From Myxococcota bacterium (GTDB lineage: Bacteria > Myxococcota_A > UBA796 > CAJQPC01), in contig DASCPX010000193.1 in the NCBI GenBank assembly GCA_036012755.1, forward strand, positions 12,365 to 76,364: a stretch of 64,000 nucleotides of DNA, in the 5' to 3' direction. Every line of letters begins with the position of its first letter. The stretch's first letter is position 1. Positions 1 through 64,000 of this stretch are shown piece after piece. The notes beneath the pieces were generated by a model. It was not told the DNA's origin. It did not search any database and saw only the letters and a list, made by a program, of their open reading frames with translations. A program made the translations under genes and the position numbers.

Positions 1-933
1 TGTCAGGAGCCACTGTCTCAGCCCGGTCATGACGAAGGGGGCCATCGCGATCCCGGCGACGACGAGGCACACGAGCCCGACGCCACCGACCACCAACCGG
101 CGCTCCGGAAAGGCCTTGAGGGCGAAGAGCCAGGCGGCCCCGACCGTGAGCACCAACATCATCGCGGGGTGGAAGCCCGAGAGGTAGGCGTAGGTGAAGG
201 GCGTGCCGCCAGCGACCCCCATGGCGATGGCCGGAGGCGCGAGGACGAGCACGCCGAAGGCCATGCCCGCGATCGAAGACCAAGGCGTCTCCTTGCTCAT
301 CAGGCCGGCGAGGCAGAACGCCCCCATGCCCAGGGCCGCGTACATGAGGCCGCCGACCCAGGCGAGGCAGGCGCAGGCAGGCAGCAAGCCCACCATCCAC
401 CAGCGCGGCTTGTCCCGCGTCGCCTCGGCGGCCATGGCGACCAGGAAGAGCCCCTCTGCCGGGTTGTGGTCGAGGCGCGCGAACTGGGTCGCTGCGACGT
501 GCATGGGGACGATGGCGACGAAGACCCCAGCCGCCAGGCCGGCCCACACGCCGAACAGCCGCCTGGCCAGATCCGCCGAGAGCAGGACGGTGATCACACC
601 GACGAGCAGGCCCGCGAAGCCGAGCCCGGCCTGGAAACCGAGGCTCTCCGTGGAGAAGCCGCCGCAGATCCAGGCGAAGAGCGCGAGCCACCCGTCCCAG
701 CCCGGCGCCCAGGGCACGGTGGCCCCCTCCGGGTAGCCGAGGAAGGGGTCCCACACGCTCGGCCAGGGAGGGTGCTCGAAGAAGCTCATCGCGCGGCGAA
801 GGTGGTAGGCGGAGTCCCCATCGCTGGGGATCAGCTGGCCGTCCCGGAAGTGCGTGGTGGGTCTGGACAGGCGGACGGCGACGGCGAGCAGCCCGGTCCC
901 GACGATGCCTGTCCGCCAGACGCGCTCGCTCAT
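1..933 (-). CDS. STT3/AglB/PglB-like oligosaccharyltransferase-type GT-C membrane protein, N-terminal 311 codons only (gene runs off the window start)
   Basis: Not in the ORF track because it is open at the window edge. My reverse-complement translation from ATG (comp. 933-931) is stop-free to nt 1: MSERVWRTGIVGTGLLAVAVRLSRPTTHFRDGQLIPSDGDSAYHLRRAMSFFEHPPWPSVWDPFLGYPEGATVPWAPGWDGW..., then many hydrophobic helices and TQFARLDHNPAEG. The D-x-x-YHLR first-loop motif followed by 'yPeG' is what I remember from STT3/AglB N-termini. The WWDYG region would lie outside the window. Confidence 0.6.
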   Translation of the reverse strand, partial: MSERVWRTGIVGTGLLAVAVRLSRPTTHFRDGQLIPSDGDSAYHLRRAMSFFEHPPWPSVWDPFLGYPEGATVPWAPGWDGWLALFAWICGGFSTESLGFQAGLGFAGLLVGVITVLLSADLARRLFGVWAGLAAGVFVAIVPMHVAATQFARLDHNPAEGLFLVAMAAEATRDKPRWWMVGLLPACACLAWVGGLMYAALGMGAFCLAGLMSKETPWSSIAGMAFGVLVLAPPAIAMGVAGGTPFTYAYLSGFHPAMMLVLTVGAAWLFALKAFPERRLVVGGVGLVCLVVAGIAMAPFVMTGLRQWLLT

Positions 934-954
934 GGGGCGGGATACTACGCCGCC

Positions 955-1668
955 ATGCTGAAACCGCTGCCCGATCCCCTCCTCAGCATCGTGATCCCCG
1001 TCTACGACGAGGAGGCCACCCTCGACGAGATCATCAGGCGGGTGGATGCCCAGCCCTGGCGCATGGAGATCCTCGCGGTAGACGACGGGAGCACCGACCG
1101 CAGCCTGGAGATCCTGCGCCGCCTCGAGGACGAGTACGACGACCTGCGCGTGTTCTCGATGCCGAAGAACAGCGGAAAAGGCGCGGCACTACGAGAGGGC
1201 TTCTCCCAGGCGCGAGGCGACATCGTGGTGATCCAGGACGCCGACCTCGAGTACGACCCGGGTGACTACGCGGCGCTGCTCGAGCCCATCCTCGACGGTC
1301 GAGCCCATGTCTGTTTCGGCAGCCGCTTCCTCGGCGGTCCCCACCGGGTCCTGAACTACCACCACTACCTGGCCAACCGGACGCTGACGAACCTGAGCAA
1401 CGTCTTCACCAACCTGAACCTCACGGACATGGAGACCTGCTACAAGGCCTTCCGCCACGAGGTCCTCGACAGCATCTCGATCACCGAAGACCGCTTCGGC
1501 TTCGAGCCCGAGTTCACGGCACAGGTCGCGGCCCACGGCTTCAGGGTCTACGAGGTGCCGATCAGCTACTCCGGGCGAGACTACGAGGAAGGCAAGAAGA
1601 TCACCTGGAAGGACGGCGTTCGAGCCCTCCGCGTCATCGTGACCTCCCGGTTCAAAGCCATGCGGTGA
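955..1668 (+). CDS. family-2 glycosyltransferase, polyprenyl-phosphate sugar synthase-like
   Basis: The real start is the internal ATG at 955 of track ORF 169..1668 (MLKPLPDPLLSIVIPVYDEEATLDEII). The upstream part of that ORF is antisense to the STT3-like gene. Motifs: SIVIPVYDE, AVDDGSTDRS, KNSGKGAALREGF, IQDADLEYDP (DxD), GSRF. It is divergent from the STT3-like gene with 21 bp between start codons. Confidence 0.9.
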   Translation: MLKPLPDPLLSIVIPVYDEEATLDEIIRRVDAQPWRMEILAVDDGSTDRSLEILRRLEDEYDDLRVFSMPKNSGKGAALREGFSQARGDIVVIQDADLEYDPGDYAALLEPILDGRAHVCFGSRFLGGPHRVLNYHHYLANRTLTNLSNVFTNLNLTDMETCYKAFRHEVLDSISITEDRFGFEPEFTAQVAAHGFRVYEVPISYSGRDYEEGKKITWKDGVRALRVIVTSRFKAMR

Positions 1669-1714
1669 AAGGCGCCGCAAAAGGGGATACTCCGCGGCCT
1701 TCCAGAGGTCCCCC

Positions 1715-3739
1715 ATGCTCCGCCTCCTCTTCGCTGCGCTGCTGTTGTGCTCGTCCACCGCTCAGGCGGAGGAGCCCACGGAGGAGCCGAGCTTCTTCGA
1801 CAAGACGGACGCGGCCTTCGCAGAACACGTGGTCGGACCGCTCGCGTCGGTCCTGTTCTTCGACATCGCCTTCTGGGACAACTCGCTCACGAAGGGAGAC
1901 GGCCTTGGCGAGACCGTCGGCGACGAGCGCGTCGTCGACTGGAGCGAAGACGACGGCTACGTCTTCCAGCAGGTGCTCAGGGCGCCGGTGGCGGAGCTCG
2001 AGGCCCGCGTCACAGGCGAGATCGAGGTCACCGACGAGGTCACCTGGTACCTCTCGCGGAACGAAGAGGGCATCAACGTCGGCAGCGTGCTCGCCCAGCC
2101 GACCAACATGATCGACGAGGAGTCGGAGCCGAACGAGGACGGGAACTACGTCATCGAGGGCTTCGCGCCCTTTCCGATCGAGGTCACCGTCGACGAAGAG
2201 ACAGGCGCCGTCACCGTCGTCGAGGCGAAGGAGATCCCGCTCCCCGATGGCTATGACATCGGGTCCCATGTGAGCGTCGAGCGCAACGGCATCGTGGCCC
2301 TCGACGGCGTCGAGTACGTCGTGGACGCCATCGACGGCGACGAGGCCGTGCTCATGGGCGCGTCGCGCAGTGAAGACCTGGTCCTGGACAACCCCCAGGA
2401 CATGAAGCTGCCCATCGTCGTGGTGTGGCTGGTGCTGGGCGCGATCTTCTTCACCCTGCGCATGAACTTCATCAACATCCGCGGCTTCGTGCACTCGCTG
2501 CAGGTCACGGCGGGCAAGTACGACAACCCGGACGACCCTGGCGAGATCAGCCACTTCCAGGCGCTGTCCTCGGCGCTGTCCGCCACGGTCGGGCTCGGCA
2601 ACATCGCCGGTGTCGCCGTGGCTGTCGGCGTCGGCGGCCCCGGCGCGGTCTTCTGGATGATCTGCGCCGGCTTCCTCGGCATGAGCTCGAAGTTCGCCGA
2701 GTGCACCCTGGGCCAGATGTACCGGACCATCGGTCCCGACGGCAAGGTCATGGGCGGTCCCGTGCGCTACCTCGAGGCCGGGCTCAAGGAGCTCGGCATG
2801 GGCGCCATGGGCAAGGTCCTGGCCGTGGTCTTCGCCATCATGTGCATCGGCGGGAGCCTCGGCGGCGGGAACATGTTCCAGGCCAACCAGAGCTACGCGG
2901 CGGTGGCAGAGGTCGTGCCGATCTTCGCCGACTACGCCTGGCTCTACGGCCTCGTGCTCGCCGGCATCGTCGCGCTGGTGATCATCGGCGGCATCAAGTC
3001 CATCGGCAAGGTCGCCGGCATCATCGTGCCCGTGATGTGCGGCATCTACGTGCTCGCAAGCCTCTGGATCGTCGGCTCCCACGCCGCCGAGCTGCCAGCT
3101 GCCTTCTCGCAGATCATCGGCGAGGCCTTCACCCCCGAAGCCGGCAAGGGTGGCCTCATCGGCGTCCTCATCATCGGCTTCCAGCGCGCGGCCTTCTCGA
3201 ACGAGGCCGGCATCGGCTCCGCCGCCATCGCCCACTCCGCGGCGAGCACGGACGAGCCGGTCCGCGAGGGTATCGTCGCCCTCCTCGGCCCCTTCATCGA
3301 CACGATCATCGTCTGCACGATGACCGGGTTGGTGGTCGTCATCACCGGCGCCTACAAGGGCGAGGCCCAGGGTGTCGTCATGACGTCAGAGGCCTTCGGC
3401 TCCGTGCTGAGCTGGTTCCCCCTGGTGCTGTCGCTGGCGGTCGTGCTGTTCGCCTTCTCCACGATGATCAGCTGGAGCTACTACGGCGAGCGGTGCTGGA
3501 GCTACCTCTTCGGCGACAAGCCGCTGGTAGGCATGATCTACAAGGTCGTCTTCCTCGCCGCAGTCTTCTTCGGCGCGGTCTTCAACCTGGGCTCGGTGCT
3601 CGACTTCTCCGACCTGATGGTGCTCGGCATGGCTTTCCCGAACATCCTCGGCGTCGTGCTCTTGAGCAACAAGGTCAGGGCGGCCCTCGACGACTACTGG
3701 GGTCGGCTCAAATCGGGCCAGATGAAGGTCCGAAAGTAG
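1715..3739 (+). CDS. alanine/glycine:cation symporter (AGCS) family transporter with long N-terminal extension
   Basis: 674 aa. Core AGCS block GEISHFQALSSALSATVGLGNIAGVAVAVGVGGPGAVFWMICAGFLGMSSKFAECTLGQMYR, then polytopic to the C-terminus. It has a signal-peptide-like start (MLRLLFAALLLCSSTAQA) and about 230 extra N-terminal residues. Confidence 0.85.
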   Translation: MLRLLFAALLLCSSTAQAEEPTEEPSFFDKTDAAFAEHVVGPLASVLFFDIAFWDNSLTKGDGLGETVGDERVVDWSEDDGYVFQQVLRAPVAELEARVTGEIEVTDEVTWYLSRNEEGINVGSVLAQPTNMIDEESEPNEDGNYVIEGFAPFPIEVTVDEETGAVTVVEAKEIPLPDGYDIGSHVSVERNGIVALDGVEYVVDAIDGDEAVLMGASRSEDLVLDNPQDMKLPIVVVWLVLGAIFFTLRMNFINIRGFVHSLQVTAGKYDNPDDPGEISHFQALSSALSATVGLGNIAGVAVAVGVGGPGAVFWMICAGFLGMSSKFAECTLGQMYRTIGPDGKVMGGPVRYLEAGLKELGMGAMGKVLAVVFAIMCIGGSLGGGNMFQANQSYAAVAEVVPIFADYAWLYGLVLAGIVALVIIGGIKSIGKVAGIIVPVMCGIYVLASLWIVGSHAAELPAAFSQIIGEAFTPEAGKGGLIGVLIIGFQRAAFSNEAGIGSAAIAHSAASTDEPVREGIVALLGPFIDTIIVCTMTGLVVVITGAYKGEAQGVVMTSEAFGSVLSWFPLVLSLAVVLFAFSTMISWSYYGERCWSYLFGDKPLVGMIYKVVFLAAVFFGAVFNLGSVLDFSDLMVLGMAFPNILGVVLLSNKVRAALDDYWGRLKSGQMKVRK

Positions 3740-3742
3740 CCG

Positions 3743-5311
3743 GTGGATCCGTCCATCCTGTCGCTGCTCCCCGCGCTCATCGCGGTGGTGCTGGCGCTGA
3801 CGACCCGGAACGTCATCCTGTCGCTCTTCGCCGCGGTCTGGACCGCGGGCACGATGATGCATCCGGTCTCCTTCTCGCTGCCGGTCGTCGAGTACACGGT
3901 CTCGGCGTGGAACCCCCTGGCCGGCCTCTACCACTCGGTCGACCCCTACATCGTGGACGCCGCCGCGGACCGCGACAGCATGAAGGTCACGATCTTCTCG
4001 CTCTTCGTGGGCGGCGCGGTCGGTGTGATGGCCAAGGGCGGTGGGACCGCCGCCCTGGTCGAGCGCATCGTGAAGCACGCTCGGAGCCGCCGAAGCGGCA
4101 TGCTGGTGACCTGGCTCTCCGGCATGCTCGTCTTCTTCGACGACTACGCGAACTGCCTCGTCGTGGGCGCGTCGATGCGCCCACTGTGCGACAAGCTGAA
4201 GATCTCGCGCGAGAAGCTCGCCTACCTCGTCGACTCCACCGCGGCGCCGATCGCGAGCATCGCGCTGGTGTCCACCTGGATCGGCTACGAGGTCGGGCTG
4301 ATGGGCGACGGGCTCGAGATGGCAGGTATCGAAAAAGACGCCTACGCCTTCTTCATCGAGGGCATCGGCTACCGCTTCTACTCCATCTTCACCATCGTCT
4401 TCGTGGGTGCGGTGGCGTTCTTCGGCCGCGACTTCGGACCGATGAGAGCGGCCGAGGAGCGGGCGATGAGGGCCCCCGAGGCGGAAGGGGAGCTCGCCCA
4501 GAAGGACACGAGCCCGGCCCTGCCGCTCTTGGCAATCCTCCCCATCCTGACGCTGGTCGGAGTCACCTTCGGCCACCTCTACGTCGTCGGCAGCGCAGCC
4601 GCGGCCGAGGAGGGGCTGGCCAACCCGGCGCTGTTCGAGATCATCGGCGGCGCCGACGGCTACGACGCGATGCTGCAGGGCTCGCTGGCTGGAATGGTCG
4701 TGGCGATGATCCTCGCCGTAGTGCTGCGGGCGCTGTCGCTGACGGACACCTTCGAGGCCTGCATCAAGGGCATGACGACGCTGTTCCCGGCCCTGGTCGT
4801 GCTCATGCTCGCCTGGGCGCTCGGCTCCGGCATGGCCGACCTGCACGCCGCAGACTACCTCGTCTCGGTCCTTCAGGACTCGCTCCACCCGGCGCTGGTG
4901 CCGACCGTCGTCTTCGTTGTGGCCGCCGGCATCGCCTTCGCGACCGGCACGAGCTTCGGCACGATGGGCATCGTGATGCCGATCGTCATTCCGCTGTCAT
5001 TCGCGCTGGCGCCACACGATCCGGTGATCGCGCTGGCCGCCAGCGGCGCGGTGCTCTCGGGGGCCTGCTGGGGTGACCACTGCTCGCCGATCTCGGACAC
5101 GACCATCCTCTCCTGCGTCGGCAGCGACTGTGACGTGACGGCCCACGTGAAGACCCAGCTGCCCTACGCGATGGCCTGCGGCGCCATCAGCATCGTGCTC
5201 GGCACGCTCCCCGTTGGTTTCGGCGTCCCCCTGTGGATCGTCATCCCCCTCGGGCTGGCGGCTTGCGTGCTCACGGTCCGCTTCGCCGGGAAGCAGCCTC
5301 AGCCCGCCTGA
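3743..5311 (+). CDS. NhaC-type Na+/H+ antiporter family membrane protein
   Basis: 522-aa polytopic protein. The GTG start lies 4 nt after the symporter stop. The N-terminus SLLPALIAVVLALTTRNVILSLF and the overall layout resemble the NhaC family. This call is from memory. Confidence 0.7.
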   Translation: MDPSILSLLPALIAVVLALTTRNVILSLFAAVWTAGTMMHPVSFSLPVVEYTVSAWNPLAGLYHSVDPYIVDAAADRDSMKVTIFSLFVGGAVGVMAKGGGTAALVERIVKHARSRRSGMLVTWLSGMLVFFDDYANCLVVGASMRPLCDKLKISREKLAYLVDSTAAPIASIALVSTWIGYEVGLMGDGLEMAGIEKDAYAFFIEGIGYRFYSIFTIVFVGAVAFFGRDFGPMRAAEERAMRAPEAEGELAQKDTSPALPLLAILPILTLVGVTFGHLYVVGSAAAAEEGLANPALFEIIGGADGYDAMLQGSLAGMVVAMILAVVLRALSLTDTFEACIKGMTTLFPALVVLMLAWALGSGMADLHAADYLVSVLQDSLHPALVPTVVFVVAAGIAFATGTSFGTMGIVMPIVIPLSFALAPHDPVIALAASGAVLSGACWGDHCSPISDTTILSCVGSDCDVTAHVKTQLPYAMACGAISIVLGTLPVGFGVPLWIVIPLGLAACVLTVRFAGKQPQPA

Positions 5312-5357
5312 AGCAGGGCGGCGAGCCCCTCTCCCGAGCTCAGGGTGAAGGGGGACA

Positions 5358-7394
5358 TCACTGCGGCGTCAGCCACCCCTCCTGCTCCAGCACCCGAGCG
5401 ATCTCCGAGGCCAGCACCTGGTGGCCTCGCCGGCTGAGGTGGCAGTCGTCCAGGAAGATGTTGGGGTCCTCTTGCTCGTGGAGGTACGCCGCGGCGTCGA
5501 AGAAGAGCCCACCGTGCTCCTCGGCCAGCTCGCGCTGCATCTCGGCGTACTCGGCGAGGGGCCCGGGGTCCGGGTTGAGGCCCTCGGTCATGAGCAGCAC
5601 CCGGGCGCCCACCCCTTCGGCGGAGGCGAGCACGGCGCGGAGGTTGTCGCGGGCGTCGTCCACCGGCACGGCGACGCCGGTGTCCCGCCGGGCCAGGGCG
5701 AGCACCGTCGTCTTGAACCCGAAGTACAGGCTGCTGCGCTCCATCAGCGGCGTGCCCAGATCCTGCCCGGGCCGGTAGCGCGCGTAGAGCGTCGAGTAGG
5801 GCACCGCCGACTCGGTGAGCAGGTCGTTGTGGGCCACGTACACCGCCAGGATGTCGGGCTCGAGGGTCTCCATCTGGGACTCGGCGTAGAGCCGCACGTG
5901 CAGGGTGTTCCAGCCGCCGACGCCCTGGTTGACCACCTCCCAGCCCTCGAGACGCTGTTCGAGCTCGGCGGGCCAGAACAGCTCGATGTCGTCCATCTGG
6001 AAGGCCCCGCCGGTGCTGCTGCCCCCGAGCGCCACGATGCGCGGCGTGTCGCTGGGCGGAGGGGGGCGCACGGGGAAGCCGTCGCTGGGGTAGCGACGGT
6101 ACTGGCGCAGCTCCATGAGCTCCTGGAACTCGAGCCCGGCTCGCTGCCAGCCCTCGCTCACGGTCCAACCCCGGGACAGGGCGCTGGTCCGGATGGCGAT
6201 CTCGCCGCAGACCAGGACGAGGGCAAGCAGCCCGTAGCTGGCCAGGACGCGGCGAGGGAAGGGGTTCTTGTTCACCCAGGCCAGCCCGGCCCACGGGAGC
6301 AGGGGAAGGCCCACGGCGAGCCAGTCCACGAGCCCTGCACGGGAGCCGATCCAGGGCACGCAGACCAGGAGCGCGGCCAGGCCGGCGCAGAGGGCCCCGG
6401 TGCGCCACAGGGGCCCCCGAGCCCAGGCGATCAACGCCGCGAGCGCCGCGGGCAGGGTGCTCAGCAGCAAAGGACCGGTGAGGCTGGCCACCTCCAACAG
6501 CCGCATGCGGTCGAGCACCACCCGCATGTCCAGCGCGAAGAGCAGGGGCCCTGCGCACAGCGGAAGGAGCGCCAGGGCCCGGCGGTCCCGGCCGAGGAGG
6601 CCACCCAGCGCGGCGAAGAGCAGGGCCAGCGGCAAGGCCAGCCAGCCGCTGCGCAGGCCAGCAGCGAAGGACCCTCCTCCCCAGCCCTCGATCTCCACCG
6701 AGCGGAGCTGGATGCGTCGGATGCCGCCGCTCAGCACCAGCGGCCCGGCGTCGTGCCCACCAGTGCAGCGGCCCACGGCCTGGCCGGACTCGAGGAGCTC
6801 CACGCCCCCCTCGCGCACGCGCAGCACAAGGTCGAGCTCCTCCGGCGGCGCCACGTCGCTGGTGCAGCTCAGGCCGTTGAGCCCGAGGTAGGTCCCGCGG
6901 GTGCGGTCCACGAGCACGCTCGCGCCCTCCTGGAGGTTCTGGATCGAGAGCCCGGGCTTCTGGCCGAAGACCGGCGGAGGACCGCCGCCGGAGTCGCCGC
7001 CGGGAGCGGCGCCCGGGCCTCGAGCACCGGCAGGTCCGGGCGGAGGACCGCCAGGCCGCGGGCCCGCAGGCGCCTGGGGACCCGCGGCCTCGAGGTCCAC
7101 GCCAAACTGGACGCGCAGCTGGCCGCCATCGGGGACGCGGGCCCGGACGCGGATGTCGCCCTCGTCGAAGCGCAGGCCGACCGGAGACAGGGCCCGGTAG
7201 AACCACAGGTCCACCGTCCCCGGGCGCTCGGCCAGCGGTCCGGCCATCCACGCCGTCTCGATCGGGACCGAGCTCTCACGCTCATCCCAGGAGCTTGGAT
7301 CCGCCTGGCCCATCGCACCGGAGAGCGCCCACCACAGGCTCAGCCCCCACGCGGCGCCGCAGAGGGCCCCGAGCGCCCGCCAGGCGTGCCTCAC
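5358..7394 (-). CDS. membrane-anchored SGNH/GDSL-type hydrolase with Pro/Gly-rich linker
   Basis: 678 aa. It has an N-terminal signal/anchor and a PG-rich tract (GPQAPAGPRPGGPPPGPAGARGPGAAPGGDSGGGPPP). A central block of about 6 hydrophobic helices follows. The C-terminal SGNH domain shows IVALGGSSTGG (block I), VNQGVGGWN, and DDCHLSRRGHQ (DxxH block V). Confidence 0.75.
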   Translation of the reverse strand: MRHAWRALGALCGAAWGLSLWWALSGAMGQADPSSWDERESSVPIETAWMAGPLAERPGTVDLWFYRALSPVGLRFDEGDIRVRARVPDGGQLRVQFGVDLEAAGPQAPAGPRPGGPPPGPAGARGPGAAPGGDSGGGPPPVFGQKPGLSIQNLQEGASVLVDRTRGTYLGLNGLSCTSDVAPPEELDLVLRVREGGVELLESGQAVGRCTGGHDAGPLVLSGGIRRIQLRSVEIEGWGGGSFAAGLRSGWLALPLALLFAALGGLLGRDRRALALLPLCAGPLLFALDMRVVLDRMRLLEVASLTGPLLLSTLPAALAALIAWARGPLWRTGALCAGLAALLVCVPWIGSRAGLVDWLAVGLPLLPWAGLAWVNKNPFPRRVLASYGLLALVLVCGEIAIRTSALSRGWTVSEGWQRAGLEFQELMELRQYRRYPSDGFPVRPPPPSDTPRIVALGGSSTGGAFQMDDIELFWPAELEQRLEGWEVVNQGVGGWNTLHVRLYAESQMETLEPDILAVYVAHNDLLTESAVPYSTLYARYRPGQDLGTPLMERSSLYFGFKTTVLALARRDTGVAVPVDDARDNLRAVLASAEGVGARVLLMTEGLNPDPGPLAEYAEMQRELAEEHGGLFFDAAAYLHEQEDPNIFLDDCHLSRRGHQVLASEIARVLEQEGWLTPQ

Positions 7395-7519
7395 GCTGGA
7401 GCTCGCCCGCTGCGCTGGCGCCGTCCCGACATGCGGCAGAGGATACGCGCAGCGGCCCCCGCGCAGCGCTGGGGGGACCCTTCCGGTACCCTGGGCGGGC
7501 TCTCGGAGGAGGCCCCCGG

Positions 7520-10027
7520 ATGAGCCGGACCGCCCGCATCGCGCTCGTCGCCGCTGCCCTCGGCGGCATGGCCGCGGTCGGGGCGGAGGTGGTCTTCACC
7601 CGGCGGCTCGCGCTCATGTTCGGGGTCACCGCCCCCGCCGCCGCGACGGTGGTGGCGGTGTACATGGCGGGCATGGCCCTGGGCTCGGCCTGGGGCGGGC
7701 GCTACGCGGACCGACTGGCGTCGCGCGCCGGGCTCCTCTACGCCGCGGCGGAGGGCTTCGCCCTGGTCTGGGCGCTCTTGTTCCTGCCCTTCGCCGACGC
7801 GCTCAGCGCGATGATGGCCCGGCTGGACTCCAGCTCGACGATGCTGGCGGCAGGCATCGGCGCCATCGTGCTCGTCGGCCCCCCCGCCGTGGCCAGCGGC
7901 GTCACGTTCCCAGCGCTGACCCGCCTGGTCGCCGACGAGGGACACCTCCGCCGGCTGATCGGCGCCAACTCCGCCGGCGCCGCCCTGGGGGCCCTGCTGG
8001 CCGGACTCTGGCTGCCCTCGCTGCTCGGCTACACCGGCACCCTCTGGATGGCCGGCGGCCTGAGCGCCGTCGCGGGGCTCCTGATGCTCGGCATCTCGCG
8101 GGGCCAGGCCCCGGAGACCTACGAGCCCCTCGCCGAGCCCAAGGACCCCCTGCCCTGGCAGCGAACCGCGGTGATCTACGCCGCCCTCGGCGCGACGGGC
8201 ATGGCCGCCGAGATCGGCTGGACCCGCCTCCTGGAGCAGACCGGCCCCAACCCGGGAGCGCTGACCTTTCCCCTGGTGCTCGCGGCCTACCTCCTCGGCC
8301 TGGGCCTGGGCGGCGCCGCGCTCGAGCCACGACTCCGGGTCTTCGGAGAGCGCAAGGCGCTGGGCATCTGCGTTCTGATCAGCGGCTTCGCGACCCTCGG
8401 CGGGGTGCTCCTGCTGCCCCTGATCCCCCCCGAACAGATCATGGGCCACGCCGTGGGCGAGGGCCTCCTGAACAAGCAGGTCTTCCAGGTCACGGGCCTC
8501 CAGGTCTCCATCGATCGGCTCCTGGTCTACCTCGGCTCCTCGGGCCTGGCGGGCGTGGCCAGCGGCGCGGGCTACCCCATCGCCGCCTCCGCCCTGGCCC
8601 GAGCGCGCAAGGGGCTCGGCACCGGGGTCGGCGTGGTCTGGTCCTTCGGCACCCTGGCGGCGGTGGGCGCCAGCCTCTGGATGGGCTTCCTGCCCAGCTG
8701 GGGGCCCGGCACCGTGCGCAGCATGGCCCTGGCCGGCATCGCCGTGCTCGTCGCCGGGCTCCTGCTGCAGCGCTCGAAGTGGCGCATCGCCATCGCGGTG
8801 GCCTCCGCGCTGGTGCTCCTGGTCCCCCCGTGGGCGGGCCTGCAGATCCCCCACGGCGAGGAGGTGCTGGCCTTCCTCGAGACCGCCGCCGGGCCCAGCG
8901 CCGTGACCTTGCAGGAGGGCTCGGACATCCAGGCGCCCCAGGGCCCCAACGAGAACGCCAACCGACCGGCCACGGTGCACGCCCCCGACCAGGCCCAGGG
9001 GCTGCGCTGGATCTACACCCACGGCGAGCGCGTCCCGGGCTTCGCCTTGAGCCTGGAGATCCCCCTGGCGCTGCACCCCTCGCCCGAGCGGGTCGTGCTC
9101 ATCGCCTTCGGCACCGGCGTCAACACGCCGCTGATGCTGGCGGACCCTCGCGTCACCGAGCTCACCGTCGTCGACATCGACCGCTCCCTGCCGCCCCTCG
9201 CCGAGCACATCCCCGGCGTCGGCGGCGGGCTCTTCGACGGGGTGCGCAGCCGCTTCGTCAACGACGACGGCCGCCACTACCTGCGGGCGAGCACGGAGCG
9301 CTTCGACATCGTCTACAGCGACGTCGCCACCTACGCGCAGTACGTCGAGCTCGGCACGGTCGAGTTCTTCGAGCTCTGCCGGGATCGCCTCGCCCCCGGT
9401 GGCATGTTCGTGCTCAAGGTCCACACCGACACCCTGGAGGCCGAGGGCCAGGAGCGCTTCCTGGCCACCGTGCTGGAGGTCTTCGACCAGGTCCTGCTGG
9501 TCGACAGCCACGGGCCGATGCCGGTGCTCGTGGGCTTCCAGTCCACCCCGGATCGGGAGGCCTTCCTCGCCGCGGAGTCGGCGCTGATCGGGACCTACGG
9601 AGAGGCCTACCGCTCCCGGGTCGAGGGCTACCTGGTGCTCGATCGCGACGCCCTCGAGGCCCACCTCGCCCGCGGCCGTCCCAGCAGCGACGATCGGCCG
9701 ATGCCGATGTCCACCGCGCTCGTGGGCCCCTACACCGAGGGCGCCTACGCCGCCTCCGGGCAGGACGACTTCTTCGCCGCCATCGACGCCGCCGGCCGCC
9801 CCCTCGGCGAGGTGCTCTGGGGCCTGCGGGGCGTCCGGCCGACCGCCTCGATCCGACCCGACAACCCGCCCCAGCCTCCCCACCGCGTGGGCTGGATCAA
9901 GAACCTCCTCATCGGCCTGGGCCTGGCCGAAGCCCCCGACACCGGGCCGCAGGACGTCGGCCCACCGCCCGAGCACCCCGGAGGACCCGGCCCCAAGGGT
10001 CCCCCGCTGCAGGGAGGCGCCCCCTGA
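7520..10027 (+). CDS. fused polytopic (MFS-like) / spermidine-synthase-like methyltransferase-fold protein
   Basis: I take the ATG at 7520 inside track ORF 7295..10027 as the start (MSRTARIALVAAALGGMAAVGAEVVFTRRLALMFG). There are about 12 hydrophobic helices. A SpeE-like domain follows (VVLIAFGTGVNTP...LTVVDID...FVNDDGRHYL...FDIVYSD...PGGMFVLKV). The C-terminal tail is PG-rich. Confidence 0.75.
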   Translation: MSRTARIALVAAALGGMAAVGAEVVFTRRLALMFGVTAPAAATVVAVYMAGMALGSAWGGRYADRLASRAGLLYAAAEGFALVWALLFLPFADALSAMMARLDSSSTMLAAGIGAIVLVGPPAVASGVTFPALTRLVADEGHLRRLIGANSAGAALGALLAGLWLPSLLGYTGTLWMAGGLSAVAGLLMLGISRGQAPETYEPLAEPKDPLPWQRTAVIYAALGATGMAAEIGWTRLLEQTGPNPGALTFPLVLAAYLLGLGLGGAALEPRLRVFGERKALGICVLISGFATLGGVLLLPLIPPEQIMGHAVGEGLLNKQVFQVTGLQVSIDRLLVYLGSSGLAGVASGAGYPIAASALARARKGLGTGVGVVWSFGTLAAVGASLWMGFLPSWGPGTVRSMALAGIAVLVAGLLLQRSKWRIAIAVASALVLLVPPWAGLQIPHGEEVLAFLETAAGPSAVTLQEGSDIQAPQGPNENANRPATVHAPDQAQGLRWIYTHGERVPGFALSLEIPLALHPSPERVVLIAFGTGVNTPLMLADPRVTELTVVDIDRSLPPLAEHIPGVGGGLFDGVRSRFVNDDGRHYLRASTERFDIVYSDVATYAQYVELGTVEFFELCRDRLAPGGMFVLKVHTDTLEAEGQERFLATVLEVFDQVLLVDSHGPMPVLVGFQSTPDREAFLAAESALIGTYGEAYRSRVEGYLVLDRDALEAHLARGRPSSDDRPMPMSTALVGPYTEGAYAASGQDDFFAAIDAAGRPLGEVLWGLRGVRPTASIRPDNPPQPPHRVGWIKNLLIGLGLAEAPDTGPQDVGPPPEHPGGPGPKGPPLQGGAP

Positions 10028-11133
10028 ACCGCCGCCGCTGGCTCGGACGCGTCGGCCTGGTGGTCGGCGGCCTGCTCGTGGGCGCCGTGGCCGCGGAGCT
10101 CGGTGCGCGCATGCTCCAGCCCCGAGGCGCCTCGGACCTGCTCTTCAACGCACCGGACAACAGCCCCCAAGGGCTCTACTCGGGGAGCCGCGAGCTCTTC
10201 TCCCTGCCTACGCCGGGCTTCACCGCGACCCAGACCTCCCTGGGGTACTCGGTCGACCTGCGCATCAACAGCCACGCCCTCCGCGGCCCCGAGCTCGGCG
10301 CGAAGAGCCAGCCCCGCTGGCTGGCGATCGGGGACTCCTTCACCTTCGCCGCCCAGGTCGCCGAAGAGGACAGCTTCACCGTGCTCTCCTCGGGGGCGCT
10401 CGGCCTCGAGGTCCTCAACGCCGGGGTCGACGGCTACGGCACGTGGCAGGCAACGCGCCGCTACGAGCTCCTCGCCCAGGAGCTGGACCTGGACGGGGCG
10501 CTGCTGACCTTCTTCGTCGGCAACGACCTGACCGACAACGACCACTGGCCGAACACGCGCCGCATCGCGGAGAACTTCGTCGAGGGGGAGCCGCTGGACC
10601 GGCTGCAGCGGGACCCCCTGACCGCGTGGCTGTCTCGCCACTCCTACCTCTACGGCCGGCTCCAGGTGCGCCGGGCCGCCGAGGAGCTGGCCAGCGGCAA
10701 CTCCCCCAACCAGCTCCGCTGGCGCATGGAGCTCGAGCTCTTCCACGAGGACGGGGCCCATCGCCTCCGCGACATGGGCCGGACCACGCAGCAGGAGCTG
10801 CGCGACCTGCGGGACAAAGCGCGACGCAACGGCGACGGGCTCCTCGTGGCGGTGGCGCCCCCGGCCTTCGCGGTCGACCAGGGCCGTGTCGCGCCGACCT
10901 TCGAGCTCGTCGGCCTCGACGCCGGGCAGGCCCGGGTCGAGGCCCCAGAAGAGGCGCTCATGGAGATCCTGGAGAGCGAGCGCATCTCCGCCTGCAACCT
11001 CGGCCCTCCCTTGAGGCAGGCGGAGAGCCAGGGGGTGCAGACCTACCTGGAGTACGACGGCCACTGGACCGTCGAGGGCCACCGGGTCGTCGCGGAGACC
11101 CTCGCGGCGTGTTGGGAGGCCCGGAGTCCCTGA
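10024..11133 (+). CDS. signal-anchored SGNH/GDSL hydrolase
   Basis: This is the C-terminal part of track ORF 8779..11133. Motifs: WLAIGDSFTFAAQV (block I), NAGVDGYGT, FFVGNDLTDN, EYDGHWTVEGHR (block V-like). The start is uncertain. CTG at 10024 overlaps the upstream TGA and gives NRRRWLGRVGLVVGGLLVGAVAA as a signal anchor. Alternatives are GTG 10060 and ATG 10111. Confidence 0.7.
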   Translation: MNRRRWLGRVGLVVGGLLVGAVAAELGARMLQPRGASDLLFNAPDNSPQGLYSGSRELFSLPTPGFTATQTSLGYSVDLRINSHALRGPELGAKSQPRWLAIGDSFTFAAQVAEEDSFTVLSSGALGLEVLNAGVDGYGTWQATRRYELLAQELDLDGALLTFFVGNDLTDNDHWPNTRRIAENFVEGEPLDRLQRDPLTAWLSRHSYLYGRLQVRRAAEELASGNSPNQLRWRMELELFHEDGAHRLRDMGRTTQQELRDLRDKARRNGDGLLVAVAPPAFAVDQGRVAPTFELVGLDAGQARVEAPEEALMEILESERISACNLGPPLRQAESQGVQTYLEYDGHWTVEGHRVVAETLAACWEARSP

Positions 11134-11135
11134 GC

Positions 11136-12851
11136 TCAGCGTGGCAGGGGCGGCGCCCCCGGCATGAGCCAGAGGGCCAGGTTCCCGTCGTTGTAGGCGG
11201 GCTGGCCGAGCAGCTCCGAGATCCAGCTGCGGCGCTCCTCGAAGCCGATGGGCCGCTCGCCGGGCTTGGGCGGCTGCCCGCTGAAGAGCACGACGTAGTG
11301 GAAGCCCCCGGCGTCCTCGGCGCTCCAGTCGCGCCGAGCGGCCTGGCCCGGGTCCGAGATCAGGGCGGACAAGAGCTCGGACTGGGCCACGTTGTCGTCC
11401 CAGGCGCCGGGGATCGCACCTGGGAGCTGCCAGCCCACCGCCGTGTCGATCGGCTGCTGGTGCCAGACCTGCCAGTGCAGCATGCCCGCCTTCACGTTCC
11501 TGGCGGGGAGCTGCAGCATCGGGTGCTGCCCGGGCTCGGCGCCCAGGCGCCGGAAGACCTCTGGCACCTCGACGGCCTCGGTCGGCACCGGAGGCAGGGC
11601 CGGGGAGAGGCGCAGCATCGCCGCGCCCTCGTAGATGGACCACGGCGCCACCAGCGCGAGGGCCAGCCCACGCTGCCACAGGGGCCGACGGGTGGCCGCG
11701 AGGGCGCCGGCGACCACCGCGAAGCACGGCAGCAGCAGCATCGACCAGCGGTAGGGCCACCAGAAGCGCGAGAAGCCCGGCAGCAGGTCCAGCGCGCGGT
11801 GTGGCATCGGCACGGCCACGGGCTCGCCCCCGACCATCCAGGGCAGCCAGAGGTAGCGCCCCAGGGAGAAGACGGCGGCCACCAGCCCCACGCCAGCCAG
11901 GAAGCGCGCGGGGCCGCGGAGCCGCCAGGCGCCTAGCGCCAGGACCGGCAGGGCGAGCAGCGGCCACCGCCTGGAGGCGTCGCGGTGGCTGGGCGCGAAG
12001 GGCCCCTCCAGGGCCCAGGGCAGCGCCATCGCGCCGTCGATCCCGCCCGCCTCCTGGGCGTTGAGCAGGCCGTGGTCCGAGCCCTGCACCGAGCCGATGA
12101 CGACCGGGGCCAGGAAGGGCAGCGCCACAAGGAAGGAGGCAACCCCGACGATGAGCAGGTCCACCAGGGCTGCTCGGTCCAGGCGGCGCCGCGCAGCCCG
12201 GGCCAGGACGTCCAGGCCCAGCACCACCAGCAGCATGTAGGCGCCCATCCAGTACACCGCGCCCGAGAGGCCCAGGGCGACGCCGGTGGCCACCGCGAGG
12301 CCCCGCGACCCCGGGCGCTCTCGGAGGCGGGCGTAGCCGACGAGAAAGGCGAGGATTGGTGCCAGCAGGGCCTGTTCCCCGCGCCCGGAGGCGCACTCGA
12401 CCACGCCGAAGCAGAGAGAGGCCCCGACCAGGACCGCCAGCGCCGCGGAGACCCGGTCCCCCCCCAGCCGCCGCGTCGCCACGCCGGCGATGACGCCGGT
12501 CAGCGCGGTGAAGACGATGGCGGCGGCGCTGAGCGCTCCGACCGGCCCGACCGCCCAGGTCAACGGCACCGCCGCCAGCGGCGCACCGAGGTTCCAGATC
12601 GAGGCGCCGATCTGGGCCCCCATCGGCCAGAGGAGGTCCTCGGCCCAGAAGGGGTTCGACAGCGTCGCCACCGAGTCCGCGACCCGGTCGTACCACCAGA
12701 TGCTCGTGATGACGTCCGGGTTGTGCAGCCCAACGAGGCTGTGGGTCCCGACCTGGGACGCGAGCGGCCAGGACATCAGGGCGGTCGCCGCGAGCGCCAG
12801 CGCGAGCCAGACCAGGGCCTCGATCCTGGGGGGGCGTTCCGGCGAGCTCAC
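11136..12851 (-). CDS. polytopic membrane protein, GT-C-like (paralog 1 of 3)
   Basis: 571 aa with about 10-12 hydrophobic helices and then a soluble C-terminal domain. The first-loop motif LVGLHNPDVITSIWWYDRV is shared with the genes at 12895 and 16502. The function is inferred only. Confidence 0.65.
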   Translation of the reverse strand: MSSPERPPRIEALVWLALALAATALMSWPLASQVGTHSLVGLHNPDVITSIWWYDRVADSVATLSNPFWAEDLLWPMGAQIGASIWNLGAPLAAVPLTWAVGPVGALSAAAIVFTALTGVIAGVATRRLGGDRVSAALAVLVGASLCFGVVECASGRGEQALLAPILAFLVGYARLRERPGSRGLAVATGVALGLSGAVYWMGAYMLLVVLGLDVLARAARRRLDRAALVDLLIVGVASFLVALPFLAPVVIGSVQGSDHGLLNAQEAGGIDGAMALPWALEGPFAPSHRDASRRWPLLALPVLALGAWRLRGPARFLAGVGLVAAVFSLGRYLWLPWMVGGEPVAVPMPHRALDLLPGFSRFWWPYRWSMLLLPCFAVVAGALAATRRPLWQRGLALALVAPWSIYEGAAMLRLSPALPPVPTEAVEVPEVFRRLGAEPGQHPMLQLPARNVKAGMLHWQVWHQQPIDTAVGWQLPGAIPGAWDDNVAQSELLSALISDPGQAARRDWSAEDAGGFHYVVLFSGQPPKPGERPIGFEERRSWISELLGQPAYNDGNLALWLMPGAPPLPR

Positions 12852-12894
12852 CGGCGGACCATACCCCGCCTCAACTCCATGCCATCATCCGCCC

Positions 12895-14658
12895 ATGGCC
12901 CTGGCCCGTCGCTGCTGGCCCCTGCTGGTCTTGGCCCTGGGCGCGCTGCTGCCGATGGCCAGGGTCCTGGCGGGCCCCCGCAGCCTGCTCGTCGGCACCG
13001 AGCTGAGCGATGTCTACAAGCACGCCTGGGCCTTCTGGCACGTCACCGAGACCCTCGGCTGGCCCCGCACGACGGCGCTGAACCACCCCGACGGCGGCCT
13101 CTTCCTGGACATGATGTGGGCGCCGGCGCTCTTGATGCTCCCCGTCACGGCGGTGGGCGGCGCCGTGCTCTCGGCCAACCTGTGGATGTGGCTGTCGCTG
13201 TGGCTGGTCGGCGCCTGCACCTGGTGGCTCGCGCGGGAGCTCGTCGGCGACGGGGCCGGGGCGCTGCTCGGCGGGCTCGCCGCCCAAACCGCCACCCCGC
13301 TCCTCGGCTACCCGATGCTCAGCGGCGTGCACGAGCGCCTGGGGGTCTGGGTCTTTCCGCTGGTGGTGCTCATGCTGCTCCGCATCCGCGACCGGGGGGG
13401 GATCTGGGAGGTCGCCGTGGCCGCGGGCGGGCTGGGCTTCGTCGCCCTGGGCTGCCAGGCCTACGGGCTCTACGCCGGGGGCCTCCTGCTCATGGGCCTG
13501 CCCCTGTGGCTCGGCCACCCCCGCGACTGGCTGCCGCGGCTGAAGCGACTCGCCCCGGTGGGCCTCGCCCTGCTCCTGGTGATGGGCGCGGTCTACGCGG
13601 TCTCCTACACCCTCACCACCGATCCGGAGAGCCTGGTCCCGCAGCCCGGTCGCCTCGGTGAGGGTCCGAAGCTGATCCTGGACGCGGCCACCGTGGGCGG
13701 ACTGCTGGACCCCCGCGTCGCCGCCTCGGTCCAGCCGACCCTAGGCGGTGACGAGCTCTACGTGCTCACCTACCTGGGCTGGATGGGGCTCGGCCTGGCG
13801 CTGGTGGGCGCCGCGCTCGCCCGCGGAGGCAGACGCTGGGACGTGCGCGGCCTGACCGCGCTGGCGCTCTTGATGGCGCTCCAGAGCCTTGGCCCCCACT
13901 TCCAGGTCGGCGCCCAGCACTTCGTGAACCCGCTGTTCGTGGCGATGGCGGCGGTGATCCCCCACTACGGCAGCAACCCCCCGGTCTGGCAGAACGTGCT
14001 CGCGGTCGCCCCCTTGCTGGCCCCGGGGATCGCCGCCGCGATCGAGCGCGCGCCGCGAGGCTCCTGGGCGCTCGCGGGCCTCGCTTGGGTGGCCATCGTC
14101 GCGGAGCGCGCCGCCACCCTGCCGGTGGCCTTCCCCCTGCCCGTCACCGCCGCCGAGGTCGCCGAGCCCTACGCCGCGATCGTCGAAGAGGGCGCCGTCG
14201 CCGAGGTTCCGCGCATCTACCGGGACCTCACCACCGCACACGGCTCGCTCTTCATCAGCCAGACCGCGCACGAGCGGCCGGTCCCACACACGATCAACAT
14301 CGGCGCGAGCCCATGGGACAGCTACGCGCCCCTGGCCCGCGGGGTTGCTCGGGACTGGGGCGAGGCCGCGGCCTGCCTCAACGGCGCGGGCTACCGCTAC
14401 CTCGTCGTCCACCGGGACCACTTCAGCGGACAGAGCGCCGCCGCAGAGGCCATCGACGGGCTGTCCCGCGCGGCGTCGGTGGTCGCGGACGATGGCGTCG
14501 TCGCGGTCTTCGATCTCGGGCCCGTGCCTGGGGAGACCACCCACGCCGGCCCCGCGCTGTCCCGCTCCAGCATGGAGCTCGTCCAGCAGGGGCTCGCCGG
14601 TCGTCCCCTCCGCGTCGGCGACCTCCGACCCGACTGGACGCGCTGCCCCGCCCGCTGA
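12895..14658 (+). CDS. polytopic membrane protein, GT-C-like (paralog 2 of 3)
   Basis: Start ATG at 12895 inside track ORF 12490..14658 (MALARRCWPLLVLALGALLP). First-loop motif LLVGTELSDVYKHAWAFWHV. It is polytopic with a soluble C-terminal domain. It is divergent from paralog 1 with a 43-bp spacer. Confidence 0.65.
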   Translation: MALARRCWPLLVLALGALLPMARVLAGPRSLLVGTELSDVYKHAWAFWHVTETLGWPRTTALNHPDGGLFLDMMWAPALLMLPVTAVGGAVLSANLWMWLSLWLVGACTWWLARELVGDGAGALLGGLAAQTATPLLGYPMLSGVHERLGVWVFPLVVLMLLRIRDRGGIWEVAVAAGGLGFVALGCQAYGLYAGGLLLMGLPLWLGHPRDWLPRLKRLAPVGLALLLVMGAVYAVSYTLTTDPESLVPQPGRLGEGPKLILDAATVGGLLDPRVAASVQPTLGGDELYVLTYLGWMGLGLALVGAALARGGRRWDVRGLTALALLMALQSLGPHFQVGAQHFVNPLFVAMAAVIPHYGSNPPVWQNVLAVAPLLAPGIAAAIERAPRGSWALAGLAWVAIVAERAATLPVAFPLPVTAAEVAEPYAAIVEEGAVAEVPRIYRDLTTAHGSLFISQTAHERPVPHTINIGASPWDSYAPLARGVARDWGEAAACLNGAGYRYLVVHRDHFSGQSAAAEAIDGLSRAASVVADDGVVAVFDLGPVPGETTHAGPALSRSSMELVQQGLAGRPLRVGDLRPDWTRCPAR

Positions 14659-14661
14659 GCT

Positions 14662-15705
14662 TCAGCCCGGGCGGTTGCTGGTGGCGCAGCGGAAGCCGCT
14701 GGTCTTGCGCCGGACCTCAGCCTGGAACTGGTGCCGCTCCCCCGCCGGGTTGGGCCGGAGGTCGGTGAAGTAGCTGCCGCCGCGCACGGCCACGTAGATC
14801 GTCGGGGCCTCGACGCGGAGCCCCTCCCAGGTCTCCCCGACGAGGCGGCCCTCCGCGGCCTCCCAGGTCTCGACGCGGCCGTCCGACGTCCACTCCCAGA
14901 CATTGCCGAAGAGGTCCTCTGCGCCGACGTGGCTGCGGCCTCCAGGGAAGGAACCCACCGGGGAGGTGGAGCGGTGGCCGTCGCTGTCGTCGAAGCCCTC
15001 GGACTCGATGGTGCCGTGGTTGAAGCGCGCCCCGTCGTAGTCGTCGCCCCACGGATAGACGCCGTCGCCGGGCCCCAGCGCTGCCAGCTGCCACTCGGCC
15101 TCTGTAGGCAGGCGCTTGCTCGCCCAGCGGCAGTAGGCCTGGGAGTCGTACCAGCTCACGAGCACCACCGGGTGGTCCCCGGTCCCCGGCGCGTAGTCGC
15201 CGCCGGACCAGTTCCAGTCCTCGTCGGAGTCGATCTCGCCGACCTGGGGCGGCCGGTAGCCCGTCTCGTCGAGGAACACCTTGTAGGCCTCGCGCGTGAC
15301 CTCCGTCCGGTCGATCCAGAAGGCCTCGACCCGGGCCAGTCGTGGCTCGAGCTGCATGCCGTCGCGCATCTCCCAGCGCTCGAAGCTGCGATCGGCGGGA
15401 CCGATCCGGCCCGGAAGACCGCCGGGACCTGGCGGCGGGCCGGCGCCTGGAGGAGGACCGGCGGCGCCTCCGGGCCCGGGTGGCCCGGGGCCGGGGGGCG
15501 CGCCGTGCGGGCCCGGCCCGCCCTCCTTCGAGGGGACCTCGTCCGCGTCGCGGGCCTCCAGGAAGCTCGGCGTGCCCTCGACGGGCTCGAGCCACTTCGG
15601 GCCCAGCGTCACCACCCCCTCCGCGACCGGCACCATGCCCTGGACGACCTCGACCGCAGCGGGGTGACCAGCCCCTCCGGAGGTGCATGCCAAGAGCTCG
15701 ATCAC
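14662..15705 (-). CDS. FGE-sulfatase (SUMF1/EgtB-like) domain lipoprotein with PG-rich linker
   Basis: GTG at 15705 forms a GTGA overlap with the stop of the upstream gene. N-terminus MIELLACTSGG (short lipobox-like). Linker GGPGPHGAPPGPGPPGPGGAAGPPPGAGPPPGPGG. FGE-type blocks: HPVVLVSWYDSQAYCRWASKRLPTEAEWQ, GNVWEWTSD, RGGSY..., GFRCA. The start could instead be the internal ATG (MVPVAEG). Confidence 0.75.
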   Translation of the reverse strand: MIELLACTSGGAGHPAAVEVVQGMVPVAEGVVTLGPKWLEPVEGTPSFLEARDADEVPSKEGGPGPHGAPPGPGPPGPGGAAGPPPGAGPPPGPGGLPGRIGPADRSFERWEMRDGMQLEPRLARVEAFWIDRTEVTREAYKVFLDETGYRPPQVGEIDSDEDWNWSGGDYAPGTGDHPVVLVSWYDSQAYCRWASKRLPTEAEWQLAALGPGDGVYPWGDDYDGARFNHGTIESEGFDDSDGHRSTSPVGSFPGGRSHVGAEDLFGNVWEWTSDGRVETWEAAEGRLVGETWEGLRVEAPTIYVAVRGGSYFTDLRPNPAGERHQFQAEVRRKTSGFRCATSNRPG

Positions 15706-16472
15706 GGGCTCGGCTCCGGGGCGTAGGCGCAGCGGAAGCCAGTCGTGAAGGCCACCCGCGAGGGCTCGGCCGGCTCTCGGTGGGCGCAGGCGCAGTAGCT
15801 GGGGAGCGAGGTGAAGGAGCCGCCCTTGAGCACCCTCCAGGTGCCCTCCTCGGGCCCGCTCGGGTCGGTGGCGTCCCCAGTGGTGCCCTCGCGGTGGTAC
15901 CAGTCCGCGGTCCACTCCCAGACATTGCCAGAGGCGTGGAGCAGCCCGTGCGGGGAGCGCAGGTCCGTCGCCTGGGAGGACACGGGCTGCGTGCCCACCG
16001 ACTGGGCGAGTCCGTGCTTGCCGTAGTTGGACCAGGCCGGGCTGACCTCCTCGCTGTCTCCCCAGGGGAAGCGCCGCTGACCGTCCCCGCAGGCCGCGTG
16101 CTCCCACTGGGCCTCGGTGGGCAGGTGACCGCCCCGGGCCCGGCAAAAGGCCTCGGCCTCGAACCAGGTGACGGCGACCACAGGGTGGTCTCCGGAGCGC
16201 CCGGCGGCGCGCAGCTCGGCGCCCGCGCCGTTCGGATGCTCCTGGGCCCAGGCCCAGCCCGCCTCGCTCCAGTGGGCCACTGTCTGGTAGCCCTCCTTCG
16301 CCCAGCTCTCGAACTGGGTGACGCTCACCTCCGCGCGGTCGATCCGGTAGTCGGACAGGGCGACCGTGCGCGGCGGCGCGTCCGGCTCCTGGGCGCCTCC
16401 TTGCTCGAAGCTCCCGGCGGGGATCTCCACGACGTCCATCCCCATCATCAGCGCCAGGAGCGTGAAGGCCAC
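15702..16472 (-). CDS. FGE-sulfatase (SUMF1/EgtB-like) domain protein
   Basis: 256 aa. Blocks: MDVVEIPAGSFEQGG, HPVVAVTWFEAEAFCRARGGHLPTEAQWEHA, GNVWEWTADWY, VLKGGSF, GFRCA. Confidence 0.85.
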   Translation of the reverse strand: MAFTLLALMMGMDVVEIPAGSFEQGGAQEPDAPPRTVALSDYRIDRAEVSVTQFESWAKEGYQTVAHWSEAGWAWAQEHPNGAGAELRAAGRSGDHPVVAVTWFEAEAFCRARGGHLPTEAQWEHAACGDGQRRFPWGDSEEVSPAWSNYGKHGLAQSVGTQPVSSQATDLRSPHGLLHASGNVWEWTADWYHREGTTGDATDPSGPEEGTWRVLKGGSFTSLPSYCACAHREPAEPSRVAFTTGFRCAYAPEPSP

Positions 16473-16501
16473 GCCCGAGCCTACCGTGCAAGGATGCCTC
16501 G

Positions 16502-18094
16502 ATGAGCCCGCCCGCCGCCGACAAGCGCTTGCTGCTGGCCGGGGCGGCCGCAGTCCTGGTGCTGGTCCTCTGGTCCGCTCGGGGCGTGCTCCTCGATCCC
16601 GCCGGGCTCATCCTGGGGGACCGCCCGGACACGATCCATCACGTGTGGGGCCAGTGGTGGATGGCTCAGTCGGGCGCCGAGGGAGGCCTCAGCACCTGGA
16701 CCAGCTACCCGAGCGGCGAGTACGGCTCGGTCCTCTGCCCCCTGGGGAACCTGCTCGTCCGCCCCGTCGAGTGGCTCGGCGGCGCCGTGCTCGCCTACAA
16801 CCTGCTGTCGGTGCTCTACCTGCTCTTCGACGCCCTCGCGGTGGGGCTCCTGGCCCGGCGGGTGGCCCGGAGCGACCTCGCCGGGGTCGTGGCGGCTCTC
16901 GCGATGGTCGTCGCCCGGCCCGTGATCGCACACGTCGCCCTCGGCAACACGGAGGGCGCCGCCATCGGCTGGGTGGCGCTGGTGGCCTGGGTCGGCCTCC
17001 CCTGGGCCCGCGGAGAGAACCGCCTCGGCGCCGTCGTCGGCCTGCTCTGCGGCGTCGCGGTAATCGAGAACCCCTACAGCCTCCCGATCCTCGCCATCGT
17101 GGCCCCGGCGCTGGCGCTGCGGCGGCTGGTCGCCGGCCCCGGTCGCTGGCGGCAGCTCGCCCTCGCGGCGGTCGCTGGTCCGATCCTCCCCGGCCTCCGG
17201 CTCTGGCAGGTCGGCGAGGGCCTCGGCGGCAACTTCATGCGCCACGCCGCGCCCTTCGACTGGCTGGGCTTCACGTGGACGGTCTGGGATCCGGACTGGA
17301 GCCTGGCCGGCTGGCAGCTCCTCTGGCCCTGGCCGCGCATGCAGTTCCCCGAGATGACGCTCGAGCTCTACGAAAACGGCGGCTTCGCCTTCGTCGGCCT
17401 GGTCGCCCTCTGCCTGGCCCTGGGCGGTGGTGTCCTCCAGTGGCGGAGGGCCCTGCCCTGGCTCGGGCTGGCGCTCCTCTTCTTCCTCCTGGGCCTGGGC
17501 TCGACGCCCCTCGGCGACTCGGGACCGCCCGGGCTCTTCCTGCTGGCGAACTCGGTGATCGTGCAGGTCCTGCCGGCCCTCACACAACCCCTGCGCTTCC
17601 TGGCCTTCGGGACCGGCGCGCTCGCGGTGGCCGCGGGGGTGGGCGCGGCCCGGCTGCCCTCGAGGCCGTGGGTCGCGCCCCTGTTGCTCGCGCTCCTGGT
17701 CGTCGAGGGCTTCACCCTCGGCGGCCCCTCGATCCGGATCCCCGTGATCGACACCCGCGGCACCGAGTGCCTGGCTGCGCTCGAGGGGCCGGTCCACACC
17801 CTGACGCCGACCGGACCCACGGCATCGGCCAACGGCGCCGCCCTGCTGCTTCAGCTCGTGCACGGCCAGCCCGGGACCCACGTGGGCGTAGGGGGGTGGA
17901 CCCGAGTCGACGAGGCGGACGCCCGCTCCCTCGAGGAGCGAGGCGTGCGCTGGGTCCTCGTGCCCGAGGAGGGGCTCGCCGCGACGACCTGCGGCGGCTG
18001 GAGCGCCCTTCCGCTGAGCGCCTGGACCCCCGAGCTGGAGCAGCGCTTCGCCCCGGGCCAAGGCCCCAGCCCGCAGCCCCGTCCGCTGCGCTGA
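16502..18094 (+). CDS. polytopic membrane protein, GT-C-like (paralog 3 of 3)
   Basis: 530 aa. First-loop motif LILGDRPDTIHHVWGQWWM. It is polytopic with a short soluble C-terminal region. It is divergent from the FGE pair with 29 bp between start codons. Confidence 0.65.
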   Translation: MSPPAADKRLLLAGAAAVLVLVLWSARGVLLDPAGLILGDRPDTIHHVWGQWWMAQSGAEGGLSTWTSYPSGEYGSVLCPLGNLLVRPVEWLGGAVLAYNLLSVLYLLFDALAVGLLARRVARSDLAGVVAALAMVVARPVIAHVALGNTEGAAIGWVALVAWVGLPWARGENRLGAVVGLLCGVAVIENPYSLPILAIVAPALALRRLVAGPGRWRQLALAAVAGPILPGLRLWQVGEGLGGNFMRHAAPFDWLGFTWTVWDPDWSLAGWQLLWPWPRMQFPEMTLELYENGGFAFVGLVALCLALGGGVLQWRRALPWLGLALLFFLLGLGSTPLGDSGPPGLFLLANSVIVQVLPALTQPLRFLAFGTGALAVAAGVGAARLPSRPWVAPLLLALLVVEGFTLGGPSIRIPVIDTRGTECLAALEGPVHTLTPTGPTASANGAALLLQLVHGQPGTHVGVGGWTRVDEADARSLEERGVRWVLVPEEGLAATTCGGWSALPLSAWTPELEQRFAPGQGPSPQPRPLR

Positions 18095-18142
18095 GGCCGC
18101 GAGAGAAAAAAGCGGCCGCGCCCATGACAGGCGCAGTAAACA

Positions 18143-19071
18143 GTGTGTATACATGCGCCGATGTTCGCCTCGATCCTAGCTTGTACACCGGCCCCAGAGG
18201 GCTACGACCTGTCCACCCAAGAGCTCGAAGAGGAGCTCGAAGAGGAGCTCGAAGAGGCCGACAGCGCCGAACCGCGGGACAGCGACCCACCGACCGACAC
18301 CGGAGAGGACGACCCGCAAGAGGACAGCGACCCGCCAGACCCAGAGGGCTGGATCGACGAGGTCGGCCTCTACATCAACCTCGGAGACTCGGTCGCGGCC
18401 GGCTACGCGCCGGCGGCGAGTACGGCTACGCCTGGCTGCTGGACGAGAACCGGGGCTGGTCGAGCTACGAGGGCCAGGACCTCTCCACGCGCTCCGCCGC
18501 CCAGGTGAAGCACATCGCCGACTCCGGAGCGACCAGCGCCGAGATCCTCGAGAACCTGCGCTCGGCCTCGCTCCCGAGCGTCTCAGGCGAGGTGGTCGTG
18601 ACCATCAGCGCCGGCGGCAACGACTTCAACGACGAGATCACCACGATGGTGTTCTCGGCCTACACCGAGGCCGCGGCAGCCGGGGTTCGAGAGAACCTCG
18701 CGGCGATGATCGACGAGCTCAGGGACCACTACCCGGAGGCCCGGATCTACGTGATGAACATCCAGGATCCGACTGGCGGAACCGGAACCGTACCCGCGGG
18801 CCTGGACGAGGGCTTCTGCAGCTTCGTCGACCAGTGGGGCGCCTACATCGGACCGACGGTGGTCGAGAACCTGGGCATCATGAACGCCGCGATCGCCGAG
18901 GAGACCGCCACCCAGGGAGCGGAGCTCGTGGACTACAACGACTGGTTCCTGGACCATGGCCTCAACACCAGCGACGGCTGGATGAGCGACGACTGCGCCC
19001 ATCCAACCGACGAAGGTCACCACGAGATCCGCCGGCTCATCTGGTCCAGCTGGACCGGGGATCTCTACTGA
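18143..19071 (+). pseudogene. SGNH/GDSL lipase-like lipoprotein, reading frame broken near 18407-18415
   Basis: Track ORF 18143..18508 supplies the lipoprotein signal, an acidic linker and block I (MFASILACTPAP...INLGDSVAAGYA). The rest lies in the frame of track ORF 16366..19071: GGEYGYAWLLDEN...TISAGGNDF...DDCAHPTDEGHHEI. Rejoining needs a 1-nt gain in gcgccggcggcgag. This could be a sequencing error rather than true decay. Confidence 0.7.
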
Positions 19072-19129
19072 TCACTCGCTGATGCGCATGATCATCGAGG
19101 CGCCGTCGGGGGCGGAGCCCACCGCGGAT

Positions 19130-21571
19130 CTACGGCGTCGTCGAGTACCCGGGGTCCGGATCGCAGGCGTCCGCTTCGGCCGTAGAAGCGTCGCTGCTGC
19201 CCTCTGCGTAGGTGTTGAGCTCGTTGTAGTCCAGCCGGATCCGACCGACCCCGCCGTCGCCGCCGAGGCGAGTGTGGGTGGTCTCTCCGTCGCCGCCCGC
19301 GGCGGACAGCGCGTCGGTGGCCAGGGTCATGGCGTCCGCGACCAGGAAGATCGAGCCCCCGGCCCCGCCGCCGGCGCCGTATGTCCAGGTGCCCTGAGCC
19401 GCGTTGTCGGTGGATCCGCCGTCAGCCAACAGCCCGTCCGCGTCGTCCACCTCGATCTCGAAGGCCGCGATGTAGACCATGCCCGCGCCGTCACCCCCCG
19501 GTCCGGGCGTGCCCCCGCTCGGCGTGGTGGTGCCTCGCCAGACGCCGCCGCCGCCAGAGCCGAAGAACAGGGTCGACAGATCCGCCGAGCCGTAGGTGTC
19601 CCCAGCGTATGGCGCCGTCGCCGAGCCGCCGGTCCAGGAGTCGCCGTCGGTAGCGCCCCCGGCGTACTCGCCGCCCGCACCGGTGATGTGGGCGCCGCCA
19701 CCGCCATAGTTGTTGATCCAGTGGCCGTAGCTCTCGTTGTAGGCGGAGCAGGCGCCGTCACCGTCACCGTCCCCTTCTCCAGCGTAGGACTCGCCCTGGT
19801 AGCTGTCGCAGTTGTACGAGGTCCCGGTCGCGCCAGCCTCGTAGCCGAGCTCGCTGACGGAGACGCTCGAGCCGCTCTCGACGCTGACGGTGCCGGTCGC
19901 GCGCAGGGCCAGGATGCCCCCTGACTCGCCGTCCCACGCGTCCACCGACAGACTCGACGAGCCCGTGATCGTGACGTCCGTGTAGTTCGGCACGCGCTGC
20001 ACCAAGACCGTCTGGTCGGTCAGATCGGCGTTGGATGACTCGCCGTAGGTGCTGGAGACCGCAGAGGTCAGGGTGATGGTCGTGGTGGTCACCGAGTCGA
20101 CCTCGCCGAACTCGTAGGCGCCGACGTTGGTGTAGGAGCTGTCGGAGCCGTGGAGGTTGATCAAGAGCACCTCGTCGCCCGCCGCGAGCCCGCTCAGGGT
20201 GCCGTCCACCGTCACGTCGGAGCCGCTGATGGCGCTCACCGGCCAGCTGACGATGTCGCCGGAGTCGTGCAGGTTCGTGTCGGATGAGACGCTCAGCGCC
20301 CCGTCGCTGCCGGAGCCGGTCCAGTGGGCGTCGTCCACGTCCCCGTCGCAGTCGTTGTCGACCCCGTCGTAGCGCTCGCGCGCGCCCGGGTAGGTGTCCG
20401 CGTCCGTGTCGTCACAGTCCGTGTCGTCCTCGACGAAGCCCCTCGGCTGGTCGCACTCGTCGTCGCTGACCGACGCGTTGCCGTAGCCGTCGCTGTCGGC
20501 GTCCTCGTACCAGGTCGTCACGTCCAGCGCCGAGTCCTCGTCCGTGTCCCCGTCACAGTCGTCGTCGATGCCGTTGCAGTACTCGTCGGCCCCGGGCCAG
20601 ACGTCCGCGTCGGTGTCGTCGCAGTCGTCCGTGTTGTCGACGTAGCCGCTGGGGGCGTCGCAGGCCTCTGCGCTGAAGCTGCCATCGCCGTAGCCGTCGC
20701 TGTCGTAGTCGATGTACCAGGTCTCCCCGTCGGTGAGCCCCGGGTCCTCGTCGTCGATCCAGTCGTTGCAGTCGTCGTCGATGTCGTTGCAGACCTCTGC
20801 CGCGTCCGGGTTCACCGCCGGATCGCCGTCGTCGCAGTCGGTGTCGTCGTCGACGTAGCCGCTGGGTGCGTCGCAGGCCTCGACGCTGTTCTCGGATCCA
20901 AAGCCGTCGCTGTCGCCGTCCTCGTACCAGGTGGAGAAGTCCACGGCGTCCTCGTCCGTGTCACCGTCGCAGTCGTCGTCGACGTCGTTGCAGACCTCTG
21001 TGCCGTCGGGGTTCACCGAGGCGGAGGTGTCGTCGCAGTCCCCGGTCCGCGCGCTGTAGCCCTCGGGCGGGTCACAGGCATCGAGGGTGGCCTCCCCACC
21101 CCAGCCGTCGTTGTCGCTGTCCTCGTACCAGAGCTCGGTGACGTCTTCGTCGACCTCGCCGTCGCAGTCGTTGTCGACCTCGTCGCAGCGCTCGGCGGCC
21201 TCTGGATAGGTGTTCGGGTCGAGGTCGTCGCAGTCGGCGCCGTTGTCGGCGGTCCCGGAAGGCTGCTCGCAGGAGCTCGAAGCGACTGAGGAGTCGCCGA
21301 AGCCGTCTTCGTCGGCGTCTCGGTACCAGGTTCCCGCGTCGGTGGCGTCGTCCTCGTCGATCTCCCCATCGCAGTCGTCGTCGATGTCGTTACAGAGCTC
21401 CTCGGCGTCCGGGAACACCGCCGGGTCCTGGTCGTCGCAGTCTTCGGTCTCGTCGAAGCCGTCTCCGTCGAGGTCGTCCGGGAGCGTCAGACCCGCGCTG
21501 TCGTGCACGACGGCGGTGTCGGCGATGTAGTCCTTGTTGCGGCAGCCAAGGGTTGCGAGGACCAAGAGCAT
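19130..21571 (-). CDS. lipoprotein with six MopE-type Cys-rich putative metal-binding repeats and a Gly-rich beta-helix-like C-terminal domain
   Basis: 813 aa. N-terminus MLLVLATLGC (lipobox). Repeats follow the pattern WY.D.D.DG(F/Y/W)G....C..P.G.....DCDD.D....P.A.E.CN..DDDCDG..DED. The C-terminal half is rich in GGGG/GxGG tracts. Confidence 0.85.
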   Translation of the reverse strand: MLLVLATLGCRNKDYIADTAVVHDSAGLTLPDDLDGDGFDETEDCDDQDPAVFPDAEELCNDIDDDCDGEIDEDDATDAGTWYRDADEDGFGDSSVASSSCEQPSGTADNGADCDDLDPNTYPEAAERCDEVDNDCDGEVDEDVTELWYEDSDNDGWGGEATLDACDPPEGYSARTGDCDDTSASVNPDGTEVCNDVDDDCDGDTDEDAVDFSTWYEDGDSDGFGSENSVEACDAPSGYVDDDTDCDDGDPAVNPDAAEVCNDIDDDCNDWIDDEDPGLTDGETWYIDYDSDGYGDGSFSAEACDAPSGYVDNTDDCDDTDADVWPGADEYCNGIDDDCDGDTDEDSALDVTTWYEDADSDGYGNASVSDDECDQPRGFVEDDTDCDDTDADTYPGARERYDGVDNDCDGDVDDAHWTGSGSDGALSVSSDTNLHDSGDIVSWPVSAISGSDVTVDGTLSGLAAGDEVLLINLHGSDSSYTNVGAYEFGEVDSVTTTTITLTSAVSSTYGESSNADLTDQTVLVQRVPNYTDVTITGSSSLSVDAWDGESGGILALRATGTVSVESGSSVSVSELGYEAGATGTSYNCDSYQGESYAGEGDGDGDGACSAYNESYGHWINNYGGGGAHITGAGGEYAGGATDGDSWTGGSATAPYAGDTYGSADLSTLFFGSGGGGVWRGTTTPSGGTPGPGGDGAGMVYIAAFEIEVDDADGLLADGGSTDNAAQGTWTYGAGGGAGGSIFLVADAMTLATDALSAAGGDGETTHTRLGGDGGVGRIRLDYNELNTYAEGSSDASTAEADACDPDPGYSTTP
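20329..21484 (-). repeat. six tandem coding repeats of about 180-195 nt (MopE-like Cys-rich modules)
   Basis: Repeat units were read from the translation (aa about 30-415). The first unit lacks the WY start. Confidence 0.75.
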
Positions 21572-21573
21572 GC

Positions 21574-21597
21574 GGATCTCCAGAGGGCAAGAGATCC
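21574..21597 (-). promoter_or_regulatory. 7-bp inverted repeat (GGATCTC-N10-GAGATCC) overlapping the Shine-Dalgarno of the MopE-repeat gene
   Basis: Minus-strand mRNA reads GGAUCUCuugcccucugGAGAUCCgcAUG. The GGAG lies 6 nt upstream of the AUG and sits in the 3' arm. The element lies in the 67-bp divergent intergenic region. Confidence 0.3.
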
Positions 21598-21638
21598 ACC
21601 TTAGACCCAGTCGGTGCCGAGAGACTTACACTCCGGCG

Positions 21639-23465
21639 ATGCCAGATCAGACAAAGGGAATCGACACCGCCATCGGGCGGGTCGGCGATGTGCTGTACTT
21701 CCTCGGGGTAGGGCTGTTTCCCTTCAGCCTCGGCTCGGTCGTCGGCTTCTATGCCGCGGACCAGGGCGTGCGCTGGCTGCCGGACACCATCGGCTGGGTG
21801 CTCGGGGGCTGCCTGTCGGCCCTGATGCTGATCATCGTCGGCCGCTGGCTACGAGGCCGGCTCTACACGATGACCGAGCACGGCCTCAAGCTCAGCCGGC
21901 GCCTGACCGTGGCCGTCGCGCTCTTCGCCGTCGGCCTGAGCGGCTGGCTGGTCGTCTTCTGGCTGGAGAAGCCCGCGCCCTTGACGGAGCTCCCGCGCAA
22001 GGACTTCGAGGCCGCCTGGGCGATCGACGCCCAGAACTACGAGGATCTGAACGCCAGCGCCGAGCTGCTGCTGGTGCGCCTGGAGATCTCCCCGATGTTC
22101 CAGGAGGGAGACCGGCTGCTGACCGCCGACGAGGAGGCCGAGCTCCTGGTCGCCTGGCGCTCGATGTACGACCTCTGCTTCGCGCTGGACCAGATCCGCG
22201 TCTTCTACGAGGACTGGTACCGCTTCGACCCCTCCCGAGCGGAGCGCAGCTACCACCTGCGCAGCTTCTTGCTGCTGCACCTGTCCGAGCTCGCCATCTA
22301 CGAGAAGTCCACCCGCTTCGCGACCCTGGTCACGCAGAACGCCGACGCCGAGAAGCTCCTGAACACCCCTCACCCCCAGCTCGGACTGCAAGAGGACAGC
22401 TTCTCCCTCTTCCGACAGCAGCTCCACTCCTCTGACGAGGCCGGACGACTGCTGGCGGCCCAGCGCTACCGCAGCTTCTTCGGCACGGCGATGGACGGCG
22501 AGAACGAGGCTCGCAGCTACGGCGCGGGCAACCTCTGGGCCGCGGTCGAGCAGCACCGCAGCGTGATCAACTCGGTGAACCCGCTGGAGCGCGGCGAGAC
22601 CTCTGTGCGCGGCGACCTGCAGCTCTTGAAGCGAGCCGTTCGCCACACCTGGTACCCGACACAGAAGACCGTCGCGGAGTGGTTCGGCGACACGCGGACC
22701 AGGCGCATCGGCTGGTACCTCATAGGCGAAGAAGATGTCGCCGAGATGGACCCGGCGCTCGAGCCTGGGGACATCCTGTTGTCGCGCAAGAACTGGTACC
22801 TCAGCAACATCGGCCTTCCCGGCTTCTGGCCGCATGGGCTCGTCTACATCGGCGACTCGGAGAAGTTCCAGGACTACTTCGACGAGCCAGAGGTCCGCGC
22901 CTGGCTCCTCGAGGAGACCGGCGAAGACCAGCGCCTGGATCAGTACCTCTCCGAGCGCTGGCCCCAGCACTGGAGCCGCTACGTGCTGGGCGACGACGGT
23001 CACCCGCACCGCGTCCTGGAGGCGATCAGCGAGGGCGTGGTCTTCAACACCCTGGAGCACGCCTCTGGCGACTACCTCGCCGCGATGCGCCCGCGGCTGG
23101 ACAAGGTGGCGAAGGCCCAGGCAATCGTCGAGGGCTTCGAGCACCTCGACAAGCCCTACGACTTCGACTTCGACTTCGCCACCGACCACGCGCTGGTCTG
23201 CACAGAGCTCGTCTGGCGCATGTACCGGCCCGCCGAGGGGAAGGAGGGGCTCGACTTCGACATCGTCGAGGTCGCCGGTCGGCGAACGCTCCCTGCGAAC
23301 GTGATGGTCGAGCAGTTCGCCCGGGAGAGGGGCACCGACGACCAGCAGCTCGACTTCATCTGGTTCTACGACGCGCGGGAGCGAGAGCAGGATGTCGTCG
23401 TCGCCGACGAAGAGGCCTTCGCGACATCCTGGGAGCGAGTCAAGTGGGACGTCGCCCAAGAGTAA
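21639..23465 (+). CDS. membrane-anchored YiiX/DUF830-like permuted papain-fold amidase
   Basis: Start ATG at 21639 inside track ORF 21534..23465. There are three N-terminal hydrophobic helices. The C-terminal blocks are GDILLSRKNWYLSN, PHGLVYIGD, LEAISEGVVFNTLE and TDHALVCTELVWRMY (candidate Cys nucleophile). The family call has medium confidence. Confidence 0.6.
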   Translation: MPDQTKGIDTAIGRVGDVLYFLGVGLFPFSLGSVVGFYAADQGVRWLPDTIGWVLGGCLSALMLIIVGRWLRGRLYTMTEHGLKLSRRLTVAVALFAVGLSGWLVVFWLEKPAPLTELPRKDFEAAWAIDAQNYEDLNASAELLLVRLEISPMFQEGDRLLTADEEAELLVAWRSMYDLCFALDQIRVFYEDWYRFDPSRAERSYHLRSFLLLHLSELAIYEKSTRFATLVTQNADAEKLLNTPHPQLGLQEDSFSLFRQQLHSSDEAGRLLAAQRYRSFFGTAMDGENEARSYGAGNLWAAVEQHRSVINSVNPLERGETSVRGDLQLLKRAVRHTWYPTQKTVAEWFGDTRTRRIGWYLIGEEDVAEMDPALEPGDILLSRKNWYLSNIGLPGFWPHGLVYIGDSEKFQDYFDEPEVRAWLLEETGEDQRLDQYLSERWPQHWSRYVLGDDGHPHRVLEAISEGVVFNTLEHASGDYLAAMRPRLDKVAKAQAIVEGFEHLDKPYDFDFDFATDHALVCTELVWRMYRPAEGKEGLDFDIVEVAGRRTLPANVMVEQFARERGTDDQQLDFIWFYDAREREQDVVVADEEAFATSWERVKWDVAQE

Positions 23466-23528
23466 GGCTTACAGGTCTTCAGTCTTCGGCTGGATGACAT
23501 CTCGTGGCATCCTGAGACAGTCTTCGGT

Positions 23529-23534
23529 AGGAGG
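23529..23534 (+). promoter_or_regulatory. consensus Shine-Dalgarno AGGAGG
   Basis: taAGGAGGtcaccATG with a 5-nt spacer to the ATG at 23540. This is the strongest RBS I saw in the window. Confidence 0.5.
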
Positions 23535-23539
23535 TCACC

Positions 23540-23941
23540 ATGCGTCTGAACCGTGTCGTCGCGCGCTACCGGTCTGGGGACCTCGTGAAGGGCATGACGA
23601 CGGACTTCGACCGCGCCGCCCTGCGTTTTCACGTAGAGCCGACCTGCAACGCGTACACCCAGACCGTCGTCGACGTGCGCATGCTGAAAGCGGTCTTCTT
23701 CGTCCGCGAGCTGGCGGGTGACCGCTACTACGACGAAGACAACGAGTTCGACGAGATGGGCCGCCCGGTCGGCACGATTCGCGTCACGGTGAGGTTCCGA
23801 GACGGCGAGATCCTGCGCGGCTACACCCACGAGAGAGAGCGCAGGGGCGAGGGCTTCTTCATGATCCCCAGCGATCCCTTCAGCAACAACCGGCGGATCT
23901 TCGTGGTCTACGGCGCGGTGGAGAACCTCTACTTCCAGTAG
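23540..23941 (+). CDS. small conserved hypothetical protein (133 aa)
   Basis: Clean codon bias and a strong SD. Sequence MRLNRVVARYRSGDLVKGMTTDF...KAVFFVRELAGD...GFFMIPSDPFSNNRRIFVVYGAV. I cannot name a family with confidence. Confidence 0.7.
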   Translation: MRLNRVVARYRSGDLVKGMTTDFDRAALRFHVEPTCNAYTQTVVDVRMLKAVFFVRELAGDRYYDEDNEFDEMGRPVGTIRVTVRFRDGEILRGYTHERERRGEGFFMIPSDPFSNNRRIFVVYGAVENLYFQ

Positions 23942-23996
23942 GCGAGTCCTCGTCCATGAACCTGTCGGACATCGAGACCGACCATGGGAGCCCCCA

Positions 23997-24752
23997 GTGG
24001 AGGTGATCCGCATCCCTGTCCTGCAGGACAACTACGTCTGGCTGATCCGCTCGGGCGAGGCGGTGGGCGTCGTCGACCCGCCCCTGCGCGAACCCGTGCT
24101 CGACGCGCTGGCCGAGCGCGGCTGGAGCCTGGACTGGATCATCACCACCCACCACCACTGGGATCACACGGGGGCGAACCTGGCCTTGAAGGAGGCGACC
24201 GGCTGCCGCGTCGTCGGCTCTGGACACGACCGGGACCGCATCCCGGGCATCGACGTGGAACTCCGGGACGCTGACCGCTGGAGCTTCGGGGACGACGAAG
24301 CCGAGGTGCTCTTCGTCCCCGGTCACACCAGGGGCCACGTCGCCTACTACTTCGCTGCGGCCGGGAGGCTGTTCTGCGGCGACACACTCTTCCTCGGCGG
24401 CTGCGGCAGGCTCTTCGAGGGCACGCCGGGGCAGATGTGGACCAGCCTCTCGAGGATCCGCGATCTACCAGGGGACACCTGGGTCCACTGCGCCCACGAG
24501 TACACGGCGTCCAACCTGCGCTTCGCGCTGACCATCGAGCCCGAGAACGCATCGCTGGTCGCGCGAGCCGAGGAGGTCCGGCGACTGCGTGAGGTTGGCG
24601 AGCCGACGGTGCCGGACCGCCTCGCGCGGGAGCTGGAGACCAACCCCTTCGTACGCGCCGACCACCCTGACGTCGCTGCGGCGGTGGGTCTGAGCCCATC
24701 CCAGCCTGCCGAGGTCCTTGGCGCAGTGCGGGCGCTCAAGGACAGCTTCTGA
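23997..24752 (+). CDS. gloB: hydroxyacylglutathione hydrolase (glyoxalase II)
   Basis: GTG start. Blocks: IPVLQDNYVWLI, ITTHHHWDHTG, VPGHTRGHVAYY, CGDTLFLGGCGRLFEGTPGQM, HCAHEYTASNLRFA, NPFVR. All match the GloB pattern. Confidence 0.9.
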   Translation: MEVIRIPVLQDNYVWLIRSGEAVGVVDPPLREPVLDALAERGWSLDWIITTHHHWDHTGANLALKEATGCRVVGSGHDRDRIPGIDVELRDADRWSFGDDEAEVLFVPGHTRGHVAYYFAAAGRLFCGDTLFLGGCGRLFEGTPGQMWTSLSRIRDLPGDTWVHCAHEYTASNLRFALTIEPENASLVARAEEVRRLREVGEPTVPDRLARELETNPFVRADHPDVAAAVGLSPSQPAEVLGAVRALKDSF

Positions 24753-24772
24753 TCCCGGGCCGCCACGCCGAG

Positions 24773-25507
24773 GTGCTCGGTGGGGACACTCTCTGGCGGG
24801 AGAGCGGCTCGGGCCCCCCGCTCTTGCTGCTGCACGGTGTGCCGACCTCGTCCCTGTTGTTCCGAGACGTGATGGACCACCTGCCAGGGCGCGTCATCGC
24901 CCCGGACCTCCCGGGCTACGGGGACAGCGCACCGCTGCGGGCCGTGGACCTCGGGGCCTACGTCGACTGGCTCGAGGCCTTCCTGTCCATGCTCGGGCTC
25001 GACTCTGTCACCGTCGCCGGGCAGGACTTCGGGGCCTACCTCGGCGCCGGGCTGGCGGGACGCGGCAGGGTGGAGGCTCTGGTGCTGACCTCGACGGCGC
25101 TTTCATGGGGCTGGGCGCCCTCTGTCCTGGCGGCGCTCCCACCCTTCGACCGGCTCTTCTACAGCCTCTTTGGCGGGCGCGCCTACCTCGCCCGTGCAGA
25201 GCGCGGGCAGGTGCTGACGGCCCTGCACGTGGGTCGCATCGAGTCCGACCCGGACCTTGTGGGGCGCATGCGTCGCACGGCGCTTGCGATCCGAGGCGTC
25301 GATCCAGAGCCCCTGCGACAGATCCCGACGACCTGCATCTGGGGCTCGGAGGATCCGCTCTTCCCAGCGTGGATGGGCCGCCGGACCGCAGCTGCCATCG
25401 GGGCACGGTGGCAGCTCATCGAGGGCGGACGACACACGTTGCCCTGGGATCGACCGCTTCAGTGGGCCGCGGCGGTGAGGGAGTTCCTTCAAGGCAACCC
25501 CGACTGA
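24773..25507 (+). CDS. alpha/beta-fold hydrolase (Asp-nucleophile type elbow)
   Basis: GTG start. Blocks: PPLLLLHGVPTSS, the elbow VAGQDFGAYLG (G-x-D-x-G, as in dehalogenase/epoxide-hydrolase-like members), and C-terminal GGRHTLPWDRP (His). Confidence 0.75.
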   Translation: MLGGDTLWRESGSGPPLLLLHGVPTSSLLFRDVMDHLPGRVIAPDLPGYGDSAPLRAVDLGAYVDWLEAFLSMLGLDSVTVAGQDFGAYLGAGLAGRGRVEALVLTSTALSWGWAPSVLAALPPFDRLFYSLFGGRAYLARAERGQVLTALHVGRIESDPDLVGRMRRTALAIRGVDPEPLRQIPTTCIWGSEDPLFPAWMGRRTAAAIGARWQLIEGGRHTLPWDRPLQWAAAVREFLQGNPD

Positions 25508-25537
25508 TCCGTTGGGTCCGGCAGGAGGGTCCACCCA

Positions 25538-26527
25538 ATGGCGGCCGCTTGTCCCCAGCCCGACCTCGTGAGCTTGATTCGAGCAGGCGAGGTCGAGGAC
25601 CTTCGCGGAGCCTGGCTCGTCGACGCCGATCTCACCGGTGTCGATCTGACCGGCGCGGACCTGTCCGGCGCGGACCTGTCCCGGGCGAAGCTCGCCGGAG
25701 CCACGCTGATGCTGGCGGACCTCTCGGAAGCGACGCTCTTCGAGGCGGATCTCAGCGGAGTCGAGGCGACCGGTGCTTGCTTCCGAAAGGCTCACCTGAG
25801 CCACTGCAAGGCCCCCGAGGCTGGCTTTGGGCGGGCCGACTTCACCGGCGCCGAGCTCGTCGGTGCCTCCTTCGAGGGGGCCAGCTTCACCCAGGCGACA
25901 CTCGACGACGTCGACGCCCGCACGGCCGACTTCTCGAAGGCCCGCCTGACCGAGGCCTCCGTCCAGGGGAGCGACTTCACTCGCGCGCGGCTCTGCGAGA
26001 CCGATCTCCAGGATGCCAGGGTGGACGGCGCGTTCTTCCAGCGGGCGGACCTCCGCGGCGCCAGCTTCAGGGGAGTGCGCGGCTACCCGACCGCGAACTG
26101 GGTGGGCGCGGACCTTCGCGACGCCGACTTCTGCGGCGCCTACCTGCTCCGCCGCGAGGCCATCGACCAGAACTTCCTCTGGGAGTTCCGACGCCACAGC
26201 CGCACCAACGCGATGCTCTACATGGCCTGGAAGGCCACCTCGGACTGCGGTCGCAGCGTCGCGCGCTGGGCGACGCTCACCGGCTTCATCGCCTTGTTGT
26301 TCGCCGGAGCCTACTGCTTCGTCCCGATCGACTTCGGAGGCGACGAGACCTGGCTGTCGCCGCTCTACTTCTCGGTCGTGACGCTGACGACCCTCGGCTA
26401 CGGCGACGCCCTGCCGACCAACGTCCTGAGCCAGGTGGTGGTGATGGTGGAGGTGGTCCTCGGCTACGTGATGCTCGGAGGTCTGCTCAGCATCTTCGCG
26501 AACAAGATGGCGTCCCGAGGAGAGTGA
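25538..26527 (+). CDS. pentapeptide-repeat domain fused to a 2-TM K+-channel pore
   Basis: About 200 aa of A(D/N)LxG-type pentapeptide repeats (ADLTGVDLTGADLSGADLSRAKLAGATL...). Then TM1 (WATLTGFIALLFAGAYCF), a pore helix plus selectivity filter LYFSVVTLTTLGYGD, and TM2 (VVVMVEVVLGYVMLGGLLSIF). Confidence 0.85.
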   Translation: MAAACPQPDLVSLIRAGEVEDLRGAWLVDADLTGVDLTGADLSGADLSRAKLAGATLMLADLSEATLFEADLSGVEATGACFRKAHLSHCKAPEAGFGRADFTGAELVGASFEGASFTQATLDDVDARTADFSKARLTEASVQGSDFTRARLCETDLQDARVDGAFFQRADLRGASFRGVRGYPTANWVGADLRDADFCGAYLLRREAIDQNFLWEFRRHSRTNAMLYMAWKATSDCGRSVARWATLTGFIALLFAGAYCFVPIDFGGDETWLSPLYFSVVTLTTLGYGDALPTNVLSQVVVMVEVVLGYVMLGGLLSIFANKMASRGE

Positions 26528-26528
26528 G

Positions 26529-27362
26529 ATGTTCGCTGCCCTGAAGAGCATGTTCGATCCGAAGCAGAAGCTCCGCGAGACCCTCGGCGACTCGGCCCTG
26601 CCGAGCTTCAAGGCCGTCACGATGCAGACCCTCCGCAAGCTGCGGGATCCGGAGGCCTCGTCCCAGGAGATCGCCAAGCTCGTGGCCAGCGACCCGGGGC
26701 TGTCCGTCAAGGTCCTCTCGACCGTGAACTCGGCGGCCTTCGGTCTGCGCAGGCCGGCCACCGATGTCGGCCACGCCATCAACCTCCTCGGGCGCGGCGG
26801 CGTGGAGGGCATCGTGCTCGGAGTCGCGGTCAAGAACGCCCTCCCGATGGACGGCGCCGATGGCTACGACCCCATCATGTTCTGGCGGGCCGCGGCTGTC
26901 CGCGCTGCAACCGCGAAGGCGCTCGCCGACGCCCTGGACCCGAAGCACCGCATGCTCAGCTTCACCGCCGGGCTGCTCCAGGACATGGCCGTGCCCCTGC
27001 TCGCCCACCGCGCCTCCGGCTATGGCCGCGTCCTGCGGGCCTGGCACTGCGGTGACGTCGAGTTGGAGGCGGCCGAGCGCCATGAGTACGGCTGGGACCA
27101 CGCAGAGGTCGCCGGCTGGCTCGCCTCCGACTGGGAGTTCCCGGCGGTCCTCGGAGACTCGATCGTCGGCCACCACGGCGGCTGCGACAGCCCCTTGCCG
27201 ATCCAGCTGGTCGGGCTCATCCACGAGGATCCACGCTTCGGCATGGACCGCGTGATGGACCTGGCCCGCGACCGCTGCGGCGCCGCCGCAGAGGAGCGAG
27301 TTCGCCGAGCGCTGATCCTCGGCCAGGAAAACGGGGCCGCCATGGCGGGGTTGTTCCGATAG
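26529..27362 (+). CDS. HDOD domain protein
   Basis: The ATG lies 1 nt after the channel gene stop. HDOD pattern: LPSFKAVTMQTLRKLRDPEASSQEIAKLVASDPGLSVKVLSTVNSAAFGLRRPATDVGHAINLLG...GLLQDM...GWDHAEVAGWL...HH. Confidence 0.8.
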   Translation: MFAALKSMFDPKQKLRETLGDSALPSFKAVTMQTLRKLRDPEASSQEIAKLVASDPGLSVKVLSTVNSAAFGLRRPATDVGHAINLLGRGGVEGIVLGVAVKNALPMDGADGYDPIMFWRAAAVRAATAKALADALDPKHRMLSFTAGLLQDMAVPLLAHRASGYGRVLRAWHCGDVELEAAERHEYGWDHAEVAGWLASDWEFPAVLGDSIVGHHGGCDSPLPIQLVGLIHEDPRFGMDRVMDLARDRCGAAAEERVRRALILGQENGAAMAGLFR

Positions 27363-27371
27363 ACAGGAAGC

Positions 27372-28391
27372 GTGCTCGCCCTCCTCTGCGGACTCGCGCT
27401 CGGCTCGGAACCCCCGGATTTCGCCGAGTGGGCCACGCGACAGACCCCGCCAGAGGACCACCCCGAGCGCGCCGAGGGCTGGGACTTCGCGGCGGAGCTG
27501 TTCGCGCGGCTAGCGCGCGTGGTGGAAGACAACGAGACCACCTCTACGTTGTTGGTGGGACGTTCGGTCGAGAAGCGCCCGATCTGGGGCTTCCGGGTCC
27601 AGGATCCCGGGGTCGAGCCAGAGCAGGAGCTCCTGGTCATCGCCCAGCTCCACAGCCTCGAGTGGATCGGCCCGGAGGTGGCCGTCGCGTTCCTGGAAGG
27701 CATCGCGTCAGCCCCGCCTCCGGGGGTCGTCGTCACGGTCGTACCCATCGTGAACCCCGACGGCCGGTGGCGCTCGGAGCAGGACCTGCTCAACGACGAG
27801 GTGCGCAGCTACCGTCGAGCCAACGCCAACGGCGTGGACCTCAACCGCGACTGGTCCATGCACCGCGACAGCGACGTCATCTGGTCGAAGCTGCCCTGGA
27901 CGCGGCGCCACTATTACAGCTCACCTGCGCCGCTGTCCCAGCCCGAAACCCAGGCGGTCGACCGGCTCGCCGCTGAATCGCCGCCCGACGCCTTCGTGAG
28001 CCTCCATGCCTTCGGCGGCTACGTCGAGACACCCTGGGGCGGCGTCTACGAGCCCCCGCCCGACGACGAGCGACTGAAGGCCACTGCCTACGAGATGGCC
28101 GAGGCCATGCCGCACCGACCCTACCGGGTCATCCAGATCAACCACTGGGTGCGCACCTTTCGCGCGCTCGGCTGCGAGGTCGACCACTTCTACGGGGTCT
28201 ACGGCGCGGACGCCTTCCTCATCGAGCTGACCAGGAGCGGAATCACGCTAGCTCCTTCGACCTGGCGGGACTACTTCCGCTGGTACAACCCGGTGGACAA
28301 GACCGAACACGTCGACAACGGCGTGGCAGCGCTGGAGGCGCTCCTCCACCGCATGAGCGCAGAGTCGCGAGGCCTCATCGAGCCCTTGTAG
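27372..28391 (+). CDS. M14-family zinc carboxypeptidase
   Basis: GTG start. Blocks: AQLHSLEW (HxxE), VPIVNPDG, ANANGVDLNRDW, SLHAFGGY. Confidence 0.8.
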   Translation: MLALLCGLALGSEPPDFAEWATRQTPPEDHPERAEGWDFAAELFARLARVVEDNETTSTLLVGRSVEKRPIWGFRVQDPGVEPEQELLVIAQLHSLEWIGPEVAVAFLEGIASAPPPGVVVTVVPIVNPDGRWRSEQDLLNDEVRSYRRANANGVDLNRDWSMHRDSDVIWSKLPWTRRHYYSSPAPLSQPETQAVDRLAAESPPDAFVSLHAFGGYVETPWGGVYEPPPDDERLKATAYEMAEAMPHRPYRVIQINHWVRTFRALGCEVDHFYGVYGADAFLIELTRSGITLAPSTWRDYFRWYNPVDKTEHVDNGVAALEALLHRMSAESRGLIEPL

Positions 28392-28415
28392 GGAAACCAC
28401 GACACCCAGAAGGTA

Positions 28416-28448
28416 ATGCCCCGCTCGGGACCATCCCGAGCGGGGCAT
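28416..28448 (+). terminator. GC-rich hairpin downstream of the M14 gene
   Basis: ATGCCCCGCTCGG-gaccatc-CCGAGCGGGGCAT starts 25 nt after the stop. It has a 13-bp perfect stem but no clear U-tract follows (aatgaac). Confidence 0.45.
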
Positions 28449-28779
28449 AATGAACAGCGGATGTCAGTAGGGACCCGTCTCCAGGTCCAGTGGGCACCGA
28501 AACACTGCCGCCGAGAGGGAATTCTCTCAACGGGTTCACCAGGAATCCCTGGCGCCTACCGGCTTCCGCCGCCTGGCACACACTTCTAAAGCAAGGGGCG
28601 TGCCAACAGAAAAAGTGCAGTGATTCGGCCTGCTTCGAAAAAAGGGCCCTGCGACCCGAACGTCGCAGATGGGGACTCCGTACACCGATCTTGTGTTGGG
28701 GATTTCATACACCATCGGCGGCCTCGGGGATCGCCGGCTTGAAAGGTGGCCATCGCTGGGCGATCCTTGGGCCCACCGA

Positions 28780-30354
28780 ATGCCGGACACTCCACTCGAG
28801 CACGAGAACACCTCTGGACTCGTCGATCCCTTGATCGGCCGGGTGCTCGCGGGCCGGTTCCGGATCCTCGAGTGCATCGCCCAAGGCGGCATGGGGCGCA
28901 TCTACCGCGCAGAGCAGGCCCCGCTGGGCCGCACGGTGGCGGTGAAGGTCCTTCACCTCGACGCTCGCAACCAGGATGACGGCAACTTCCGCGAGCGCTT
29001 CTTCCGCGAGGCCTCGGTCTGCGCCCGCCTGACCCACCCGAACACGGTCCGCATCTTCGACTACGGGACCGACAACGGGGTCTACTTCATCGCGATGGAG
29101 TACCTGGAGGGGCGGACACTGAACGACCTCATCCGCAAGGAAGGGCCGCTGAGCATCGACCGCACGATCACCATCGCGCGCCAGATCTGCCGCTCGCTCG
29201 AGCAGGCCCACGGCCAGGGGGTGATCCATCGGGATCTGAAACCGGCCAACGTCTTCCTCGCTGCGCACGGGCCGGACGAGTTCGTGAAGGTCCTGGACTT
29301 CGGGCTCGTGAAGGCGGTCGACTCGAAGTCGCATGTCACCCAGACCGGGAACATCCTCGGCTCTCCCGCCTACATGAGCCCGGAGCAGGTCCTCGGCACG
29401 CCTGTGACCGGGCGAGCCGACGTCTACGCGCTGGGAGTCATCCTCTACGCCTGCGTGACCCGCAACCTGCCCTTCAAGCGGGACAATCCGCTGGCCGTGC
29501 TCAACGCTCAGGCCCACGCCGAGCCCCCACCTTTTTCGAAGACCGCACCTGACCTCGACATCCCCTGCTCGCTGGAGTGGGTCGTCATGCGCTGCCTCGA
29601 GAAGAAGCCAGAGGACCGCCTCGCCTCGATGGCGGAGCTCGAGCGAGCCTTGAAGCTCGTGGACATGGAGCTGCACGGATCCCTGGAGGGCTTCGACTGG
29701 CAGCTGACCGACGGGCGCCTGGACCTGCCCCCCGGGATCGAAGACTCGGGGATCGAACGCACCCCGCGACCTTCGCCGACGCCTTCCACGGCCGTCCAGG
29801 ATGCGCCGAGCAGCCCGACGCTGAACACGCAGCCGGACTCCGGCCGGCCGGTGAAGAAGTTCGTGCTCGCCGCGGTCATCGTGCTGCTCCTGGGCTTCGG
29901 GGCGATGTTGGCCCTGGCGGTCGGCTTCTTCGTCGCTCTCCAGCCCGAGCCGCTGGAGCCCACCGAGCCGGTCCCCGCAGAGGTCGAGGTCGTGGCGGAG
30001 CCTCCAGTCGACATCGCCGCGGAGCTGGGTTTCGAGCCCTCGGAGACCTCGGAGGCCTCGGAGGACGTGGGCTCGGAGGCCTCGGAGGACGTGGGCTCAG
30101 AGGCCCCCGTGGAGCTCACCGAGACGAAGAAGGCCACCCCGAAGACCACCAGGAAGACGACCTCGAACAGGGGTCGTGGGACCACTACGAAGCGGAGTCC
30201 GACGACCGGGACCACCGGCACCTCCACGACGAGCGAAGATCCGCCCGTCGAACCCCCTGACGAGGCCGGCGAGGGCCAGGACCCGGAGCAGGACCCTGAC
30301 GACTGGGGTAGCGTGAAGCCCGCCTCCGACCTCAAGGATCCCTGGGCAGATTGA
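28780..30354 (+). CDS. Ser/Thr protein kinase, single-pass membrane, acidic/Thr-rich extracytoplasmic tail
   Basis: Start ATG at 28780 inside track ORF 28669..30354. Hanks motifs: GQGGMGRIYRA, AVKVL, HRDLKPANVFL, DFGLVK, SPAYMSPEQ. TM segment FVLAAVIVLLLGFGAMLALAVGFFVAL. Confidence 0.9.
   Translation: MPDTPLEHENTSGLVDPLIGRVLAGRFRILECIAQGGMGRIYRAEQAPLGRTVAVKVLHLDARNQDDGNFRERFFREASVCARLTHPNTVRIFDYGTDNGVYFIAMEYLEGRTLNDLIRKEGPLSIDRTITIARQICRSLEQAHGQGVIHRDLKPANVFLAAHGPDEFVKVLDFGLVKAVDSKSHVTQTGNILGSPAYMSPEQVLGTPVTGRADVYALGVILYACVTRNLPFKRDNPLAVLNAQAHAEPPPFSKTAPDLDIPCSLEWVVMRCLEKKPEDRLASMAELERALKLVDMELHGSLEGFDWQLTDGRLDLPPGIEDSGIERTPRPSPTPSTAVQDAPSSPTLNTQPDSGRPVKKFVLAAVIVLLLGFGAMLALAVGFFVALQPEPLEPTEPVPAEVEVVAEPPVDIAAELGFEPSETSEASEDVGSEASEDVGSEAPVELTETKKATPKTTRKTTSNRGRGTTTKRSPTTGTTGTSTTSEDPPVEPPDEAGEGQDPEQDPDDWGSVKPASDLKDPWAD
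30049..30096 (+). repeat. perfect 24-nt tandem duplication (tcggaggcctcggaggacgtgggc x2) inside the kinase tail
   Basis: Read directly from the sequence. It encodes SEASEDVG twice and has partial copies on both sides. Confidence 0.9.
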
Positions 30355-31037
30355 CCCTCGCACTGCTGATGCTCCTCACCGGGAGCGCCCTCGCGCAGGA
30401 CTCCGACGCGCGCGCCAGGGAGCTCTATGAAAACGGCGCCATCCTCTACGAGGAGGGGCGCTACGAGGACGCGATCGTCGCCTGGGAGGAGGCCTATCGC
30501 CTCTCCGACCGCCACGCGCTGCTCTACAACATCGCCAACGCCTACGAGCGGCTGGGCCAGTACGAGGAGGCCATCGTCGCGCTGGGTCGCTACCGGGCCT
30601 ACGCCCCGGCCACCGAGCGCGAGGTCCTCGACCGCCGCCTGAGGAACATCGAGCGCCGCATGCTGGAGGAACAGGGCTCGTCGACCTCTACGGTCACGCC
30701 GGTGGATCCCACACCCAGGCCGGTCGAAGGCTCGACCATCCAGGCCCTGCCAGTCGGGCTCCTGAGCGTCGGCGCGCTGGCCCTGGGCACGGGCACGGCG
30801 ATGGCCATCCGCTCGCAGTCCGCCGGCGTCGAGCTGGAGGTCGCCTGCGTCGAGGGGATGTGCCCGGACAGCGCCCAGTCGCTGCTCGACAGGAACCGGC
30901 GATCGGCGATCATCGCCGACGTGGGCTTCGCGGTCGGCACGGCCGCAGCCGCGACGGGGGTCGTGGTGCTGGTGATCGACGGGCGAGCCACGGTCGCGCC
31001 GGTGCCGGGCGGGTTGGTCCTGGAGGGCCGCTGGTGA
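30351..31037 (+). CDS. secreted/membrane TPR-repeat protein
   Basis: The TTG start overlaps the kinase TGA (an alternative ATG is at 30369). Signal peptide LLMLLTGSALA. TPR-like helices (YEEGRYEDAIVAWEEAY, IANAYERLGQYEEAIVAL). There are two C-terminal hydrophobic segments. Confidence 0.75.
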   Translation: MTLALLMLLTGSALAQDSDARARELYENGAILYEEGRYEDAIVAWEEAYRLSDRHALLYNIANAYERLGQYEEAIVALGRYRAYAPATEREVLDRRLRNIERRMLEEQGSSTSTVTPVDPTPRPVEGSTIQALPVGLLSVGALALGTGTAMAIRSQSAGVELEVACVEGMCPDSAQSLLDRNRRSAIIADVGFAVGTAAAATGVVVLVIDGRATVAPVPGGLVLEGRW

Positions 31038-32497
31038 TCCTGCTCGTCCTCGGCTGCACCCTCGCCCGCTATGAGCAGGTCGACTGCGTGGACCACGGCG
31101 AGTGCCGGGAGACCTTCGGGCTGCTCTGGGTGTGCGGCGAAGAGGGCTTGTGTGCCGAGTCCGAGCCCCACCCACGGTGCCTCTCGACCTGGCCGGACGA
31201 CCTCTTCATCCGACCCGAGAACTACGGCGACCACATCCTGATCGGCTCGATGTTCGACCACTCCTCCGACGCAGCCGAGGTCCAGGCTTCTCGGCTGCCA
31301 GTCATGCAGGTCTCCGACGAGGGCGGCGTAGAGGACACCGAATACGCCATGGTGGAGTGCTCCTACGAGACCGACTCCTCCCTGGACGAACTCGACTATC
31401 CGAGCTCCGCGAGGGAGACCTCGCAGTGGATGGTGGACGTGCTCGGCATCCAGGGAATCGTCGGTCCGGCGACGTCCTCCCAGACCCAGGAGGCCTACAA
31501 CGCGACCGCGGACCGAGGGGTGCTCATCATGAGCCCCTCGGCGACCTCGCCGACCTTGATCAACATCGATGGTCTCGAGAAGACCGACGAGGACCCCGGC
31601 ATGCTCTGGCGGACCGCCCCGCCCGACTCGCTCCAGGGGGTGGCCGTCGCAGAGGACATGAAGAGCCGTGGCCTGCGGGACGTGGCCGTCATGTACCAGA
31701 CCGGCCCCTACGGCGAGGGCCTCGCGGAGGTCTTCCTGGAGAGCTTCCAGGACGACTCGCACGACGCCGTCGCGCTGGAGTTCGAGACGACCACCGAGAT
31801 CACGGAGGGCACAAGCGATCTGTTCGTTGACGAACCGGGGCTAGAGGAGGTCTTCTTCATCTCCAGCGAGCTCACGGACATCACGGCCTTCATCAACGCC
31901 GCTGGAGAACTCAGCGCCTTCACCAGCGATGGCGCCGGCATCTTCCTCGCGGACGGCGCCGCGGATGACCAGCTCTTCGAGCAGACGGACTCGGACCTCT
32001 ACGACAGCATCCGCGGGACCCGACCATCGGTACCCAGCGGTCTCGTCTACGAGACCTTCGCCTCGGCCTATGCGGCGGCCTATCCGGGAGACAAGGCGGA
32101 CGACTCGGTCTACACGGCCTACGCCTTCGACGCGACCTGGCTCGTGATCTACGGCACAGCCTGGTCGTACTACCGAGACGGCGAAGCGGGGGTGATCGAC
32201 GGCCGCGGCATCGGCCAGGGCCTGCGGCGGATCTCCAACGGCACGGAGATCCTCATCCGTCCGACCTACTGGAACGACGTCAAGGCGCGGTTCTCCCTGT
32301 CCCAGGGTATCGACGTGCAGGGGGCCTCTGGCGTGCTGGACTACGACCCGGACACGGAAGAGACGACGGCGCCGATCGAGGTCTGGCAGATCAACTCATG
32401 GGGCGATGGCTTCGAGCACTGCAAGACCTTCTGCTGGGAAGACGGCGCCCCCGTCGAGTGCACCTTGGGAACCGAGGTCGACTGCGGCGACGACTAG
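31034..32497 (+). CDS. lipoprotein, type-I periplasmic binding protein (LivJ/ANF-receptor-like) with Cys-rich N-terminal module
   Basis: GTGA overlap with the TPR gene. N-terminus VILLVLGC (lipobox). Blocks: IVGPATSSQTQEAY, LIMSPSATSP, LWRTAPPDSLQG, DVAVMYQTGPYGEGL, YAFDATWLV. Confidence 0.75.
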   Translation: MILLVLGCTLARYEQVDCVDHGECRETFGLLWVCGEEGLCAESEPHPRCLSTWPDDLFIRPENYGDHILIGSMFDHSSDAAEVQASRLPVMQVSDEGGVEDTEYAMVECSYETDSSLDELDYPSSARETSQWMVDVLGIQGIVGPATSSQTQEAYNATADRGVLIMSPSATSPTLINIDGLEKTDEDPGMLWRTAPPDSLQGVAVAEDMKSRGLRDVAVMYQTGPYGEGLAEVFLESFQDDSHDAVALEFETTTEITEGTSDLFVDEPGLEEVFFISSELTDITAFINAAGELSAFTSDGAGIFLADGAADDQLFEQTDSDLYDSIRGTRPSVPSGLVYETFASAYAAAYPGDKADDSVYTAYAFDATWLVIYGTAWSYYRDGEAGVIDGRGIGQGLRRISNGTEILIRPTYWNDVKARFSLSQGIDVQGASGVLDYDPDTEETTAPIEVWQINSWGDGFEHCKTFCWEDGAPVECTLGTEVDCGDD

Positions 32498-32504
32498 TGC
32501 CCGT

Positions 32505-32527
32505 CCAGGGGGGCCCTGCCCCCCGGG
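32505..32527. terminator. G6/C6 hairpin between convergent genes
   Basis: ccaGGGGGGccctgCCCCCCggg lies in the 39-bp gap between the stops at 32497 (+) and 32537 (-). It has a short stem and no U-tract. Confidence 0.3.
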
Positions 32528-32536
32528 CCTACGGCC

Positions 32537-33739
32537 CTACAATCCCCCCACCCAGGTCCGGATCTCGCTCGGGCGCTCGGCGGTCCACTCGAGGAAACAG
32601 GCGACCCGCGCGTCCCGGTCCTCTACGGTCCAGTTGACCGATGTCTCGAGCGGCGGGTAGTCCTCGAGCATGTCCCGGTTGCGCTCCATGGCATCTACGA
32701 GGTCGGCTGACTCCATCCAGTCCGCGACCCCGAGCATCGCCGCTCCAAGGTCCTCTCGGCAGCCCTCGTCGGACATGCAGAACGAGCCCAGCCAGCCCAC
32801 CGAACTGGATGTGTCGACGTCCCGGTACAGCGGCTCGCAGTCGGGGTTGGCCGCCGAGGGCGGGTAGGCGTAGATGAACGTGGAGTCCGCACCCCAGGGA
32901 GACAGGCTCAGTCGGTCCTCGGCCGGGTCGTGGTAGACGAAGAAGTTGTTGAGGTTGAAGCTGTAGCTGTCGGGGTGGTTCACCGCTCGCTCGACAGCCA
33001 GGAAGGCTATCAATGCCTCCCAGTCGAAGGCCCCCATCAGCGCCTCCGCGGTGCCCTCGGCGACCGCCTCGCAACCGCGCACGAGTCCGTCTTCGTCGAA
33101 GTCGTCTCCGGTCTCCTGCAGATCGAAGCAGCTGCAGTCGCTGGTGAAGTCGCAGTTCCGGGTCATCTCCCACAGTCCGCCGTTGCTGTCGGGCCAGGTG
33201 TGGTCGATGAAGGCATCGTCCATCGACTCGAGGATCGCGTACAGACCCAGGTATCGATCGTTCAGGGTCACGGCAGCGTAGCCAGTGCGAGGGGCCGGAC
33301 TGCCGTTGGCCCGAAAGGTCCAGTAGGCCATGGTCTCCGCCATCATCGTCGGGTCCCAGACCTCGTTGTTCATCGTCAGGCGCTCGAGCCCATGCAGCCG
33401 CTGTCCCTCGACGTACTCGTCGAGCTTGATCTTCCAGGCGGGCTTCTGATCGACGGTCTGGAAGCTGGCGCTGCCCTTCAGCCGGACGCCCACGTGCTCC
33501 CAGGCGCTCCCCCCGAAGACCAGGCTCCCCTCCACCCAGACCGTGGGCTGAGCGCGCAGCGCCGCCACCGCCTCGTCCTCGAGGACGATGGTGACCTCGT
33601 GGACCAGGTGGGGGTCGAAGACCGGGTCGGAACCGGGCACCGACTCGACACCGGCGTCCGAGTCACCGGTCTCCCCGATCACGGGCAGGCTGTTTCCGGC
33701 GGTACAAGAGGACAACAGCGCAGGGAGGAGCACCGACAC
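32537..33739 (-). CDS. CotH-family (atypical kinase) lipoprotein
   Basis: 400 aa. N-terminus MSVLLPALLSSC (lipobox). CotH-like blocks: VGVRLKGSASF, KPAWKIKLDEY, LERLTMNNEVWDPTMMAE, YLGLYAILESMDD, VERAVNHPDSY..NNFFVYHDP, LSPWGADSTF. Confidence 0.7.
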   Translation of the reverse strand: MSVLLPALLSSCTAGNSLPVIGETGDSDAGVESVPGSDPVFDPHLVHEVTIVLEDEAVAALRAQPTVWVEGSLVFGGSAWEHVGVRLKGSASFQTVDQKPAWKIKLDEYVEGQRLHGLERLTMNNEVWDPTMMAETMAYWTFRANGSPAPRTGYAAVTLNDRYLGLYAILESMDDAFIDHTWPDSNGGLWEMTRNCDFTSDCSCFDLQETGDDFDEDGLVRGCEAVAEGTAEALMGAFDWEALIAFLAVERAVNHPDSYSFNLNNFFVYHDPAEDRLSLSPWGADSTFIYAYPPSAANPDCEPLYRDVDTSSSVGWLGSFCMSDEGCREDLGAAMLGVADWMESADLVDAMERNRDMLEDYPPLETSVNWTVEDRDARVACFLEWTAERPSEIRTWVGGL

Positions 33740-33769
33740 CCCCGCAGGCTACCGCGCGGACCCCTCACG

Positions 33770-35116
33770 TCAGTCGTCGTGCCGTCGTGCCTCCTCGATT
33801 CCCCAGGCGATCGCGGTCAGGCTGCGCTTCGCCTTCGACCCGAAGGTGGCGGCCAGTCGCTCGCCGATGAGGTTGGCGTCCAGCACACCGAGCCTGGTCA
33901 GCGCCCAGGCCATCGCCGCCGTGGCAGCGTTCTTGGCTCCGGCCGTCTTCCGGAAGGGAAGTCTGACAACGGCGGCCCTGATGCCATCTGGCACCTCGAG
34001 GGTCGTATCGACCACGAGCAGGGAGTCCGGGCGCAGGGAGGCCAGGGTTCCGCGCCCGGCGAGCTTCGCGATGCCGTCCACTGAGACCGCGATGACGCAG
34101 TCCGGCGAGACGATGCCCGTGTAGTGGATGGGGTCGGCGGACAGGATGAGCTCCGAGATGGAGTGCCCTGTGCCCTGGGTCACGAGGTTGTCGTTCTTCT
34201 GTGTCGCATACAACCCGGCTTCGACGGCCAGGGTGGCGGTGGTCCTGACCGTGGTCTGGACCCGCTCGCCGGCGGTGCCCGCGATGACGAGGCTGAGCGA
34301 CCCGACCAGATCGTGCTCCGGCGGACTGGCCGCGGACGCAGGTCCGGACTTCGGCGCACCCTGGGCCCTGCCCTGCAGCGCTCGGCGGTAGGTCGTGCGG
34401 TCCGTCCGGTGGGTGCCGATCCCGAGAGGCTCGCCAGTGGCGGCGGCGATCTCGCGCAGCTTCCTCGCGTTCATGGCGTTCCACTTCACGCTGAACGCCG
34501 TGCACAGCTCCAACACCTCGACCACGGCGAAGCCCGGATGCTCGATGGCCTCGAGGATGCGGTCGGGGAGCGCCTTGTCCGTGGCGATCTCCCGTGCCAG
34601 GAAGGTTGCGCCAGCGGCCCGGAGCATGCCGAGGATGTCCATCGGAGGGAGCGGGTTGCCTGCGGGCGTCGTCGGGCTGACCCAGTCGTCCGGAGACAGC
34701 CCGGAGGCCTGGCCCCCCGTCATCCCATACAGATGGTTGTTGTGCAGCACCACCGTGACGTCGACGTTGAGCTGGGCAGCTGCGAGCAGGTGGAGGAGCC
34801 CGATCGTAGCGCCGCCGTCTCCGATCACGACCACTGTCCGGAGTCGGCCGTCGTTGAGCACGCCGTCGGTGACGCTGATCCCGGTCGCGAAGGCGGTCGA
34901 GCGTCCGTGGGTGGTGTGGACCGTGTGGACGCTTGGGAGCAGACGATCGACGAGGCCCACGCAGCCGATGTCGCTCACCACGCAGAGGTCGGTGTGGGGC
35001 AGCCCCGTGCGCTCCAGGGCGGTCGCTAGGGCCCTGGTGATCAGGGTGTGGCCGCAGCCCGCGCAGTAGGGGAACGGCACGGACCCGAGGACGCCGCCCT
35101 TCTCCTCACAGTGCAT
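33770..35116 (-). CDS. 2-oxoacid:ferredoxin oxidoreductase beta (TPP-binding) subunit fused to a gamma domain
   Basis: Beta-subunit blocks: YCAGCGHTLI, SDIGC, VVIGDGGATIGLLHL, VLHNNHLYGMTGGQ. A gamma-like block follows about aa 280: LVIAGTAGERVQT...LYATQKNDNLVTQGTGHSISELILSADPIHY. Confidence 0.8.
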   Translation of the reverse strand: MHCEEKGGVLGSVPFPYCAGCGHTLITRALATALERTGLPHTDLCVVSDIGCVGLVDRLLPSVHTVHTTHGRSTAFATGISVTDGVLNDGRLRTVVVIGDGGATIGLLHLLAAAQLNVDVTVVLHNNHLYGMTGGQASGLSPDDWVSPTTPAGNPLPPMDILGMLRAAGATFLAREIATDKALPDRILEAIEHPGFAVVEVLELCTAFSVKWNAMNARKLREIAAATGEPLGIGTHRTDRTTYRRALQGRAQGAPKSGPASAASPPEHDLVGSLSLVIAGTAGERVQTTVRTTATLAVEAGLYATQKNDNLVTQGTGHSISELILSADPIHYTGIVSPDCVIAVSVDGIAKLAGRGTLASLRPDSLLVVDTTLEVPDGIRAAVVRLPFRKTAGAKNAATAAMAWALTRLGVLDANLIGERLAATFGSKAKRSLTAIAWGIEEARRHDD

Positions 35117-36230
35117 CGACGACCTCCTGTGGCCGGATCATCGCGCCCATCCTGTTGACGCCCACGACGGTCTTGCCCCTGAGCACATCACCGAGGGCCA
35201 TGCGGTACTGACCGCCGAGGTTCTCCTCGACGACCACCACCCGCTCGATGCCCTCGAGGGCTCTGGCCAGGGCAGTCCGCGGCAGGGGGAAGAGGGTCCG
35301 CGCGTTGACCATGGACACCGCGACCCCTCTCGAGCGGGCGATGGCGAGCGCGTCCCGGCAGGCCCGGGCCGACACGCCGTAGGAGATGAGCAGCGTCCGG
35401 GCGCCCGGATCAGGGTCCCAGTCCACCGTGGCCAGCTCGGGCTCCGCGGCGTCGATCTTCCGCTGGAGGTGGCGGAGCACCGAGAGGGTCTCAGGGTCGT
35501 CCTTGCGCAAGCGCCCGGCCTTGTCGTGAGCGGATCCCGTGACCGTCACCGCTGGCGAGGAGCCCACCGGGACGAAGGCGGGCACGTCCTCTTCCCGCAA
35601 GAAGGCGTAGGTGTCGAAGGGGCCGTCTCCGCTCCAACGCGGGCGGTCGAAGTCCGGAACCGACGGAAGCCCGGCCACGTCCACCACCTCCTGCGTGCTC
35701 GAGACCTCCTTGTCGCTGAGCACGACCACGGGGGTCCGGAGGCGCTCGGACCACTCGAAGGCCCTCAGCGTGTCTTCGTAGCACTCCTGCGCGCTGGAGG
35801 GCGCGAAGATGGGGAAGGTGTAGCCACCGCTGGTAGCCATCGACACCAGCCCGATGTCTCCCTGGGCGCCCAGGGTCGCCGCCCCGGTGCAGGGGCCGAG
35901 CCGCTGGACGACGGCGACGACGAGGGGTGTCTCGGTCATCACCGCGTAGCCCACGGACTCGATCATCAGGCACCAGCCCGGACCCGAGGTCGCGGTCATC
36001 GCGCGTGCGCCGGCTATGGAGGCGCCGATGCAGTAGGCGATGGCGGAGATCTCGTCCGGGGCGGACATGCCCACTCCGCCAAGCGCAGGCAGGGCGCGGG
36101 TCATCTCCGCGAAGATCTCCGAAGCGGGCGTGATCGGGTAGCCCGCGAAGAAGCGGCAGCCGGCATCGACGGCGGCACGAGCGGACATCGAGTTGCCGGT
36201 CGTGAAGAGGCGGGCGGGGGTCATCGTCAT
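35106..36230 (-). CDS. 2-oxoacid:ferredoxin oxidoreductase alpha subunit
   Basis: Start ATG at 36230 inside track ORF 35106..36551 (MTMTPARLFTTGNSMSARAAVDAGCRFFAGYPITPASEI). Further block: TATSGPGWCLMIE. There is an 11-nt overlap with the beta-gamma gene. Confidence 0.8.
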   Translation of the reverse strand: MTMTPARLFTTGNSMSARAAVDAGCRFFAGYPITPASEIFAEMTRALPALGGVGMSAPDEISAIAYCIGASIAGARAMTATSGPGWCLMIESVGYAVMTETPLVVAVVQRLGPCTGAATLGAQGDIGLVSMATSGGYTFPIFAPSSAQECYEDTLRAFEWSERLRTPVVVLSDKEVSSTQEVVDVAGLPSVPDFDRPRWSGDGPFDTYAFLREEDVPAFVPVGSSPAVTVTGSAHDKAGRLRKDDPETLSVLRHLQRKIDAAEPELATVDWDPDPGARTLLISYGVSARACRDALAIARSRGVAVSMVNARTLFPLPRTALARALEGIERVVVVEENLGGQYRMALGDVLRGKTVVGVNRMGAMIRPQEVVDAL

Positions 36231-36344
36231 CGCCGGCCGACGTATTCCGTTCCGAGCCGGACGGGGACCACGCCCCTGCCAGATTCTGACCTCCCCCCCT
36301 CCGATTCCCACCTCACGCTCCACCCGTCTCGATAAGAAGCCTGC

Positions 36345-37703
36345 ATGGTCATCGTCCGCTGGAACCGAGGCACCCTGGTCTTGGAGGGAGTCTCCCCCCA
36401 AGCCATGCCCCCGGGCTTCGTGTGGGACGACCGCGTGCGCAGGCCACGGGGAGAGGCCCGGCTCTACCACGACACGGTCCTGGCCCTTCACCGCGCCGGC
36501 ACGCCCTACCGCGACGAGGCCCGGGGCTGGGCGACCCTGGAGCGCCCACACACCACCCCCAAGACGGCGAGGAGCTACCAGTCAGAAGCCTTCGAGGCGT
36601 GGCGGGAGGCCGGGCGTCGCGGCGTCGTGTCCCTCCCCACCGGCTCCGGGAAGAGCTTCGTCGCGGAGCTCTGCATCGCGGACACGAAGCGACCGACCCT
36701 CGTGGTGGCGCCGACCATCGACCTCTGCACCCAGTGGCAGCGGAACCTCGCCGCCGCCTTCGGGGACCCGATCGGCGGCCTCGGCGGCGGCCAGCACGCA
36801 CTCGAGGACATCACCGTGTCGACCTACGACTCGGCCTACATCCACATGGAGCGCTACGGCGACCGCTTCGGCCTGGTGGTCTTCGACGAGGTCCACCACC
36901 TCCCGGCACAGGCATACGCCCAGATCGCAGAGATGATGCTGGCGCCCTACCGCCTGGGGCTCAGCGCCACCGTCGAGCGTCAGGACGGGGCCCACCTCGA
37001 CCTCGCGTCGCTGGTCGGCCCCACGATCTACGAGAAGGGCATCAAGGAGCTCTCAGGCCACGTGCTCGCGGACTACCGGGTACAGCGCGTGACGGTCGAG
37101 ATGGGACCGGACCGGCAGGCGGAGTACGACGAGAACATGGCTCGCTATCGGGGCTTCATCGCCTCGCGCGGGATTCGACTAGGGGGGCGCAACGGCTGGC
37201 AGCGATTCCTCATGGAGGCAGCCCGCAGCAAGCAGGGCCGGGCCGCCCTGCGCTCCCACCGGGAGACCCGGCGGCTCATGCACGCCACCCCCGCCAAGCT
37301 CGACGCCCTCGATCAGATCCTCGAGCAGCACCGGGGACAGCGGGTCATCGTCTTCACCAACGACAACGCCACGGTCTACCGCATCAGCCGGGACTTCCTC
37401 GTCCCCTGCATCACCCACCGCACGGGCACCGACGAGCGGCGGCGGGTGCTGGAGGCCTTCTCCGCCGGCGAGTACACGGTCATAGCGACGAGCCGGGTCC
37501 TCAACGAAGGCGTCGACATCCCCGAAGCCCAGGTTGGCGTGGTGCTCTCGGGCAGCGCCACCGTGCGGGAACACGTCCAGAGACTCGGCCGCATCCTCCG
37601 GCCCTTCGAGGGCAAGGAGGCAGTGCTCTACGAACTGGTCACAGAGGGCACCACAGAGGTCCGTCACTCCGAGCGCAGGAACGAGCACGATGCTTACCGG
37701 TGA
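36345..37703 (+). CDS. xpb: XPB/Ssl2 (ERCC3/Rad25)-type SF2 DNA helicase, short archaeal-like form
   Basis: 452 aa. The N-terminal DRD-like region is MVIVRWNRGTLVLEG...FVWDDRVRRPRGEARLYHDTVLAL. Helicase motifs: Walker A SLPTGSGKSF, VVFDEVHHL, GLSATVERQDG, VIVFTNDN, ATSRVLNEGVDIPEA, VQRLGRILR. Confidence 0.85.
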   Translation: MVIVRWNRGTLVLEGVSPQAMPPGFVWDDRVRRPRGEARLYHDTVLALHRAGTPYRDEARGWATLERPHTTPKTARSYQSEAFEAWREAGRRGVVSLPTGSGKSFVAELCIADTKRPTLVVAPTIDLCTQWQRNLAAAFGDPIGGLGGGQHALEDITVSTYDSAYIHMERYGDRFGLVVFDEVHHLPAQAYAQIAEMMLAPYRLGLSATVERQDGAHLDLASLVGPTIYEKGIKELSGHVLADYRVQRVTVEMGPDRQAEYDENMARYRGFIASRGIRLGGRNGWQRFLMEAARSKQGRAALRSHRETRRLMHATPAKLDALDQILEQHRGQRVIVFTNDNATVYRISRDFLVPCITHRTGTDERRRVLEAFSAGEYTVIATSRVLNEGVDIPEAQVGVVLSGSATVREHVQRLGRILRPFEGKEAVLYELVTEGTTEVRHSERRNEHDAYR

Positions 37704-38877
37704 CCTGGTGCGTGTCCGGAGCACGCGCGAAGGGGTGCGGCCCAGCTTCGTGAAGGTCGAACAACGCACGCTGGAGCGAGCGGAAGAAGTCCTCCAGCTC
37801 TTCCACGAGGGCGTCGAGGAGTCCCGGACCCGCCAGGAGCTCACCGACGGCGTGCTGGAGCTCGTCGGAGACGGCACCGACCACAAGATCTGGCGAGGCA
37901 TGGCCAAGCTGCTCTCCGACAAGGCCGAGTTCGTGACGGAGGCCCCGCTCCCCCCCGTCGAGCTCCGCGCCAGGCTCTTCGGCGAGGTCGGCGCTGGTCC
38001 TTCGAGGGCCAGGGCGATCGAGACCTACGCGCGAGTCGCCGAGGAGCTGGGCTCCACCCCGGCGGTGCTCCGCCGACTGCTCTTCGCGGACCGGAAGGAG
38101 GAGCAGCAGATCCAGGCGCTGCCGGTCGACGACGCGAGCTGGCTCGTGCATCGCTACAACGTCGCCCTCGTCCAGAGCGTCCTGCTCAAGGCCACCAGCC
38201 TCACCGTGACGCTGAAGGCGCCGAAGAGCGAGCGCCTGCGCCAGCTATTCAGAGGCATCGCCTTCCACCGGCTGATGTACAGGGTCCAGCCGATCGCAGA
38301 CGGCGTGCGGTTGGAGCTCGACGGCCCCGCCAGCCTGCTCCGCCTCAACACTCGCTACGGCATGGCCCTGGCGAACTGGTTCCCCGCCCTCCTGCTGCAG
38401 GACGGGGCCTGGGAGCTGGAGGCGGAGGTGCGCTGGACGAGGCGGCGGCTGCGCAAGAAGCTGGTGCTCAGCTCGGAGCAGGGCCTGGTGAGCCACTACC
38501 AGGACAAGGGGGCGTGGCGCTCCCGGACCGAGGAGTGGTTCCTGCAGCGCTTCCAGAGTCTCGACTCCGGCTGGACCATCGAGGACGGCACCGTGCTCGA
38601 TCTCGGTGGCCAGGGTGTGGTCTGCCCCAGCTTCACCTTCCGCAAGGGGCGCCGGCGAGCCCACCTGGAGATCGTCGGCTTCTGGCGCAAGGCCTGGCTG
38701 CAGCGCCGCCTCGAGCTGCTGGAGCGACACGGCCCGGGCACGCTCGTCCTGGCGGTGAGCACCCGGCTGGAGGGCGCCAAGCAGGGCCTCGGCCGGTTCG
38801 CGGGTCAGGTGGTGTCGTTCAAGGAGGTCGTCCCGGCCAAGGACGTGCTCGCCCTCATCGAGGAGATCGCCGTGTGA
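37690..38877 (+). CDS. bax1: Bax1/DUF790-like nuclease (XPB partner)
   Basis: Start ATG at 37690 inside track ORF 37534..38877, overlapping the XPB 3' end by 14 nt. The N-terminus MLTGDLVRVRSTREGVRPSFVKVEQRTLERAEEVLQLF...DHKIWRGMAKLL and the length (395 aa) match my memory of DUF790/Bax1. Confidence 0.7.
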   Translation: MLTGDLVRVRSTREGVRPSFVKVEQRTLERAEEVLQLFHEGVEESRTRQELTDGVLELVGDGTDHKIWRGMAKLLSDKAEFVTEAPLPPVELRARLFGEVGAGPSRARAIETYARVAEELGSTPAVLRRLLFADRKEEQQIQALPVDDASWLVHRYNVALVQSVLLKATSLTVTLKAPKSERLRQLFRGIAFHRLMYRVQPIADGVRLELDGPASLLRLNTRYGMALANWFPALLLQDGAWELEAEVRWTRRRLRKKLVLSSEQGLVSHYQDKGAWRSRTEEWFLQRFQSLDSGWTIEDGTVLDLGGQGVVCPSFTFRKGRRRAHLEIVGFWRKAWLQRRLELLERHGPGTLVLAVSTRLEGAKQGLGRFAGQVVSFKEVVPAKDVLALIEEIAV

Positions 38878-40054
38878 CCAGGACCGCCAGCAGAGCCAGC
38901 AGCCAGCCCGCCGAGATGGGGGTGGTGACACACCCGCCGACGTGCTCTTCGTCGACGTCGGAGAGGTCCTTCGGCTCACGGTCGCCGTCGTCGTCCCCGT
39001 CATCGCCGTCGTCGCCCGGATCCTCGAGACCCGTGTCGTCGACCGGGTCTTCGATCTCGGAGTCGGTGTCCTCTGGGGTCGAGTCGTCCGGGATCTCGTA
39101 GGTCACGCGGAGCCGGAAGGCGTCCACCCAGGCATCGGAGTCCCTGGCGCCGCCGGGGTGGTCGTAGAGCTTCACGGTGGCCTCGACCGCCGAGACATCT
39201 GCCCAGCCCCAGGCGCGCTCGTCGCTCAGATCCAGCGTCGTCCAGCCCGTGGAGGTGCTGCCGAAGACCGTGCTCGCCGATCCGCCGCCGTCGAGCGACA
39301 GGTCCAGCTCGTATGTCCCCGAGTCGTACTGGGTCCTGCTGCGCACACCCAGCTCGACGCCGGTGATCGTGCCCTCGCTGCAGCCGCCGAAGCCCCATGC
39401 CTTGAGGTACTCGCCGGAGTCGACGTTCTCTGAGTGGGCCTCCAGATCATCGGCCTCGCCGGTGGCGTAGGAGGCGCTCGACCAGCCGCTGCCATCGGCC
39501 ACCGTCGCCCACAAGTCGATGCTGTGAGCGCCGACGTCCGTCGAGCAGTCCAGCTCCGGGACCTCGACATCCCCAGGCTCGAGCAGCACGAAGCGGACCG
39601 CGTTGGCCTCGTCGGACTGGTCGTCATCGTCGCCGTCGAGGGTGACGTAGCAGGAGCCGAAGCCCGCGTCGCACTGGACCTCGCCCAGCTCGAGCCAGTC
39701 AGAGGCGCCCTCTCCACGCTGGTCGACGACCACGTGACCCACGCTGCCATCAGCGCTGTAGAGGTAGTGGTCCGCGTCGTAGGTCCGGTTCTCGGTCCGA
39801 CGGAACCACGTGTCGATGCGGTAGGTGCCCGCGGTGGAGATGCTCGGCGTCCAGGTCGCGGTGCCGCGGCGGTCGCTGCCGCCGACGGTGTGCGAGGTGT
39901 AGTGGTAGCTCGAGTCGCCGCCGTCGTAGCCGTAGCCGTTGCTGCTCCAAGTGGTCCAGTCATCGCCGGTCGTGGTGAACCCAGGGGCGCCGTCTTCGTC
40001 GTCGATGACGACGGTCTCCGCGTTCGCGAACGCAAGACACAGGGGCAGGAGCAC
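38855..40054 (-). CDS. secreted beta-sandwich protein with MYXO-CTERM-like sorting tag
   Basis: The C-terminus HVGGCVTTPISAGWLLALLAVLVTRRSPR has the layout invariant Cys + hydrophobic helix + basic tail. An acidic linker precedes it (DDTGLEDPGDDGDDGDDDGD). The N-terminal domain (ATWTPSISTAGTYRIDTWFRRTENRTYDADHYLYSADG) resembles golvesin-C-terminal-like domains. The start is uncertain: GTG 40054 gives MLLPLCLAFANA, and the track ATG at 40195 is the alternative. Confidence 0.65.
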   Translation of the reverse strand: MLLPLCLAFANAETVVIDDEDGAPGFTTTGDDWTTWSSNGYGYDGGDSSYHYTSHTVGGSDRRGTATWTPSISTAGTYRIDTWFRRTENRTYDADHYLYSADGSVGHVVVDQRGEGASDWLELGEVQCDAGFGSCYVTLDGDDDDQSDEANAVRFVLLEPGDVEVPELDCSTDVGAHSIDLWATVADGSGWSSASYATGEADDLEAHSENVDSGEYLKAWGFGGCSEGTITGVELGVRSRTQYDSGTYELDLSLDGGGSASTVFGSTSTGWTTLDLSDERAWGWADVSAVEATVKLYDHPGGARDSDAWVDAFRLRVTYEIPDDSTPEDTDSEIEDPVDDTGLEDPGDDGDDGDDDGDREPKDLSDVDEEHVGGCVTTPISAGWLLALLAVLVTRRSPR

Positions 40055-40107
40055 GTCTCCTCCGCCGGTGCCGGCGAGGAACCCTACCAGAGGACCCCAC
40101 CCCGAGA

Positions 40108-41238
40108 TTGCCGATTCCGTGTCAGGACTTGCCGCTGGCTCCCGGCGGCACCAAATCTGCACGAACGGCGAGCACCTCGCGCGGTCGATCTCCACCGGAG
40201 ATCACCATACATGCACTCATCCTGTCCCTGCTCGCCGTGCTGCTGTGCTGCGGAACCCCGTCCCCGACAGCGCTCAGCGAGCCGAAGGAGCCCGTGAACA
40301 CTGCACAGATCGACGATCGTCTCGTCATCCCCACCGTCATCCAGCACGGCGGCTTCGCCGTCTTCCCCATCGTCGACACGAAGGCCACCAAGCGCCCCAA
40401 GGGCAAGTACCTGACCCTGGACGAGGCCCTCCAGACCGAGATCCTCGAAGTCAAAGAGGTCGACGAGTCCGGCAGCGTGCCGACGCTCCTGGTCCACAAC
40501 AAGGGCAAGCACCCGGTACTCCTCTTCGTAGGTGACGTGGTCACCGGCGGAAAACAGGACCGCGTGATCACAGAAGACCTCGTCCTGGAGCCCACGGAAG
40601 AGCCCGTCAGCGTCGCCGTCAACTGTGTGGAACAGGGTCGCTGGAGCGGCGCCACCGGCATCCATTTCGGCTACGGCGGAAAGGCCGAAGCCGACCTGAT
40701 TCGCGCGCTGGGAGAAAAGAACCAAGGCACCACCTGGTCGAAGGTCGCCGAGCTCAACGCCCAGAAGGCCGTCGCGACCGGGGCGCCGGGACTCGCACCC
40801 GCCAGCGGGACCTACCGGGCCAGCCTCGAGAACGAGGCGGTCGACGAGCAGATCACGGCCGCGCGAAAGGTCATCGACACCGAGCTCGACGAGATCGACG
40901 GAGTGGTCGGCCTGGTGCTCGCTCTCGACGGCGAGGTCGACAGCGCCGAGCTCTACGCCCACCCGAACCTCTTCGACAAGGCGCAGGTCGGCCTGGTCGA
41001 CTCCTACGCCCGAGAGGCCCTGGGGCGCGATCTCTTCGAGAAGCGCACCAATCCCCCCACCGCCACAGAAGCCGCCACCTTCGTACGAGAGGCCCGCGAA
41101 GCCAAGGTCGTCGAGGAAGAGGCCAAGGCCTCATCCGTCTCACGCAGGCTGGACTCGCTGGAGTCAGAGGCCTTCGTGCTCTCTGCCGACGACGGCACGG
41201 TGGTGCGCGAGCGCATGCACAAGAAGAAGAAGAAGTGA
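40108..41238 (+). CDS. DUF6569/ARPP-1-like lipoprotein-type hypothetical protein
   Basis: Hydrophobic segment plus Cys: ALILSLLAVLLCCG. The block FPIV....KYLTLDEALQTEILEVKEVDESGSVPTLLVHNKGKHPVLLFVGDVVTGGKQDRV......VNCVEQGRWSG fits my memory of the DUF6569 pattern. It ends in HKKKKK (AAG x5). The start is uncertain. Confidence 0.6.
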   Translation: MPIPCQDLPLAPGGTKSARTASTSRGRSPPEITIHALILSLLAVLLCCGTPSPTALSEPKEPVNTAQIDDRLVIPTVIQHGGFAVFPIVDTKATKRPKGKYLTLDEALQTEILEVKEVDESGSVPTLLVHNKGKHPVLLFVGDVVTGGKQDRVITEDLVLEPTEEPVSVAVNCVEQGRWSGATGIHFGYGGKAEADLIRALGEKNQGTTWSKVAELNAQKAVATGAPGLAPASGTYRASLENEAVDEQITAARKVIDTELDEIDGVVGLVLALDGEVDSAELYAHPNLFDKAQVGLVDSYAREALGRDLFEKRTNPPTATEAATFVREAREAKVVEEEAKASSVSRRLDSLESEAFVLSADDGTVVRERMHKKKKK

Positions 41239-42125
41239 AGCGCGGGCGTTGGGCGCTCGCTGCCGCGTTCATGCTCATGCTCGTGCCCAACGTCGCCGCG
41301 GCCCTGCACGCCCGCGCGACGCTGACCTTCGTCGAGGAGGGCGAGCGCACGCAAAACCCAGAGAACCTCGGCTCGTTGGAGGTCCTCGCGACGCTCTTGA
41401 CCGGGGTTCGCGTCCCCAAGCCGACCTCGGCCGAACCCACCGGCAAAATCGGCGAGCTCGCGATCACGGAGGCGCTGCCTGGCTAGACTGCCGAGGGCGT
41501 GGTGCTGCTGTTCCACGGCTACTCGGCCAGCCGAGACCAGGTCGAGCCCGTCGCGGCCGTCTTTCGCCAGCTCGGATGGGCGACGATCACGGTGGACTTC
41601 CGCGGCCACGGCCACTCCCCGGGCAACACCACGACCCTGGGCTGGCGCGAGGCAGAGGACGTCCGAGCGGTCTTCGAGGCCCAGGACGCCCGACCCATCG
41701 GGCTCTACGGCTTTTCGATGGGCGCCGCAGCGATGCACCGAGCGGCCCAGGACCTGGAGGGAGTCGACTTCCTGGTGAGCGAGGCCTGCTTCGGGCGCAT
41801 GGAGGACACGGTGCGCGTCCGCTTCGACGCGATGGGGCTGCCGTCGAGCCCGGGCACGGAGCTCCTCCTCTTCTGGGGCGGCGTCCTCGCCGACATCGAC
41901 GCCGGAGCGCACAACCCGGTCGAGTACGCCGCGAACGTGCAGGCCCCGCTGCTCGTCGTGCAAGGGGACGAGGACCTCCGCGTCACGCTGGAGACAGCCC
42001 GCGCGCTGGGTGGTGAGCTCGTCGTGCTCGAGGGGGTCGGACACGAGCTCGGGGCCGTGGCCGCTCCGGAGCGCTTCCGCGCTGGCCTCGATGGGTTCCT
42101 CCAGGAGCGCCTCGGCGAGCGCTGA
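41235..42125 (+). pseudogene. membrane-anchored alpha/beta hydrolase split by an in-frame TAG at 41484..41486
   Basis: Track ORFs 41235..41486 and 41499..42125 are in the same frame: ...ITEALPG*TAEGVVLLFHGYSASRDQ. The N-terminal piece carries the anchor (MKRGRWALAAAFMLMLVPNVAAAL). The C-terminal piece carries LLFHGY, the GFSMGAA nucleophile elbow, QGDEDL and GVGHE. The start forms a GTGA overlap with the upstream gene. Confidence 0.65.
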
Positions 42126-44327
42126 TCAGCTCGGGAACTCCCAGCCCGTGGCGGTGGTTCCGTCCTCGAAGACCCAGATGCGCTGGTCTGCATCCCAGGG
42201 ACCGGTGTACTCGACGGTGCCACCACCGGGGAAGTCCACACTGATGACGTCGACGGTGTCGAGCTCGCCGAGCCCGAAGTGGAGATAGGCGCTGTCCTGG
42301 TCGCCCTGTCCCGTGCCGCCCGTGACGTGACGGACGACCGTGGTGTCACCGCTGCCGACCCGCACCGTGGCCCCGTAGGCGCCCCAGTTCGAGTCGACGC
42401 CGCCGATGGCTCGGACCTGCACCCAGTGGCCTGTCCCCGCCGTGTTCTCCAGCAGGTAGCTGGTGATGGTCAGGTCCTGGTCGCCGTCCTGGTCGAAGTC
42501 CGAGACCGCGACGCCCCAGGCGCCCGTGATGTCCTGGAGCCCGGCCGAGAGCACGTCGAGCTCGAAGGTGCCGTCACCGTTGCCCCAGTAGAAGTCCGTC
42601 GGGCGGCCGCTGTAGGTCGCCGAGATCACGAGATCGAGGGCGCCGTCCTGGTCGAAGTCGGCGAGCACGGGGACCGAGTGGGTCTCAGAATAGCGCAGCC
42701 CCGACTCGTTGGAGTAGGGCGTGTCCCAGTCGCCCTGCTTGTCGACCCAGGTCCCGTCGCCAGCGTTGATCATCACGCGGGTCTTGTCAGAGAAGGTCCA
42801 GAAGCGCGGATGGGCGAGGTTGGCCTCGATGAGGTCGAAGCTCCCGTCGTTGTCCAGATCGCCCCAGGCCGCGCCGATGCTGTGGCCGTAGTAGGACGAG
42901 CCGAACTCCTTCACTCCGGCGAGCTCGGTCGCCACGCCGGCCTCCTGGACCCAGTCCTCGCCGCCCTCGCCCACGATGTTCCAGTAGAACAGGTTCTTGT
43001 GGAGCGTGTAGTCGTTGATGAAGATGTCGACCCAGCCATCCTGATCAGCGTCGATGGGCGCAGCGCCACGGCCGGAGTAGGGCCAGTCGGAGAAGCCGTA
43101 CTCCCCGGTGATCTCGGTGAAGGTGCCGTCGCCGTTGTTCAGCCAGACCTGGTCCTTGTAGAAGTCCCAGTCGGTCCAGCAGATCATGTCCGGCACGTAG
43201 ACGTCGAGGTCGCCGTCGTTGTCGAGGTCCCACCACGCCGCGGCTGGTGAGGGCTGGTGGTTCTGCGTCTCATCGGAGGCGCAGAGGTTGTAGTCCTGGA
43301 TGTCCGTGACCCCCGCGGACTCGGTCATGTCGATGAAGGTCCCGGAGCAGTCACCCTTCCAGAGGCTCTCGCCGGCGGTGGTGGACTCGGCGAAGACGAA
43401 GAGATCGAGGCAGCCGTCGTTGTCGTAGTCGCCCCAGACAGCGCCAGATGCCGACACCGAGTCCGACAGGTCCTGCGTGAGCTCGAAGGTGCCGTCGCCG
43501 AGGTTCCGGTAGATGCGGGAGTTGGTGTTGAGATCGTCCCAGCCGTCGTTGTCGAAGTCGCCCCAGGACTGGCGGGAGCCGACCGAGAGCTCGCCGGTGG
43601 CGTCGACGAAGACCTTGTCCTCTGGCGGGTCCTCCAGGTACTCGACGTAGATGCGGATGAGGTAGTCGTACTGGAAGGGGAAGGAATAGCCCGGGTAGTA
43701 GGTCGGCGTGCCGAGCTCCGGCGTGTTGAGCGCCGAGTGGCAGTCACCCCAGGAGCCGCACTCGGTGTTGTTGGCGCCAGCGTCGAACAGCACGGCGAGG
43801 TCGGTGTTGTCGGCCCGCTGGTGGGCGGCGTGGACCAGACCCGGCTGCTCCGTGTCGACCGGCGTGTCGAGGACGTAGGTGGTCCAGCCGCCGTCCTCGA
43901 TGTCCTCTATGCAGCGGGTGCCCGTCCACAGCGGGTCCTCGTGCCAGAAGTCGAAGCCGTTGTGACCGAAGTCCGGGTACACGCCCGCCTCGACCTCTGT
44001 GCCCTCGGGCCAGTCGGCAGGCAGGTTGGTGTAGGCGATCGCAAAGGCGTGGATGCGCGTCGGACGGTCCAGCTCGAAGCGCACGGACTCGTTGAGCACT
44101 GTGTCGCGCAGCTCGACGCCGTCCGCCGTCCAGGTCTGCCCGGTGATGTCGTAGACGCCCACACCGTCGTCCCAGGAGAGCTCCACCCAGCTCGGGTCGA
44201 TGTCACCGAGCGCCGTGCCGCATCCCTCTGGGGCGCTGTCAACGCTGTCCAGACCGCTCTCGGGCTCGGGATCCGGGTCGGGCCTGGTGTCGTCAGGGCC
44301 ATTGCAAGCAAGCACGAAGAGGAGCAC
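42126..44327 (-). CDS. FG-GAP/VCBS-repeat lipoprotein with ASPIC/UnbV C-terminal domain (CRTAC1-like)
   Basis: N-terminus MLLFVLAC (lipobox). Seven D-x-D/N-x-DG repeats (GDFDNDGWDD, GDYDNDGCLDLF, WDLDNDGDLDVY, DADQDGWVDIF, GDLDNDGSFDL, ADFDQDGALDLV, SDFDQDGDQDL). The C-terminal block is HWVQVRAIGGVDSNWGAYGATVRV...HFGLGELDTVDVISVDFPGG. Confidence 0.85.
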   Translation of the reverse strand: MLLFVLACNGPDDTRPDPDPEPESGLDSVDSAPEGCGTALGDIDPSWVELSWDDGVGVYDITGQTWTADGVELRDTVLNESVRFELDRPTRIHAFAIAYTNLPADWPEGTEVEAGVYPDFGHNGFDFWHEDPLWTGTRCIEDIEDGGWTTYVLDTPVDTEQPGLVHAAHQRADNTDLAVLFDAGANNTECGSWGDCHSALNTPELGTPTYYPGYSFPFQYDYLIRIYVEYLEDPPEDKVFVDATGELSVGSRQSWGDFDNDGWDDLNTNSRIYRNLGDGTFELTQDLSDSVSASGAVWGDYDNDGCLDLFVFAESTTAGESLWKGDCSGTFIDMTESAGVTDIQDYNLCASDETQNHQPSPAAAWWDLDNDGDLDVYVPDMICWTDWDFYKDQVWLNNGDGTFTEITGEYGFSDWPYSGRGAAPIDADQDGWVDIFINDYTLHKNLFYWNIVGEGGEDWVQEAGVATELAGVKEFGSSYYGHSIGAAWGDLDNDGSFDLIEANLAHPRFWTFSDKTRVMINAGDGTWVDKQGDWDTPYSNESGLRYSETHSVPVLADFDQDGALDLVISATYSGRPTDFYWGNGDGTFELDVLSAGLQDITGAWGVAVSDFDQDGDQDLTITSYLLENTAGTGHWVQVRAIGGVDSNWGAYGATVRVGSGDTTVVRHVTGGTGQGDQDSAYLHFGLGELDTVDVISVDFPGGGTVEYTGPWDADQRIWVFEDGTTATGWEFPS

Positions 44328-44385
44328 GGAGAGACCTCCGAAGAGCGAGAACGTAGCAGGTAGAACGCCCGGCCCGTCAGCTTCG

Positions 44386-46059
44386 TCAACGAGCGATGGT
44401 GATGCCCAGCTCTTCCAGGCGCTCCCTCAGCGCCTCCATGTCTCCCTCGCGCACCAGGCACTGACCGCGCACGACCTCTCGGGCCAGCAGCGGCCCGGCG
44501 ATGTGGTCCCGCCGGATGGCGTCTGTCACGCTGGCGGGGAGGTGGATCACCAGCGCCGCCTCGGTGCGGGCGGGCTCGACGCCGCTGGCGGCCCGGACCC
44601 GGACCTCGAGCTCCCCGGGCAAGGTGGAGTCGACGTGCAGACGCCGGAGGGTCTCGAGCAAGCCGTTGACGTCATCGACAGGTCGGGGGGCGACGTCGAA
44701 GTACCAGTGGCGGCGATCACGGCCCGCCAACGAGCCCACTCGCGCCAGCGCCGCGCGGACGGTGAGCGCGTCGCGACCAACCGGAACGACGATGCGATCC
44801 CCCTCCATGTGGAAGGCGGCCGGAGGCGGCTCCGTGTAGTCGATGACGCGACCGGCCCCCGGCCCCCGACGGAGCCTCCCCTCCTCGTCCTCCACGACGG
44901 TCACGCCCGAGAACAGGGTGATGCGCTCCGCGGAGCGCGCCCACTCCACGATGGACTGCTGCACCGTGAGCGGGACTCCGGTCCGGCTGTGCTCGGCCAG
45001 GAAGTCCAGGACATCGAGGTTCCCCACCGCCATGTCCGCGGCGACGCCGCCTCGGGTGAGCTTGTGGCGGTGGACCCGGTCTCCATCGACGTATGGGGCG
45101 AGCCGGCAGAGACGCCCGTAGTCGCTGGAGGAGAGCTCTCCGGCGCCGACGATTATGTCCATGTCCGGAGTGAGCAGGAAACCCGTGGGGAGGCGTGGCT
45201 GCTCGCCGGGCTTGCGCACGGAGACGAGCCCCTCCGCGTCTCGAGAGCCCTCCAGCACGCCGATGCGATGGAAGACCTCTGCCGCGAGACGCAGGGCGGC
45301 GTCCGGGTTGCCGGGCAAGGCGCCCGCGGCCCTGTCGCCCAGCAGGGCGAGCACGTCATCGATCCTGGCCCAGTGCTCTCCGACGAGGCGCAACAGCAGG
45401 CGACCAGCGGCGTGCTCGTCGCTGTCGAGGACCACCGCAGGATCGACCAGCCTGCGAGGCCGGGACTCGGGGAAGCCATAGAGGCGACCCGCGGCTGGAC
45501 GGGCCATGCCGCAGGCCCGGGCCAGGCGAAGGGCCAGACGCCAGCGCGCCGGATCCCCCAGGGAGCCGAGCAGCCGGTCGATCTGGTCCTTTCGCGGAGA
45601 GCCATCACGGGTCAGCGACGGAGGCCTGGCCTCCAGGGCCGCAGCGGCCACGACCCTGTCGAAGCGAGCATCCCCCGGCGGGAAGCTCGGGGCACCGGGG
45701 GCGGCCGGAAGGGCACCGGCGAAGGGATGGCGACCACGCAGGTGCGGGCTCAGACGCGAAGCCGCAGCGTAGAACCGCGGGTCGATCGTCGCCCCGCTGG
45801 AGGGACGCGCCCGGGGCAGCACGAAGCCTCCGAGCCAGAGCATCTCGTGGGTCTCGATCCTCCCGGCGAAGCGCGGGTCGATGGGATCCCCGGCGTCCCC
45901 GGCCAACAGCAGGGTGTCGAGGAGGTCCCGGTCGTCCCCGCCGAGTGCCTCCGCGCGTCGCAGGACCGAGGAGGGGTCATCGATCTCGTCGATGCCTACG
46001 GGCATCTCGGCGCGGAAGCTCGCGTCGTAGGCGTCGACCAGCCGCGCGAGCTCGCTCAT
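44386..46059 (-). CDS. TFIIH-p52/Tfb2-like ('helicase-associated', XPB-clutch-type) domain protein
   Basis: The start ATG at 46059 (MSELARLVDAY) forms an ATGA overlap with the upstream lipoprotein stop. The key block is GFLLTPDMDIIVGAGELSSSDYGRLCRLAPYVDGDRVHRHKLTRGGVAADMAVGNLDVLDFLAEHSRTGVPLTVQQSIVEWARSAERI. Confidence 0.55.
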   Translation of the reverse strand: MSELARLVDAYDASFRAEMPVGIDEIDDPSSVLRRAEALGGDDRDLLDTLLLAGDAGDPIDPRFAGRIETHEMLWLGGFVLPRARPSSGATIDPRFYAAASRLSPHLRGRHPFAGALPAAPGAPSFPPGDARFDRVVAAAALEARPPSLTRDGSPRKDQIDRLLGSLGDPARWRLALRLARACGMARPAAGRLYGFPESRPRRLVDPAVVLDSDEHAAGRLLLRLVGEHWARIDDVLALLGDRAAGALPGNPDAALRLAAEVFHRIGVLEGSRDAEGLVSVRKPGEQPRLPTGFLLTPDMDIIVGAGELSSSDYGRLCRLAPYVDGDRVHRHKLTRGGVAADMAVGNLDVLDFLAEHSRTGVPLTVQQSIVEWARSAERITLFSGVTVVEDEEGRLRRGPGAGRVIDYTEPPPAAFHMEGDRIVVPVGRDALTVRAALARVGSLAGRDRRHWYFDVAPRPVDDVNGLLETLRRLHVDSTLPGELEVRVRAASGVEPARTEAALVIHLPASVTDAIRRDHIAGPLLAREVVRGQCLVREGDMEALRERLEELGITIAR

Positions 46060-46601
46060 GCGCCGGACTTGCTCGCCGTCCACTCGCCCCGAGCGGTGCA
46101 CTCGATGCTGGTGTCGTCGTCGTCGGTCGAGATGCCGTACCAGGCGAAGCCCTCGATGTACACGCGGCCTCGATACACGTCGTCATAGGCCAGCCCCCCC
46201 ATGGCGACGTGGATCATGCCGTAGCGGCTGTCCTGGTATTGGCCCGAGAAGGTGACGCCCCCGGTCGAGGACTCGATGCCCCAGAACTTCACGTCCTCGA
46301 GGTCCGGGTCGTCCCAGGTCGCGTAGAGCTGGTCGGGCCAGCGCCCACCTACCTCCATGGCACCGTCGAAGGGCAGGTCCGAGCCTGCCTTGAAGCCGTC
46401 GAGGCCGCAGCTCTCCGTGAACAGGTTCTTGCCTACGTCCGAGGTCCAGTTCCCGAGCACGTTGGGCACGTTGCCCGTGTCCCCTCCGGGGCCGTCGATG
46501 TCTCCGCAGACAGAGGTGCTGTCTTCGGCGCCCGAGTCGTCGTTGTTTCCGCGACAGGCCACGAGCGAAACGAGCAGCAGGATCAGGGATGGCGTGTTCA
46601 T
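46056..46601 (-). CDS. small lipoprotein, unknown function
   Basis: The start ATG at 46601 (MNTPSLILLLVSLVACRGNNDD) forms an ATGA overlap with the OmpA-like gene stop. The protein is 181 aa with conserved-looking Cys residues (VCGD, ESCGLD, IECT). Confidence 0.7.
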   Translation of the reverse strand: MNTPSLILLLVSLVACRGNNDDSGAEDSTSVCGDIDGPGGDTGNVPNVLGNWTSDVGKNLFTESCGLDGFKAGSDLPFDGAMEVGGRWPDQLYATWDDPDLEDVKFWGIESSTGGVTFSGQYQDSRYGMIHVAMGGLAYDDVYRGRVYIEGFAWYGISTDDDDTSIECTARGEWTASKSGA

Positions 46602-47242
46602 GAGTCTTCTTCCTCGGTGATGACGACCTCGACTCGGCGGTTTATCTCGCGCCCTTCGGCGGTCGCGTTGTCGACGATGGGGCGCCACTCGCCACGACCT
46701 GCGGCGGTGAAGCGATGGGGAGAGACCCCCCAGTCGGAGACGAAGGAGCGCACGACCGCGGCGGCTCGAGCAGCGGAGAGCTCCAGGTTCGACGGGTACT
46801 GACGCTTGAGCCGCCCGCTGATGGGGGTGTCGTCCGTGTGGCCGATGACCAGCACGTGGGTCTCCAGGTGCAGGTTGAGCGCGGTGCTCAAGAGGTCCAT
46901 CACCATCTCGGACTCCGACCGCAGCCGGGTCGAGCCCGGGGCGAACATCGTCGCTCCCGGGAGGGTGACGATGGTCTGGTGCAGCCCCCGCTCGATGCCG
47001 ACCTCCTGACCCGCGAAGACCTGGCGCAGCTCGGTGTAGATGACCGGAGGGGGAAGGGTCCCGCTGTCGCAGGTCTTCAGCTGCTCGCTCAGGCGGGCGT
47101 TCTCCTGCTTGAGCGCGATGACCTCGCGGTCGAGCTTCTGGACCAGGTCGGTCTCGCCCCGAACGTGGCGCGGGACGCAGCCCGCCACGAGAGCGAGGCT
47201 CGCTCCCGCCAGGAATGCTCGTCGATCGGTGTCGGCGCCCAT
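46598..47242 (-). CDS. OmpA/MotB C-terminal-domain peptidoglycan-binding lipoprotein with Tat-like signal
   Basis: N-terminus MGADTDRRAFLAGASLALVAGC has the twin-arginine RRxFL motif plus a lipobox. A coiled-coil segment follows (LVQKLDREVIALKQENARLSEQL). The OmpA-like block is VIGHTDDTPI...SNLELSAARAAAVVRSF...GRGEWRPIVDNATAEGREINRRVEVVI. Confidence 0.85.
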   Translation of the reverse strand: MGADTDRRAFLAGASLALVAGCVPRHVRGETDLVQKLDREVIALKQENARLSEQLKTCDSGTLPPPVIYTELRQVFAGQEVGIERGLHQTIVTLPGATMFAPGSTRLRSESEMVMDLLSTALNLHLETHVLVIGHTDDTPISGRLKRQYPSNLELSAARAAAVVRSFVSDWGVSPHRFTAAGRGEWRPIVDNATAEGREINRRVEVVITEEEDS

Positions 47243-47257
47243 CTGGCCAGAGAATAG

Positions 47258-47665
47258 CTACGAAGTCAGGGCCCTGGCGCGGATAGCGCGCAGGATGTCG
47301 AAACGCGTGATGGCTCCCACGAGGTCCCGGTCCCCCGAGACCACCGGCAAGCGGCGGAAGTCATGGTGCAGAAAGAGGCCCGCGGCGTAGTAGACGTTCA
47401 TCTGCGGAGTGACCGTGACCGGGTCCCTGGTCATGAAGTCCGCGACCGTTCCCGCGGCGCGCGGTCCGCCGACTCCGCCGATGGTCAACAAGCGCAGCAT
47501 GTCCTTCTCCGTGACGATGCCGATGACACGTCCGACCTCGTCGAGGACAGGAGCCCCGGTGACCTTCGAGTCCAGCGGGAACGCCACCGCCTCGTAGATG
47601 TCGACGTCCGCGGTCAGGCTCGGGACCACCGTGTCCATGAACTCGCGAACGGTCGGCTGGCGCAT
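47258..47665 (-). CDS. CBS-pair domain protein
   Basis: 135 aa with two CBS-like units (VREFMDTVVPSL...GAPVLDEVGRVIGIVTEKDMLR; VADFMTRDPVTV...RLPVVSGDRDLVGAITRFDILR). Confidence 0.85.
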   Translation of the reverse strand: MRQPTVREFMDTVVPSLTADVDIYEAVAFPLDSKVTGAPVLDEVGRVIGIVTEKDMLRLLTIGGVGGPRAAGTVADFMTRDPVTVTPQMNVYYAAGLFLHHDFRRLPVVSGDRDLVGAITRFDILRAIRARALTS

Positions 47666-47693
47666 TCGCCACCTCCTACACCGAGAATCGTCC

Positions 47694-48587
47694 TCAGCTG
47701 AGGGGGAGCGCGAGGCTGTCTATGACCCAGTCCTGGGGACCGAATGTCTTGGAGTTCTGGCGCGCCTGGCCAGAGGCGCGGAAGCGCAGGAAGCGATCAG
47801 CCCAGCGGCGCAGCGACAGCGGGAAGCGCCACTCCCACCGGTCTTTGCGGCGCACCCGCGCCATCATCATCCAGTGGAGCGTGATCGGGTGGTGCTCGAC
47901 CGGGTCGCCGAGACATGGCATGCCCTCGAGATCCGCTGGGACCTTCGAGAAGGCGATTCGGCCGTCGGAGTCGACGCCGATCCAGTCGTTCTCAGGAGGG
48001 TGGCCGAGGGCATCCGCCCAGTCGAGCAGGCCCTGGAGATCCTCGTCGGCACCCTGGCGACGTGCCATCTTCGCGAAGGCGCGGCCGCATGCCTCTGCGT
48101 CGTTGGTGGCGCGATGGGCGCCTTCGAGTCGCACATCGAGCCGGCTGCAGAGGTCCTGGAGCTTGTGGGACCGGGCGTCGGGGAACACCCGCTTGGACAA
48201 CAACAACGTGTCGATCTCGGCGAAGGGATCGGGCCACACGCGCCCGGCCCGCTCGAACTCCATGGACAAGAAAGCGCGGTCGAAGGCGTAGTTGTGGGCG
48301 ACACAGACACCGCCCTGCATGACGCGAGCGATCTCGTCGATCTTCCCGGCGAACAGCGGCGCGTTGGCGACGTCAGCGTCCGTGATTCCCGTGACCTGGG
48401 TCGCCTTGGGCGGGATCGGTCGCTCCGGGTTGAAGAGCGCGTGGTGACGCTGGACGCCGACGACCCGCCCCTCGCGGCCGATGGTCAACTCGACGGCGGC
48501 CCACTCCATGATGCGGTCGTCGTCGAAGGGTCTCAGTCCCGTCGTCTCGGTGTCGTAAGCGACGATGCGCAGCTCCTTCCACTTCAC
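47694..48587 (-). CDS. DEDDh 3'-5' exonuclease (DnaQ/RNase T-like) with about 110-aa C-terminal extension
   Basis: GTG at 48587 forms a GTGA overlap with the upstream stop. Motifs: Exo I IVAYDTETTGL, Exo II CVAHNYAFDRAFL, Exo III GAHRATNDAEA. Confidence 0.8.
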   Translation of the reverse strand: MKWKELRIVAYDTETTGLRPFDDDRIMEWAAVELTIGREGRVVGVQRHHALFNPERPIPPKATQVTGITDADVANAPLFAGKIDEIARVMQGGVCVAHNYAFDRAFLSMEFERAGRVWPDPFAEIDTLLLSKRVFPDARSHKLQDLCSRLDVRLEGAHRATNDAEACGRAFAKMARRQGADEDLQGLLDWADALGHPPENDWIGVDSDGRIAFSKVPADLEGMPCLGDPVEHHPITLHWMMMARVRRKDRWEWRFPLSLRRWADRFLRFRASGQARQNSKTFGPQDWVIDSLALPLS

Positions 48588-49138
48588 AGCAAGGTCTCCA
48601 CGGCGGCACGCGCCGCGTCCTGCGCAGCGTTGCGGTGGACGAGCCACTCTGCGTGGGCGTCGGGGCCGACGACATTGGAGATGCCGAGCACGGCCAGGAA
48701 GGGAACATCGCGCTGGGCGCAGGCACAGGCGGCGCCGAAGGCCTCCATGTGCTCCACCTGCCAGCCGTCCGAGAGCCGACCGGCGAGGACGGTGTCGGTC
48801 GTCACGGCGCCGACGGTCAGCACGTCGGCGCGAGGAAGGTCGACGCGCTCGAGGAACTCCGGGTGGCACTCCACCGGGGCGGGGCGGCGCGGTACGTAGC
48901 CGAGCCCCATCGCGGCGACCCCGTGAGAGAGCCCACAGCGACGGGCCGCCACGGCCTGGCCGATCTCGAGCCCACTTCCGGGGTAGGCACCCGCCGTGCC
49001 TATCAGGACCACCGCGTCCGGCCTGCGCTCGACGAGCAGCGTCGCCATGCGGGCGGCGACGACCACCGGACCGACGCCAAGGGCCGCTCCGTCGAGGTAG
49101 CCGAGCTCTTCGCGGACGGCAGAGACAAGGAGGATCAC
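48584..49138 (-). CDS. PNP/UDP-family nucleosidase (futalosine hydrolase / MTA-SAH nucleosidase-like)
   Basis: 184 aa. The GTG start forms a GTGA overlap with the patatin stop. Blocks: MILLVSAVREEL, VVLIGTAGAY, GQAV, VEHMEAFGAACA, VLGISNVVG. Confidence 0.65.
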   Translation of the reverse strand: MILLVSAVREELGYLDGAALGVGPVVVAARMATLLVERRPDAVVLIGTAGAYPGSGLEIGQAVAARRCGLSHGVAAMGLGYVPRRPAPVECHPEFLERVDLPRADVLTVGAVTTDTVLAGRLSDGWQVEHMEAFGAACACAQRDVPFLAVLGISNVVGPDAHAEWLVHRNAAQDAARAAVETLL

Positions 49139-49812
49139 GTCGCGGCAGCTATCACACTGGTGGTCCGGTCGCGGGCCTCTTCGAGCTGCGCGCGGAAATC
49201 ACCGAGGCTCCAGAGCTTCGCTCCCGAGCGAGGTGTGCGGACCACCCAGCTGTCTCCGAAGTCGGGCTCCACGTCGGAGCCGCTGGTGGCCTCGACGAGG
49301 TGGACGAGGCTCTTGTGGGCCCCCCGGTGGGTCTGCCAGGCCTCGAAGGCCGTGCGCGAGACGAAGGCCCCGTCCGCGCAAGGCACGCCGTCGAGGCTGA
49401 CCGGCGCGAAGAGCCTCGGGATCGCCATCGACGCCGCCACCGCCCGGGGCAGCGGCCCCGAGGTGACCAGTCGGTGCTCCCCCGCCGCGGTCATCACACC
49501 CACGCCGAAGGGACGGGGCAGATCCTCGAAGCGGGCAGGCAACAGCTCGCTGATGTGCTCGATCACCGAGTCCATCGTGAAGAGCCCGCGCCACAGCGCG
49601 AGGTGGGGCGAACACAACGACAGCGGCCGGCGAGAGGACAGCTCCCGCGCGAGCTCCGCGGCGCTCAGCCCCGCCGTCCACAGGCTGCCGGCGAGCGCCC
49701 CGGAGCTGGTTCCGACGACACCGTCGACCTCGATGCCCGCCTCCTCGACGGCGAGGAGGAAGCCACACTGACGGGCAAAGGCGAGGAAGCCACTGGAGAG
49801 GACCAGGTCCAC
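49135..49812 (-). CDS. patatin-like phospholipase
   Basis: Blocks: DLVLSSGFLAFARQCGFL, VVGTSSGALAG (GxSxG), VPCADGAFV (catalytic DG). I place the start at GTG 49812. The longer track ORF (to 50154) would run antisense through the sulfatase-like gene. Confidence 0.7.
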   Translation of the reverse strand: MDLVLSSGFLAFARQCGFLLAVEEAGIEVDGVVGTSSGALAGSLWTAGLSAAELARELSSRRPLSLCSPHLALWRGLFTMDSVIEHISELLPARFEDLPRPFGVGVMTAAGEHRLVTSGPLPRAVAASMAIPRLFAPVSLDGVPCADGAFVSRTAFEAWQTHRGAHKSLVHLVEATSGSDVEPDFGDSWVVRTPRSGAKLWSLGDFRAQLEEARDRTTSVIAAAT

Positions 49813-49827
49813 GGTGTAGAGAGCCTC

Positions 49828-51807
49828 GTGCTGACGCTCCTTGCCGCGTGCGCTTCCGATCCGCCACCCGTGGCGTTGACCGAGGTGCCCATCGAGCACG
49901 CCCCGATCGTGCTCGTCACCCTGGACACGACCCGCGCGGACCGGATCGGCGCCTATGGCCATGTGGCGGCTCGGACCCCGAACCTCGACGCGCTGGCCGC
50001 CAGGGGGACGCGCTTCTCCTCGGCCTGGGCGCCCGTACCGCTGACGATCCCCAGCCACTCGACGATCCTCACGGGCCTGCTCCCTCCACGCCACGGCGTC
50101 CGGGACAACGGCGACCACCGGCTCAGCGAGGACGCCACGACCCTCGCCGAGCACTTCGCCGCCGACGGCAGGCGCACCGCCGCGAGCGTGGGCGCCTTCG
50201 TGACCCAGTCACACTGGGGCTTCGGCCAGGGCTTCGATGTCTACGACGAGTCCCTCCACGTGGCCTCCGAGTCCCTGAGCTGGCACGTCGAGCGCCCAGC
50301 CAACGAGGTCGTGGCCGCGGCCGACACCAGCGCCGACTTCCTCTGGGTGCACCTCTTCGACGCCCACGCCCCCTACCTCCCCGATCCGGCCTTCGAGGAC
50401 CCCTACGACGCCGAGATCCACCGCCTCGATGTCGCCCTCGGTGTCCTGTTGTCGACCCTGCCGGCGGACGCCACCGTCGTGGTGGTCGGTGACCACGGAG
50501 AGGGCTTCGGCGAAGGCGGAGAGGACGCCCACGGCCTGCTGTTGGAGGACGGGGTCCTGCGCGTCCCCCTCATCGTCGCGGGGCCGGGCGTGCCCGTCGG
50601 CGTCGTCGAGCGACCGGTCTCCCTCGCCGACATCAGCCCGACGATCCTCCGCCTCGCCGGGCTGCCGGCGCCTGGCGACCTCGATGGCCGCGATCTCTTC
50701 GACGAGAGCGAGCGGATCGGCGTCTACAGCGAGACCCGCTATGGCCACCACCACTTCGGCTGGACCCCGCTGGAGCGCTTGACGGCAGACAGCTCGAAGC
50801 TGGTGCGCGGCGCCCGCCTGGAGGGTGACGAGACCCTGCTGGCAGAGCTCGACCGCCTCTCGTCGCTGCCGCCGGCCTTTGCCGCGGCCGAGGCGACCCT
50901 GGACCCGAGCACCGTCGAGCAGCTCCAAGCCCTGGGCTACCTCTCGGAGGGCGGCTCCGGCGCTCACTCGGGCATCGATCCGCGCGACGGCATCGAGCAG
51001 ATCGCCAAGCTCGCCGCGCTCCGGGAGCTCCCCCCTGCAGAAGCCCTCGAGGCGATGGCGGTCCTGCTTGCGGAGAACCCCGGCTGGCGTGACCTGCGCA
51101 TGCGCCGCGGCTTGTCGCTCGCCCGACTGGGCAGGACCGACGAGGCCCTGGCCGAGCTCACAGACGCCTACCGGGACGGCCCGGGCAGCACGACCGCCGT
51201 CACCATCGGGGAGCTCTGGCTGCGGCAGGGGGACCCCGCCGAGGCCCTCGGCTGGTTCCTCGAGGCCCTCACCATCGATCCTCGCTCGGCGACCGCTCGA
51301 GCGGGCCAGGCACAGTGCCTGGCCATGTCGGGACAGCTCGACGCGGCTCAGGCCGTGATCGACGAGGGCCTCGCCGAGACCCCGGACCACGCCGACCTGC
51401 TGCTCGCCGGAGCTGTCCTCGCTCTCGCCACGCACCAAGGCGAAGAGGACTGGATCGAGGCGGTCGAGGACATCGTCGCCCGCCGGCCGACCCAGGCCCG
51501 GCTGAACCACGTGCTGGGCTCGCTACACCTCCGCGCGGGTCACCCCGAGGAGGCCGAGCAGGCATTCGAGCAGGAGCTGCGGATGCAGCCTGGGAACGTC
51601 GCCGCTCGCCTCGACCTCGTGCGCCTCTACCAGGAACAGGGCCGGCTCGTCGACGTGGTGAAGGCCCTGCGACCGCTCGTCGCGCTGCAGCCAGAGGAGC
51701 CCGTGTGGCAGGCCATGACCGCCAGCGCCTACCTGGAAATGGGTCGAGCCGGCCTCGCCAAGGAGCACCTCCTGGCCTGCGCAGGCCATCCGGCCTGCCC
51801 CGAGTAG
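49828..51807 (+). CDS. sulfatase-like (alkaline-phosphatase superfamily) hydrolase/transferase fused to C-terminal TPR repeats, lipoprotein
   Basis: The start is uncertain. GTG at 49828 gives MLTLLAACASD. Blocks: VLVTLDTTRADRIGAYG, PLTIPSHSTILTGLLPPRHGVRDNG (Thr at the nucleophile position, not Cys/Ser), VVVGDHGEGFGE. About 300 aa of TPR-like helices follow. Confidence 0.75.
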   Translation: MLTLLAACASDPPPVALTEVPIEHAPIVLVTLDTTRADRIGAYGHVAARTPNLDALAARGTRFSSAWAPVPLTIPSHSTILTGLLPPRHGVRDNGDHRLSEDATTLAEHFAADGRRTAASVGAFVTQSHWGFGQGFDVYDESLHVASESLSWHVERPANEVVAAADTSADFLWVHLFDAHAPYLPDPAFEDPYDAEIHRLDVALGVLLSTLPADATVVVVGDHGEGFGEGGEDAHGLLLEDGVLRVPLIVAGPGVPVGVVERPVSLADISPTILRLAGLPAPGDLDGRDLFDESERIGVYSETRYGHHHFGWTPLERLTADSSKLVRGARLEGDETLLAELDRLSSLPPAFAAAEATLDPSTVEQLQALGYLSEGGSGAHSGIDPRDGIEQIAKLAALRELPPAEALEAMAVLLAENPGWRDLRMRRGLSLARLGRTDEALAELTDAYRDGPGSTTAVTIGELWLRQGDPAEALGWFLEALTIDPRSATARAGQAQCLAMSGQLDAAQAVIDEGLAETPDHADLLLAGAVLALATHQGEEDWIEAVEDIVARRPTQARLNHVLGSLHLRAGHPEEAEQAFEQELRMQPGNVAARLDLVRLYQEQGRLVDVVKALRPLVALQPEEPVWQAMTASAYLEMGRAGLAKEHLLACAGHPACPE

Positions 51808-51817
51808 GATCCCGACG

Positions 51818-53005
51818 ATGGCGGACCCGAGACCCTGCCCCGGCTGCAAGCGACCGAACGCACCGCATCGGCGGACCTGCCTGTACTGCGGGCACGTGAT
51901 GCCCAACCCGACCGCGCCGCCGTCTGCGAAGCGGCGGGACGTCCCGAAGAACCTCGACGCGATCTTTCGGCGAGCGATGAATCGGGGCAGCACCTCCGAG
52001 CTGAAGCAGGTCCTGGAGGACATCGAGGAGGTCGAAGTCGCCGCCCCGAGCCCCGACGACGCGCCGACGGACCCGCCTGGCGCGCTGGTGCAGAAGGAGG
52101 CGACGCCGGAGCACGAGACGACCCCAGAGGAGCTCGTCGACAGCGCCCGTTTTGAGCTCGGCGACTGGGAGGAGGACCCCGGCGGCGCCCTCCAGCGTGT
52201 CAACGCCGCCCGCACGGCGCTCCAGCGCCTCGCGAAGATCCTGGAGGCCACGCCAAGGCCTCCAGAGGTGCTCCTGCCCCCCTTCCGCCAGGCCTTCGCG
52301 CTCCTGGTCGAGACCTCCGGCGAACAGGGCGAACAGGGAGCCGTGGCGGACGCCCTGGAGCTGGATCTCCCGACCGCGCGCATGGTGGCGCTCTCCAAGC
52401 ACCCGCGGGTCGCCAGGAGAGGAAACTGCCGCGCCGAGCTGGAGCGCTTCGCCGAGCGCTGGAGAGCCGGACTCGCCCGCGCCGCGCTGGTCTTCGACGA
52501 GGAGACCCTGAGGGCCCAACCGATGGCTCGCACGGCGCTGGAGCTACCGGCGGAGGGTCCCTGGACGGCCTCTGGGGGAGCCCTGTGGCTGGACCCGGAG
52601 GGCCCCAAGCGCCCCCGTGACATCGAACCCTTCGAGGTGCGCCTGCTCGTCAGCGGCGAGGTCGTGATCAAGCGCTTCCGGATCAAGCGAGACAAGCGCG
52701 GGAACAAGGAGCTCTCGCCGAGCTCGGAGAGGCGCCTCACGGTCCTCGATCTGCACGGCGACGCCTGCGTCCTCCGGGTGGTCGAGGGGCTCACCAGGCT
52801 CACCGGCTGGGGGCTCGAGGGCCTCTCCCATCGCCAGGAGCTCAAGAGCCTCACCGAGCGGCTCGGCGACGCCGCGGAGGTGCTCGTCGCCAAGCGCATC
52901 TGCCAGCCGACCCGGAAGCCCGAAGAGGCCGAGGGCTGGGCCGAGGCTGCGGGCTGGCCCGCGTGGGAGGAACACAGCCGCGCCTGCCGACTCCTCTTCG
53001 GTTAG
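51818..53005 (+). CDS. zinc-ribbon-headed hypothetical protein
   Basis: 395 aa. The N-terminus is CPGCKRPNAPHRRTCLYCG (CxxC...CxxC). I do not recognise the remainder. Codon bias is coding-like. Confidence 0.65.
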   Translation: MADPRPCPGCKRPNAPHRRTCLYCGHVMPNPTAPPSAKRRDVPKNLDAIFRRAMNRGSTSELKQVLEDIEEVEVAAPSPDDAPTDPPGALVQKEATPEHETTPEELVDSARFELGDWEEDPGGALQRVNAARTALQRLAKILEATPRPPEVLLPPFRQAFALLVETSGEQGEQGAVADALELDLPTARMVALSKHPRVARRGNCRAELERFAERWRAGLARAALVFDEETLRAQPMARTALELPAEGPWTASGGALWLDPEGPKRPRDIEPFEVRLLVSGEVVIKRFRIKRDKRGNKELSPSSERRLTVLDLHGDACVLRVVEGLTRLTGWGLEGLSHRQELKSLTERLGDAAEVLVAKRICQPTRKPEEAEGWAEAAGWPAWEEHSRACRLLFG

Positions 53006-53014
53006 ACCCCCGGC

Positions 53015-53926
53015 ATGCTGCTGCTCCTCTTCGCCTGCCCCTCTCCCAAGCCTGACGACTCCCAGGACTCAGCCGTCGAGGCCGACGCGGACACCGACGC
53101 CGACACGGACACCGACACGGACTCGGACGCCGACGCGGACTCGGACGCCGACACGGACTCGGACACCGACACGGACACCGGGCCCTTCCACGAGACCGAC
53201 TGCTTCGACGAGGTCGACAACGACGCCGACGGTCTGCTCGACTGCGAGGACGACGACTGTGTCGATGTCTGCATCGAAGACTGCGACAACGAGATCGACG
53301 ACGACGGAGACGGAGACATCGACTGCGACGACGACGAGTGCGTCGGTGACGAGGCCTGCGACTACCGCGCCTTCGACGTCACGCTGCGCTACGACCTCGA
53401 GCGCGTGGTCGCGGTCTGGGGCCCGCTGGTGCCCTACTACTACGACGAGTACACGATCGGCCTCGGCTACGGGACCTTCAAGATCCAGGGCACGTCACCA
53501 GACCCGGACACGGCGGACACCGCGGACGAGAGCTACAGCTTCTCCTGTCGTGGGACCCTACGAGTCATATCGGATGGCATCGGCTACGACTCCGGGTACT
53601 ACAGCGGGTATGCCGGGCTGTCGGAGGACACGGGCTACTGCGCCGGCTGCGACGCGATGCTGAACCTCGATCCCGCGCTGGGCATGACGAACTTCATCGG
53701 CGACTGCCCGGTCAGCGTCCTGCCCACCAGCCAGTGGGCCTTCTTCCAAGGGGAGCGCTCCTTCTGGAACGACGTCAGCGGCAGCTGGCAGGAGCAGTAC
53801 CGTAGCAAGCTGTCCGGCGTCATCTGGGACGGCGACCCAGGCTACTACTACTACGGGGAATTCCAATACCCGCAGATGCTCACCGCCCAGACCTGGACCG
53901 GGGACTACCTCCCCTCCGATCTCTGA
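53015..53926 (+). CDS. lipoprotein with acidic D-[T/A/S] repeat linker and Cys-rich acidic module
   Basis: N-terminus MLLLLFAC (lipobox). Linker ADADTDADTDTDTDSDADADSDADTDSDTDTDT. Cys-rich module CFDEVDNDADGLLDCEDDDCVDVCIEDCDNEIDDDGDGDIDCDDDEC. The C-terminal domain is Tyr/Gly-rich. Confidence 0.8.
   Translation: MLLLLFACPSPKPDDSQDSAVEADADTDADTDTDTDSDADADSDADTDSDTDTDTGPFHETDCFDEVDNDADGLLDCEDDDCVDVCIEDCDNEIDDDGDGDIDCDDDECVGDEACDYRAFDVTLRYDLERVVAVWGPLVPYYYDEYTIGLGYGTFKIQGTSPDPDTADTADESYSFSCRGTLRVISDGIGYDSGYYSGYAGLSEDTGYCAGCDAMLNLDPALGMTNFIGDCPVSVLPTSQWAFFQGERSFWNDVSGSWQEQYRSKLSGVIWDGDPGYYYYGEFQYPQMLTAQTWTGDYLPSDL
53081..53179 (+). repeat. hexanucleotide (GAC-RCS) coding microsatellite
   Basis: About 16 units of gacacg/gacgcc/gactcg-type hexamers, read directly. 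They encode (D-T/A/S)n. Confidence 0.85.
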
Positions 53927-53935
53927 GTCGATCGC

Positions 53936-56200
53936 GTGTTCCGCGCGCTCGCCCGCCTGGTCCTCGGTCACCGCGTCCTCTCGACGTTGGTGCTGGCCGC
54001 CGTCATCGCGGTCTTCGCCGTGGGCGCGGTCGGGCTGACCGTCGACTTCTCCGCGAAGGCCTTCTACGGCACGGACAGCCCCGAGCTGGACCTGATGGAG
54101 GAGCACCAGGGCCGCTTCGGGTCCCAGGAGAACACCCTGTTGGTCCTGGTGGACGGCGGCGGAGAGACCGTGCTCACCCGAGAGCGCATCGCGGCCCTCG
54201 CGGCTCTCGGCGAGGATCTCGGCCAGAGCCCCCTGACCACAGAGGTGCGCTCGCTGGCCGACCTCACGCGGGTGTCGAGACCAGCCCCCGGCATCGTGCT
54301 CCCGGTCCCGATGATCAACGCCATCCCAAAGGACGAGGGCCGCGCCGAGGCCTGGCGGGCCGAGATCGCCAGCGACGTGAGCCTCACCCCGAGGCTGATC
54401 AGCGAAGACGGAGTCCACACGGCGATGCTCGTGGAGCTCTCTGTCGACGGCGACGACATCGACGGCGTGCGCAGCGCCGTCGTCGAGCTCGACGAGACCG
54501 TCGAGGCCCACGAAGGCAGGGCGGGCCTCAGCTTCCAGACAGCCGGCATCCCAGCGGTCCGGGGCGGCCTGATGGACGTCATCATCCGCGACCAGGTCTT
54601 CTTCGTCACCGTCAGCATGGTGCTGATCGCCATCATCCTGATCCTGCTCTTCCGCAGCGCCCACGGCCTGACCATCCCGCTCGTCGCCGCCATCGTGCCG
54701 GCGATGATGCTCTTCGGCCTGATGGGCTGGACAGACGAGCCGGTGGGGCTCATCAACAACGCCTTCGCCACGCTCCTGCCCGTCATCGCGGTCGCTGACG
54801 CGATCCACATGGTGACCCGCTTCCACGAGGAGAGGCGGAAGCTGGCCACCCCCGGCCAGGGGCTGACGAAGGCCCAGCGCAAGCAGGCGGTCATCAGGGC
54901 CATGGGCGCCATCGGCGCGGCCTGCCTCTTGACCTCGCTGACGACCGCGGTCGGCTTCCTGAGCCTGAACCTCGCGTCGATGCGAATCCTGAAGAACTTC
55001 GGCCTCTACGCCGCAGCAGGCATCGGCTTCGCCTACTTCACGGTGCTGCTCATCGTGCCCCTGTGCCTGAGCCTGGTGAAGAGCCCGGTCCGCCAGGAGC
55101 ACGGAGCCGGCCGCATCGATCTGGGGCTCTCCGCGTGCGCGCGCTTCGCCACCTCTCGACCGAAGCTGACCCTGGGGATCACCGCCGTGGTGGTCGCCGT
55201 CTTCACCGGCTTCGGAACGCAGGTCGAGGTCGACAACTGGCTCACGGGCATCCTGCCTCCCGAGAACCCGGTGACCCTCGCCAACGGCGTGCTCGACGAG
55301 CAGCTCGCGGGCATCATCGCCGTCGAGTACGCCCTGGAAGGCGACCTCCGCAGCCCGGACGGCCTCGAAGCCCTCTCCGAGGTCGCCAAGGACGTGCGCA
55401 CCCTGCCAGAGGTCCGCGCCGTAGAGAGCCCGGCCAGCGTGGTGATGGGCGCCAGCGTGCTCTTCGGAGGTCCGCCGGCGATCCCCGGTGACCAGGCCTT
55501 CGTCGAGCGCATCTTCAGAGAGGCAGACGAGGCCACCCGCGAGGTCCTCGTCGGCGAGCACGGAAGGCTCATCGTGCGCACCCGGGATGTCGGGGCCAAC
55601 GCCTTCGCCGTGCTCCAGGAGGAGATCAACGACAAGGTGATCGCGCCCTTGTCAGAGGCAGGCATCAAGGCCCGGATCACGGGCAGCGCGGTAGTCGCCT
55701 ACGCCGGTGTCAACGCGGTCACGACCGACCTCCGCAACAGCCTCGGCTTCGCCTTCGTCGTCATCGCCGTCGTGATCACCCTCTTGTTCCGCTCGCTGAG
55801 GACCGGCCTCATCTCGCTCGTCCCCAACGCCCTGCCGCTGGTCGTCGGCTACGGGACCCTGGGCCTGATGGGCTGGGACCTCGACCCCGGTCCAGCCATC
55901 GTCTTCACCGTGGCGCTCGGCATCGCGGTCGACGACTCGATCCACTTCCTCGCTCGCTTCCGCGAGGAGCGGGGAGAGGGTCGAGCCTGGACCGAGAGCA
56001 TCCACAGGTCGGTACGCCACGCTGGACGCGCGGTCTTCGTGACGACGGTGATCCTCTGCCTCGGCTTCGGCATCAACGTGTTCTCGAGCTTCCCGAGCAA
56101 CCGCATCTTCGGAGCCGTGGGGGCCATCGTGATCTTCACCGCGCTGTTGTGCGACCTCTTCGTCCTGCCCGCCCTCCTGCAGATCACGCGCCCACGGTAG
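53936..56200 (+). CDS. RND-superfamily (MMPL/HpnN-like) exporter
   Basis: 754 aa. GTG start. The layout is two halves of TM1 + periplasmic loop + 5 TM. It resembles MMPL/SSD-type transporters (PLVAAIVPAMMLFGLMGW..., LVPNALPLVVGYGTLGLMGW..., TVALGIAVDDSIHFLARF). Confidence 0.75.
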   Translation: MFRALARLVLGHRVLSTLVLAAVIAVFAVGAVGLTVDFSAKAFYGTDSPELDLMEEHQGRFGSQENTLLVLVDGGGETVLTRERIAALAALGEDLGQSPLTTEVRSLADLTRVSRPAPGIVLPVPMINAIPKDEGRAEAWRAEIASDVSLTPRLISEDGVHTAMLVELSVDGDDIDGVRSAVVELDETVEAHEGRAGLSFQTAGIPAVRGGLMDVIIRDQVFFVTVSMVLIAIILILLFRSAHGLTIPLVAAIVPAMMLFGLMGWTDEPVGLINNAFATLLPVIAVADAIHMVTRFHEERRKLATPGQGLTKAQRKQAVIRAMGAIGAACLLTSLTTAVGFLSLNLASMRILKNFGLYAAAGIGFAYFTVLLIVPLCLSLVKSPVRQEHGAGRIDLGLSACARFATSRPKLTLGITAVVVAVFTGFGTQVEVDNWLTGILPPENPVTLANGVLDEQLAGIIAVEYALEGDLRSPDGLEALSEVAKDVRTLPEVRAVESPASVVMGASVLFGGPPAIPGDQAFVERIFREADEATREVLVGEHGRLIVRTRDVGANAFAVLQEEINDKVIAPLSEAGIKARITGSAVVAYAGVNAVTTDLRNSLGFAFVVIAVVITLLFRSLRTGLISLVPNALPLVVGYGTLGLMGWDLDPGPAIVFTVALGIAVDDSIHFLARFREERGEGRAWTESIHRSVRHAGRAVFVTTVILCLGFGINVFSSFPSNRIFGAVGAIVIFTALLCDLFVLPALLQITRPR

Positions 56201-56201
56201 G

Positions 56202-57122
56202 ATGCCCGCGATGGGGCTCCTCAGACGAGATGGAGACGAGCAGACCCTGCCAGCCCGATGCGTCCTGGGCCGGTCGGCCAACGCCTCGATCCGCCTCGAC
56301 GACCCGCGGGTCAGCAGCGAGCACGCACGCATCACCTGGACCGGTCGCACCTGGGAGATCCGAGACCTCGGCAGCACAAACGGCACATGGGTCGACGGCA
56401 AGCGCCTGGAAGCCGGGGGCCAGGCCAGCCTCTACCAGGGCGTCACCCTTGGCTTCGCCGATCCCACTTGCCCCTGGCAGCTGGCGGACGCGACCGGTCC
56501 CCTCGCCTGCGCGCGGAACCTCGTCGAGGGCACCCTCCACAGCGCCGAGGACGGGCTCCTGGGCCTCCCGCCGGGTAACGAGCCACGCCTCGTGGTCTAC
56601 GAAGACACCGACGGACGCTGGGTCGGCGAGCACGACGGCGAGCCGGGATTCGTCGAGGACGGCAGCATCGTCGTGGTGGCGGGCAGCAGCTGGTGCCTCC
56701 ACCTGCCCACCGCGAACGACCTCACGATCGACTTCTCGAACGCCCCGCTGCGCCTCGATCAGCTCCAGCTCAGCTTCGCCGTGAGCTCGGACGAAGAGGA
56801 CGTCCGCATGAGCGTCGTGCACGCCCGCGGCCGCGAAGCCCTCAAGTCACGGGTCCACCACTACCTCCTGCTGGTGCTCGCCCGACACCGCATCGAGGAC
56901 GCCAAGGACGGCGTGGAGACCGGTGAACAGGGCTGGGTCTACGGCGACGATCTCTCGCGCATGCTGCGGATCGAGGAGGAGCGCCTGAACGTCCAGATCT
57001 TCCGGGCACGAAAGGAGCTCGGTGAGCTCGGCGTGGCCGGCGCCGCGGGACTCATCGAGCGGCGGAAGGGCAGCAGGAAGCTGCGCATCGGTGTGCGGGA
57101 GCTCTCGGTCGAGAGCATGTAG
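56202..57122 (+). CDS. FHA-domain protein with C-terminal winged-helix (OmpR/trans_reg_C-like) region
   Basis: FHA domain: CVLGRSANASIRLDDPRVSSEHARITWTGRTWEIRDLGSTNGTWVDGKRL. C-terminal region: ALKSRVHHYLLLVLARHR...GWVYGDDLSRML...RLNVQIFRARKELGELG...LIERRKGSRKLRIG. Confidence 0.75.
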   Translation: MPAMGLLRRDGDEQTLPARCVLGRSANASIRLDDPRVSSEHARITWTGRTWEIRDLGSTNGTWVDGKRLEAGGQASLYQGVTLGFADPTCPWQLADATGPLACARNLVEGTLHSAEDGLLGLPPGNEPRLVVYEDTDGRWVGEHDGEPGFVEDGSIVVVAGSSWCLHLPTANDLTIDFSNAPLRLDQLQLSFAVSSDEEDVRMSVVHARGREALKSRVHHYLLLVLARHRIEDAKDGVETGEQGWVYGDDLSRMLRIEEERLNVQIFRARKELGELGVAGAAGLIERRKGSRKLRIGVRELSVESM

Positions 57123-59015
57123 TCACTCGGTGACGCAGCTCTTGTTCCCGGAGCTGCAGCGAAGGTGCAGCGTCTCCCCGGTCTTCACCTCGACGGAGGG
57201 TCCGGGCACGGTGTAGCCACCCGGGAAGCTGGGGAAGAGCTGGTAGGTGCCTGCTGGCAGATCCGCGCCGCCGGAGACCCGCGTCGATCCGCCCGGCCCC
57301 CTGAGCGTGACGAACTCCGCGTCGCCGTGGATCTCGATGCGCCCGAGGGTCGCCGGGGCCTCCTCCGGGGAGGTCTCGACCGACTCCTGGGGAGGCCGGG
57401 AGACCGCTCCACCGGTGCCAGGGCGCTCCTCGGCCGGCCGTGCCTCGATGTCCTCGATGACATCCTGGACGGAGTCCGAGGGGTTCCCGTCCGGAGGCAG
57501 GGCTACCGGGATCTCCTCCACGATGTCGCCCTCTTCCACCTCTCCGAACTCGACCTCGGGGGTGCGCGGCTCGTCCTCGCCGACCTGCTCCATCACCTCC
57601 TGGAGGGTCGGCCGGACCTCCGGCTCCGCCTTCTCCTGACCCCACCAGGCGACCAGGCCAATCCCCACCAAGAGCGTCATCACGACCACGCCGATCCCGA
57701 GGAGCATCATCGGGGCTCGACTCGGCGTCTCCGCCTGCTCGACCATCGGGCGAGGGGCGGTGGCGAGCTCGCTCGGTCGCTCCGCGCTGGGTTCCTCGAG
57801 CGGCTCCACGCCAGCTTCCTCGGGCGGCCCCACGCCAGGTTCATCGGGCGACTCCTCGGCGGTCTCCGCCGCAGGCTCCTCGTCGAGATCCTCTTCGAGC
57901 TCTTCGACGACCTCTTCAGCGGTCGGCTTCGGGCGCTCGTCAGTAGGCAGCGGCGCCATCTCGGGGATGGTCAGCTCTGGTTCGGAGGTGACAGGCAGGA
58001 GCCCGTGCTCATCGACGAAGTCATCCACCGGACCGGCCATCGACTCCGCCGAGAGGTTCTCGGTCAGGACCCGACCGCACATGCTGTCGGCCTCGACCTC
58101 CCTGCCCGCGCGGACGAGCTCGCCGACCACCTTCTCTGCCCAGTCGGCCAGCGTAGGCCCGGACGCCCGGTGGCGGAGGGCCTCTATGCGGGTGGCGAGA
58201 TCACGCGGCGCCGGCCGGTCCTCGCCTTCGTAGGCCAGGGCCTCGCCGAGGATCGGCAGGATGTCCTCGCGCATGTCGGGGGCGACAGACTCCCAGGCAT
58301 CGTGCAGGCCATCACGGAGCTTGACGCGATGCTGGCGGCGGCTGGGGCGCGTGCGCCCGAAGCGCTTGCCCACGAAGAGCTCGTACAGGACGCAGCCAAG
58401 GGCGTAGACGTCGCCCGCCGGGGTGTCCTCGAAGCCATAGCGCTCTGGGGCGAGGTAGGGCAGCGAGCCCATCACGTAGGCCTGCTGGGTCTCGGCCTCG
58501 CGGCTCTCGACGTTCGCTCGAGCGACACCGAAGTCCAGGAGCTTCACGGCCCCACCCTCGGTCAGCAGGATGTTGGCGGGCTTCACGTCCCGGTGGACGA
58601 GGGCCAGCTTGGAGCCGTCGGGGCCGGTGGCCTTCGACACCGCGTGCAAGGTGCGGGCGACGCCGGAGACGATGTCCAGCGAGACGCTGGCTGGCGGCGG
58701 GCCAACCGAGCGCACGATGCGCGAGCAGTCGACGCCACGGACCAGCTCCATGACCATGGTCCAGCGGCCGTCGAGCTGGAGCAGGTCGTCGACGCGCACG
58801 ATGCCGAAGTGGTTGAGGTTCGACAGGATCCGCGCCTCGTCACGCAAGCGCTTCGCTGCGTCCTCGTTCGACGCCGCGTTCTCGTTCAGGACCTTCAGCG
58901 CGACTTCGCGCCTCAAGCCCGTGACCGTGAGCACCTCGGCCCGGTAGACGGTGCCGAAGCCACCGGATCCCAGCACCTCGAGGATGCGGTAGCGTCGGCC
59001 CTGTGCGGGTTGCAT
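57123..59015 (-). CDS. Ser/Thr protein kinase, single-pass membrane
   Basis: Hanks motifs: LGSGGFGTVYRA, ALKVL, HRDVKPANILL, DFGVAR, LPYLAPER. TM segment MMLLGIGVVVMTLLVGIGLVAWW. An acidic linker and a small C-terminal beta-rich domain follow. Its stop codon abuts the FHA gene stop. Confidence 0.9.
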   Translation of the reverse strand: MQPAQGRRYRILEVLGSGGFGTVYRAEVLTVTGLRREVALKVLNENAASNEDAAKRLRDEARILSNLNHFGIVRVDDLLQLDGRWTMVMELVRGVDCSRIVRSVGPPPASVSLDIVSGVARTLHAVSKATGPDGSKLALVHRDVKPANILLTEGGAVKLLDFGVARANVESREAETQQAYVMGSLPYLAPERYGFEDTPAGDVYALGCVLYELFVGKRFGRTRPSRRQHRVKLRDGLHDAWESVAPDMREDILPILGEALAYEGEDRPAPRDLATRIEALRHRASGPTLADWAEKVVGELVRAGREVEADSMCGRVLTENLSAESMAGPVDDFVDEHGLLPVTSEPELTIPEMAPLPTDERPKPTAEEVVEELEEDLDEEPAAETAEESPDEPGVGPPEEAGVEPLEEPSAERPSELATAPRPMVEQAETPSRAPMMLLGIGVVVMTLLVGIGLVAWWGQEKAEPEVRPTLQEVMEQVGEDEPRTPEVEFGEVEEGDIVEEIPVALPPDGNPSDSVQDVIEDIEARPAEERPGTGGAVSRPPQESVETSPEEAPATLGRIEIHGDAEFVTLRGPGGSTRVSGGADLPAGTYQLFPSFPGGYTVPGPSVEVKTGETLHLRCSSGNKSCVTE

Positions 59016-59050
59016 CCCGCGGAGGATATCCCAAAAACAGGAGCCCCCGA

Positions 59051-60439
59051 GTGCGCCCTCGTCATGCCCTTGCCCTGCTGCTCGTGAGCGCTGTCGCGCT
59101 GGCCGAGGAGCGAGTCCCGCTGCAGGATCGCTACACAGCAGAGGTCGAGCGCATCAGGGAAGCCGCGTCCCAGAGCGACGTCGCCTACAGACGCCTGCAG
59201 ACACTCTGCGATGACATCGGCCACCGCATCAGCGGGAGCGACGAGCTGGAGCGCGCCATCGACTGGGCTCACGGGCTGATGCGCGAGGACGGGCTCTCGG
59301 TCCACACCGAGCCGGTCCAGGTGCCGAAGTGGGTACGCGGCGAGGAGTCAGCGCGCGTGGTCGTGCCCTACCAGCGCGACCTCCAGGTGCTGGGCCTCGG
59401 CATGACCGTGGCCGGAGAGCTGCGCGCCGAGGTGGTCGCGGTGAGCTCCTGGGAGGAGCTCGAGGCCCTCGACGACAGCGCGATCGAGGGGCGGATCGTG
59501 CTCTACGACGTGCCGTTCACGACCTACGGTGAGACCGTGCAGTACCGGGGTAAGGGACCGGTGGAGGCCGCGAAGCGAGGGGCCGTGGCCGTGCTCATCC
59601 GCTCTGTGACCTCCCAGAGCCTCCAGACCCCGCACACCGGGGGGACCGGCTACGAAGACGACGTCCCGAAGATCCCGGCAGCGGCGCTGACCATCGAGGA
59701 CGCCACCTGGATCCACCGCCTGCTCGACCAGGGCTCCACCGTCGAGGTCGAGCTGACCCTCTCCGGCGAGCACCACGGCATGGTGGAGAGCAGGAACCTC
59801 ATCGGCGAGCTCCCCGGCACCGAGCTGCCTGACGAGGTCGTCGTCGTGGGCTGCCACATCGACTCCTGGGACGTCGGGCAAGGGGCCCAGGACGATGGCG
59901 CTGGCTGCCTCATCGCCTGGGAGTCCGTGCGACTCCTGAGGGAGCTCGACATGGTGCCGCGACGCAGCGTGCGCGTCGTGCTCTTCACGAACGAGGAGAA
60001 CGGGCTCGGCGGGGGCCGCAACTACGCAGAGGTCCACGCCGACGAGCTCGTCGATCACCAGGCGCTCTTGGAGTCCGACACCGGAAACGGCCTGGCCGGG
60101 GGCTTCAGGCTCGACACCAGCGGGCTGTCGGAGGCCAACGCCCTGCGCACACAGGGCCTCGTGGCCGAGCTCGGCGAGCTGCTCGACGGCCACATCACCC
60201 TGGGGCATGCCGGGGCCGACATCGGTCCCTCGGCCCGGGGTGGGGTCCCCGGGCTTGGGCTGGCCCACGATGCCAGCACCTACTGGCCCATCCACCACAC
60301 CCACGCCGACACCTTCGACAAGATCGTGGAGGAGGATCTGCAAGCCAACATCGGGATGATGGCAGCGGCCGTGTGGGTCCTCGCAGAGATGGAGGAGCGC
60401 CTGGTGCTACCCGAGGACAAGAGGCGGTCACGGCGATGA
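59051..60439 (+). CDS. M28-family aminopeptidase/carboxypeptidase with PA domain
   Basis: I prefer GTG 59051 (MRPRHALALLLVSAVALA, a signal peptide) over track start 59003, which would overlap the divergent kinase start. Blocks: GCHIDSWDVGQGAQDDGAG, FTNEENGLGG, HHTHADT. Confidence 0.8.
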   Translation: MRPRHALALLLVSAVALAEERVPLQDRYTAEVERIREAASQSDVAYRRLQTLCDDIGHRISGSDELERAIDWAHGLMREDGLSVHTEPVQVPKWVRGEESARVVVPYQRDLQVLGLGMTVAGELRAEVVAVSSWEELEALDDSAIEGRIVLYDVPFTTYGETVQYRGKGPVEAAKRGAVAVLIRSVTSQSLQTPHTGGTGYEDDVPKIPAAALTIEDATWIHRLLDQGSTVEVELTLSGEHHGMVESRNLIGELPGTELPDEVVVVGCHIDSWDVGQGAQDDGAGCLIAWESVRLLRELDMVPRRSVRVVLFTNEENGLGGGRNYAEVHADELVDHQALLESDTGNGLAGGFRLDTSGLSEANALRTQGLVAELGELLDGHITLGHAGADIGPSARGGVPGLGLAHDASTYWPIHHTHADTFDKIVEEDLQANIGMMAAAVWVLAEMEERLVLPEDKRRSRR

Positions 60440-60981
60440 TCTGGCTCCTGCTGGGCGCTTGGACCCCAAAGGTCGAGCAGGGGCCGGTCGACCTGGAGGC
60501 CGTCGAGGAGTGGTCCACGCTCATCCGTCACTGTCCGAGCGGCACCTCACAGTGGGTTGCGCGCTACCAGGACGGCCGGCTCGAGAAGCTGGGCATGGTC
60601 GGTACGGGCGAGGTCGACCGCGCCTTGGAGAGCTGCCTGGAGGCGGGTCTCCGACAGCGCGCCGTCGAGGGTGACGTGCTCGTGCGCATCCGGTGGACCG
60701 ACGACACGCGCGAGGCATGGGAGCGCCAGAGCCTCGCAATCCTCGACCAGATCGTCGGCCCGCGCGAGGTCCACAGCTGCGCCACGCTGCGCTTCCCAAT
60801 CGGGGCCGAGGGCGTCCTCGGCGCCCCCACGCTGCACTCGTCCTCGTCGGACGAGGCCCTCGACCGCCTCGCGCTTGACTCGGTGGCTGCCTTCGACGAC
60901 GGTATGCCGCCCGTGCCGGAGTCACTCCGCGCGGTCTACGGTGACCACGTCGACCTCTGCGTCGGCGGCATCCCCAAGTGA
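60436..60981 (+). CDS. hypothetical secreted protein
   Basis: ATGA overlap with the M28 gene. N-terminus MIWLLLGAW... The C-terminal block LRFPIGAEGVLGAPTLHSSSSDEALDRLALDSVAAF is faintly TonB-C-like, but not enough to call. Confidence 0.55.
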   Translation: MIWLLLGAWTPKVEQGPVDLEAVEEWSTLIRHCPSGTSQWVARYQDGRLEKLGMVGTGEVDRALESCLEAGLRQRAVEGDVLVRIRWTDDTREAWERQSLAILDQIVGPREVHSCATLRFPIGAEGVLGAPTLHSSSSDEALDRLALDSVAAFDDGMPPVPESLRAVYGDHVDLCVGGIPK

Positions 60982-60984
60982 AGA

Positions 60985-61869
60985 GTGGTCCTCCTCGCGC
61001 GCTTTCCGAGCCCTGAAGCCGGCCTGTCCTTCGACGCCGACGACCTCCTCGAGTCCCTCGCCGAGCTCGATCCGGGTCAACCCCTGGTCATCTGGGTCCC
61101 GGGGAACTCCCCTGACGACGACGCCGTACGCGCCCAGGCCGAGCGCCTGGCAGACCGCCTCGAGGTGGGGGTCGTCGCGTTCTCGTGGGCTGGGGGCTCC
61201 GGCTCGGCCGCCGGCAGCATCGACAAGGGAATGCGACCTCGCAACGCGGGCTACGGGCTCCTCGAGCTCCTGGCCACGCTGCTCCACACCGACGGGCTCA
61301 GGAGCATGTGGGCCGGACGCGCCGTCGCGCTGATCGTGCACGGGCGGGCCGCGAAGGTCCTCAAGGCCGCGGTGGTGGAGCGGCCCGACCTGATCGGAGA
61401 GATGTGCACCAGCGTGGTCATGGCCGCCGCCGACATCTCCTACGAGCTGCAGATCGACTGGCTCGCAAGGCTCACCCCCCGCCAGACGCCCGACGCCGTC
61501 AGTGTCCTCTGGCACGACGGTGACGCGGCCCTCGACAACCTCCTCGATGGCCGCCTCCTCTACGCCGCGCGCGAGGTGCGGGTGCCCCAGGACCTCCTCG
61601 AGACCCAGGTCGGGGTCTTCGGGGACTCCGATCCCTTCCACGCCGTGCCCGAGTTCGAGTACATCGACGTCTCGCCCTGGGTGACGCCCCAAGAGGCACA
61701 GCCCTGGCCAGAAGACGCCATCCACCTCAGCGACGAGGACCTCCAGGCGGTCGACGAGCGTCGCGCAACCGCGGTCGACGAGCCCTGCCACACCTACGCG
61801 TGGACCTGTGATCACCCGGACTTCAGCGAGCTCCTGTCTCGCCTGATCACCAAGGGAGGCACCTGGTGA
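60985..61869 (+). CDS. DUF900-like alpha/beta-fold protein lacking the canonical nucleophile
   Basis: GTG start. Blocks: PLVIWVPGNSPDDD, VVAFSWAGG, and the elbow position reads ALIVHGRAAKV instead of HSMG. Confidence 0.55.
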   Translation: MVLLARFPSPEAGLSFDADDLLESLAELDPGQPLVIWVPGNSPDDDAVRAQAERLADRLEVGVVAFSWAGGSGSAAGSIDKGMRPRNAGYGLLELLATLLHTDGLRSMWAGRAVALIVHGRAAKVLKAAVVERPDLIGEMCTSVVMAAADISYELQIDWLARLTPRQTPDAVSVLWHDGDAALDNLLDGRLLYAAREVRVPQDLLETQVGVFGDSDPFHAVPEFEYIDVSPWVTPQEAQPWPEDAIHLSDEDLQAVDERRATAVDEPCHTYAWTCDHPDFSELLSRLITKGGTW

Positions 61870-62714
61870 GCTTCACCCCCGACACCCTCGCCGGAGAGCG
61901 CATCCTCGTCACGGGCGGCGGGACCGGGTTGGGCCAGGCGATGGCGATCGGCTTCGCCGCCTCCGGCGCAGAGGTCGCCGTGCTGGGACGCCGACAGCGG
62001 CCTCTAGAGGAGACCGTCGAGGCCATCCGGTCCGCTGGCGGGACGGCTGACTATGCCCATGGGGTCGACGTCCGCGATGCGGCCGCCCTGGACGAGGCGG
62101 TCGGTGACCTCGAAGAGCGCCTGGGCCCGCTGAGCGGGCTGGTCAACAACGCCGCCGGCAACTTCCTCGCCTGCACAGAGGACATCAGCCCCAACGGCTT
62201 CGACGCGGTCGTCCGCATCGTGCTCCACGGCTCCTTCCACGCCACGCAGGCCTGCGGACGCAGGTGGATCGAGCGCAAGCAGGCGGGCACGGTGCTCAGC
62301 ATCGTCACCACCTACGCCTGGACCGGCTCGGCCTTCGTCGTCCCCTCGGCCTGCGCCAAGGCGGGGGTGCTCGCCATGACTCGCAGCCTGGCGGTGGAGT
62401 GGGCCACCTATGGCATCCGGCTCAACGCCATCGCGCCAGGTCCCTTCCCGACCGAGGGGGCCTTCAGCAAGCTCATGCCACCCGGAATGGACGAAGAGGC
62501 CCGCAACGCCGTGCCCCTGAAGCGCTTCGGCGAGCCTGGCGAGCTCAGCGATCTCGCCACCTACCTCATGAGCTCCATGTCGGCCTACGTGACCGGAGAG
62601 GTGGTCACGATCGACGGCGGCGAGTGGCTGCAGAACGGCCAGGAGTTCGGACGCTTCGCCCACTACCCGCGCGAGAACGTCAAGGCGCTCCTCGGTCGGA
62701 TCAGGAAGAGCTAG
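61866..62714 (+). CDS. SDR-family oxidoreductase, 2,4-dienoyl-CoA-reductase-like
   Basis: GTGA overlap with the upstream gene. Blocks: ILVTGGGTGLGQA, LVNNAAGNF, SACAKAGVLAMTRSLAVEW, NAIAPGPFPTEG, TGEVVTIDGGEWL. Confidence 0.85.
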   Translation: MSFTPDTLAGERILVTGGGTGLGQAMAIGFAASGAEVAVLGRRQRPLEETVEAIRSAGGTADYAHGVDVRDAAALDEAVGDLEERLGPLSGLVNNAAGNFLACTEDISPNGFDAVVRIVLHGSFHATQACGRRWIERKQAGTVLSIVTTYAWTGSAFVVPSACAKAGVLAMTRSLAVEWATYGIRLNAIAPGPFPTEGAFSKLMPPGMDEEARNAVPLKRFGEPGELSDLATYLMSSMSAYVTGEVVTIDGGEWLQNGQEFGRFAHYPRENVKALLGRIRKS

Positions 62715-63282
62715 ACTCGCACTCGGGCGCCTGGGCGCTCGCCACGTCCGTCGGATCCGGAAGCACCTTGACCTCTGCCTCCGTGCAGAAGTCGCGCCCG
62801 CCCGTGTCGGTGACGCACATCTCGACGTGCACCTCGCGGCAGGACAGGGCCCAGCCCGTTGTCAGCTCTGGATCGAGGCTGCGGGTGTCCAGGTAGAGGT
62901 ACATGTTCGGGAAGGCGCCCTCGCAGGCGGACTCGCCCACGATCTGCACGTGGTAGTTGAGCTCTTGTGTCACGGCGACGCCCGTCTCCACGTCCGTGAC
63001 CTGCGCCCAGATGCGGATGACGTTGCGGGTGTTGCCCACGCGCAGCGCAGCCGGGAGGTGCCAGCCTCCCTGGGGTCCGTGGACCATCTCGAGGCCCGCG
63101 GGATCGAGGTCCTCGAAGCCCTCGATCCCAGTGCCGATGCTGGCCCAGGGGTCCTCGCACTTGCAGATGTCGTCGATGGCGCCGATCTGGGTACCGGTGT
63201 CCTCTGCGATCTCGCAGGTCGTAACGACCGGGCCGCTGTCGTCAGGTTCCGATGGGCATGCGACGAGCGCCAACAACAACAT
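62701..63282 (-). CDS. lipoprotein, unknown function
   Basis: Start ATG at 63282 inside track ORF 62701..63453 (MLLLALVACPSEPDD). It has conserved-looking Cys pairs. The 3' end overlaps the SDR gene convergently by 14 nt. Confidence 0.7.
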   Translation of the reverse strand: MLLLALVACPSEPDDSGPVVTTCEIAEDTGTQIGAIDDICKCEDPWASIGTGIEGFEDLDPAGLEMVHGPQGGWHLPAALRVGNTRNVIRIWAQVTDVETGVAVTQELNYHVQIVGESACEGAFPNMYLYLDTRSLDPELTTGWALSCREVHVEMCVTDTGGRDFCTEAEVKVLPDPTDVASAQAPECESSSS

Positions 63283-63344
63283 CGTTTTCGACCTTTGGCT
63301 GGCCCTGCGCCCCCAGCATAGACCAGGGGCGGACGGGTCGGACG

Positions 63345-63872
63345 CTACTCGCTCGCGCTGAAGCTGCCCGTGCCCGCGATGACGTACCCGCTCTCCGAGT
63401 AGGAGACCTCGAAGCCCCCCTCCACAGTCGTGGCCGTGTAGGTCCCATGCCATGGGACCGTACCCATGGCGCCGCTGTCGGAGATGTCACCCGAGATCTC
63501 GGTGGCGCTGGTGGTCGCGCCGGTGAGCGTGCCGGTCTGTGTCCCGAAGGCCCCGAGCATGCCAGCGAAGTCGCAGGACCACTCCCCCGCGACGTCGGAG
63601 GCTCCGATCCAGCCGACCGTGACGTACCCGGAGCAGGTGTCCGAGGCGTGGGAGTTGGCCTCCTCGACGACGAGGGAGATCTCGCCGGTCATGTCCGCGT
63701 CCGCGTCACCGTCCGCATCGGCGTCCGTGTCCGTGTCCGCGTCCGCGTCCGCGTCTGTGTCCGTGTCCGTGTCCGTGTCAGCGTCGGTGTCAGCGTCTGA
63801 CTCGACGGAGCTGTCGTCGGTGGCAGGGTCCTTGTCGCAGCCCGATCCCAAGGAAAGAAGCAGGGTAATCAT
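63345..63872 (-). CDS. lipoprotein with acidic D-[T/A] repeat linker
   Basis: N-terminus MITLLLSLGSGC (lipobox). Linker SDADTDADTDTDTDTDADADADTDTDADADGDADAD. A Gly/Thr/Ser-rich beta-type domain follows. Confidence 0.8.
   Translation of the reverse strand: MITLLLSLGSGCDKDPATDDSSVESDADTDADTDTDTDTDADADADTDTDADADGDADADMTGEISLVVEEANSHASDTCSGYVTVGWIGASDVAGEWSCDFAGMLGAFGTQTGTLTGATTSATEISGDISDSGAMGTVPWHGTYTATTVEGGFEVSYSESGYVIAGTGSFSASE
63693..63800 (-). repeat. hexanucleotide (GAC-RCS) coding microsatellite
   Basis: 18 consecutive D-X dipeptide codon pairs, read directly. This is the same repeat class as 53081..53179. Confidence 0.85.
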
Positions 63873-64000
63873 CGTGTCTCCTCACGTTGGAAGGGCGGGA
63901 ACGTAGCACGCCGAGGCAGGGGTCTCGGGACCTGTTGGCACGGATCTTCCAAGCCTCCAATCTGGCGATCGGGAGGTCCCACGGGCAATTAGGCGCACCA

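Follow-up and report, generated by a model that had tools for sequence, protein, structure and literature searches.

Several described systems resemble parts of the locus analysed here. Archaeal N-glycosylation employs AglJ, a dolichyl-phosphate hexosyltransferase, and AglB, an oligosaccharyltransferase (OST). Mycobacteria possess sets of GT-C enzymes (EmbA/B/C, AftA-D, PimE/Mpt), protein O-mannosyltransferases and ArnT-like enzymes are represented by the Pfam models PMT and PMT_2, and SGNH enzymes act in O-acetylation or de-acetylation of polymers in the envelope (AlgX/AlgJ, PatB/Ape, the OatA C-terminal domain). Additionally, three-component periplasmic glycan modification combines a polyprenyl-phosphate GT2 with a flippase and a GT-C enzyme, as in Gtr O-antigen glucosylation, ArnC/ArnT and the pentofuranose systems (PMC11127046). 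The gene set found in the 64,000-nucleotide stretch of DNA under study (the window; GC ~72%, Myxococcota-like genome) matches no described pathway, and an earlier note on this DNA could likewise match it to none. It includes three copies of a large unannotated family with a predicted GT-C fold, tied to SGNH and spermidine-synthase-like (SpdSyn-like) genes. The features concerned are the following.

<1..933, minus strand: g01, AglB/STT3-type oligosaccharyltransferase; N-terminal 311 of 680 aa, the remainder lying left of the window
934..954: divergent spacer between g01 and g02, 21 bp, containing GGGATACT
955..1668, plus strand: g02, soluble GT2 of the polyprenyl-phosphate glycosyltransferase type, 237 aa (PF00535 Glycos_transf_2, 5e-36)
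1715..5311, plus strand: g03, Na:Ala symporter with an N-terminal extension of ~270 aa (PF01235, 7e-125), and g04, NhaC antiporter (PF03553, 1e-59)
5358..7394, minus strand: g05, membrane protein with a C-terminal SGNH domain, 678 aa (Lipase_GDSL_2, 3e-15)
7520..10027, plus strand: g06, 12-TM MFS-like domain fused to a spermidine-synthase-like domain, 835 aa (NF037959, 67 bits; cut-off 40)
10024..11133, plus strand: g07, SGNH enzyme with an N-terminal membrane anchor (ALGX, 5e-10); start CTG at 10024 or GTG at 10060
11136..12851, minus strand: polyA (g08), canonical member of the unannotated GT-C family (AlphaFold fold, invariant D46)
12852..12894: divergent spacer between polyA and polyB, 43 bp, with a -10-like TATGGT 8 nt upstream of the polyA start
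12895..14658, plus strand: polyB (g09), divergent paralog in the polyA family by family HMM and hhalign
14662..15705, minus strand: g10, FGE-domain protein (PF03781, 7e-46), both catalytic Cys absent
15702..16472, minus strand: g11, FGE-domain protein (PF03781, 8e-47), equivalent of human Cys336 absent
16502..18094, plus strand: polyC (g12), most divergent paralog in the polyA family by family HMM and hhalign
18143..19071, plus strand: g13, secreted SGNH lipase-type gene (Lipase_GDSL_2, 5e-23 once its frameshift is repaired)
19130..21571, minus strand: g14, lipoprotein with six MopE Cys-rich repeats (PF11617, 1e-51) and an AgmC_N-like C-terminal domain (NF047640, 3e-26)

All genes and coordinates of the earlier note were recovered by two routes that agree, GC3 frame analysis and separate gene calls on near-identical metagenome contigs, and the lengths it gave for the divergent spacers (21, 43 and 29 bp) are exact. 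The family searches returned what it had read from the sequence for the two transporters, the fused g06 and the two FGE-domain proteins; its three SGNH genes are real, with catalytic blocks intact and the third frameshifted, and its count of four GT-C-type proteins stands, g01 by family models and alignment of the WWDYG region, polyA by predicted fold, and polyB and polyC by profile homology and a retained first-loop Asp. Its interpretation as a whole is only partly supported: relatives do not bear out one coordinated 19-kb supercluster, and the 19 kb combines several modules as a mosaic, lineage-specific outside a core, rather than one conserved operon set or pathway.

Neither Pfam nor NCBIfam gave a match to polyA or has a model for its family; at E<=1e-3 this family comprises 11,324 representative clusters, of which 888 remain at E<=1e-30. 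The comparison with PglB, ArnT and PMT folds that the note had proposed was run for polyA, one of the three paralogs, whose AlphaFold model (pLDDT 80.8, pTM 0.85) returned 23 Foldseek matches in the PDB at E<=1e-3, all of them GT-C with TM-scores of ~0.5, including STT3, AglB, PglB, AftA, DPY19, ArnT, Pmt4 (PMT) and EmbB; the model thus predicts a GT-C fold for polyA. The three proteins had been called mutually similar, which holds by profile but not by BLASTP, where the best E was 0.06 (no similarity). Against the polyA-family HMM, polyB scored 2.4e-28 over profile positions 8-567 (hhalign 98%) and polyC 5.8e-28 over positions 7-467 (hhalign 95%), and on these profile alignments polyA, polyB and polyC are divergent paralogs in one large unnamed family of membrane GT-C proteins.

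The first-loop Asp is a hallmark catalytic position in GT-C enzymes. Here all 42 diverse family members compared carry an Asp in their first periplasmic loop, and so do the three paralogs (D46 in polyA, D39 in polyB, D43 in polyC). Also kept are W45, PxG and H459..P462 in polyB and W49, PxG, R365 and H454..P457 in polyC; the equivalents of E152, Q160, W201 and R362 are lost from both, and that of R368 from polyB. With several nearly invariant family residues gone, polyB and polyC may be non-catalytic. In the L001 ortholog of the polyA/polyB spacer (42 bp), TAGGAT occupies the place of TATGGT.

As in the mycobacterial sets, divergent GT-C paralogs stand side by side here, presumably working on one envelope polymer, one after another or as hetero-oligomers, and the structural matches of polyA include AftA and EmbB. 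Unlike those sets, to which they have no sequence relationship, the present paralogs are far smaller (530-590 aa), have a small C-terminal periplasmic domain and belong to a Gram-negative envelope. Likeness to the PMT/ArnT-like enzymes is limited to weak PMT, PMT_2 or PTPS_related matches in a few scattered polyA-family members, of which those to PMT and PMT_2 are the only sequence-level hints, and to the recurrence of surface repeat proteins (MopE, FG-GAP) beside members of the family; polyA, polyB and polyC themselves have no PMT or PMT_2 match at E<=0.01 and no MIR domains, and protein acceptors for the family are purely presumptive. Pfam, NCBIfam and further comparisons found no sequence-level kinship of the family to any characterised GT-C family.

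Examination of relatives separates a conserved core from its surroundings. L001 (proteins 62-79% identical) is the closest relative whose locus is assembled; g06-g07, polyA and polyB-polyC lie together there, and the ±10 kb fetched around polyA (~8 kb past each core end) contained no g05, transporters, GT2, OST or FGE pair. In L023, whose g06 ortholog is 52% identical, the upstream 7.7 kb likewise contains no g05, GT2 or OST. L011 again has three GT-C plus three SGNH genes: a polyA-like gene, another paralog and a polyB ortholog, together with a g07 homolog and two more GDSL genes. Six g07-homolog loci were chosen by length alone; a polyA-family GT-C gene was immediately beside the g07 homolog in two of them (L066 and L067), a g05 ortholog was present in two (L064 and L067, where the 678-aa orthologs adjoin the g07-like genes), and extra SGNH genes lay within 2 kb in three (L064, L067 and L069). 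GT-C multiplicity recurred in L004, L016, L018, L019 and L066. In this neighbourhood sample, which is small and partly ascertained via polyA itself, only two lineages showed all five core genes, and a third carried a rearranged version. The conserved core consists of g06-g07, polyA, polyB and polyC, with g07 as its hub and g05 more loosely linked; synteny accordingly extends to these five to six genes and not to the OST/GT2 pair, the transporters or the FGE pair.

The outer pair, g01 and g02, resembles the archaeal AglJ/AglB arrangement, with g01 and g02 divergently placed across the 21-bp spacer. The best model for g01 was TIGR04154 archaeo_STT3 (1e-23 for the fragment, 6e-42 at full length), although its 144 bits fall far under the curated cut-off of 450 for this nearest family; the AglB_L1 peripheral domain was matched in Pfam at 1e-9. 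The first loop reads SDGDSAYHLRR, and TWDHGHW aligned opposite WWDYGHW of A. fulgidus AglB, so that TWDHG replaces WWDYG. For g02, the top NCBIfam matches were AglJ (4e-31), ArnC (5e-20) and PpgS (2e-18), all below equivalog cut-offs, and the nearest solved structures were DPMS (5mlz, 2e-19), ArnC (2e-17) and GtrB (8e-10), in agreement with its earlier assignment as a GT2 of the polyprenyl-phosphate-sugar-synthase type. Apart from these scores and the altered motif, the pair differs from the archaeal system in its bacterial (Myxococcota-like) host and in that further Agl-type glycosyltransferases or a flippase are not nearby.

Like the three-component systems, the locus places such a GT2 in the neighbourhood of GT-C-fold membrane proteins, and outer-face use of lipid-phosphate sugars would be expected. 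It departs from them in that a GtrA-type flippase is absent, g02 has no predicted TM helix, C-terminal ones included, and is paired with an OST, and the other GT-C genes, from an unannotated family, come as a trio with links to SGNH and SpdSyn-like genes. With g01 next door and the core 10 kb away, pairing g02 with the OST is more economical than pairing it with the three paralogs. By AglJ/AglB logic, g02 would load a sugar onto polyprenyl phosphate at the cytoplasmic face and, after flipping, g01 would move the lipid-linked glycan onto secreted proteins.

Within the core, g06 is the most conserved protein (79% identical in L001). Its alignment with T. thermophilus SpeE places FGTGV opposite GGGEG and DVATY opposite DLTDP; the dcSAM-specific residues are lost, GGG(D/E)G lacking its acidic residue and D-x-x-D-P its second Asp, which makes aminopropyl transfer from dcSAM doubtful. 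Around distantly related MFS/SpdSyn fusion genes, GT-C genes are missing. The stop/start overlap suggests that g06 and g07 are translationally coupled. The start at 10024 given earlier for g07 does overlap the g06 stop, as CTGA (ATGA in the ortholog), but the codon there is CTG, and GTG at 10060 is the first canonical start after it.

At least 144 homologs of g07 were found, with invariant GDS, GND and D-G-H-W motifs; its N-terminal anchor has a positive N-end, and its AlphaFold model (pLDDT 96) shows a generic SGNH fold compatible with an esterase or an acyltransferase alike. The predicted topology of g05 has ~6 TM helices, an extensive extracytoplasmic region at the N-terminus and, at the C-terminus, a periplasmic SGNH domain carrying GSS, HND and DDCH blocks. 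The SGNH domains are thus membrane-anchored or membrane-fused and predicted periplasmic, as in the SGNH O-acetylation systems; g07 has an ALGX match and a D-x-H-W motif, and g05 combines a membrane domain with an SGNH domain. Unlike in those systems, an MBOAT or Acyl_transf_3 partner is absent from the window, Pfam gave no match to the membrane domain of g05, and g07 retrieved generic esterases rather than AlgX in the fold search and has the normal Ser...Asp-His order, not that of AlgX.

Taken together, these results incline us slightly towards a reading in which glycosylation at the periplasmic face by GT-C paralogs is coupled to acyl editing by SGNH enzymes, beside a separate archaeal-style OST module. 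Here g06, the membrane-anchored and predicted periplasmic SGNH enzyme g07, polyA, polyB, polyC and, loosely, g05 would form one module, distinct from the divergent g01/g02 pair. The paralogs would draw on polyprenyl-phosphate-linked sugars and glycosylate an extracytoplasmic acceptor, successively or as a hetero-oligomer, with polyA as the fully equipped catalytic copy and polyB and polyC as specialised or accessory copies. The acceptor may be a glycan of the cell surface, or repeat proteins that are secreted or surface-located, and the SGNH enzymes would put O-acyl groups on the GT-C product or take them off.

Counting against this reading are the residue losses in polyB and polyC, the generic fold of g07, the few lineages with a full core, the missing GT-C genes beside remote MFS/SpdSyn fusions, the small and partly polyA-based sample of neighbourhoods and, for the OST module, the low score and altered motif of g01. 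Donor-synthesis, priming-transferase and flippase genes were absent from the 64 kb and the upstream 10 kb, which also counts against it, as lipid-linked sugar donor genes for the three paralogs are among those missing.

A single pathway, in which g02 loads one carrier feeding all four GT-C proteins and all SGNH and FGE proteins act on one product under coordination by the short divergent spacers, would account for the presence of every part within 19 kb and of no second polyprenyl-phosphate GT2 in 64 kb, and it follows the established GT2 plus GT-C logic (PMC11127046); the tight spacers are real, and that between polyA and polyB is conserved in length in L001. We consider it unlikely nonetheless, given the lack of GT2, OST and g05 around the core in L001 and upstream in L023, the lack of any g01 homolog in ~60 fetched loci, the two unrelated transporters between GT2 and core, and the catalytic Cys residues missing from the FGE proteins. 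Distinctly unlikely is a polyamine or aminoalkyl modification of the envelope, in which g06 would make or bind a polyamine, aminopropyl (or methyl) moiety destined for the lipid-linked donor or for the acceptor, its MFS-like domain would move the moiety, and the GT-C and SGNH proteins would install and edit it. Coupling to g07 and the high conservation of g06 are consistent with such a role, aminopropylation of non-polyamine substrates has been proposed for membrane-fused SpdSyn-like proteins (PMC11237479), and in L013 and L014 a polyA-family gene is followed ~0.7 kb downstream by the gene of a genuine soluble SpeE, which matches Spermine_synth at 1e-35 and has the tetramerisation domain at its N-terminus. 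These two loci may, however, represent one lineage, a SpdSyn gene is missing from most loci of the polyA and g07 families, and g06 has lost the motif residues named above.

Some or all of the three paralogs could instead have a GT-C fold without a glycosyltransferase role, as non-catalytic partners, as scaffolds or in transfer of something other than sugar from a lipid carrier. The residues gone from polyB and polyC, the missing tie in sequence to characterised GT-C families and the absence of donor-synthesis genes nearby would all fit, but we regard this as very unlikely because the first-loop Asp is invariant across the family and kept in all three copies, and because the significant structural matches of polyA are all active glycosyltransferases. 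Largely fortuitous co-localisation of abundant multi-copy envelope families (GT-C, SGNH, FGE-domain, MopE) in large genomes is highly improbable. It would agree with the at least two to three separate polyA-family loci per MAG, the many GDSL and FGE genes in unrelated flanks and the highly varied contexts of polyA-family genes, whereas a g07-like gene stands directly beside a polyA-family gene in at least five independent arrangements (window, L001, L011, L066 and L067), g07 adjoins g05 in two further lineages (L064 and L067), g06-g07 and polyB-polyC show overlap or coupling, and by rough estimate, in a genome of 10 Mb, a member of a 6-copy family would lie no more than 10 kb from any one gene in ~1% of cases.

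The remaining genes stand outside the core. The FGE proteins g10 and g11 are 36% identical; g10 overlaps the g11 stop, so the two are translationally coupled. Against human FGE, g11 aligns GGSFTSLPSYC with GGSYMCHRSYC, and the copper-binding Cys pair is missing in both proteins. As polyB and polyC are neighbours in L001 with no FGE genes in between, the pair is a lineage-specific insertion. The transporters g03 and g04 are absent from all related core loci and are bystanders outside the system; a 16-nt motif upstream of g03 (1684-1699) resembles that in the g01/g02 spacer. MopE-repeat proteins recur by GT-C or g07-like genes in L012, L013 and L065, and g14 is possibly an associated surface protein of uncertain membership. 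Finally, g13 is the third SGNH gene and is decaying: its -1 frameshift near 18408-18415, directly past block I (GDSVAAGY), recurs unchanged in three independent assemblies, which show 5-10 SNPs per 20 kb relative to the window, and it is therefore a real allele and no sequencing error.

Working from the outer side of the membrane, GT-C enzymes build and decorate the envelopes and glycoproteins of bacteria; they are hard to recognise by sequence. The three polytopic proteins polyA, polyB and polyC (genes g08, g09 and g12) had been described in the earlier note as mutually similar, which did not hold by BLASTP (best E = 0.06) but did by profile comparison. An HMM built from 42 diverse family members matched polyB at 2.4e-28 (profile positions 8-567) and polyC at 5.8e-28 (positions 7-467), and hhalign linked the two to the family with probabilities of 98% and 95%; these matches identify polyA, polyB and polyC as diverged paralogs within a single large family that has no annotation. 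Starting from polyA, an exhaustive profile search returned 11,324 representative clusters at E<=1e-3, 888 of them at E<=1e-30, nearly all matched over their full length, overturning the view of a tiny family given by a word-indexed search with 8 matches; in the genome scan for the family the query was a 5-sequence alignment. None of the three proteins matched a Pfam or NCBIfam model (E<=0.01-0.1) or reached the curated threshold of a named GT-C family (PMT, PMT_2, STT3, ArnT-like, DUF2079, PTPS_related, NCBIfam), and a family-profile search of PDB sequences matched nothing. Weak PMT or PMT_2 matches appeared in only 3 of the 42 family members, and the weak PMT, PMT_2 or PTPS_related matches of a few members would tie the family only remotely to the GT-C clan. 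No relation was found by hhalign between the polyA family and g01, the STT3-like protein of the window, so the four GT-C proteins do not form one sequence family.

Comparison of an AlphaFold model of polyA (pLDDT 80.8, pTM 0.85) with the PDB gave 23 matches at E<=1e-3, all 23 of them GT-C enzymes (E 8e-8 to 1e-3, TM-scores ~0.5), including yeast and human OST STT3, AglB, AftA and DPY19 as well as PglB, ArnT and Pmt4, the kinds of fold with which the earlier note had proposed to compare the paralogs. A GT-C fold is confidently predicted for the polyA family from this model; polyB and polyC are placed in GT-C by homology only, the fold evidence being that of polyA. A fold of this type combines a long first external loop with a TM module conserved at the N-terminus. 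The first periplasmic loop of polyA carries an aspartate, D46, that is invariant across 42 diverse family members, and D39 of polyB and D43 of polyC occupy the same alignment column.

The genes around these paralogs were compared across fetched loci. In the nearest relative with an assembled locus, GCA_046766275.1, the order is g06-g07, polyA, polyB-polyC, g06 being a fused MFS/spermidine-synthase (SpdSyn) gene and g07 that of a small SGNH enzyme; the proteins are 61-79% identical and polyB and polyC overlap. Within ±10 kb of polyA in that genome, ~8 kb beyond either end of the core, there were no FGE genes, no g05 (a membrane SGNH protein), no transporters, no GT2 and no OST. The proposal of a single coordinated supercluster is not supported by this locus, where the core stands with none of these genes within the span covered. 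Co-conservation of the gene set holds for the core of g06-g07, polyA, polyB and polyC, which recurs; the transporters, the two FGE genes and the pair of OST and GT2 are not conserved along with it. A g06 ortholog of 52% identity has 7.7 kb of unrelated sequence upstream, and its downstream side ends with the contig. Besides this one real ortholog, a metagenome scan with g06 yielded ~40 remote fused MFS/SpdSyn genes; since none of the ~40 has a polyA-family neighbour, the link between SpdSyn and GT-C genes is not general.

More distant loci repeat the partnership in other arrangements. L011 again has three GT-C genes (a polyA-like gene, a second paralog and a polyB ortholog) and three SGNH genes (two GDSL genes and a g07 homolog), as in the window, together with genes for a B12 radical-SAM enzyme and an FG-GAP protein. 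Further GT-C genes, belonging to the polyA family or PMT_2-like, stand in tandem or close by at the polyA-family loci L004, L016, L018, L019 and L066. Six loci with g07 homologs, picked only on the length of the contig, were also surveyed.

Neighbours of g07 homologs at the six surveyed loci
L067: divergent polyA-family gene (E 3e-54), small GDSL gene and 678-aa g05 ortholog
L064: small GDSL gene and g05 ortholog
L066: polyA-family gene and PMT_2-like gene
L069: two further GDSL genes
L065, L068: neither GT-C nor g05

Judged by the neighbours of its homologs across loci, g07 stands at the hub of a partnership that recurs in flexible form and also takes in polyA-family GT-C genes and other SGNH proteins; the OST and GT2 genes, the transporters and both FGE genes lie outside it. 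No homolog of g01 occurred in any fetched locus. Sugar-nucleotide, priming-transferase, flippase and polymerase genes were absent from 21-64 kb of the window and from the 10 kb upstream of it, and no donor-synthesis gene consistently adjoined the GT-C genes in the closest-relative locus or the g07-homolog loci. Other neighbours were seen as well. A B12-binding radical-SAM gene lies immediately upstream of a polyA-like gene, overlapping or abutting it, at two distant loci, L004:6905-8422 and L011:8385-9932. At L020:8818-9987 an Acyl_transf_3 membrane O-acyltransferase immediately precedes a distant family member (757 aa), another link of the polyA GT-C family to acyl modification, and two sulfatases follow 3-5 kb downstream of that member.

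The SGNH enzymes of the window differ in their state of preservation. At least 144 homologs of g07 were found (35-63% identity), and its SGNH blocks (GDS 103-105, G134, GND 166-168 and D345-G-H347) are invariant in 46 sequences, as is D-G-H-W. The fold of its model (pLDDT 96) is that of SGNH enzymes in general, with CgnD as best match, followed by TesA and acetylxylan esterases. An AlgX/AlgJ-type O-acetyltransferase was rejected as an identity for g07, the fold search giving generic SGNH esterases only: AlgX, AlgJ and PatB were absent from the top 50 fold matches, and the Pfam ALGX match was limited to profile positions 26-132 of 268. At the N-terminus a single TM helix comes after a positively charged stub, and the positive-inside rule predicts that the catalytic domain lies in the periplasm. 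The start at 10024 is as called in the earlier note, but the codon there is CTG, which is not canonical; it lies within a CTGA that overlaps the g06 stop. In the nearest relative this overlap reads ATGA in the ortholog, and the N-terminal 'RRW' is encoded by homologs too; translation begins either at the CTG or, in the present gene, at GTG 10060.

The 678-aa membrane protein g05 ends in a Lipase_GDSL_2 domain in which all SGNH blocks can be read ('GGSST', 'AHND' and 'DDCH'), and 'KNPFPRR' before its last TM helix predicts a periplasmic position for this domain. In g13 the blocks 'GDS', 'GGND' and 'DDCH' are also present and a frameshift interrupts the gene, so the three SGNH hydrolases of the earlier note, the third one frameshifted, are all borne out. 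g13 can be read through only with a -1 frame change near 18408-18415, immediately behind block I (GDSVAAGY). Exactly this frameshift is found in three assemblies, each of a different sample and otherwise separated from the window by 5-10 SNPs per 20 kb, which marks it as a real allele; no g13 ortholog occurred in any fetched locus.

The g06 protein has 12 predicted TM helices and a SpdSyn-like domain, scores 67.1 bits against NF037959 (cut-off 40 bits) and is tightly coupled to g07. Its C-terminal domain does not carry the spermidine synthase/aminopropyltransferase signature (the GGG(D/E)G acid and D-x-x-D-P): compared with Thermus thermophilus SpeE (1uir), GGGEG is replaced by FGTGV and DLTDP by DVATY, keeping only the first Asp, so that g06 lacks one catalytic Asp as well as the residues for recognition of the dcSAM aminopropyl group. 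Hydropathy and charge signals conflict as to the membrane side of this domain. Canonical soluble SpeE genes (Spermine_synth 1e-35 plus the tetramerisation domain) lie ~0.7 kb downstream of a polyA-family gene at L013:12426-13406 and L014:4196-5137, echoing the fused SpdSyn-like domain of g06. Membrane-fused SpdSyn-like proteins have been noted as uncharacterised, in a different operon context (PMC11237479).

In the outer pair, the window holds the first 311 residues of g01, a protein of 680 aa whose full length was recovered from a contig of the same population. Against TIGR04154, the archaeal STT3 model, it scored 144 bits (6e-42) across profile positions 4-590 of 831, far short of the subfamily cut-off of 450 bits, and its AglB_L1 peripheral domain is above the Pfam cut-off (38.9 vs 23.6 bits); Pfam STT3 was not reported at E<=0.001. 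Loop 1 contains 'SDGDSAY' with a D-x-D motif, and 'TWDHGHW' aligns to 'WWDYGHW' of Archaeoglobus AglB, with W, D and G kept and W1 and Y changed. By these alignments g01 would be an STT3-superfamily protein with a variant signature motif. Its partner g02 matched PF00535 at 5e-36 and has the 'DAD' motif of a GT-A catalytic domain; over residues 10-213, the whole catalytic domain, its closest solved relatives are Pyrococcus DPMS (2e-19), ArnC (2e-17) and GtrB (8e-10). As these are all polyprenyl-phosphate glycosyltransferases, g02 is of the polyprenyl-phosphate type, in agreement with its earlier description as a polyprenyl-P-sugar synthase type GT2. Its best NCBIfam models, AglJ, ArnC and PpgS, all scored far under their equivalog cut-offs (AglJ, for example, 108 vs 325 bits). 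No TM helix was predicted in the 237 aa of g02; short soluble polyprenyl-phosphate GT2 forms exist, such as PpgS and DPM1. Directly downstream of the OST gene, on the same strand and upstream of the window (L021:6568-7937), are genes for a 270-aa HAD-like hydrolase (weak Pfam Hydrolase match, 1e-4) and a Macro-domain protein, both of which may belong to the OST module.

The two FGE-domain proteins g10 and g11 do contain the domain (PF03781, ~1e-46 each, 36% identical to each other) but not the catalytic Cys pair. Where human FGE reads 'GGSYMCHRSYC', g11 reads 'GGSFTSLPSYC' and lacks the first Cys, and neither Cys of the Cu(I)-binding pair (human C336 and C341) is present in g10. A canonical FGE or sulfatase-maturation role was rejected on the missing pair and on the absence of any sulfatase within the window. 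FGE-sulfatase-domain genes were also seen 1-9 kb from polyA-like, g06 or g07-like genes in four other loci.

FGE-sulfatase-domain genes at other loci
L009:1765-2997
L013:4-831
L023:2-1231
L068:4230-5609

This recurrence may be chance, because the FGE family is very abundant in these genomes. The pair is not conserved in the closest relative.

Beside the core, the lipoprotein g14 (19130..21571, -) contains six Cys-rich repeats of the MopE type, and its C-terminal domain is like the N-domain of AgmC, a gliding-motility protein (NF047640, 3e-26, below cut-off). It is the only MopE-repeat protein in the 64-kb window; others lie within ~4 kb of polyA-family or g07-like genes at L012:5272-7845, L013:4875-6728 and L065:11473-13809. 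These proteins are possibly acceptor substrates, or merely an abundant family. Secreted repeat proteins recur beside family members, of MopE type in the window, L012, L013 and L065 and of FG-GAP or TIG type in L011 and L013, a weak hint of protein glycosylation.

The region holds, at superfamily level, a GT-C fold with its catalytic Asp, a polyprenyl-phosphate-type GT2, SGNH blocks and an NF037959 protein. We lean, by a modest measure, towards reading the 19-kb region as a mosaic of modules, an OST/GT2 pair and a conserved core. Going by family relationships only, g02 would make a polyprenyl-phosphate sugar and g01 would transfer a lipid-linked glycan to protein. In the core, the GT-C paralogs would transfer sugars from polyprenyl-phosphate donors to an extracytoplasmic acceptor, working successively or as a hetero-oligomer with polyA as the fully equipped catalytic copy, and the periplasmic SGNH enzymes would add or remove acyl groups on the product. 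The sequence of lipid-linked sugar, GT-C transfer and acyl editing is already established elsewhere. The logic of the window resembles that of three-component GT2/flippase/GT-C systems (PMC11127046), of mycobacterial multi-paralog GT-C sets and of SGNH O-acetylation systems, and its divergent OST/GT2 pair mirrors the archaeal AglJ/AglB logic.

The single pathway of the earlier note shares this general logic, and with the core of the nearest relative standing apart from the outer genes we regard it as unlikely. A polyamine-linked modification draws on the tight g06-g07 coupling and on the SpeE genes near polyA-like genes, which argue for a real link to spermidine-synthase-like enzymes; the degenerate active site of g06 argues against simple aminopropyl transfer, and this reading seems to us distinctly improbable. 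That the paralogs have non-glycosyltransferase roles is a yet more doubtful idea: polyB and polyC are without equivalents of E152, Q160, W201 and R362, all nearly invariant in the family, and both keep the aspartate of the first loop. Chance co-localisation appears the least probable of all.

The mosaic can be carried further in a joint proposal to which we give little credence as a whole: the core, with or without g05, would be a hitherto undescribed envelope-decoration machine of Myxococcota built on a new GT-C family of at least ~900 sequence clusters with no Pfam or NCBIfam model. Acting as a hetero-oligomer, the three GT-C paralogs would attach sugars to surface repeat proteins or to a surface glycan, g06 would make or deliver a substituent (an aminoalkyl or methyl-modified sugar), and the dedicated periplasmic SGNH enzymes would then acyl-edit it. 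N-glycosylation of the archaeal type would be the task of the AglB-type OST beside it, which has the variant TWDHG and would draw on a polyprenyl monophosphate carrier.

In agreement with the statement that the gene set matches no described pathway, the literature yielded no paper on either the gene set or the GT-C family. The large unmodelled GT-C family with reproducible partners is real, and the neighbouring bacterial AglB-type OST is possibly functional. The locus thus exposes a large GT-C family beyond the coverage of current family libraries, and its function is made testable by the genes that recur with it, namely those for a dedicated SGNH enzyme with a membrane anchor and for other SGNH proteins, extra GT-C copies, and spermidine-synthase-like and B12 radical-SAM genes; the host organisms are uncultured. 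The AglB-type OST and AglJ-like GT2, if active, would extend archaeal-style N-glycosylation to Myxococcota and could serve glyco-engineering.

The gene models of the earlier note were reproduced identically by frame analysis, in which third-position GC picked out one coding frame across 1-22 kb (GC of the window ~65-77%), and they match independent calls on metagenome contigs from the same population (99.95-99.98% identity), which is carried by the FUCH and KOPF metagenomes. Domain searches confirmed each domain assignment (GT2, transporters, SGNH, fused MFS/SpdSyn and FGE), with Na:Ala symporter and NhaC domains in the transporters g03/g04, and the divergent spacers of 21, 43 and 29 bp are exact. 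The Na:Ala symporter (1715..3739, +) has a ~270-aa N-terminal extension with a signal-peptide-like start and no Pfam match, unusual for the family.

The polyA/polyB divergent spacer is 43 bp in the window (12852-12894) and 42 bp in L001 (9959-10000), the closest relative with an assembled locus, and a TAnnnT hexamer stands 7-8 nt upstream of the polyA start in both (TATGGT in the window, TAGGAT in L001), which suggests leaderless transcription. A 16-nt motif, GGGATACT(A/C)CGC(C/G)GCC, lies just upstream of g02 (939-954) and g03 (1684-1699) and could be a shared -10-like promoter element of leaderless or short-leader transcripts. A shared regulatory motif in the spacers was rejected, as GGATACT is not enriched, its 2 sites in 64 kb (upstream of g02 and g03) comparing with 1.8 expected.

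Elsewhere in the window, three further features were recorded.
36336..38877 (+): XPB/ERCC3-type helicase with XPB damage-recognition domain, then DUF790 protein (1e-91)
25508..26527 (+): pentapeptide-repeat/Ion_trans_2 channel fusion
32537..33748 (-): CotH kinase-family protein

The helicase and DUF790 pair resembles the archaeal XPB-Bax1 helicase-nuclease pair.

Follow-up and report, generated by a model that had tools for sequence, protein, structure and literature searches.

The window analysed here is a 64,000-nt stretch of DNA from a Myxococcota bacterium, in which a gene for an XPB helicase is followed on the same strand by a gene for a Bax1 (DUF790) protein (Table 1). Both reading frames are present in the computed ORF list of the window and have a GC3 of about 0.90, the value expected of real genes in a genome of 70% GC. 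Gene calls on four independent public assemblies give these two genes with identical boundaries. The start codon of Bax1 lies within the end of the XPB gene, and the 14-nt overlap described in the initial annotation was reproduced exactly. Since the genes overlap, translational coupling of XPB and Bax1 appears likely. A divergent 2-oxoacid:ferredoxin oxidoreductase-like gene starts at 36230 on the minus strand in the public assemblies, and the segment between this gene and XPB is the presumed promoter region; a consensus scan of the segment gave no match to a sigma-70 consensus, as expected with 70% GC. The 3′ end of Bax1 runs into that of a convergent Golvesin_C-domain gene, and a consensus scan found no intrinsic terminator 3′ of Bax1.

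Table 1 Coordinates of the XPB–Bax1 pair, its motifs and adjoining features in the window
Feature	Position	Strand	Basis
Intergenic segment, 114 nt, between divergent 2-oxoacid:ferredoxin oxidoreductase-like gene (minus strand) and XPB; presumed promoter region	36231..36344		Public gene calls
XPB helicase gene, short, DRD-bearing, 452 aa, ATG start	36345..37703	+	Computed ORF list, translation, Pfam, PDB phmmer
DRD, residues 5-59	36357..36521	+	PF18458 XPB_DRD, E 3.8e-14, 52.7 bits (cut-off 26); aligns to AfXPB N-terminus
Helicase motif I/Walker A, PTGSGKS, residues 98-104	36636..36656	+	Translation
Helicase motif II, DEVH, residues 181-184	36885..36896	+	Translation
'RED' position, R212-Q213-D214, within GLSATVERQDG	36978..36986	+	Translation
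Helicase domain 2/ERCC3_RAD25_C region, residues 305-447	37257..37685	+	PF16203 67.6 bits (cut-off 27), PF00271 63.7 bits
14-nt overlap ATGCTTACCGGTGA, Bax1 start codon to XPB stop codon	37690..37703	+	ATG at 37690, XPB stop TGA 37701-37703
Bax1/DUF790 gene, 395 aa, begins MLTGDL	37690..38877	+	PF05626, PDB matches, AF2 model
Asp134, AfBax1 D133 equivalent, XPB interface/proposed N-terminal site	38089..38091	+	Alignment
Tyr156-Asn157, AfBax1 Y155/N156 equivalents, XPB interface	38155..38160	+	Alignment
Glu281, nuclease motif I (AfBax1 E275 equivalent)	38530..38532	+	Alignment
Ser314, codon AGC, at catalytic Asp of 'PD' motif II (AfBax1 D305, SsoBax1 D301)	38629..38631	+	Alignment to solved Bax1 proteins
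Glu327, nuclease motif III (AfBax1 E318 equivalent), in conserved block HLEIVGFWRK	38668..38670	+	Alignment
Convergent 23-nt overlap, 3′ end of Bax1 with 3′ end of Golvesin_C-domain gene (38855..40054, minus)	38855..38877		Gene calls
PF13625 ('p52-like') gene, 5.5 kb downstream of the pair	44386..46059	-	Weak Pfam match, 27.2 bits, below cut-off 34.2

A phmmer search of PDB sequences with the helicase gave A. fulgidus XPB (2fwr/6p66) as the top match (E 1.8e-109); S. tokodaii XPBII matched with E 7e-101 and the human and yeast XPB proteins with E of about 1e-23. Besides XPB_DRD, the Pfam profiles ResIII, DEAD, Helicase_C and ERCC3_RAD25_C are matched. Residues 206 to 409 align without gaps to AfXPB, and this alignment covers residues 241 to 310, which from the AfXPB layout we take to be the ThM region. 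The NCBIfam equivalog model for long-type XPB (NF045503) matched the helicase core alone, with 205.4 bits against a cut-off of 610, and a Pfam search found no PF13625 in the protein. On sequence grounds the helicase is a short, DRD-bearing XPB of archaeal architecture. The initial annotation had proposed as much from a DRD-like N-terminus and the motifs PTGSGKS, DEVH and GLSATVERQDG, all of which are borne out by the translation and by the matches to PF18458 and PF16203. Pairwise identity is 42% to AfXPB and 48-50% to XPBs encoded on Deinococcus plasmids; these values, which are pairwise, cover a handful of archaeal sequences and do not amount to a tree, suggest that the myxobacterial XPB is nearer to the Deinococcus than to the archaeal proteins.

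Walker A is intact (PTG[SAT]GK[ST]) in every myxobacterial homologue with this segment aligned, and the ATPase motifs are kept in every neighbouring XPB where aligned. The initial annotation had recorded RQD at the 'RED' position. Among 57 XPBs encoded beside Bax1 this site reads RPD (32), RTD (7), RAD (6), RED (5), RDD (3), RND (1) or RQD (1); it is RSD in Deinococcus and RPD in Haloferax. Arg and Asp are conserved, whereas the residue between them varies freely in the clade, and RQD therefore appears unremarkable. Its interpretation as a meaningful deviation was set aside, there being no co-variation with the state of the Bax1 Asp described below.

The DUF790 profile PF05626 covers the window Bax1 over its full length (residues 1-389 on profile positions 1-386 of 387, E 5.6e-92, 308.9 bits). 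Among PDB sequences it matches StBax1 (E 6.5e-35), P. furiosus Bax1 8gy8 (E 6e-34) and AfBax1 (E 8e-26). The AF2 model (pLDDT 87.5, pTM 0.81) was compared with known structures using Foldseek, which returned 6p4w_B, 8gy8_A, 6p66_B and others with E of 1e-23 to 1e-25 and TM scores of 0.66-0.73. The NCBIfam Bax1 models NF053694 and NF053695 scored 148.1 and 144 bits; since both are under the equivalog cut-off of 500, the window protein is a homologue and not an equivalog of the archaeal models. The profile matches and the predicted fold agree in identifying the partner as a genuine Bax1/DUF790 homologue. Of the label 'Bax1/DUF790-like nuclease' given in the initial annotation, the family and the fold are upheld, but 'nuclease' is doubtful, with the motif II Asp replaced by Ser314 and the Glu of the N-terminal D-x-E by Lys136.

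The StBax1, AfBax1 and PfBax1 proteins all read PDF at the site of Ser314. The AGC codon is two substitutions away from GAY, and the identical Bax1 protein, Ser314 included, is found on 19 contigs. Aspartate is kept at this position in 138 of 145 family representatives (95%) and at 66 of 80 species loci. In the sub-clade of the window its place is taken by S, A, C, N, T, G, V or E, and at least 15 state changes at the position are counted on an NJ tree. Varied replacements and repeated changes of state are what a site no longer under constraint would show. The column of Glu281 is acidic in all 49 non-Asp sequences and that of Glu327 holds only Glu or Asp in the 118 closest homologues. The possibility of a compensating acidic residue in Asp-less Bax1 was considered and rejected, as the columns enriched in Asp or Glu (281, 361, 181 and others) follow phylogeny and not the independent losses. 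Relaxation of the nuclease domain as a whole was likewise not seen in Asp-less lineages (ratio of domain to overall identity 1.02 versus 1.06). Because the domain is conserved like the rest of the protein, Asp-less Bax1 would appear to be still in use.

Residues of the D133/Y155/N156 type have a role at the XPB interface in AfBax1 (PMC7293015). Their equivalents are well preserved: Asp134 is invariant in one alignment (A1) and present in 146 of 147 family representatives, the Tyr156 column is Tyr in 147 of 148 representatives, and the Asn157 column is Asn in 136 and Asp in 11. An N-terminal nuclease site has been proposed for the Bax1 proteins of T. acidophilum and A. fulgidus. The Glu of its D-x-E (Af E135) is Lys136 in the window protein and the position varies across the clade.

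At least 253 species-level genomes carry relatives; the 80 that were examined are nearly all Myxococcota MAGs. A survey of XPB and DUF790 co-occurrence, which had been suggested at the outset, located XPB within 6 kb of Bax1 at 59 of 74 informative loci, with XPB directly before Bax1 at 46, Bax1 before XPB at five, a convergent arrangement at two and a separation within 6 kb at six. The 14-nt overlap recurs at 29 of the 80 species loci. The remaining 15 of the 74 loci, a few of which had shorter sequence on one side, have no XPB inside 6 kb, so that Bax1 may also have functions independent of a linked XPB. A replacement partner for XPB was sought downstream of Bax1 and the candidates (an amidohydrolase, a GDSL lipase and one unknown protein) were discarded. 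A 790-aa ORF upstream of Bax1 in four genomes was also rejected as a diverged p52-like/PF13625 protein, BLASTP and hhalign giving nothing (probability 0.1%).

The same XPB and DUF790 cassette is found on megaplasmids of Deinococcus and haloarchaea. From annotated coordinates the Deinococcus genes overlap by 14 nt in seven of eight records and by 1 nt in D. peraridilitoris; the junction sequence was read for three. We note that in D. gobiensis a gene of the spore-photoproduct-lyase family lies immediately upstream of the cassette, a hint of DNA metabolism. The gene content at the sampled loci indicates that Myxococcota commonly carry and stably inherit the XPB–Bax1 pair, which Deinococcus has as well. 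The pair is thus widespread and no oddity, and the adjacency of bacterial DUF790 genes to COG1061 helicases was pointed out in 2005 (PMC1189080). The three outcomes that the initial annotation named as counter-evidence (no DUF790 similarity, a helicase grouping with non-XPB SF2 families, or a pair conserved as neighbours nowhere else) did not arise. We found no experimental work on such a bacterial pair in the literature, and no bacterial XPB–Bax1 complex had been identified according to PMC3353954.

The neighbours of the pair in the window are ordinary metabolic and transport genes. A block comprising M14 peptidase, ABC, TetR, AhpC, PNP_UDP, RNase_T exonuclease and OmpA genes is syntenic across myxobacterial genomes, and no defence, integrase or transposase genes were found among the genes scanned in the window and the myxobacterial loci. 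In one sub-lineage the order is RNase_T, Bax1, XPB with gaps of 3-9 nt, the RNase_T gene encoding a DnaQ-like exonuclease on the same strand directly upstream; this position is another hint of DNA metabolism. The p52-like gene reported 5.5 kb downstream of the pair does exist, but its PF13625 match falls below threshold. Its product matches no PDB sequence, and we have set it aside as a sequence-recognisable relative of p52 or of the XPB N-terminal domain. A block of RNase_T, OmpA, u181 and PF13625 genes adjoins Bax1 at 10 of 80 loci and directly abuts it at three.

We propose, with a probability of about 50%, that the window pair encodes a DNA-opening XPB–Bax1 complex in which the nuclease-domain site is inactive or badly impaired, a chromosomal and vertically kept myxobacterial version of the archaeal module. 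Both proteins would be translated from a single transcript on which the stop and start codons overlap, and by analogy with archaea they would most likely form a 1:1 heterodimer. XPB would be a dsDNA translocase powered by ATP, opening or enlarging bubbles and forks. The N-terminal domain of Bax1 would dock on XPB, with Bax1 gripping the other arm of the junction. Bax1 would serve mainly as a junction-binding cofactor that modulates the ATPase, much like its XPA-like position in the archaeal ternary complex, with a different nuclease making any cut. Because the metal-binding Asp is replaced by Ser, the complex probably no longer cuts at the nuclease-domain site, or does so very poorly. Residual or altered catalysis may nonetheless persist, since Glu281, Glu327 and the whole motif III block are strictly conserved. 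The N-terminal site could also still cut, its Asp being kept (D134), although its Glu has become Lys136. The likely role would be accessory DNA repair or the rescue of stalled transactions, not phage defence. That Bax1 in this Myxococcota sub-clade repeatedly became a catalytically dead pseudo-nuclease, yet was kept and remained overlapped with XPB, is a broader proposition that we advance tentatively, at slightly under even odds.

The pair might instead be a fully active helicase–nuclease repair machine as in archaea, opening a bubble at a lesion so that Bax1 incises the junction, with Ser314 tolerated or a carboxylate supplied from elsewhere. The full-length homology and fold match to subunits of the archaeal complex are consistent with this, as are the retention of Glu281, Glu327 and the HLEIVGFWRK block, the invariance of Asp134 in the alternative N-terminal site and the sound state of the nuclease domain in non-Asp lineages. 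Changing the corresponding Asp to Ala, however, severely affects the nuclease domain of two archaeal Bax1 proteins: its cutting is strongly reduced in AfBax1 D305A and abolished in SsoBax1 D301A (PMC7293015). The Asp has given way to various residues (S, A, C, N, T, G or V), and such variety speaks against any of them having taken on catalysis; the search for a compensating acid independent of lineage found none, and the N-terminal D-x-E has lost its Glu to Lys. We consider an active nuclease credible but unlikely. Other readings concern the purpose of the complex. In eukaryotes XPB is primarily a promoter-opening translocase, and the myxobacterial pair could serve to open DNA under transcription or replication stress and not in lesion excision, XPB–Bax1 perhaps joining the PF13625 protein and the DnaQ-like exonuclease in remodelling RNA polymerase or forks that have stalled. 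The block of RNase_T to PF13625 genes beside Bax1 and the tight RNase_T, Bax1, XPB order point this way, and deletion of XPB in S. islandicus and T. kodakarensis causes only slight sensitivity to UV, MMC or MMS, a weak repair phenotype (PMC7776575). Set against this are the sub-threshold PF13625 match in a protein with no PDB sequence relative, and the placement of its gene in the window on the opposite strand, four to five unrelated genes away from Bax1. The PF13625 association is also not separable from plain synteny among kin genomes, and the window XPB bears a DRD and not the N-terminal domain bound by p52 in TFIIH. This role seems to us distinctly improbable.

A defence system was also among the options raised initially: in an anti-phage or anti-plasmid system, or a selfish cassette, an XPB-like motor would load on foreign DNA with Bax1 as the effector. 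PADLOC does match the window XPB to PbeA (E 4.9e-52), mREase_IV and similar models and NCBIfam matches it to the Dnd restriction helicase TIGR04095, but in each case it is the helicase core that is matched; this is a generic SF2 core, and the scores are far under that of the archaeal XPB match. Bax1 itself matched none of the PADLOC-DB models and has no relatives in 50,697 phage records. The Deinococcus and haloarchaeal copies are megaplasmid-borne and have varied surroundings that include transposases, HNH, TnpB and type I R-M fragments, and Feder and Bujnicki left a 'selfish character' possible (PMC1189080); the window and the myxobacterial loci, however, show conserved housekeeping synteny free of defence or mobile genes among those scanned. 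Nuclease-based immunity would hardly be expected of an effector whose catalytic Asp has been lost again and again, and no link to defence was found in the literature. We therefore regard this option, which nothing in the window or the myxobacterial loci supports, as very improbable indeed.

The literature treats XPB–Bax1 as archaeal, and the Myxococcota and Deinococcus copies widen its phylogenetic footing. Repeated loss of the Asp with the XPB-contact residues kept offers a handle on whether incision is the point of the module or whether Bax1 is chiefly a cofactor of XPB. If Bax1 in the sub-clade is indeed a pseudo-nuclease, the conserved core job of the module would be junction binding and control of the XPB motor, not incision, and the variants would be natural separation-of-function alleles with which to settle the purpose of XPB–Bax1, in archaea included. 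Should the Ser, Ala and Cys variants be nuclease-dead yet functional, models of archaeal NER with Bax1 as the XPG-like nuclease would need qualifying; should they be active, they would represent an unusual solution to the PD-(D/E)xK active site.

Compared with known systems, the window XPB has the motor of eukaryotic TFIIH XPB, with thumb and HD2. The likeness extends to concept, as in TFIIH a non-catalytic partner regulates the XPB ATPase and incision is made by a separate enzyme (XPG). The window has no TFIIH subunits, the partner is Bax1 and not p52/p8, and the N-terminal domain is different. The actinobacterial long XPB (M. tuberculosis Rv0861c type; NF045503) shares the SF2 XPB helicase core but has a long N-terminal domain where the window XPB has a short DRD. 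Such a long domain is described for bacterial and eukaryotic XPBs, and no Bax1 partner is reported for the mycobacterial protein (PMC3353954). The megaplasmid cassettes of Deinococcus and haloarchaea (D. gobiensis P1, H. volcanii pHV4; annotated 'DEAD/DEAH box helicase + DUF790 family protein') likewise have a short DRD-type XPB followed by DUF790. They hold the closest XPB relatives outside Myxococcota (48-50% identity), whereas their Bax1 proteins are just 32-35% identical and, unlike the window Bax1, retain the PD Asp. Their surroundings are variable, plasmid-borne and transposase-rich, in contrast to the conserved chromosomal synteny in Myxococcota. The archaeal XPB–Bax1 pair (A. fulgidus 6P66; S. 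tokodaii 6P4F/6P4O/6P4W; P. furiosus Bax1 8GY8) differs in that the window host is a bacterium, that the C-terminal extension of AfBax1 and StBax1 (468-501 aa in the crystallised constructs, against 395 aa) is absent, and that the window has Ser314 at motif II, Lys136 in the N-terminal D-x-E and RQD for RED. The two pairs nevertheless comprise the same two families over their full length, in the order XPB then Bax1; the helicases share the DRD, HD1, ThM region and HD2, and the Bax1 proteins share a multi-domain fold, the interface residues of the D133/Y155/N156 type and motifs I and III.

The two genes of the pair have a frame-specific GC3 near 0.90 in the same orientation, in a window of ~70% GC, and overlap by 14 nt, from the Bax1 ATG to the TGA of the XPB gene. 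The same pair with the same gene calls was found in four independent public metagenome assemblies, and the window Bax1 protein was recovered identically on 19 contigs. The initial annotation had described a short XPB with three helicase motifs running by 14 nt into a 395-aa second ORF; every detail of the ORFs, translation and overlap is confirmed. We note that the 3′-end of Bax1 also overlaps a convergent Golvesin_C-domain gene by 23 nt (38855..38877); no terminator-like hairpin was found between these two genes. Pfam located XPB_DRD (damage-recognition domain, residues 5–59), ResIII/DEAD, Helicase_C and ERCC3_RAD25_C in the XPB protein, all exceeding curated cut-offs, and the ATPase motifs are intact. 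Among solved structures, A. fulgidus XPB comes closest (E 1.8e-109, alignment of residues 4–446) and S. tokodaii XPBII next (E 7e-101), with eukaryotic XPBs ranking after the archaeal ones (E about 1e-23). The NCBIfam equivalog for long XPB is not reached (205 bits vs a cut-off of 610), so by its domain content the window XPB is of the short, DRD-bearing ‘archaeal-type’ architecture, a form set against bacterial and eukaryotic XPBs in PMC3353954. Its identity is 48–50% with the Deinococcus proteins, 44% with that of Haloferax and 42% with that of A. fulgidus.

The RQD found at the RED (Arg-Glu-Asp) position had been pointed out in the initial annotation. Among 57 myxobacterial XPBs adjoining Bax1 this position reads RPD (32), RTD (7), RAD (6), RED (5), RDD (3), RND (1) or RQD (1), and it is RSD in Deinococcus and RPD in Haloferax. 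As judged from these alignments constraint is on the Arg and Asp only, thus RQD probably carries no special message. In three myxobacterial loci (L025, L033, L037) the RED region aligns poorly (ATWDHDAER, ATWDADAEREDA), pointing to an insertion or a motif rearrangement there; their Bax1 partners retain the motif II Asp.

The second ORF, proposed to be DUF790/Bax1-like, is indeed so. The DUF790 profile aligns to it along its entire length (E 5.6e-92). Its matches among proteins of solved structure include Bax1 from S. tokodaii, P. furiosus and A. fulgidus (E between 6.5e-35 and 8e-26), and it also hits the archaeal Bax1 NCBIfam models, at scores under their equivalog cut-offs. An AlphaFold2 model (17 homologues, pLDDT 87.5, pTM 0.81) superposes over its full length on archaeal Bax1 structures (TM 0.66–0.73, E 1e-23 to 1e-25), and a structure search with it gave no non-Bax1 structure better than E 0.01. 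Homology places the two proteins in the XPB and Bax1/DUF790 families.

Relatives of the window Bax1 number 702 among the scored candidates of the protein database (E <= 1e-10), those with names being ‘DUF790 family protein’ of Myxococcota or ‘Deltaproteobacteria’ MAGs. Clade-specific peptide patterns identified 253 genomes with a relative (one genome per GTDB species); the best 80 of these are almost all Myxococcota MAGs. Several of their records (L011–L015, L056, L064, L068, L078) carry titles (‘uncultured Enterobacterales’, ‘Klebsiella pneumoniae’, ‘Bifidobacterium breve’) that look wrong for their myxobacterium-type XPB–Bax1 gene content. In 46 of the 80 loci Bax1 is directly preceded by XPB, with a 14-nt overlap in 29, an 11-nt overlap in three and small gaps in 14; elsewhere XPB is directly downstream (5), convergent-adjacent (2) or within 6 kb (6). 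No XPB was seen in the flanks of a further 15 loci, where between 1.5 and 6 kb was examined on each side, and six are on contigs too short to judge. When all 1.84 billion cluster representatives were searched with a profile, 3207 DUF790 clusters passed E <= 1e-3 and 1257 passed E <= 1e-30. Plasmid tblastn gave 42 records outside Myxococcota, 12 from Deinococcus and the remainder mostly from haloarchaea; of the 25 listed, almost every one is annotated as a DUF790 family protein beside a DEAD/DEAH box helicase. The Deinococcus helicases have a DRD-like N-terminus, and the 14-nt overlap is present by annotation in seven of eight records examined, the junction sequence being read in three. From this linkage, the plasmid cassettes and the cluster counts, the bacterial XPB–Bax1 pair is therefore real, conserved and widespread.

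Coordinates of the pair, neighbouring genes and related features (window positions unless a locus is named)
Feature	Position	Strand	Details
XPB gene	36345..37703	+	452 aa; PTGSGKS, DEVH, GLSATVERQDG in translation
Bax1 gene	37690..38877	+	395 aa; ATG 37690, MLTGDL...
Golvesin_C-domain gene	38855..40054	-	convergent with Bax1
ARPP-1 domain protein	40108..41235	+	PF20208, E 9e-53; 1.2 kb downstream of pair
‘p52-like’ gene	44386..46059	-	557 aa; weak PF13625 (Helicase_C_3 / XPB N-terminal-like)
DnaQ-like RNase_T-family exonuclease	47694..48587	-	297 aa; 9 kb from pair, opposite strand
MopE-repeat protein	19133..21571	-	813 aa; six MopE-type Cu-binding repeats; upstream of pair
Genes upstream of pair			M14 carboxypeptidase, Ser/Thr kinase, TPR, ANF-receptor proteins, CotH, two-subunit 2-oxoacid:ferredoxin oxidoreductase
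Genes downstream of pair			Golvesin_C protein, ARPP-1, alpha/beta hydrolase, FG-GAP/ASPIC protein
Genes downstream of pair (continued)			weak-PF13625 protein, OmpA, CBS, RNase_T-family exonuclease
Outlying genes			transporters, lipases
Conserved no-Pfam ORF	L038 3606-5984; L039 3612-5984; L045 3632-6001; L077 3699-5987	same as Bax1	760-790 aa

In the nuclease domain of AfBax1, metal is bound by the acids E275, D305 and E318; D305A strongly reduces the activity of this domain, and with the equivalent D301A the S. solfataricus XPB–Bax1 complex no longer cleaves (DuPrez et al., PMC7293015). We looked in the window Bax1 for this Asp, which defines a functional ‘helicase–nuclease machine’, and it is absent: motif II is P-D-F in all three solved archaeal Bax1 proteins vs P-S-F here, Ser314 being encoded by AGC, two substitutions from Asp. 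The counterparts of E275 and E318, E281 and E327, are kept. The Asp is present in 138 of 145 family representatives (50% identity) and 66 of 80 species loci. It is missing from 49 of the 185 distinct sequences nearest the window Bax1, replaced by S (12), T (11), C (9), N (8), A (5), G (2), E (1) or V (1). A neighbour-joining tree requires no fewer than 15 state changes at this position, spread over several separate groups, and within the window's own group the residue switches among S, A, C, G and V. Judged by this pattern, the position behaves like a site whose function has gone. No compensating acidic column tracking the independent losses was found in the Bax1 alignment. In Asp-less lineages conservation of the nuclease domain overall is no lower and the XPB/Bax1 overlap is maintained. 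The equivalents of Af D133, Y155 and N156 (D134, Y156, N157) are invariant or nearly so; Af E135, which supplies the Glu of the D-x-E nuclease site proposed for the N-terminal part, corresponds to Lys136, a position that varies in the clade. By both published criteria the window Bax1 looks catalytically compromised, yet still built for XPB binding.

The pair is overlapped, conserved as a unit and has full-length XPB and Bax1 folds. By analogy with archaeal structures and biochemistry (PMC7293015; PMC7672443 as far as summarised in PMC13024598), the two proteins would form a heterodimer, XPB encircling the duplex–single-strand junction and translocating, with Bax1 on the other arm, in a position likened to that of XPA, modulating the ATPase. 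Because the motif II Asp has gone, junction incision by the nuclease domain would be lost or very weak in the window lineage; the module may be a DNA-opening, junction-holding device, any cut coming from another enzyme. In the cell it probably serves accessory DNA repair or rescues stalled DNA transactions (probability about 0.5); archaeal XPB deletion strains show only slight sensitivity to DNA damage (PMC7776575). The initial annotation had taken the partner to be a nuclease, and for this the full-length fold and retained E281 and E327 do speak; with Ser314 and Lys136 set against them, a fully active archaeal-style nuclease machine seems rather unlikely.

Neighbouring genes bear on whether the pair is instead a transcription- or replication-stress remodeller acting with them, which we regard as distinctly unlikely. 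The ‘p52-like’ gene proposed as a partner exists, but its product matches PF13625 at 27 bits, under the cut-off of 34, and has no sequence relative in the PDB. Ten of the 80 myxobacterial loci have, next to Bax1, a conserved block of RNase_T, CBS, OmpA, a 170-aa unknown and the PF13625 gene, and the PF13625 gene directly abuts Bax1, convergently, in three (L010, L012, L014). In L052, L062 and L082 Bax1 follows directly on a co-oriented RNase_T gene, separated from it by 3–9 nt or slightly overlapping it, in what looks like an RNase_T>Bax1>XPB operon; in L069 and L070 this RNase_T>Bax1 junction recurs but XPB is missing, and L050 shares the Bax1>XPB order, gene calls finding no RNase_T. In four myxobacterial genomes the no-Pfam ORF is immediately upstream of Bax1, XPB being absent from that position or on the opposite strand; considered as a relative of the PF13625 protein, it proved unrelated. 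The ARPP-1 and MopE-repeat proteins have no evident link to XPB–Bax1.

A defence or selfish cassette is very improbable for the window. Neighbour clustering of the 80 loci revealed a recurring block in genomes whose Bax1 is only 41–69% identical to the window's: one flank carries AhpC, TetR, PNP_UDP, RNase_T, OmpA, the 170-aa unknown and the PF13625 protein, the opposite flank ABC and M14. The myxobacterial context is one of conserved synteny on the chromosome rather than a variable island. Among the window genes scanned around the pair there is no integrase or transposase and no defence gene, R-M included. PADLOC models match XPB in the generic helicase core only (PbeA and others) and Bax1 not at all, and no phage record searched encodes a Bax1 relative. 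In favour of such a cassette, those of Deinococcus, unlike the myxobacterial ones, are plasmid-borne amid transposases, HNH, TnpB and R-M fragments. Regions of this variable, transposase-, HNH- and TnpB-rich kind hold XPB–DUF790 in L085 and L093 (Deinococcus plasmids), L086 and L089. A DUF3006 and excalibur-domain gene pair precedes the Deinococcus cassette twice and a spore-photoproduct-lyase family gene once; in D. peraridilitoris topA and split NucS genes follow.

DUF790 beside COG1061 helicases was reported in Archaea and Cyanobacteria in 2005 (PMC1189080), and a bacterial XPB–Bax1-type complex had not been identified according to PMC3353954. Bacterial XPB–DUF790 pairs are already known at annotation level; the annotation is generic, and no characterisation was found in the searchable literature. 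The breadth and stable synteny of the pair in Myxococcota, the conserved 14-nt overlap common to Myxococcota and Deinococcus, and the repeated loss of the Bax1 nuclease Asp are apparently undescribed. Nothing established is overturned; set beside the archaeal systems, the Asp-less Bax1 proteins would be natural separation-of-function variants for XPB–Bax1.
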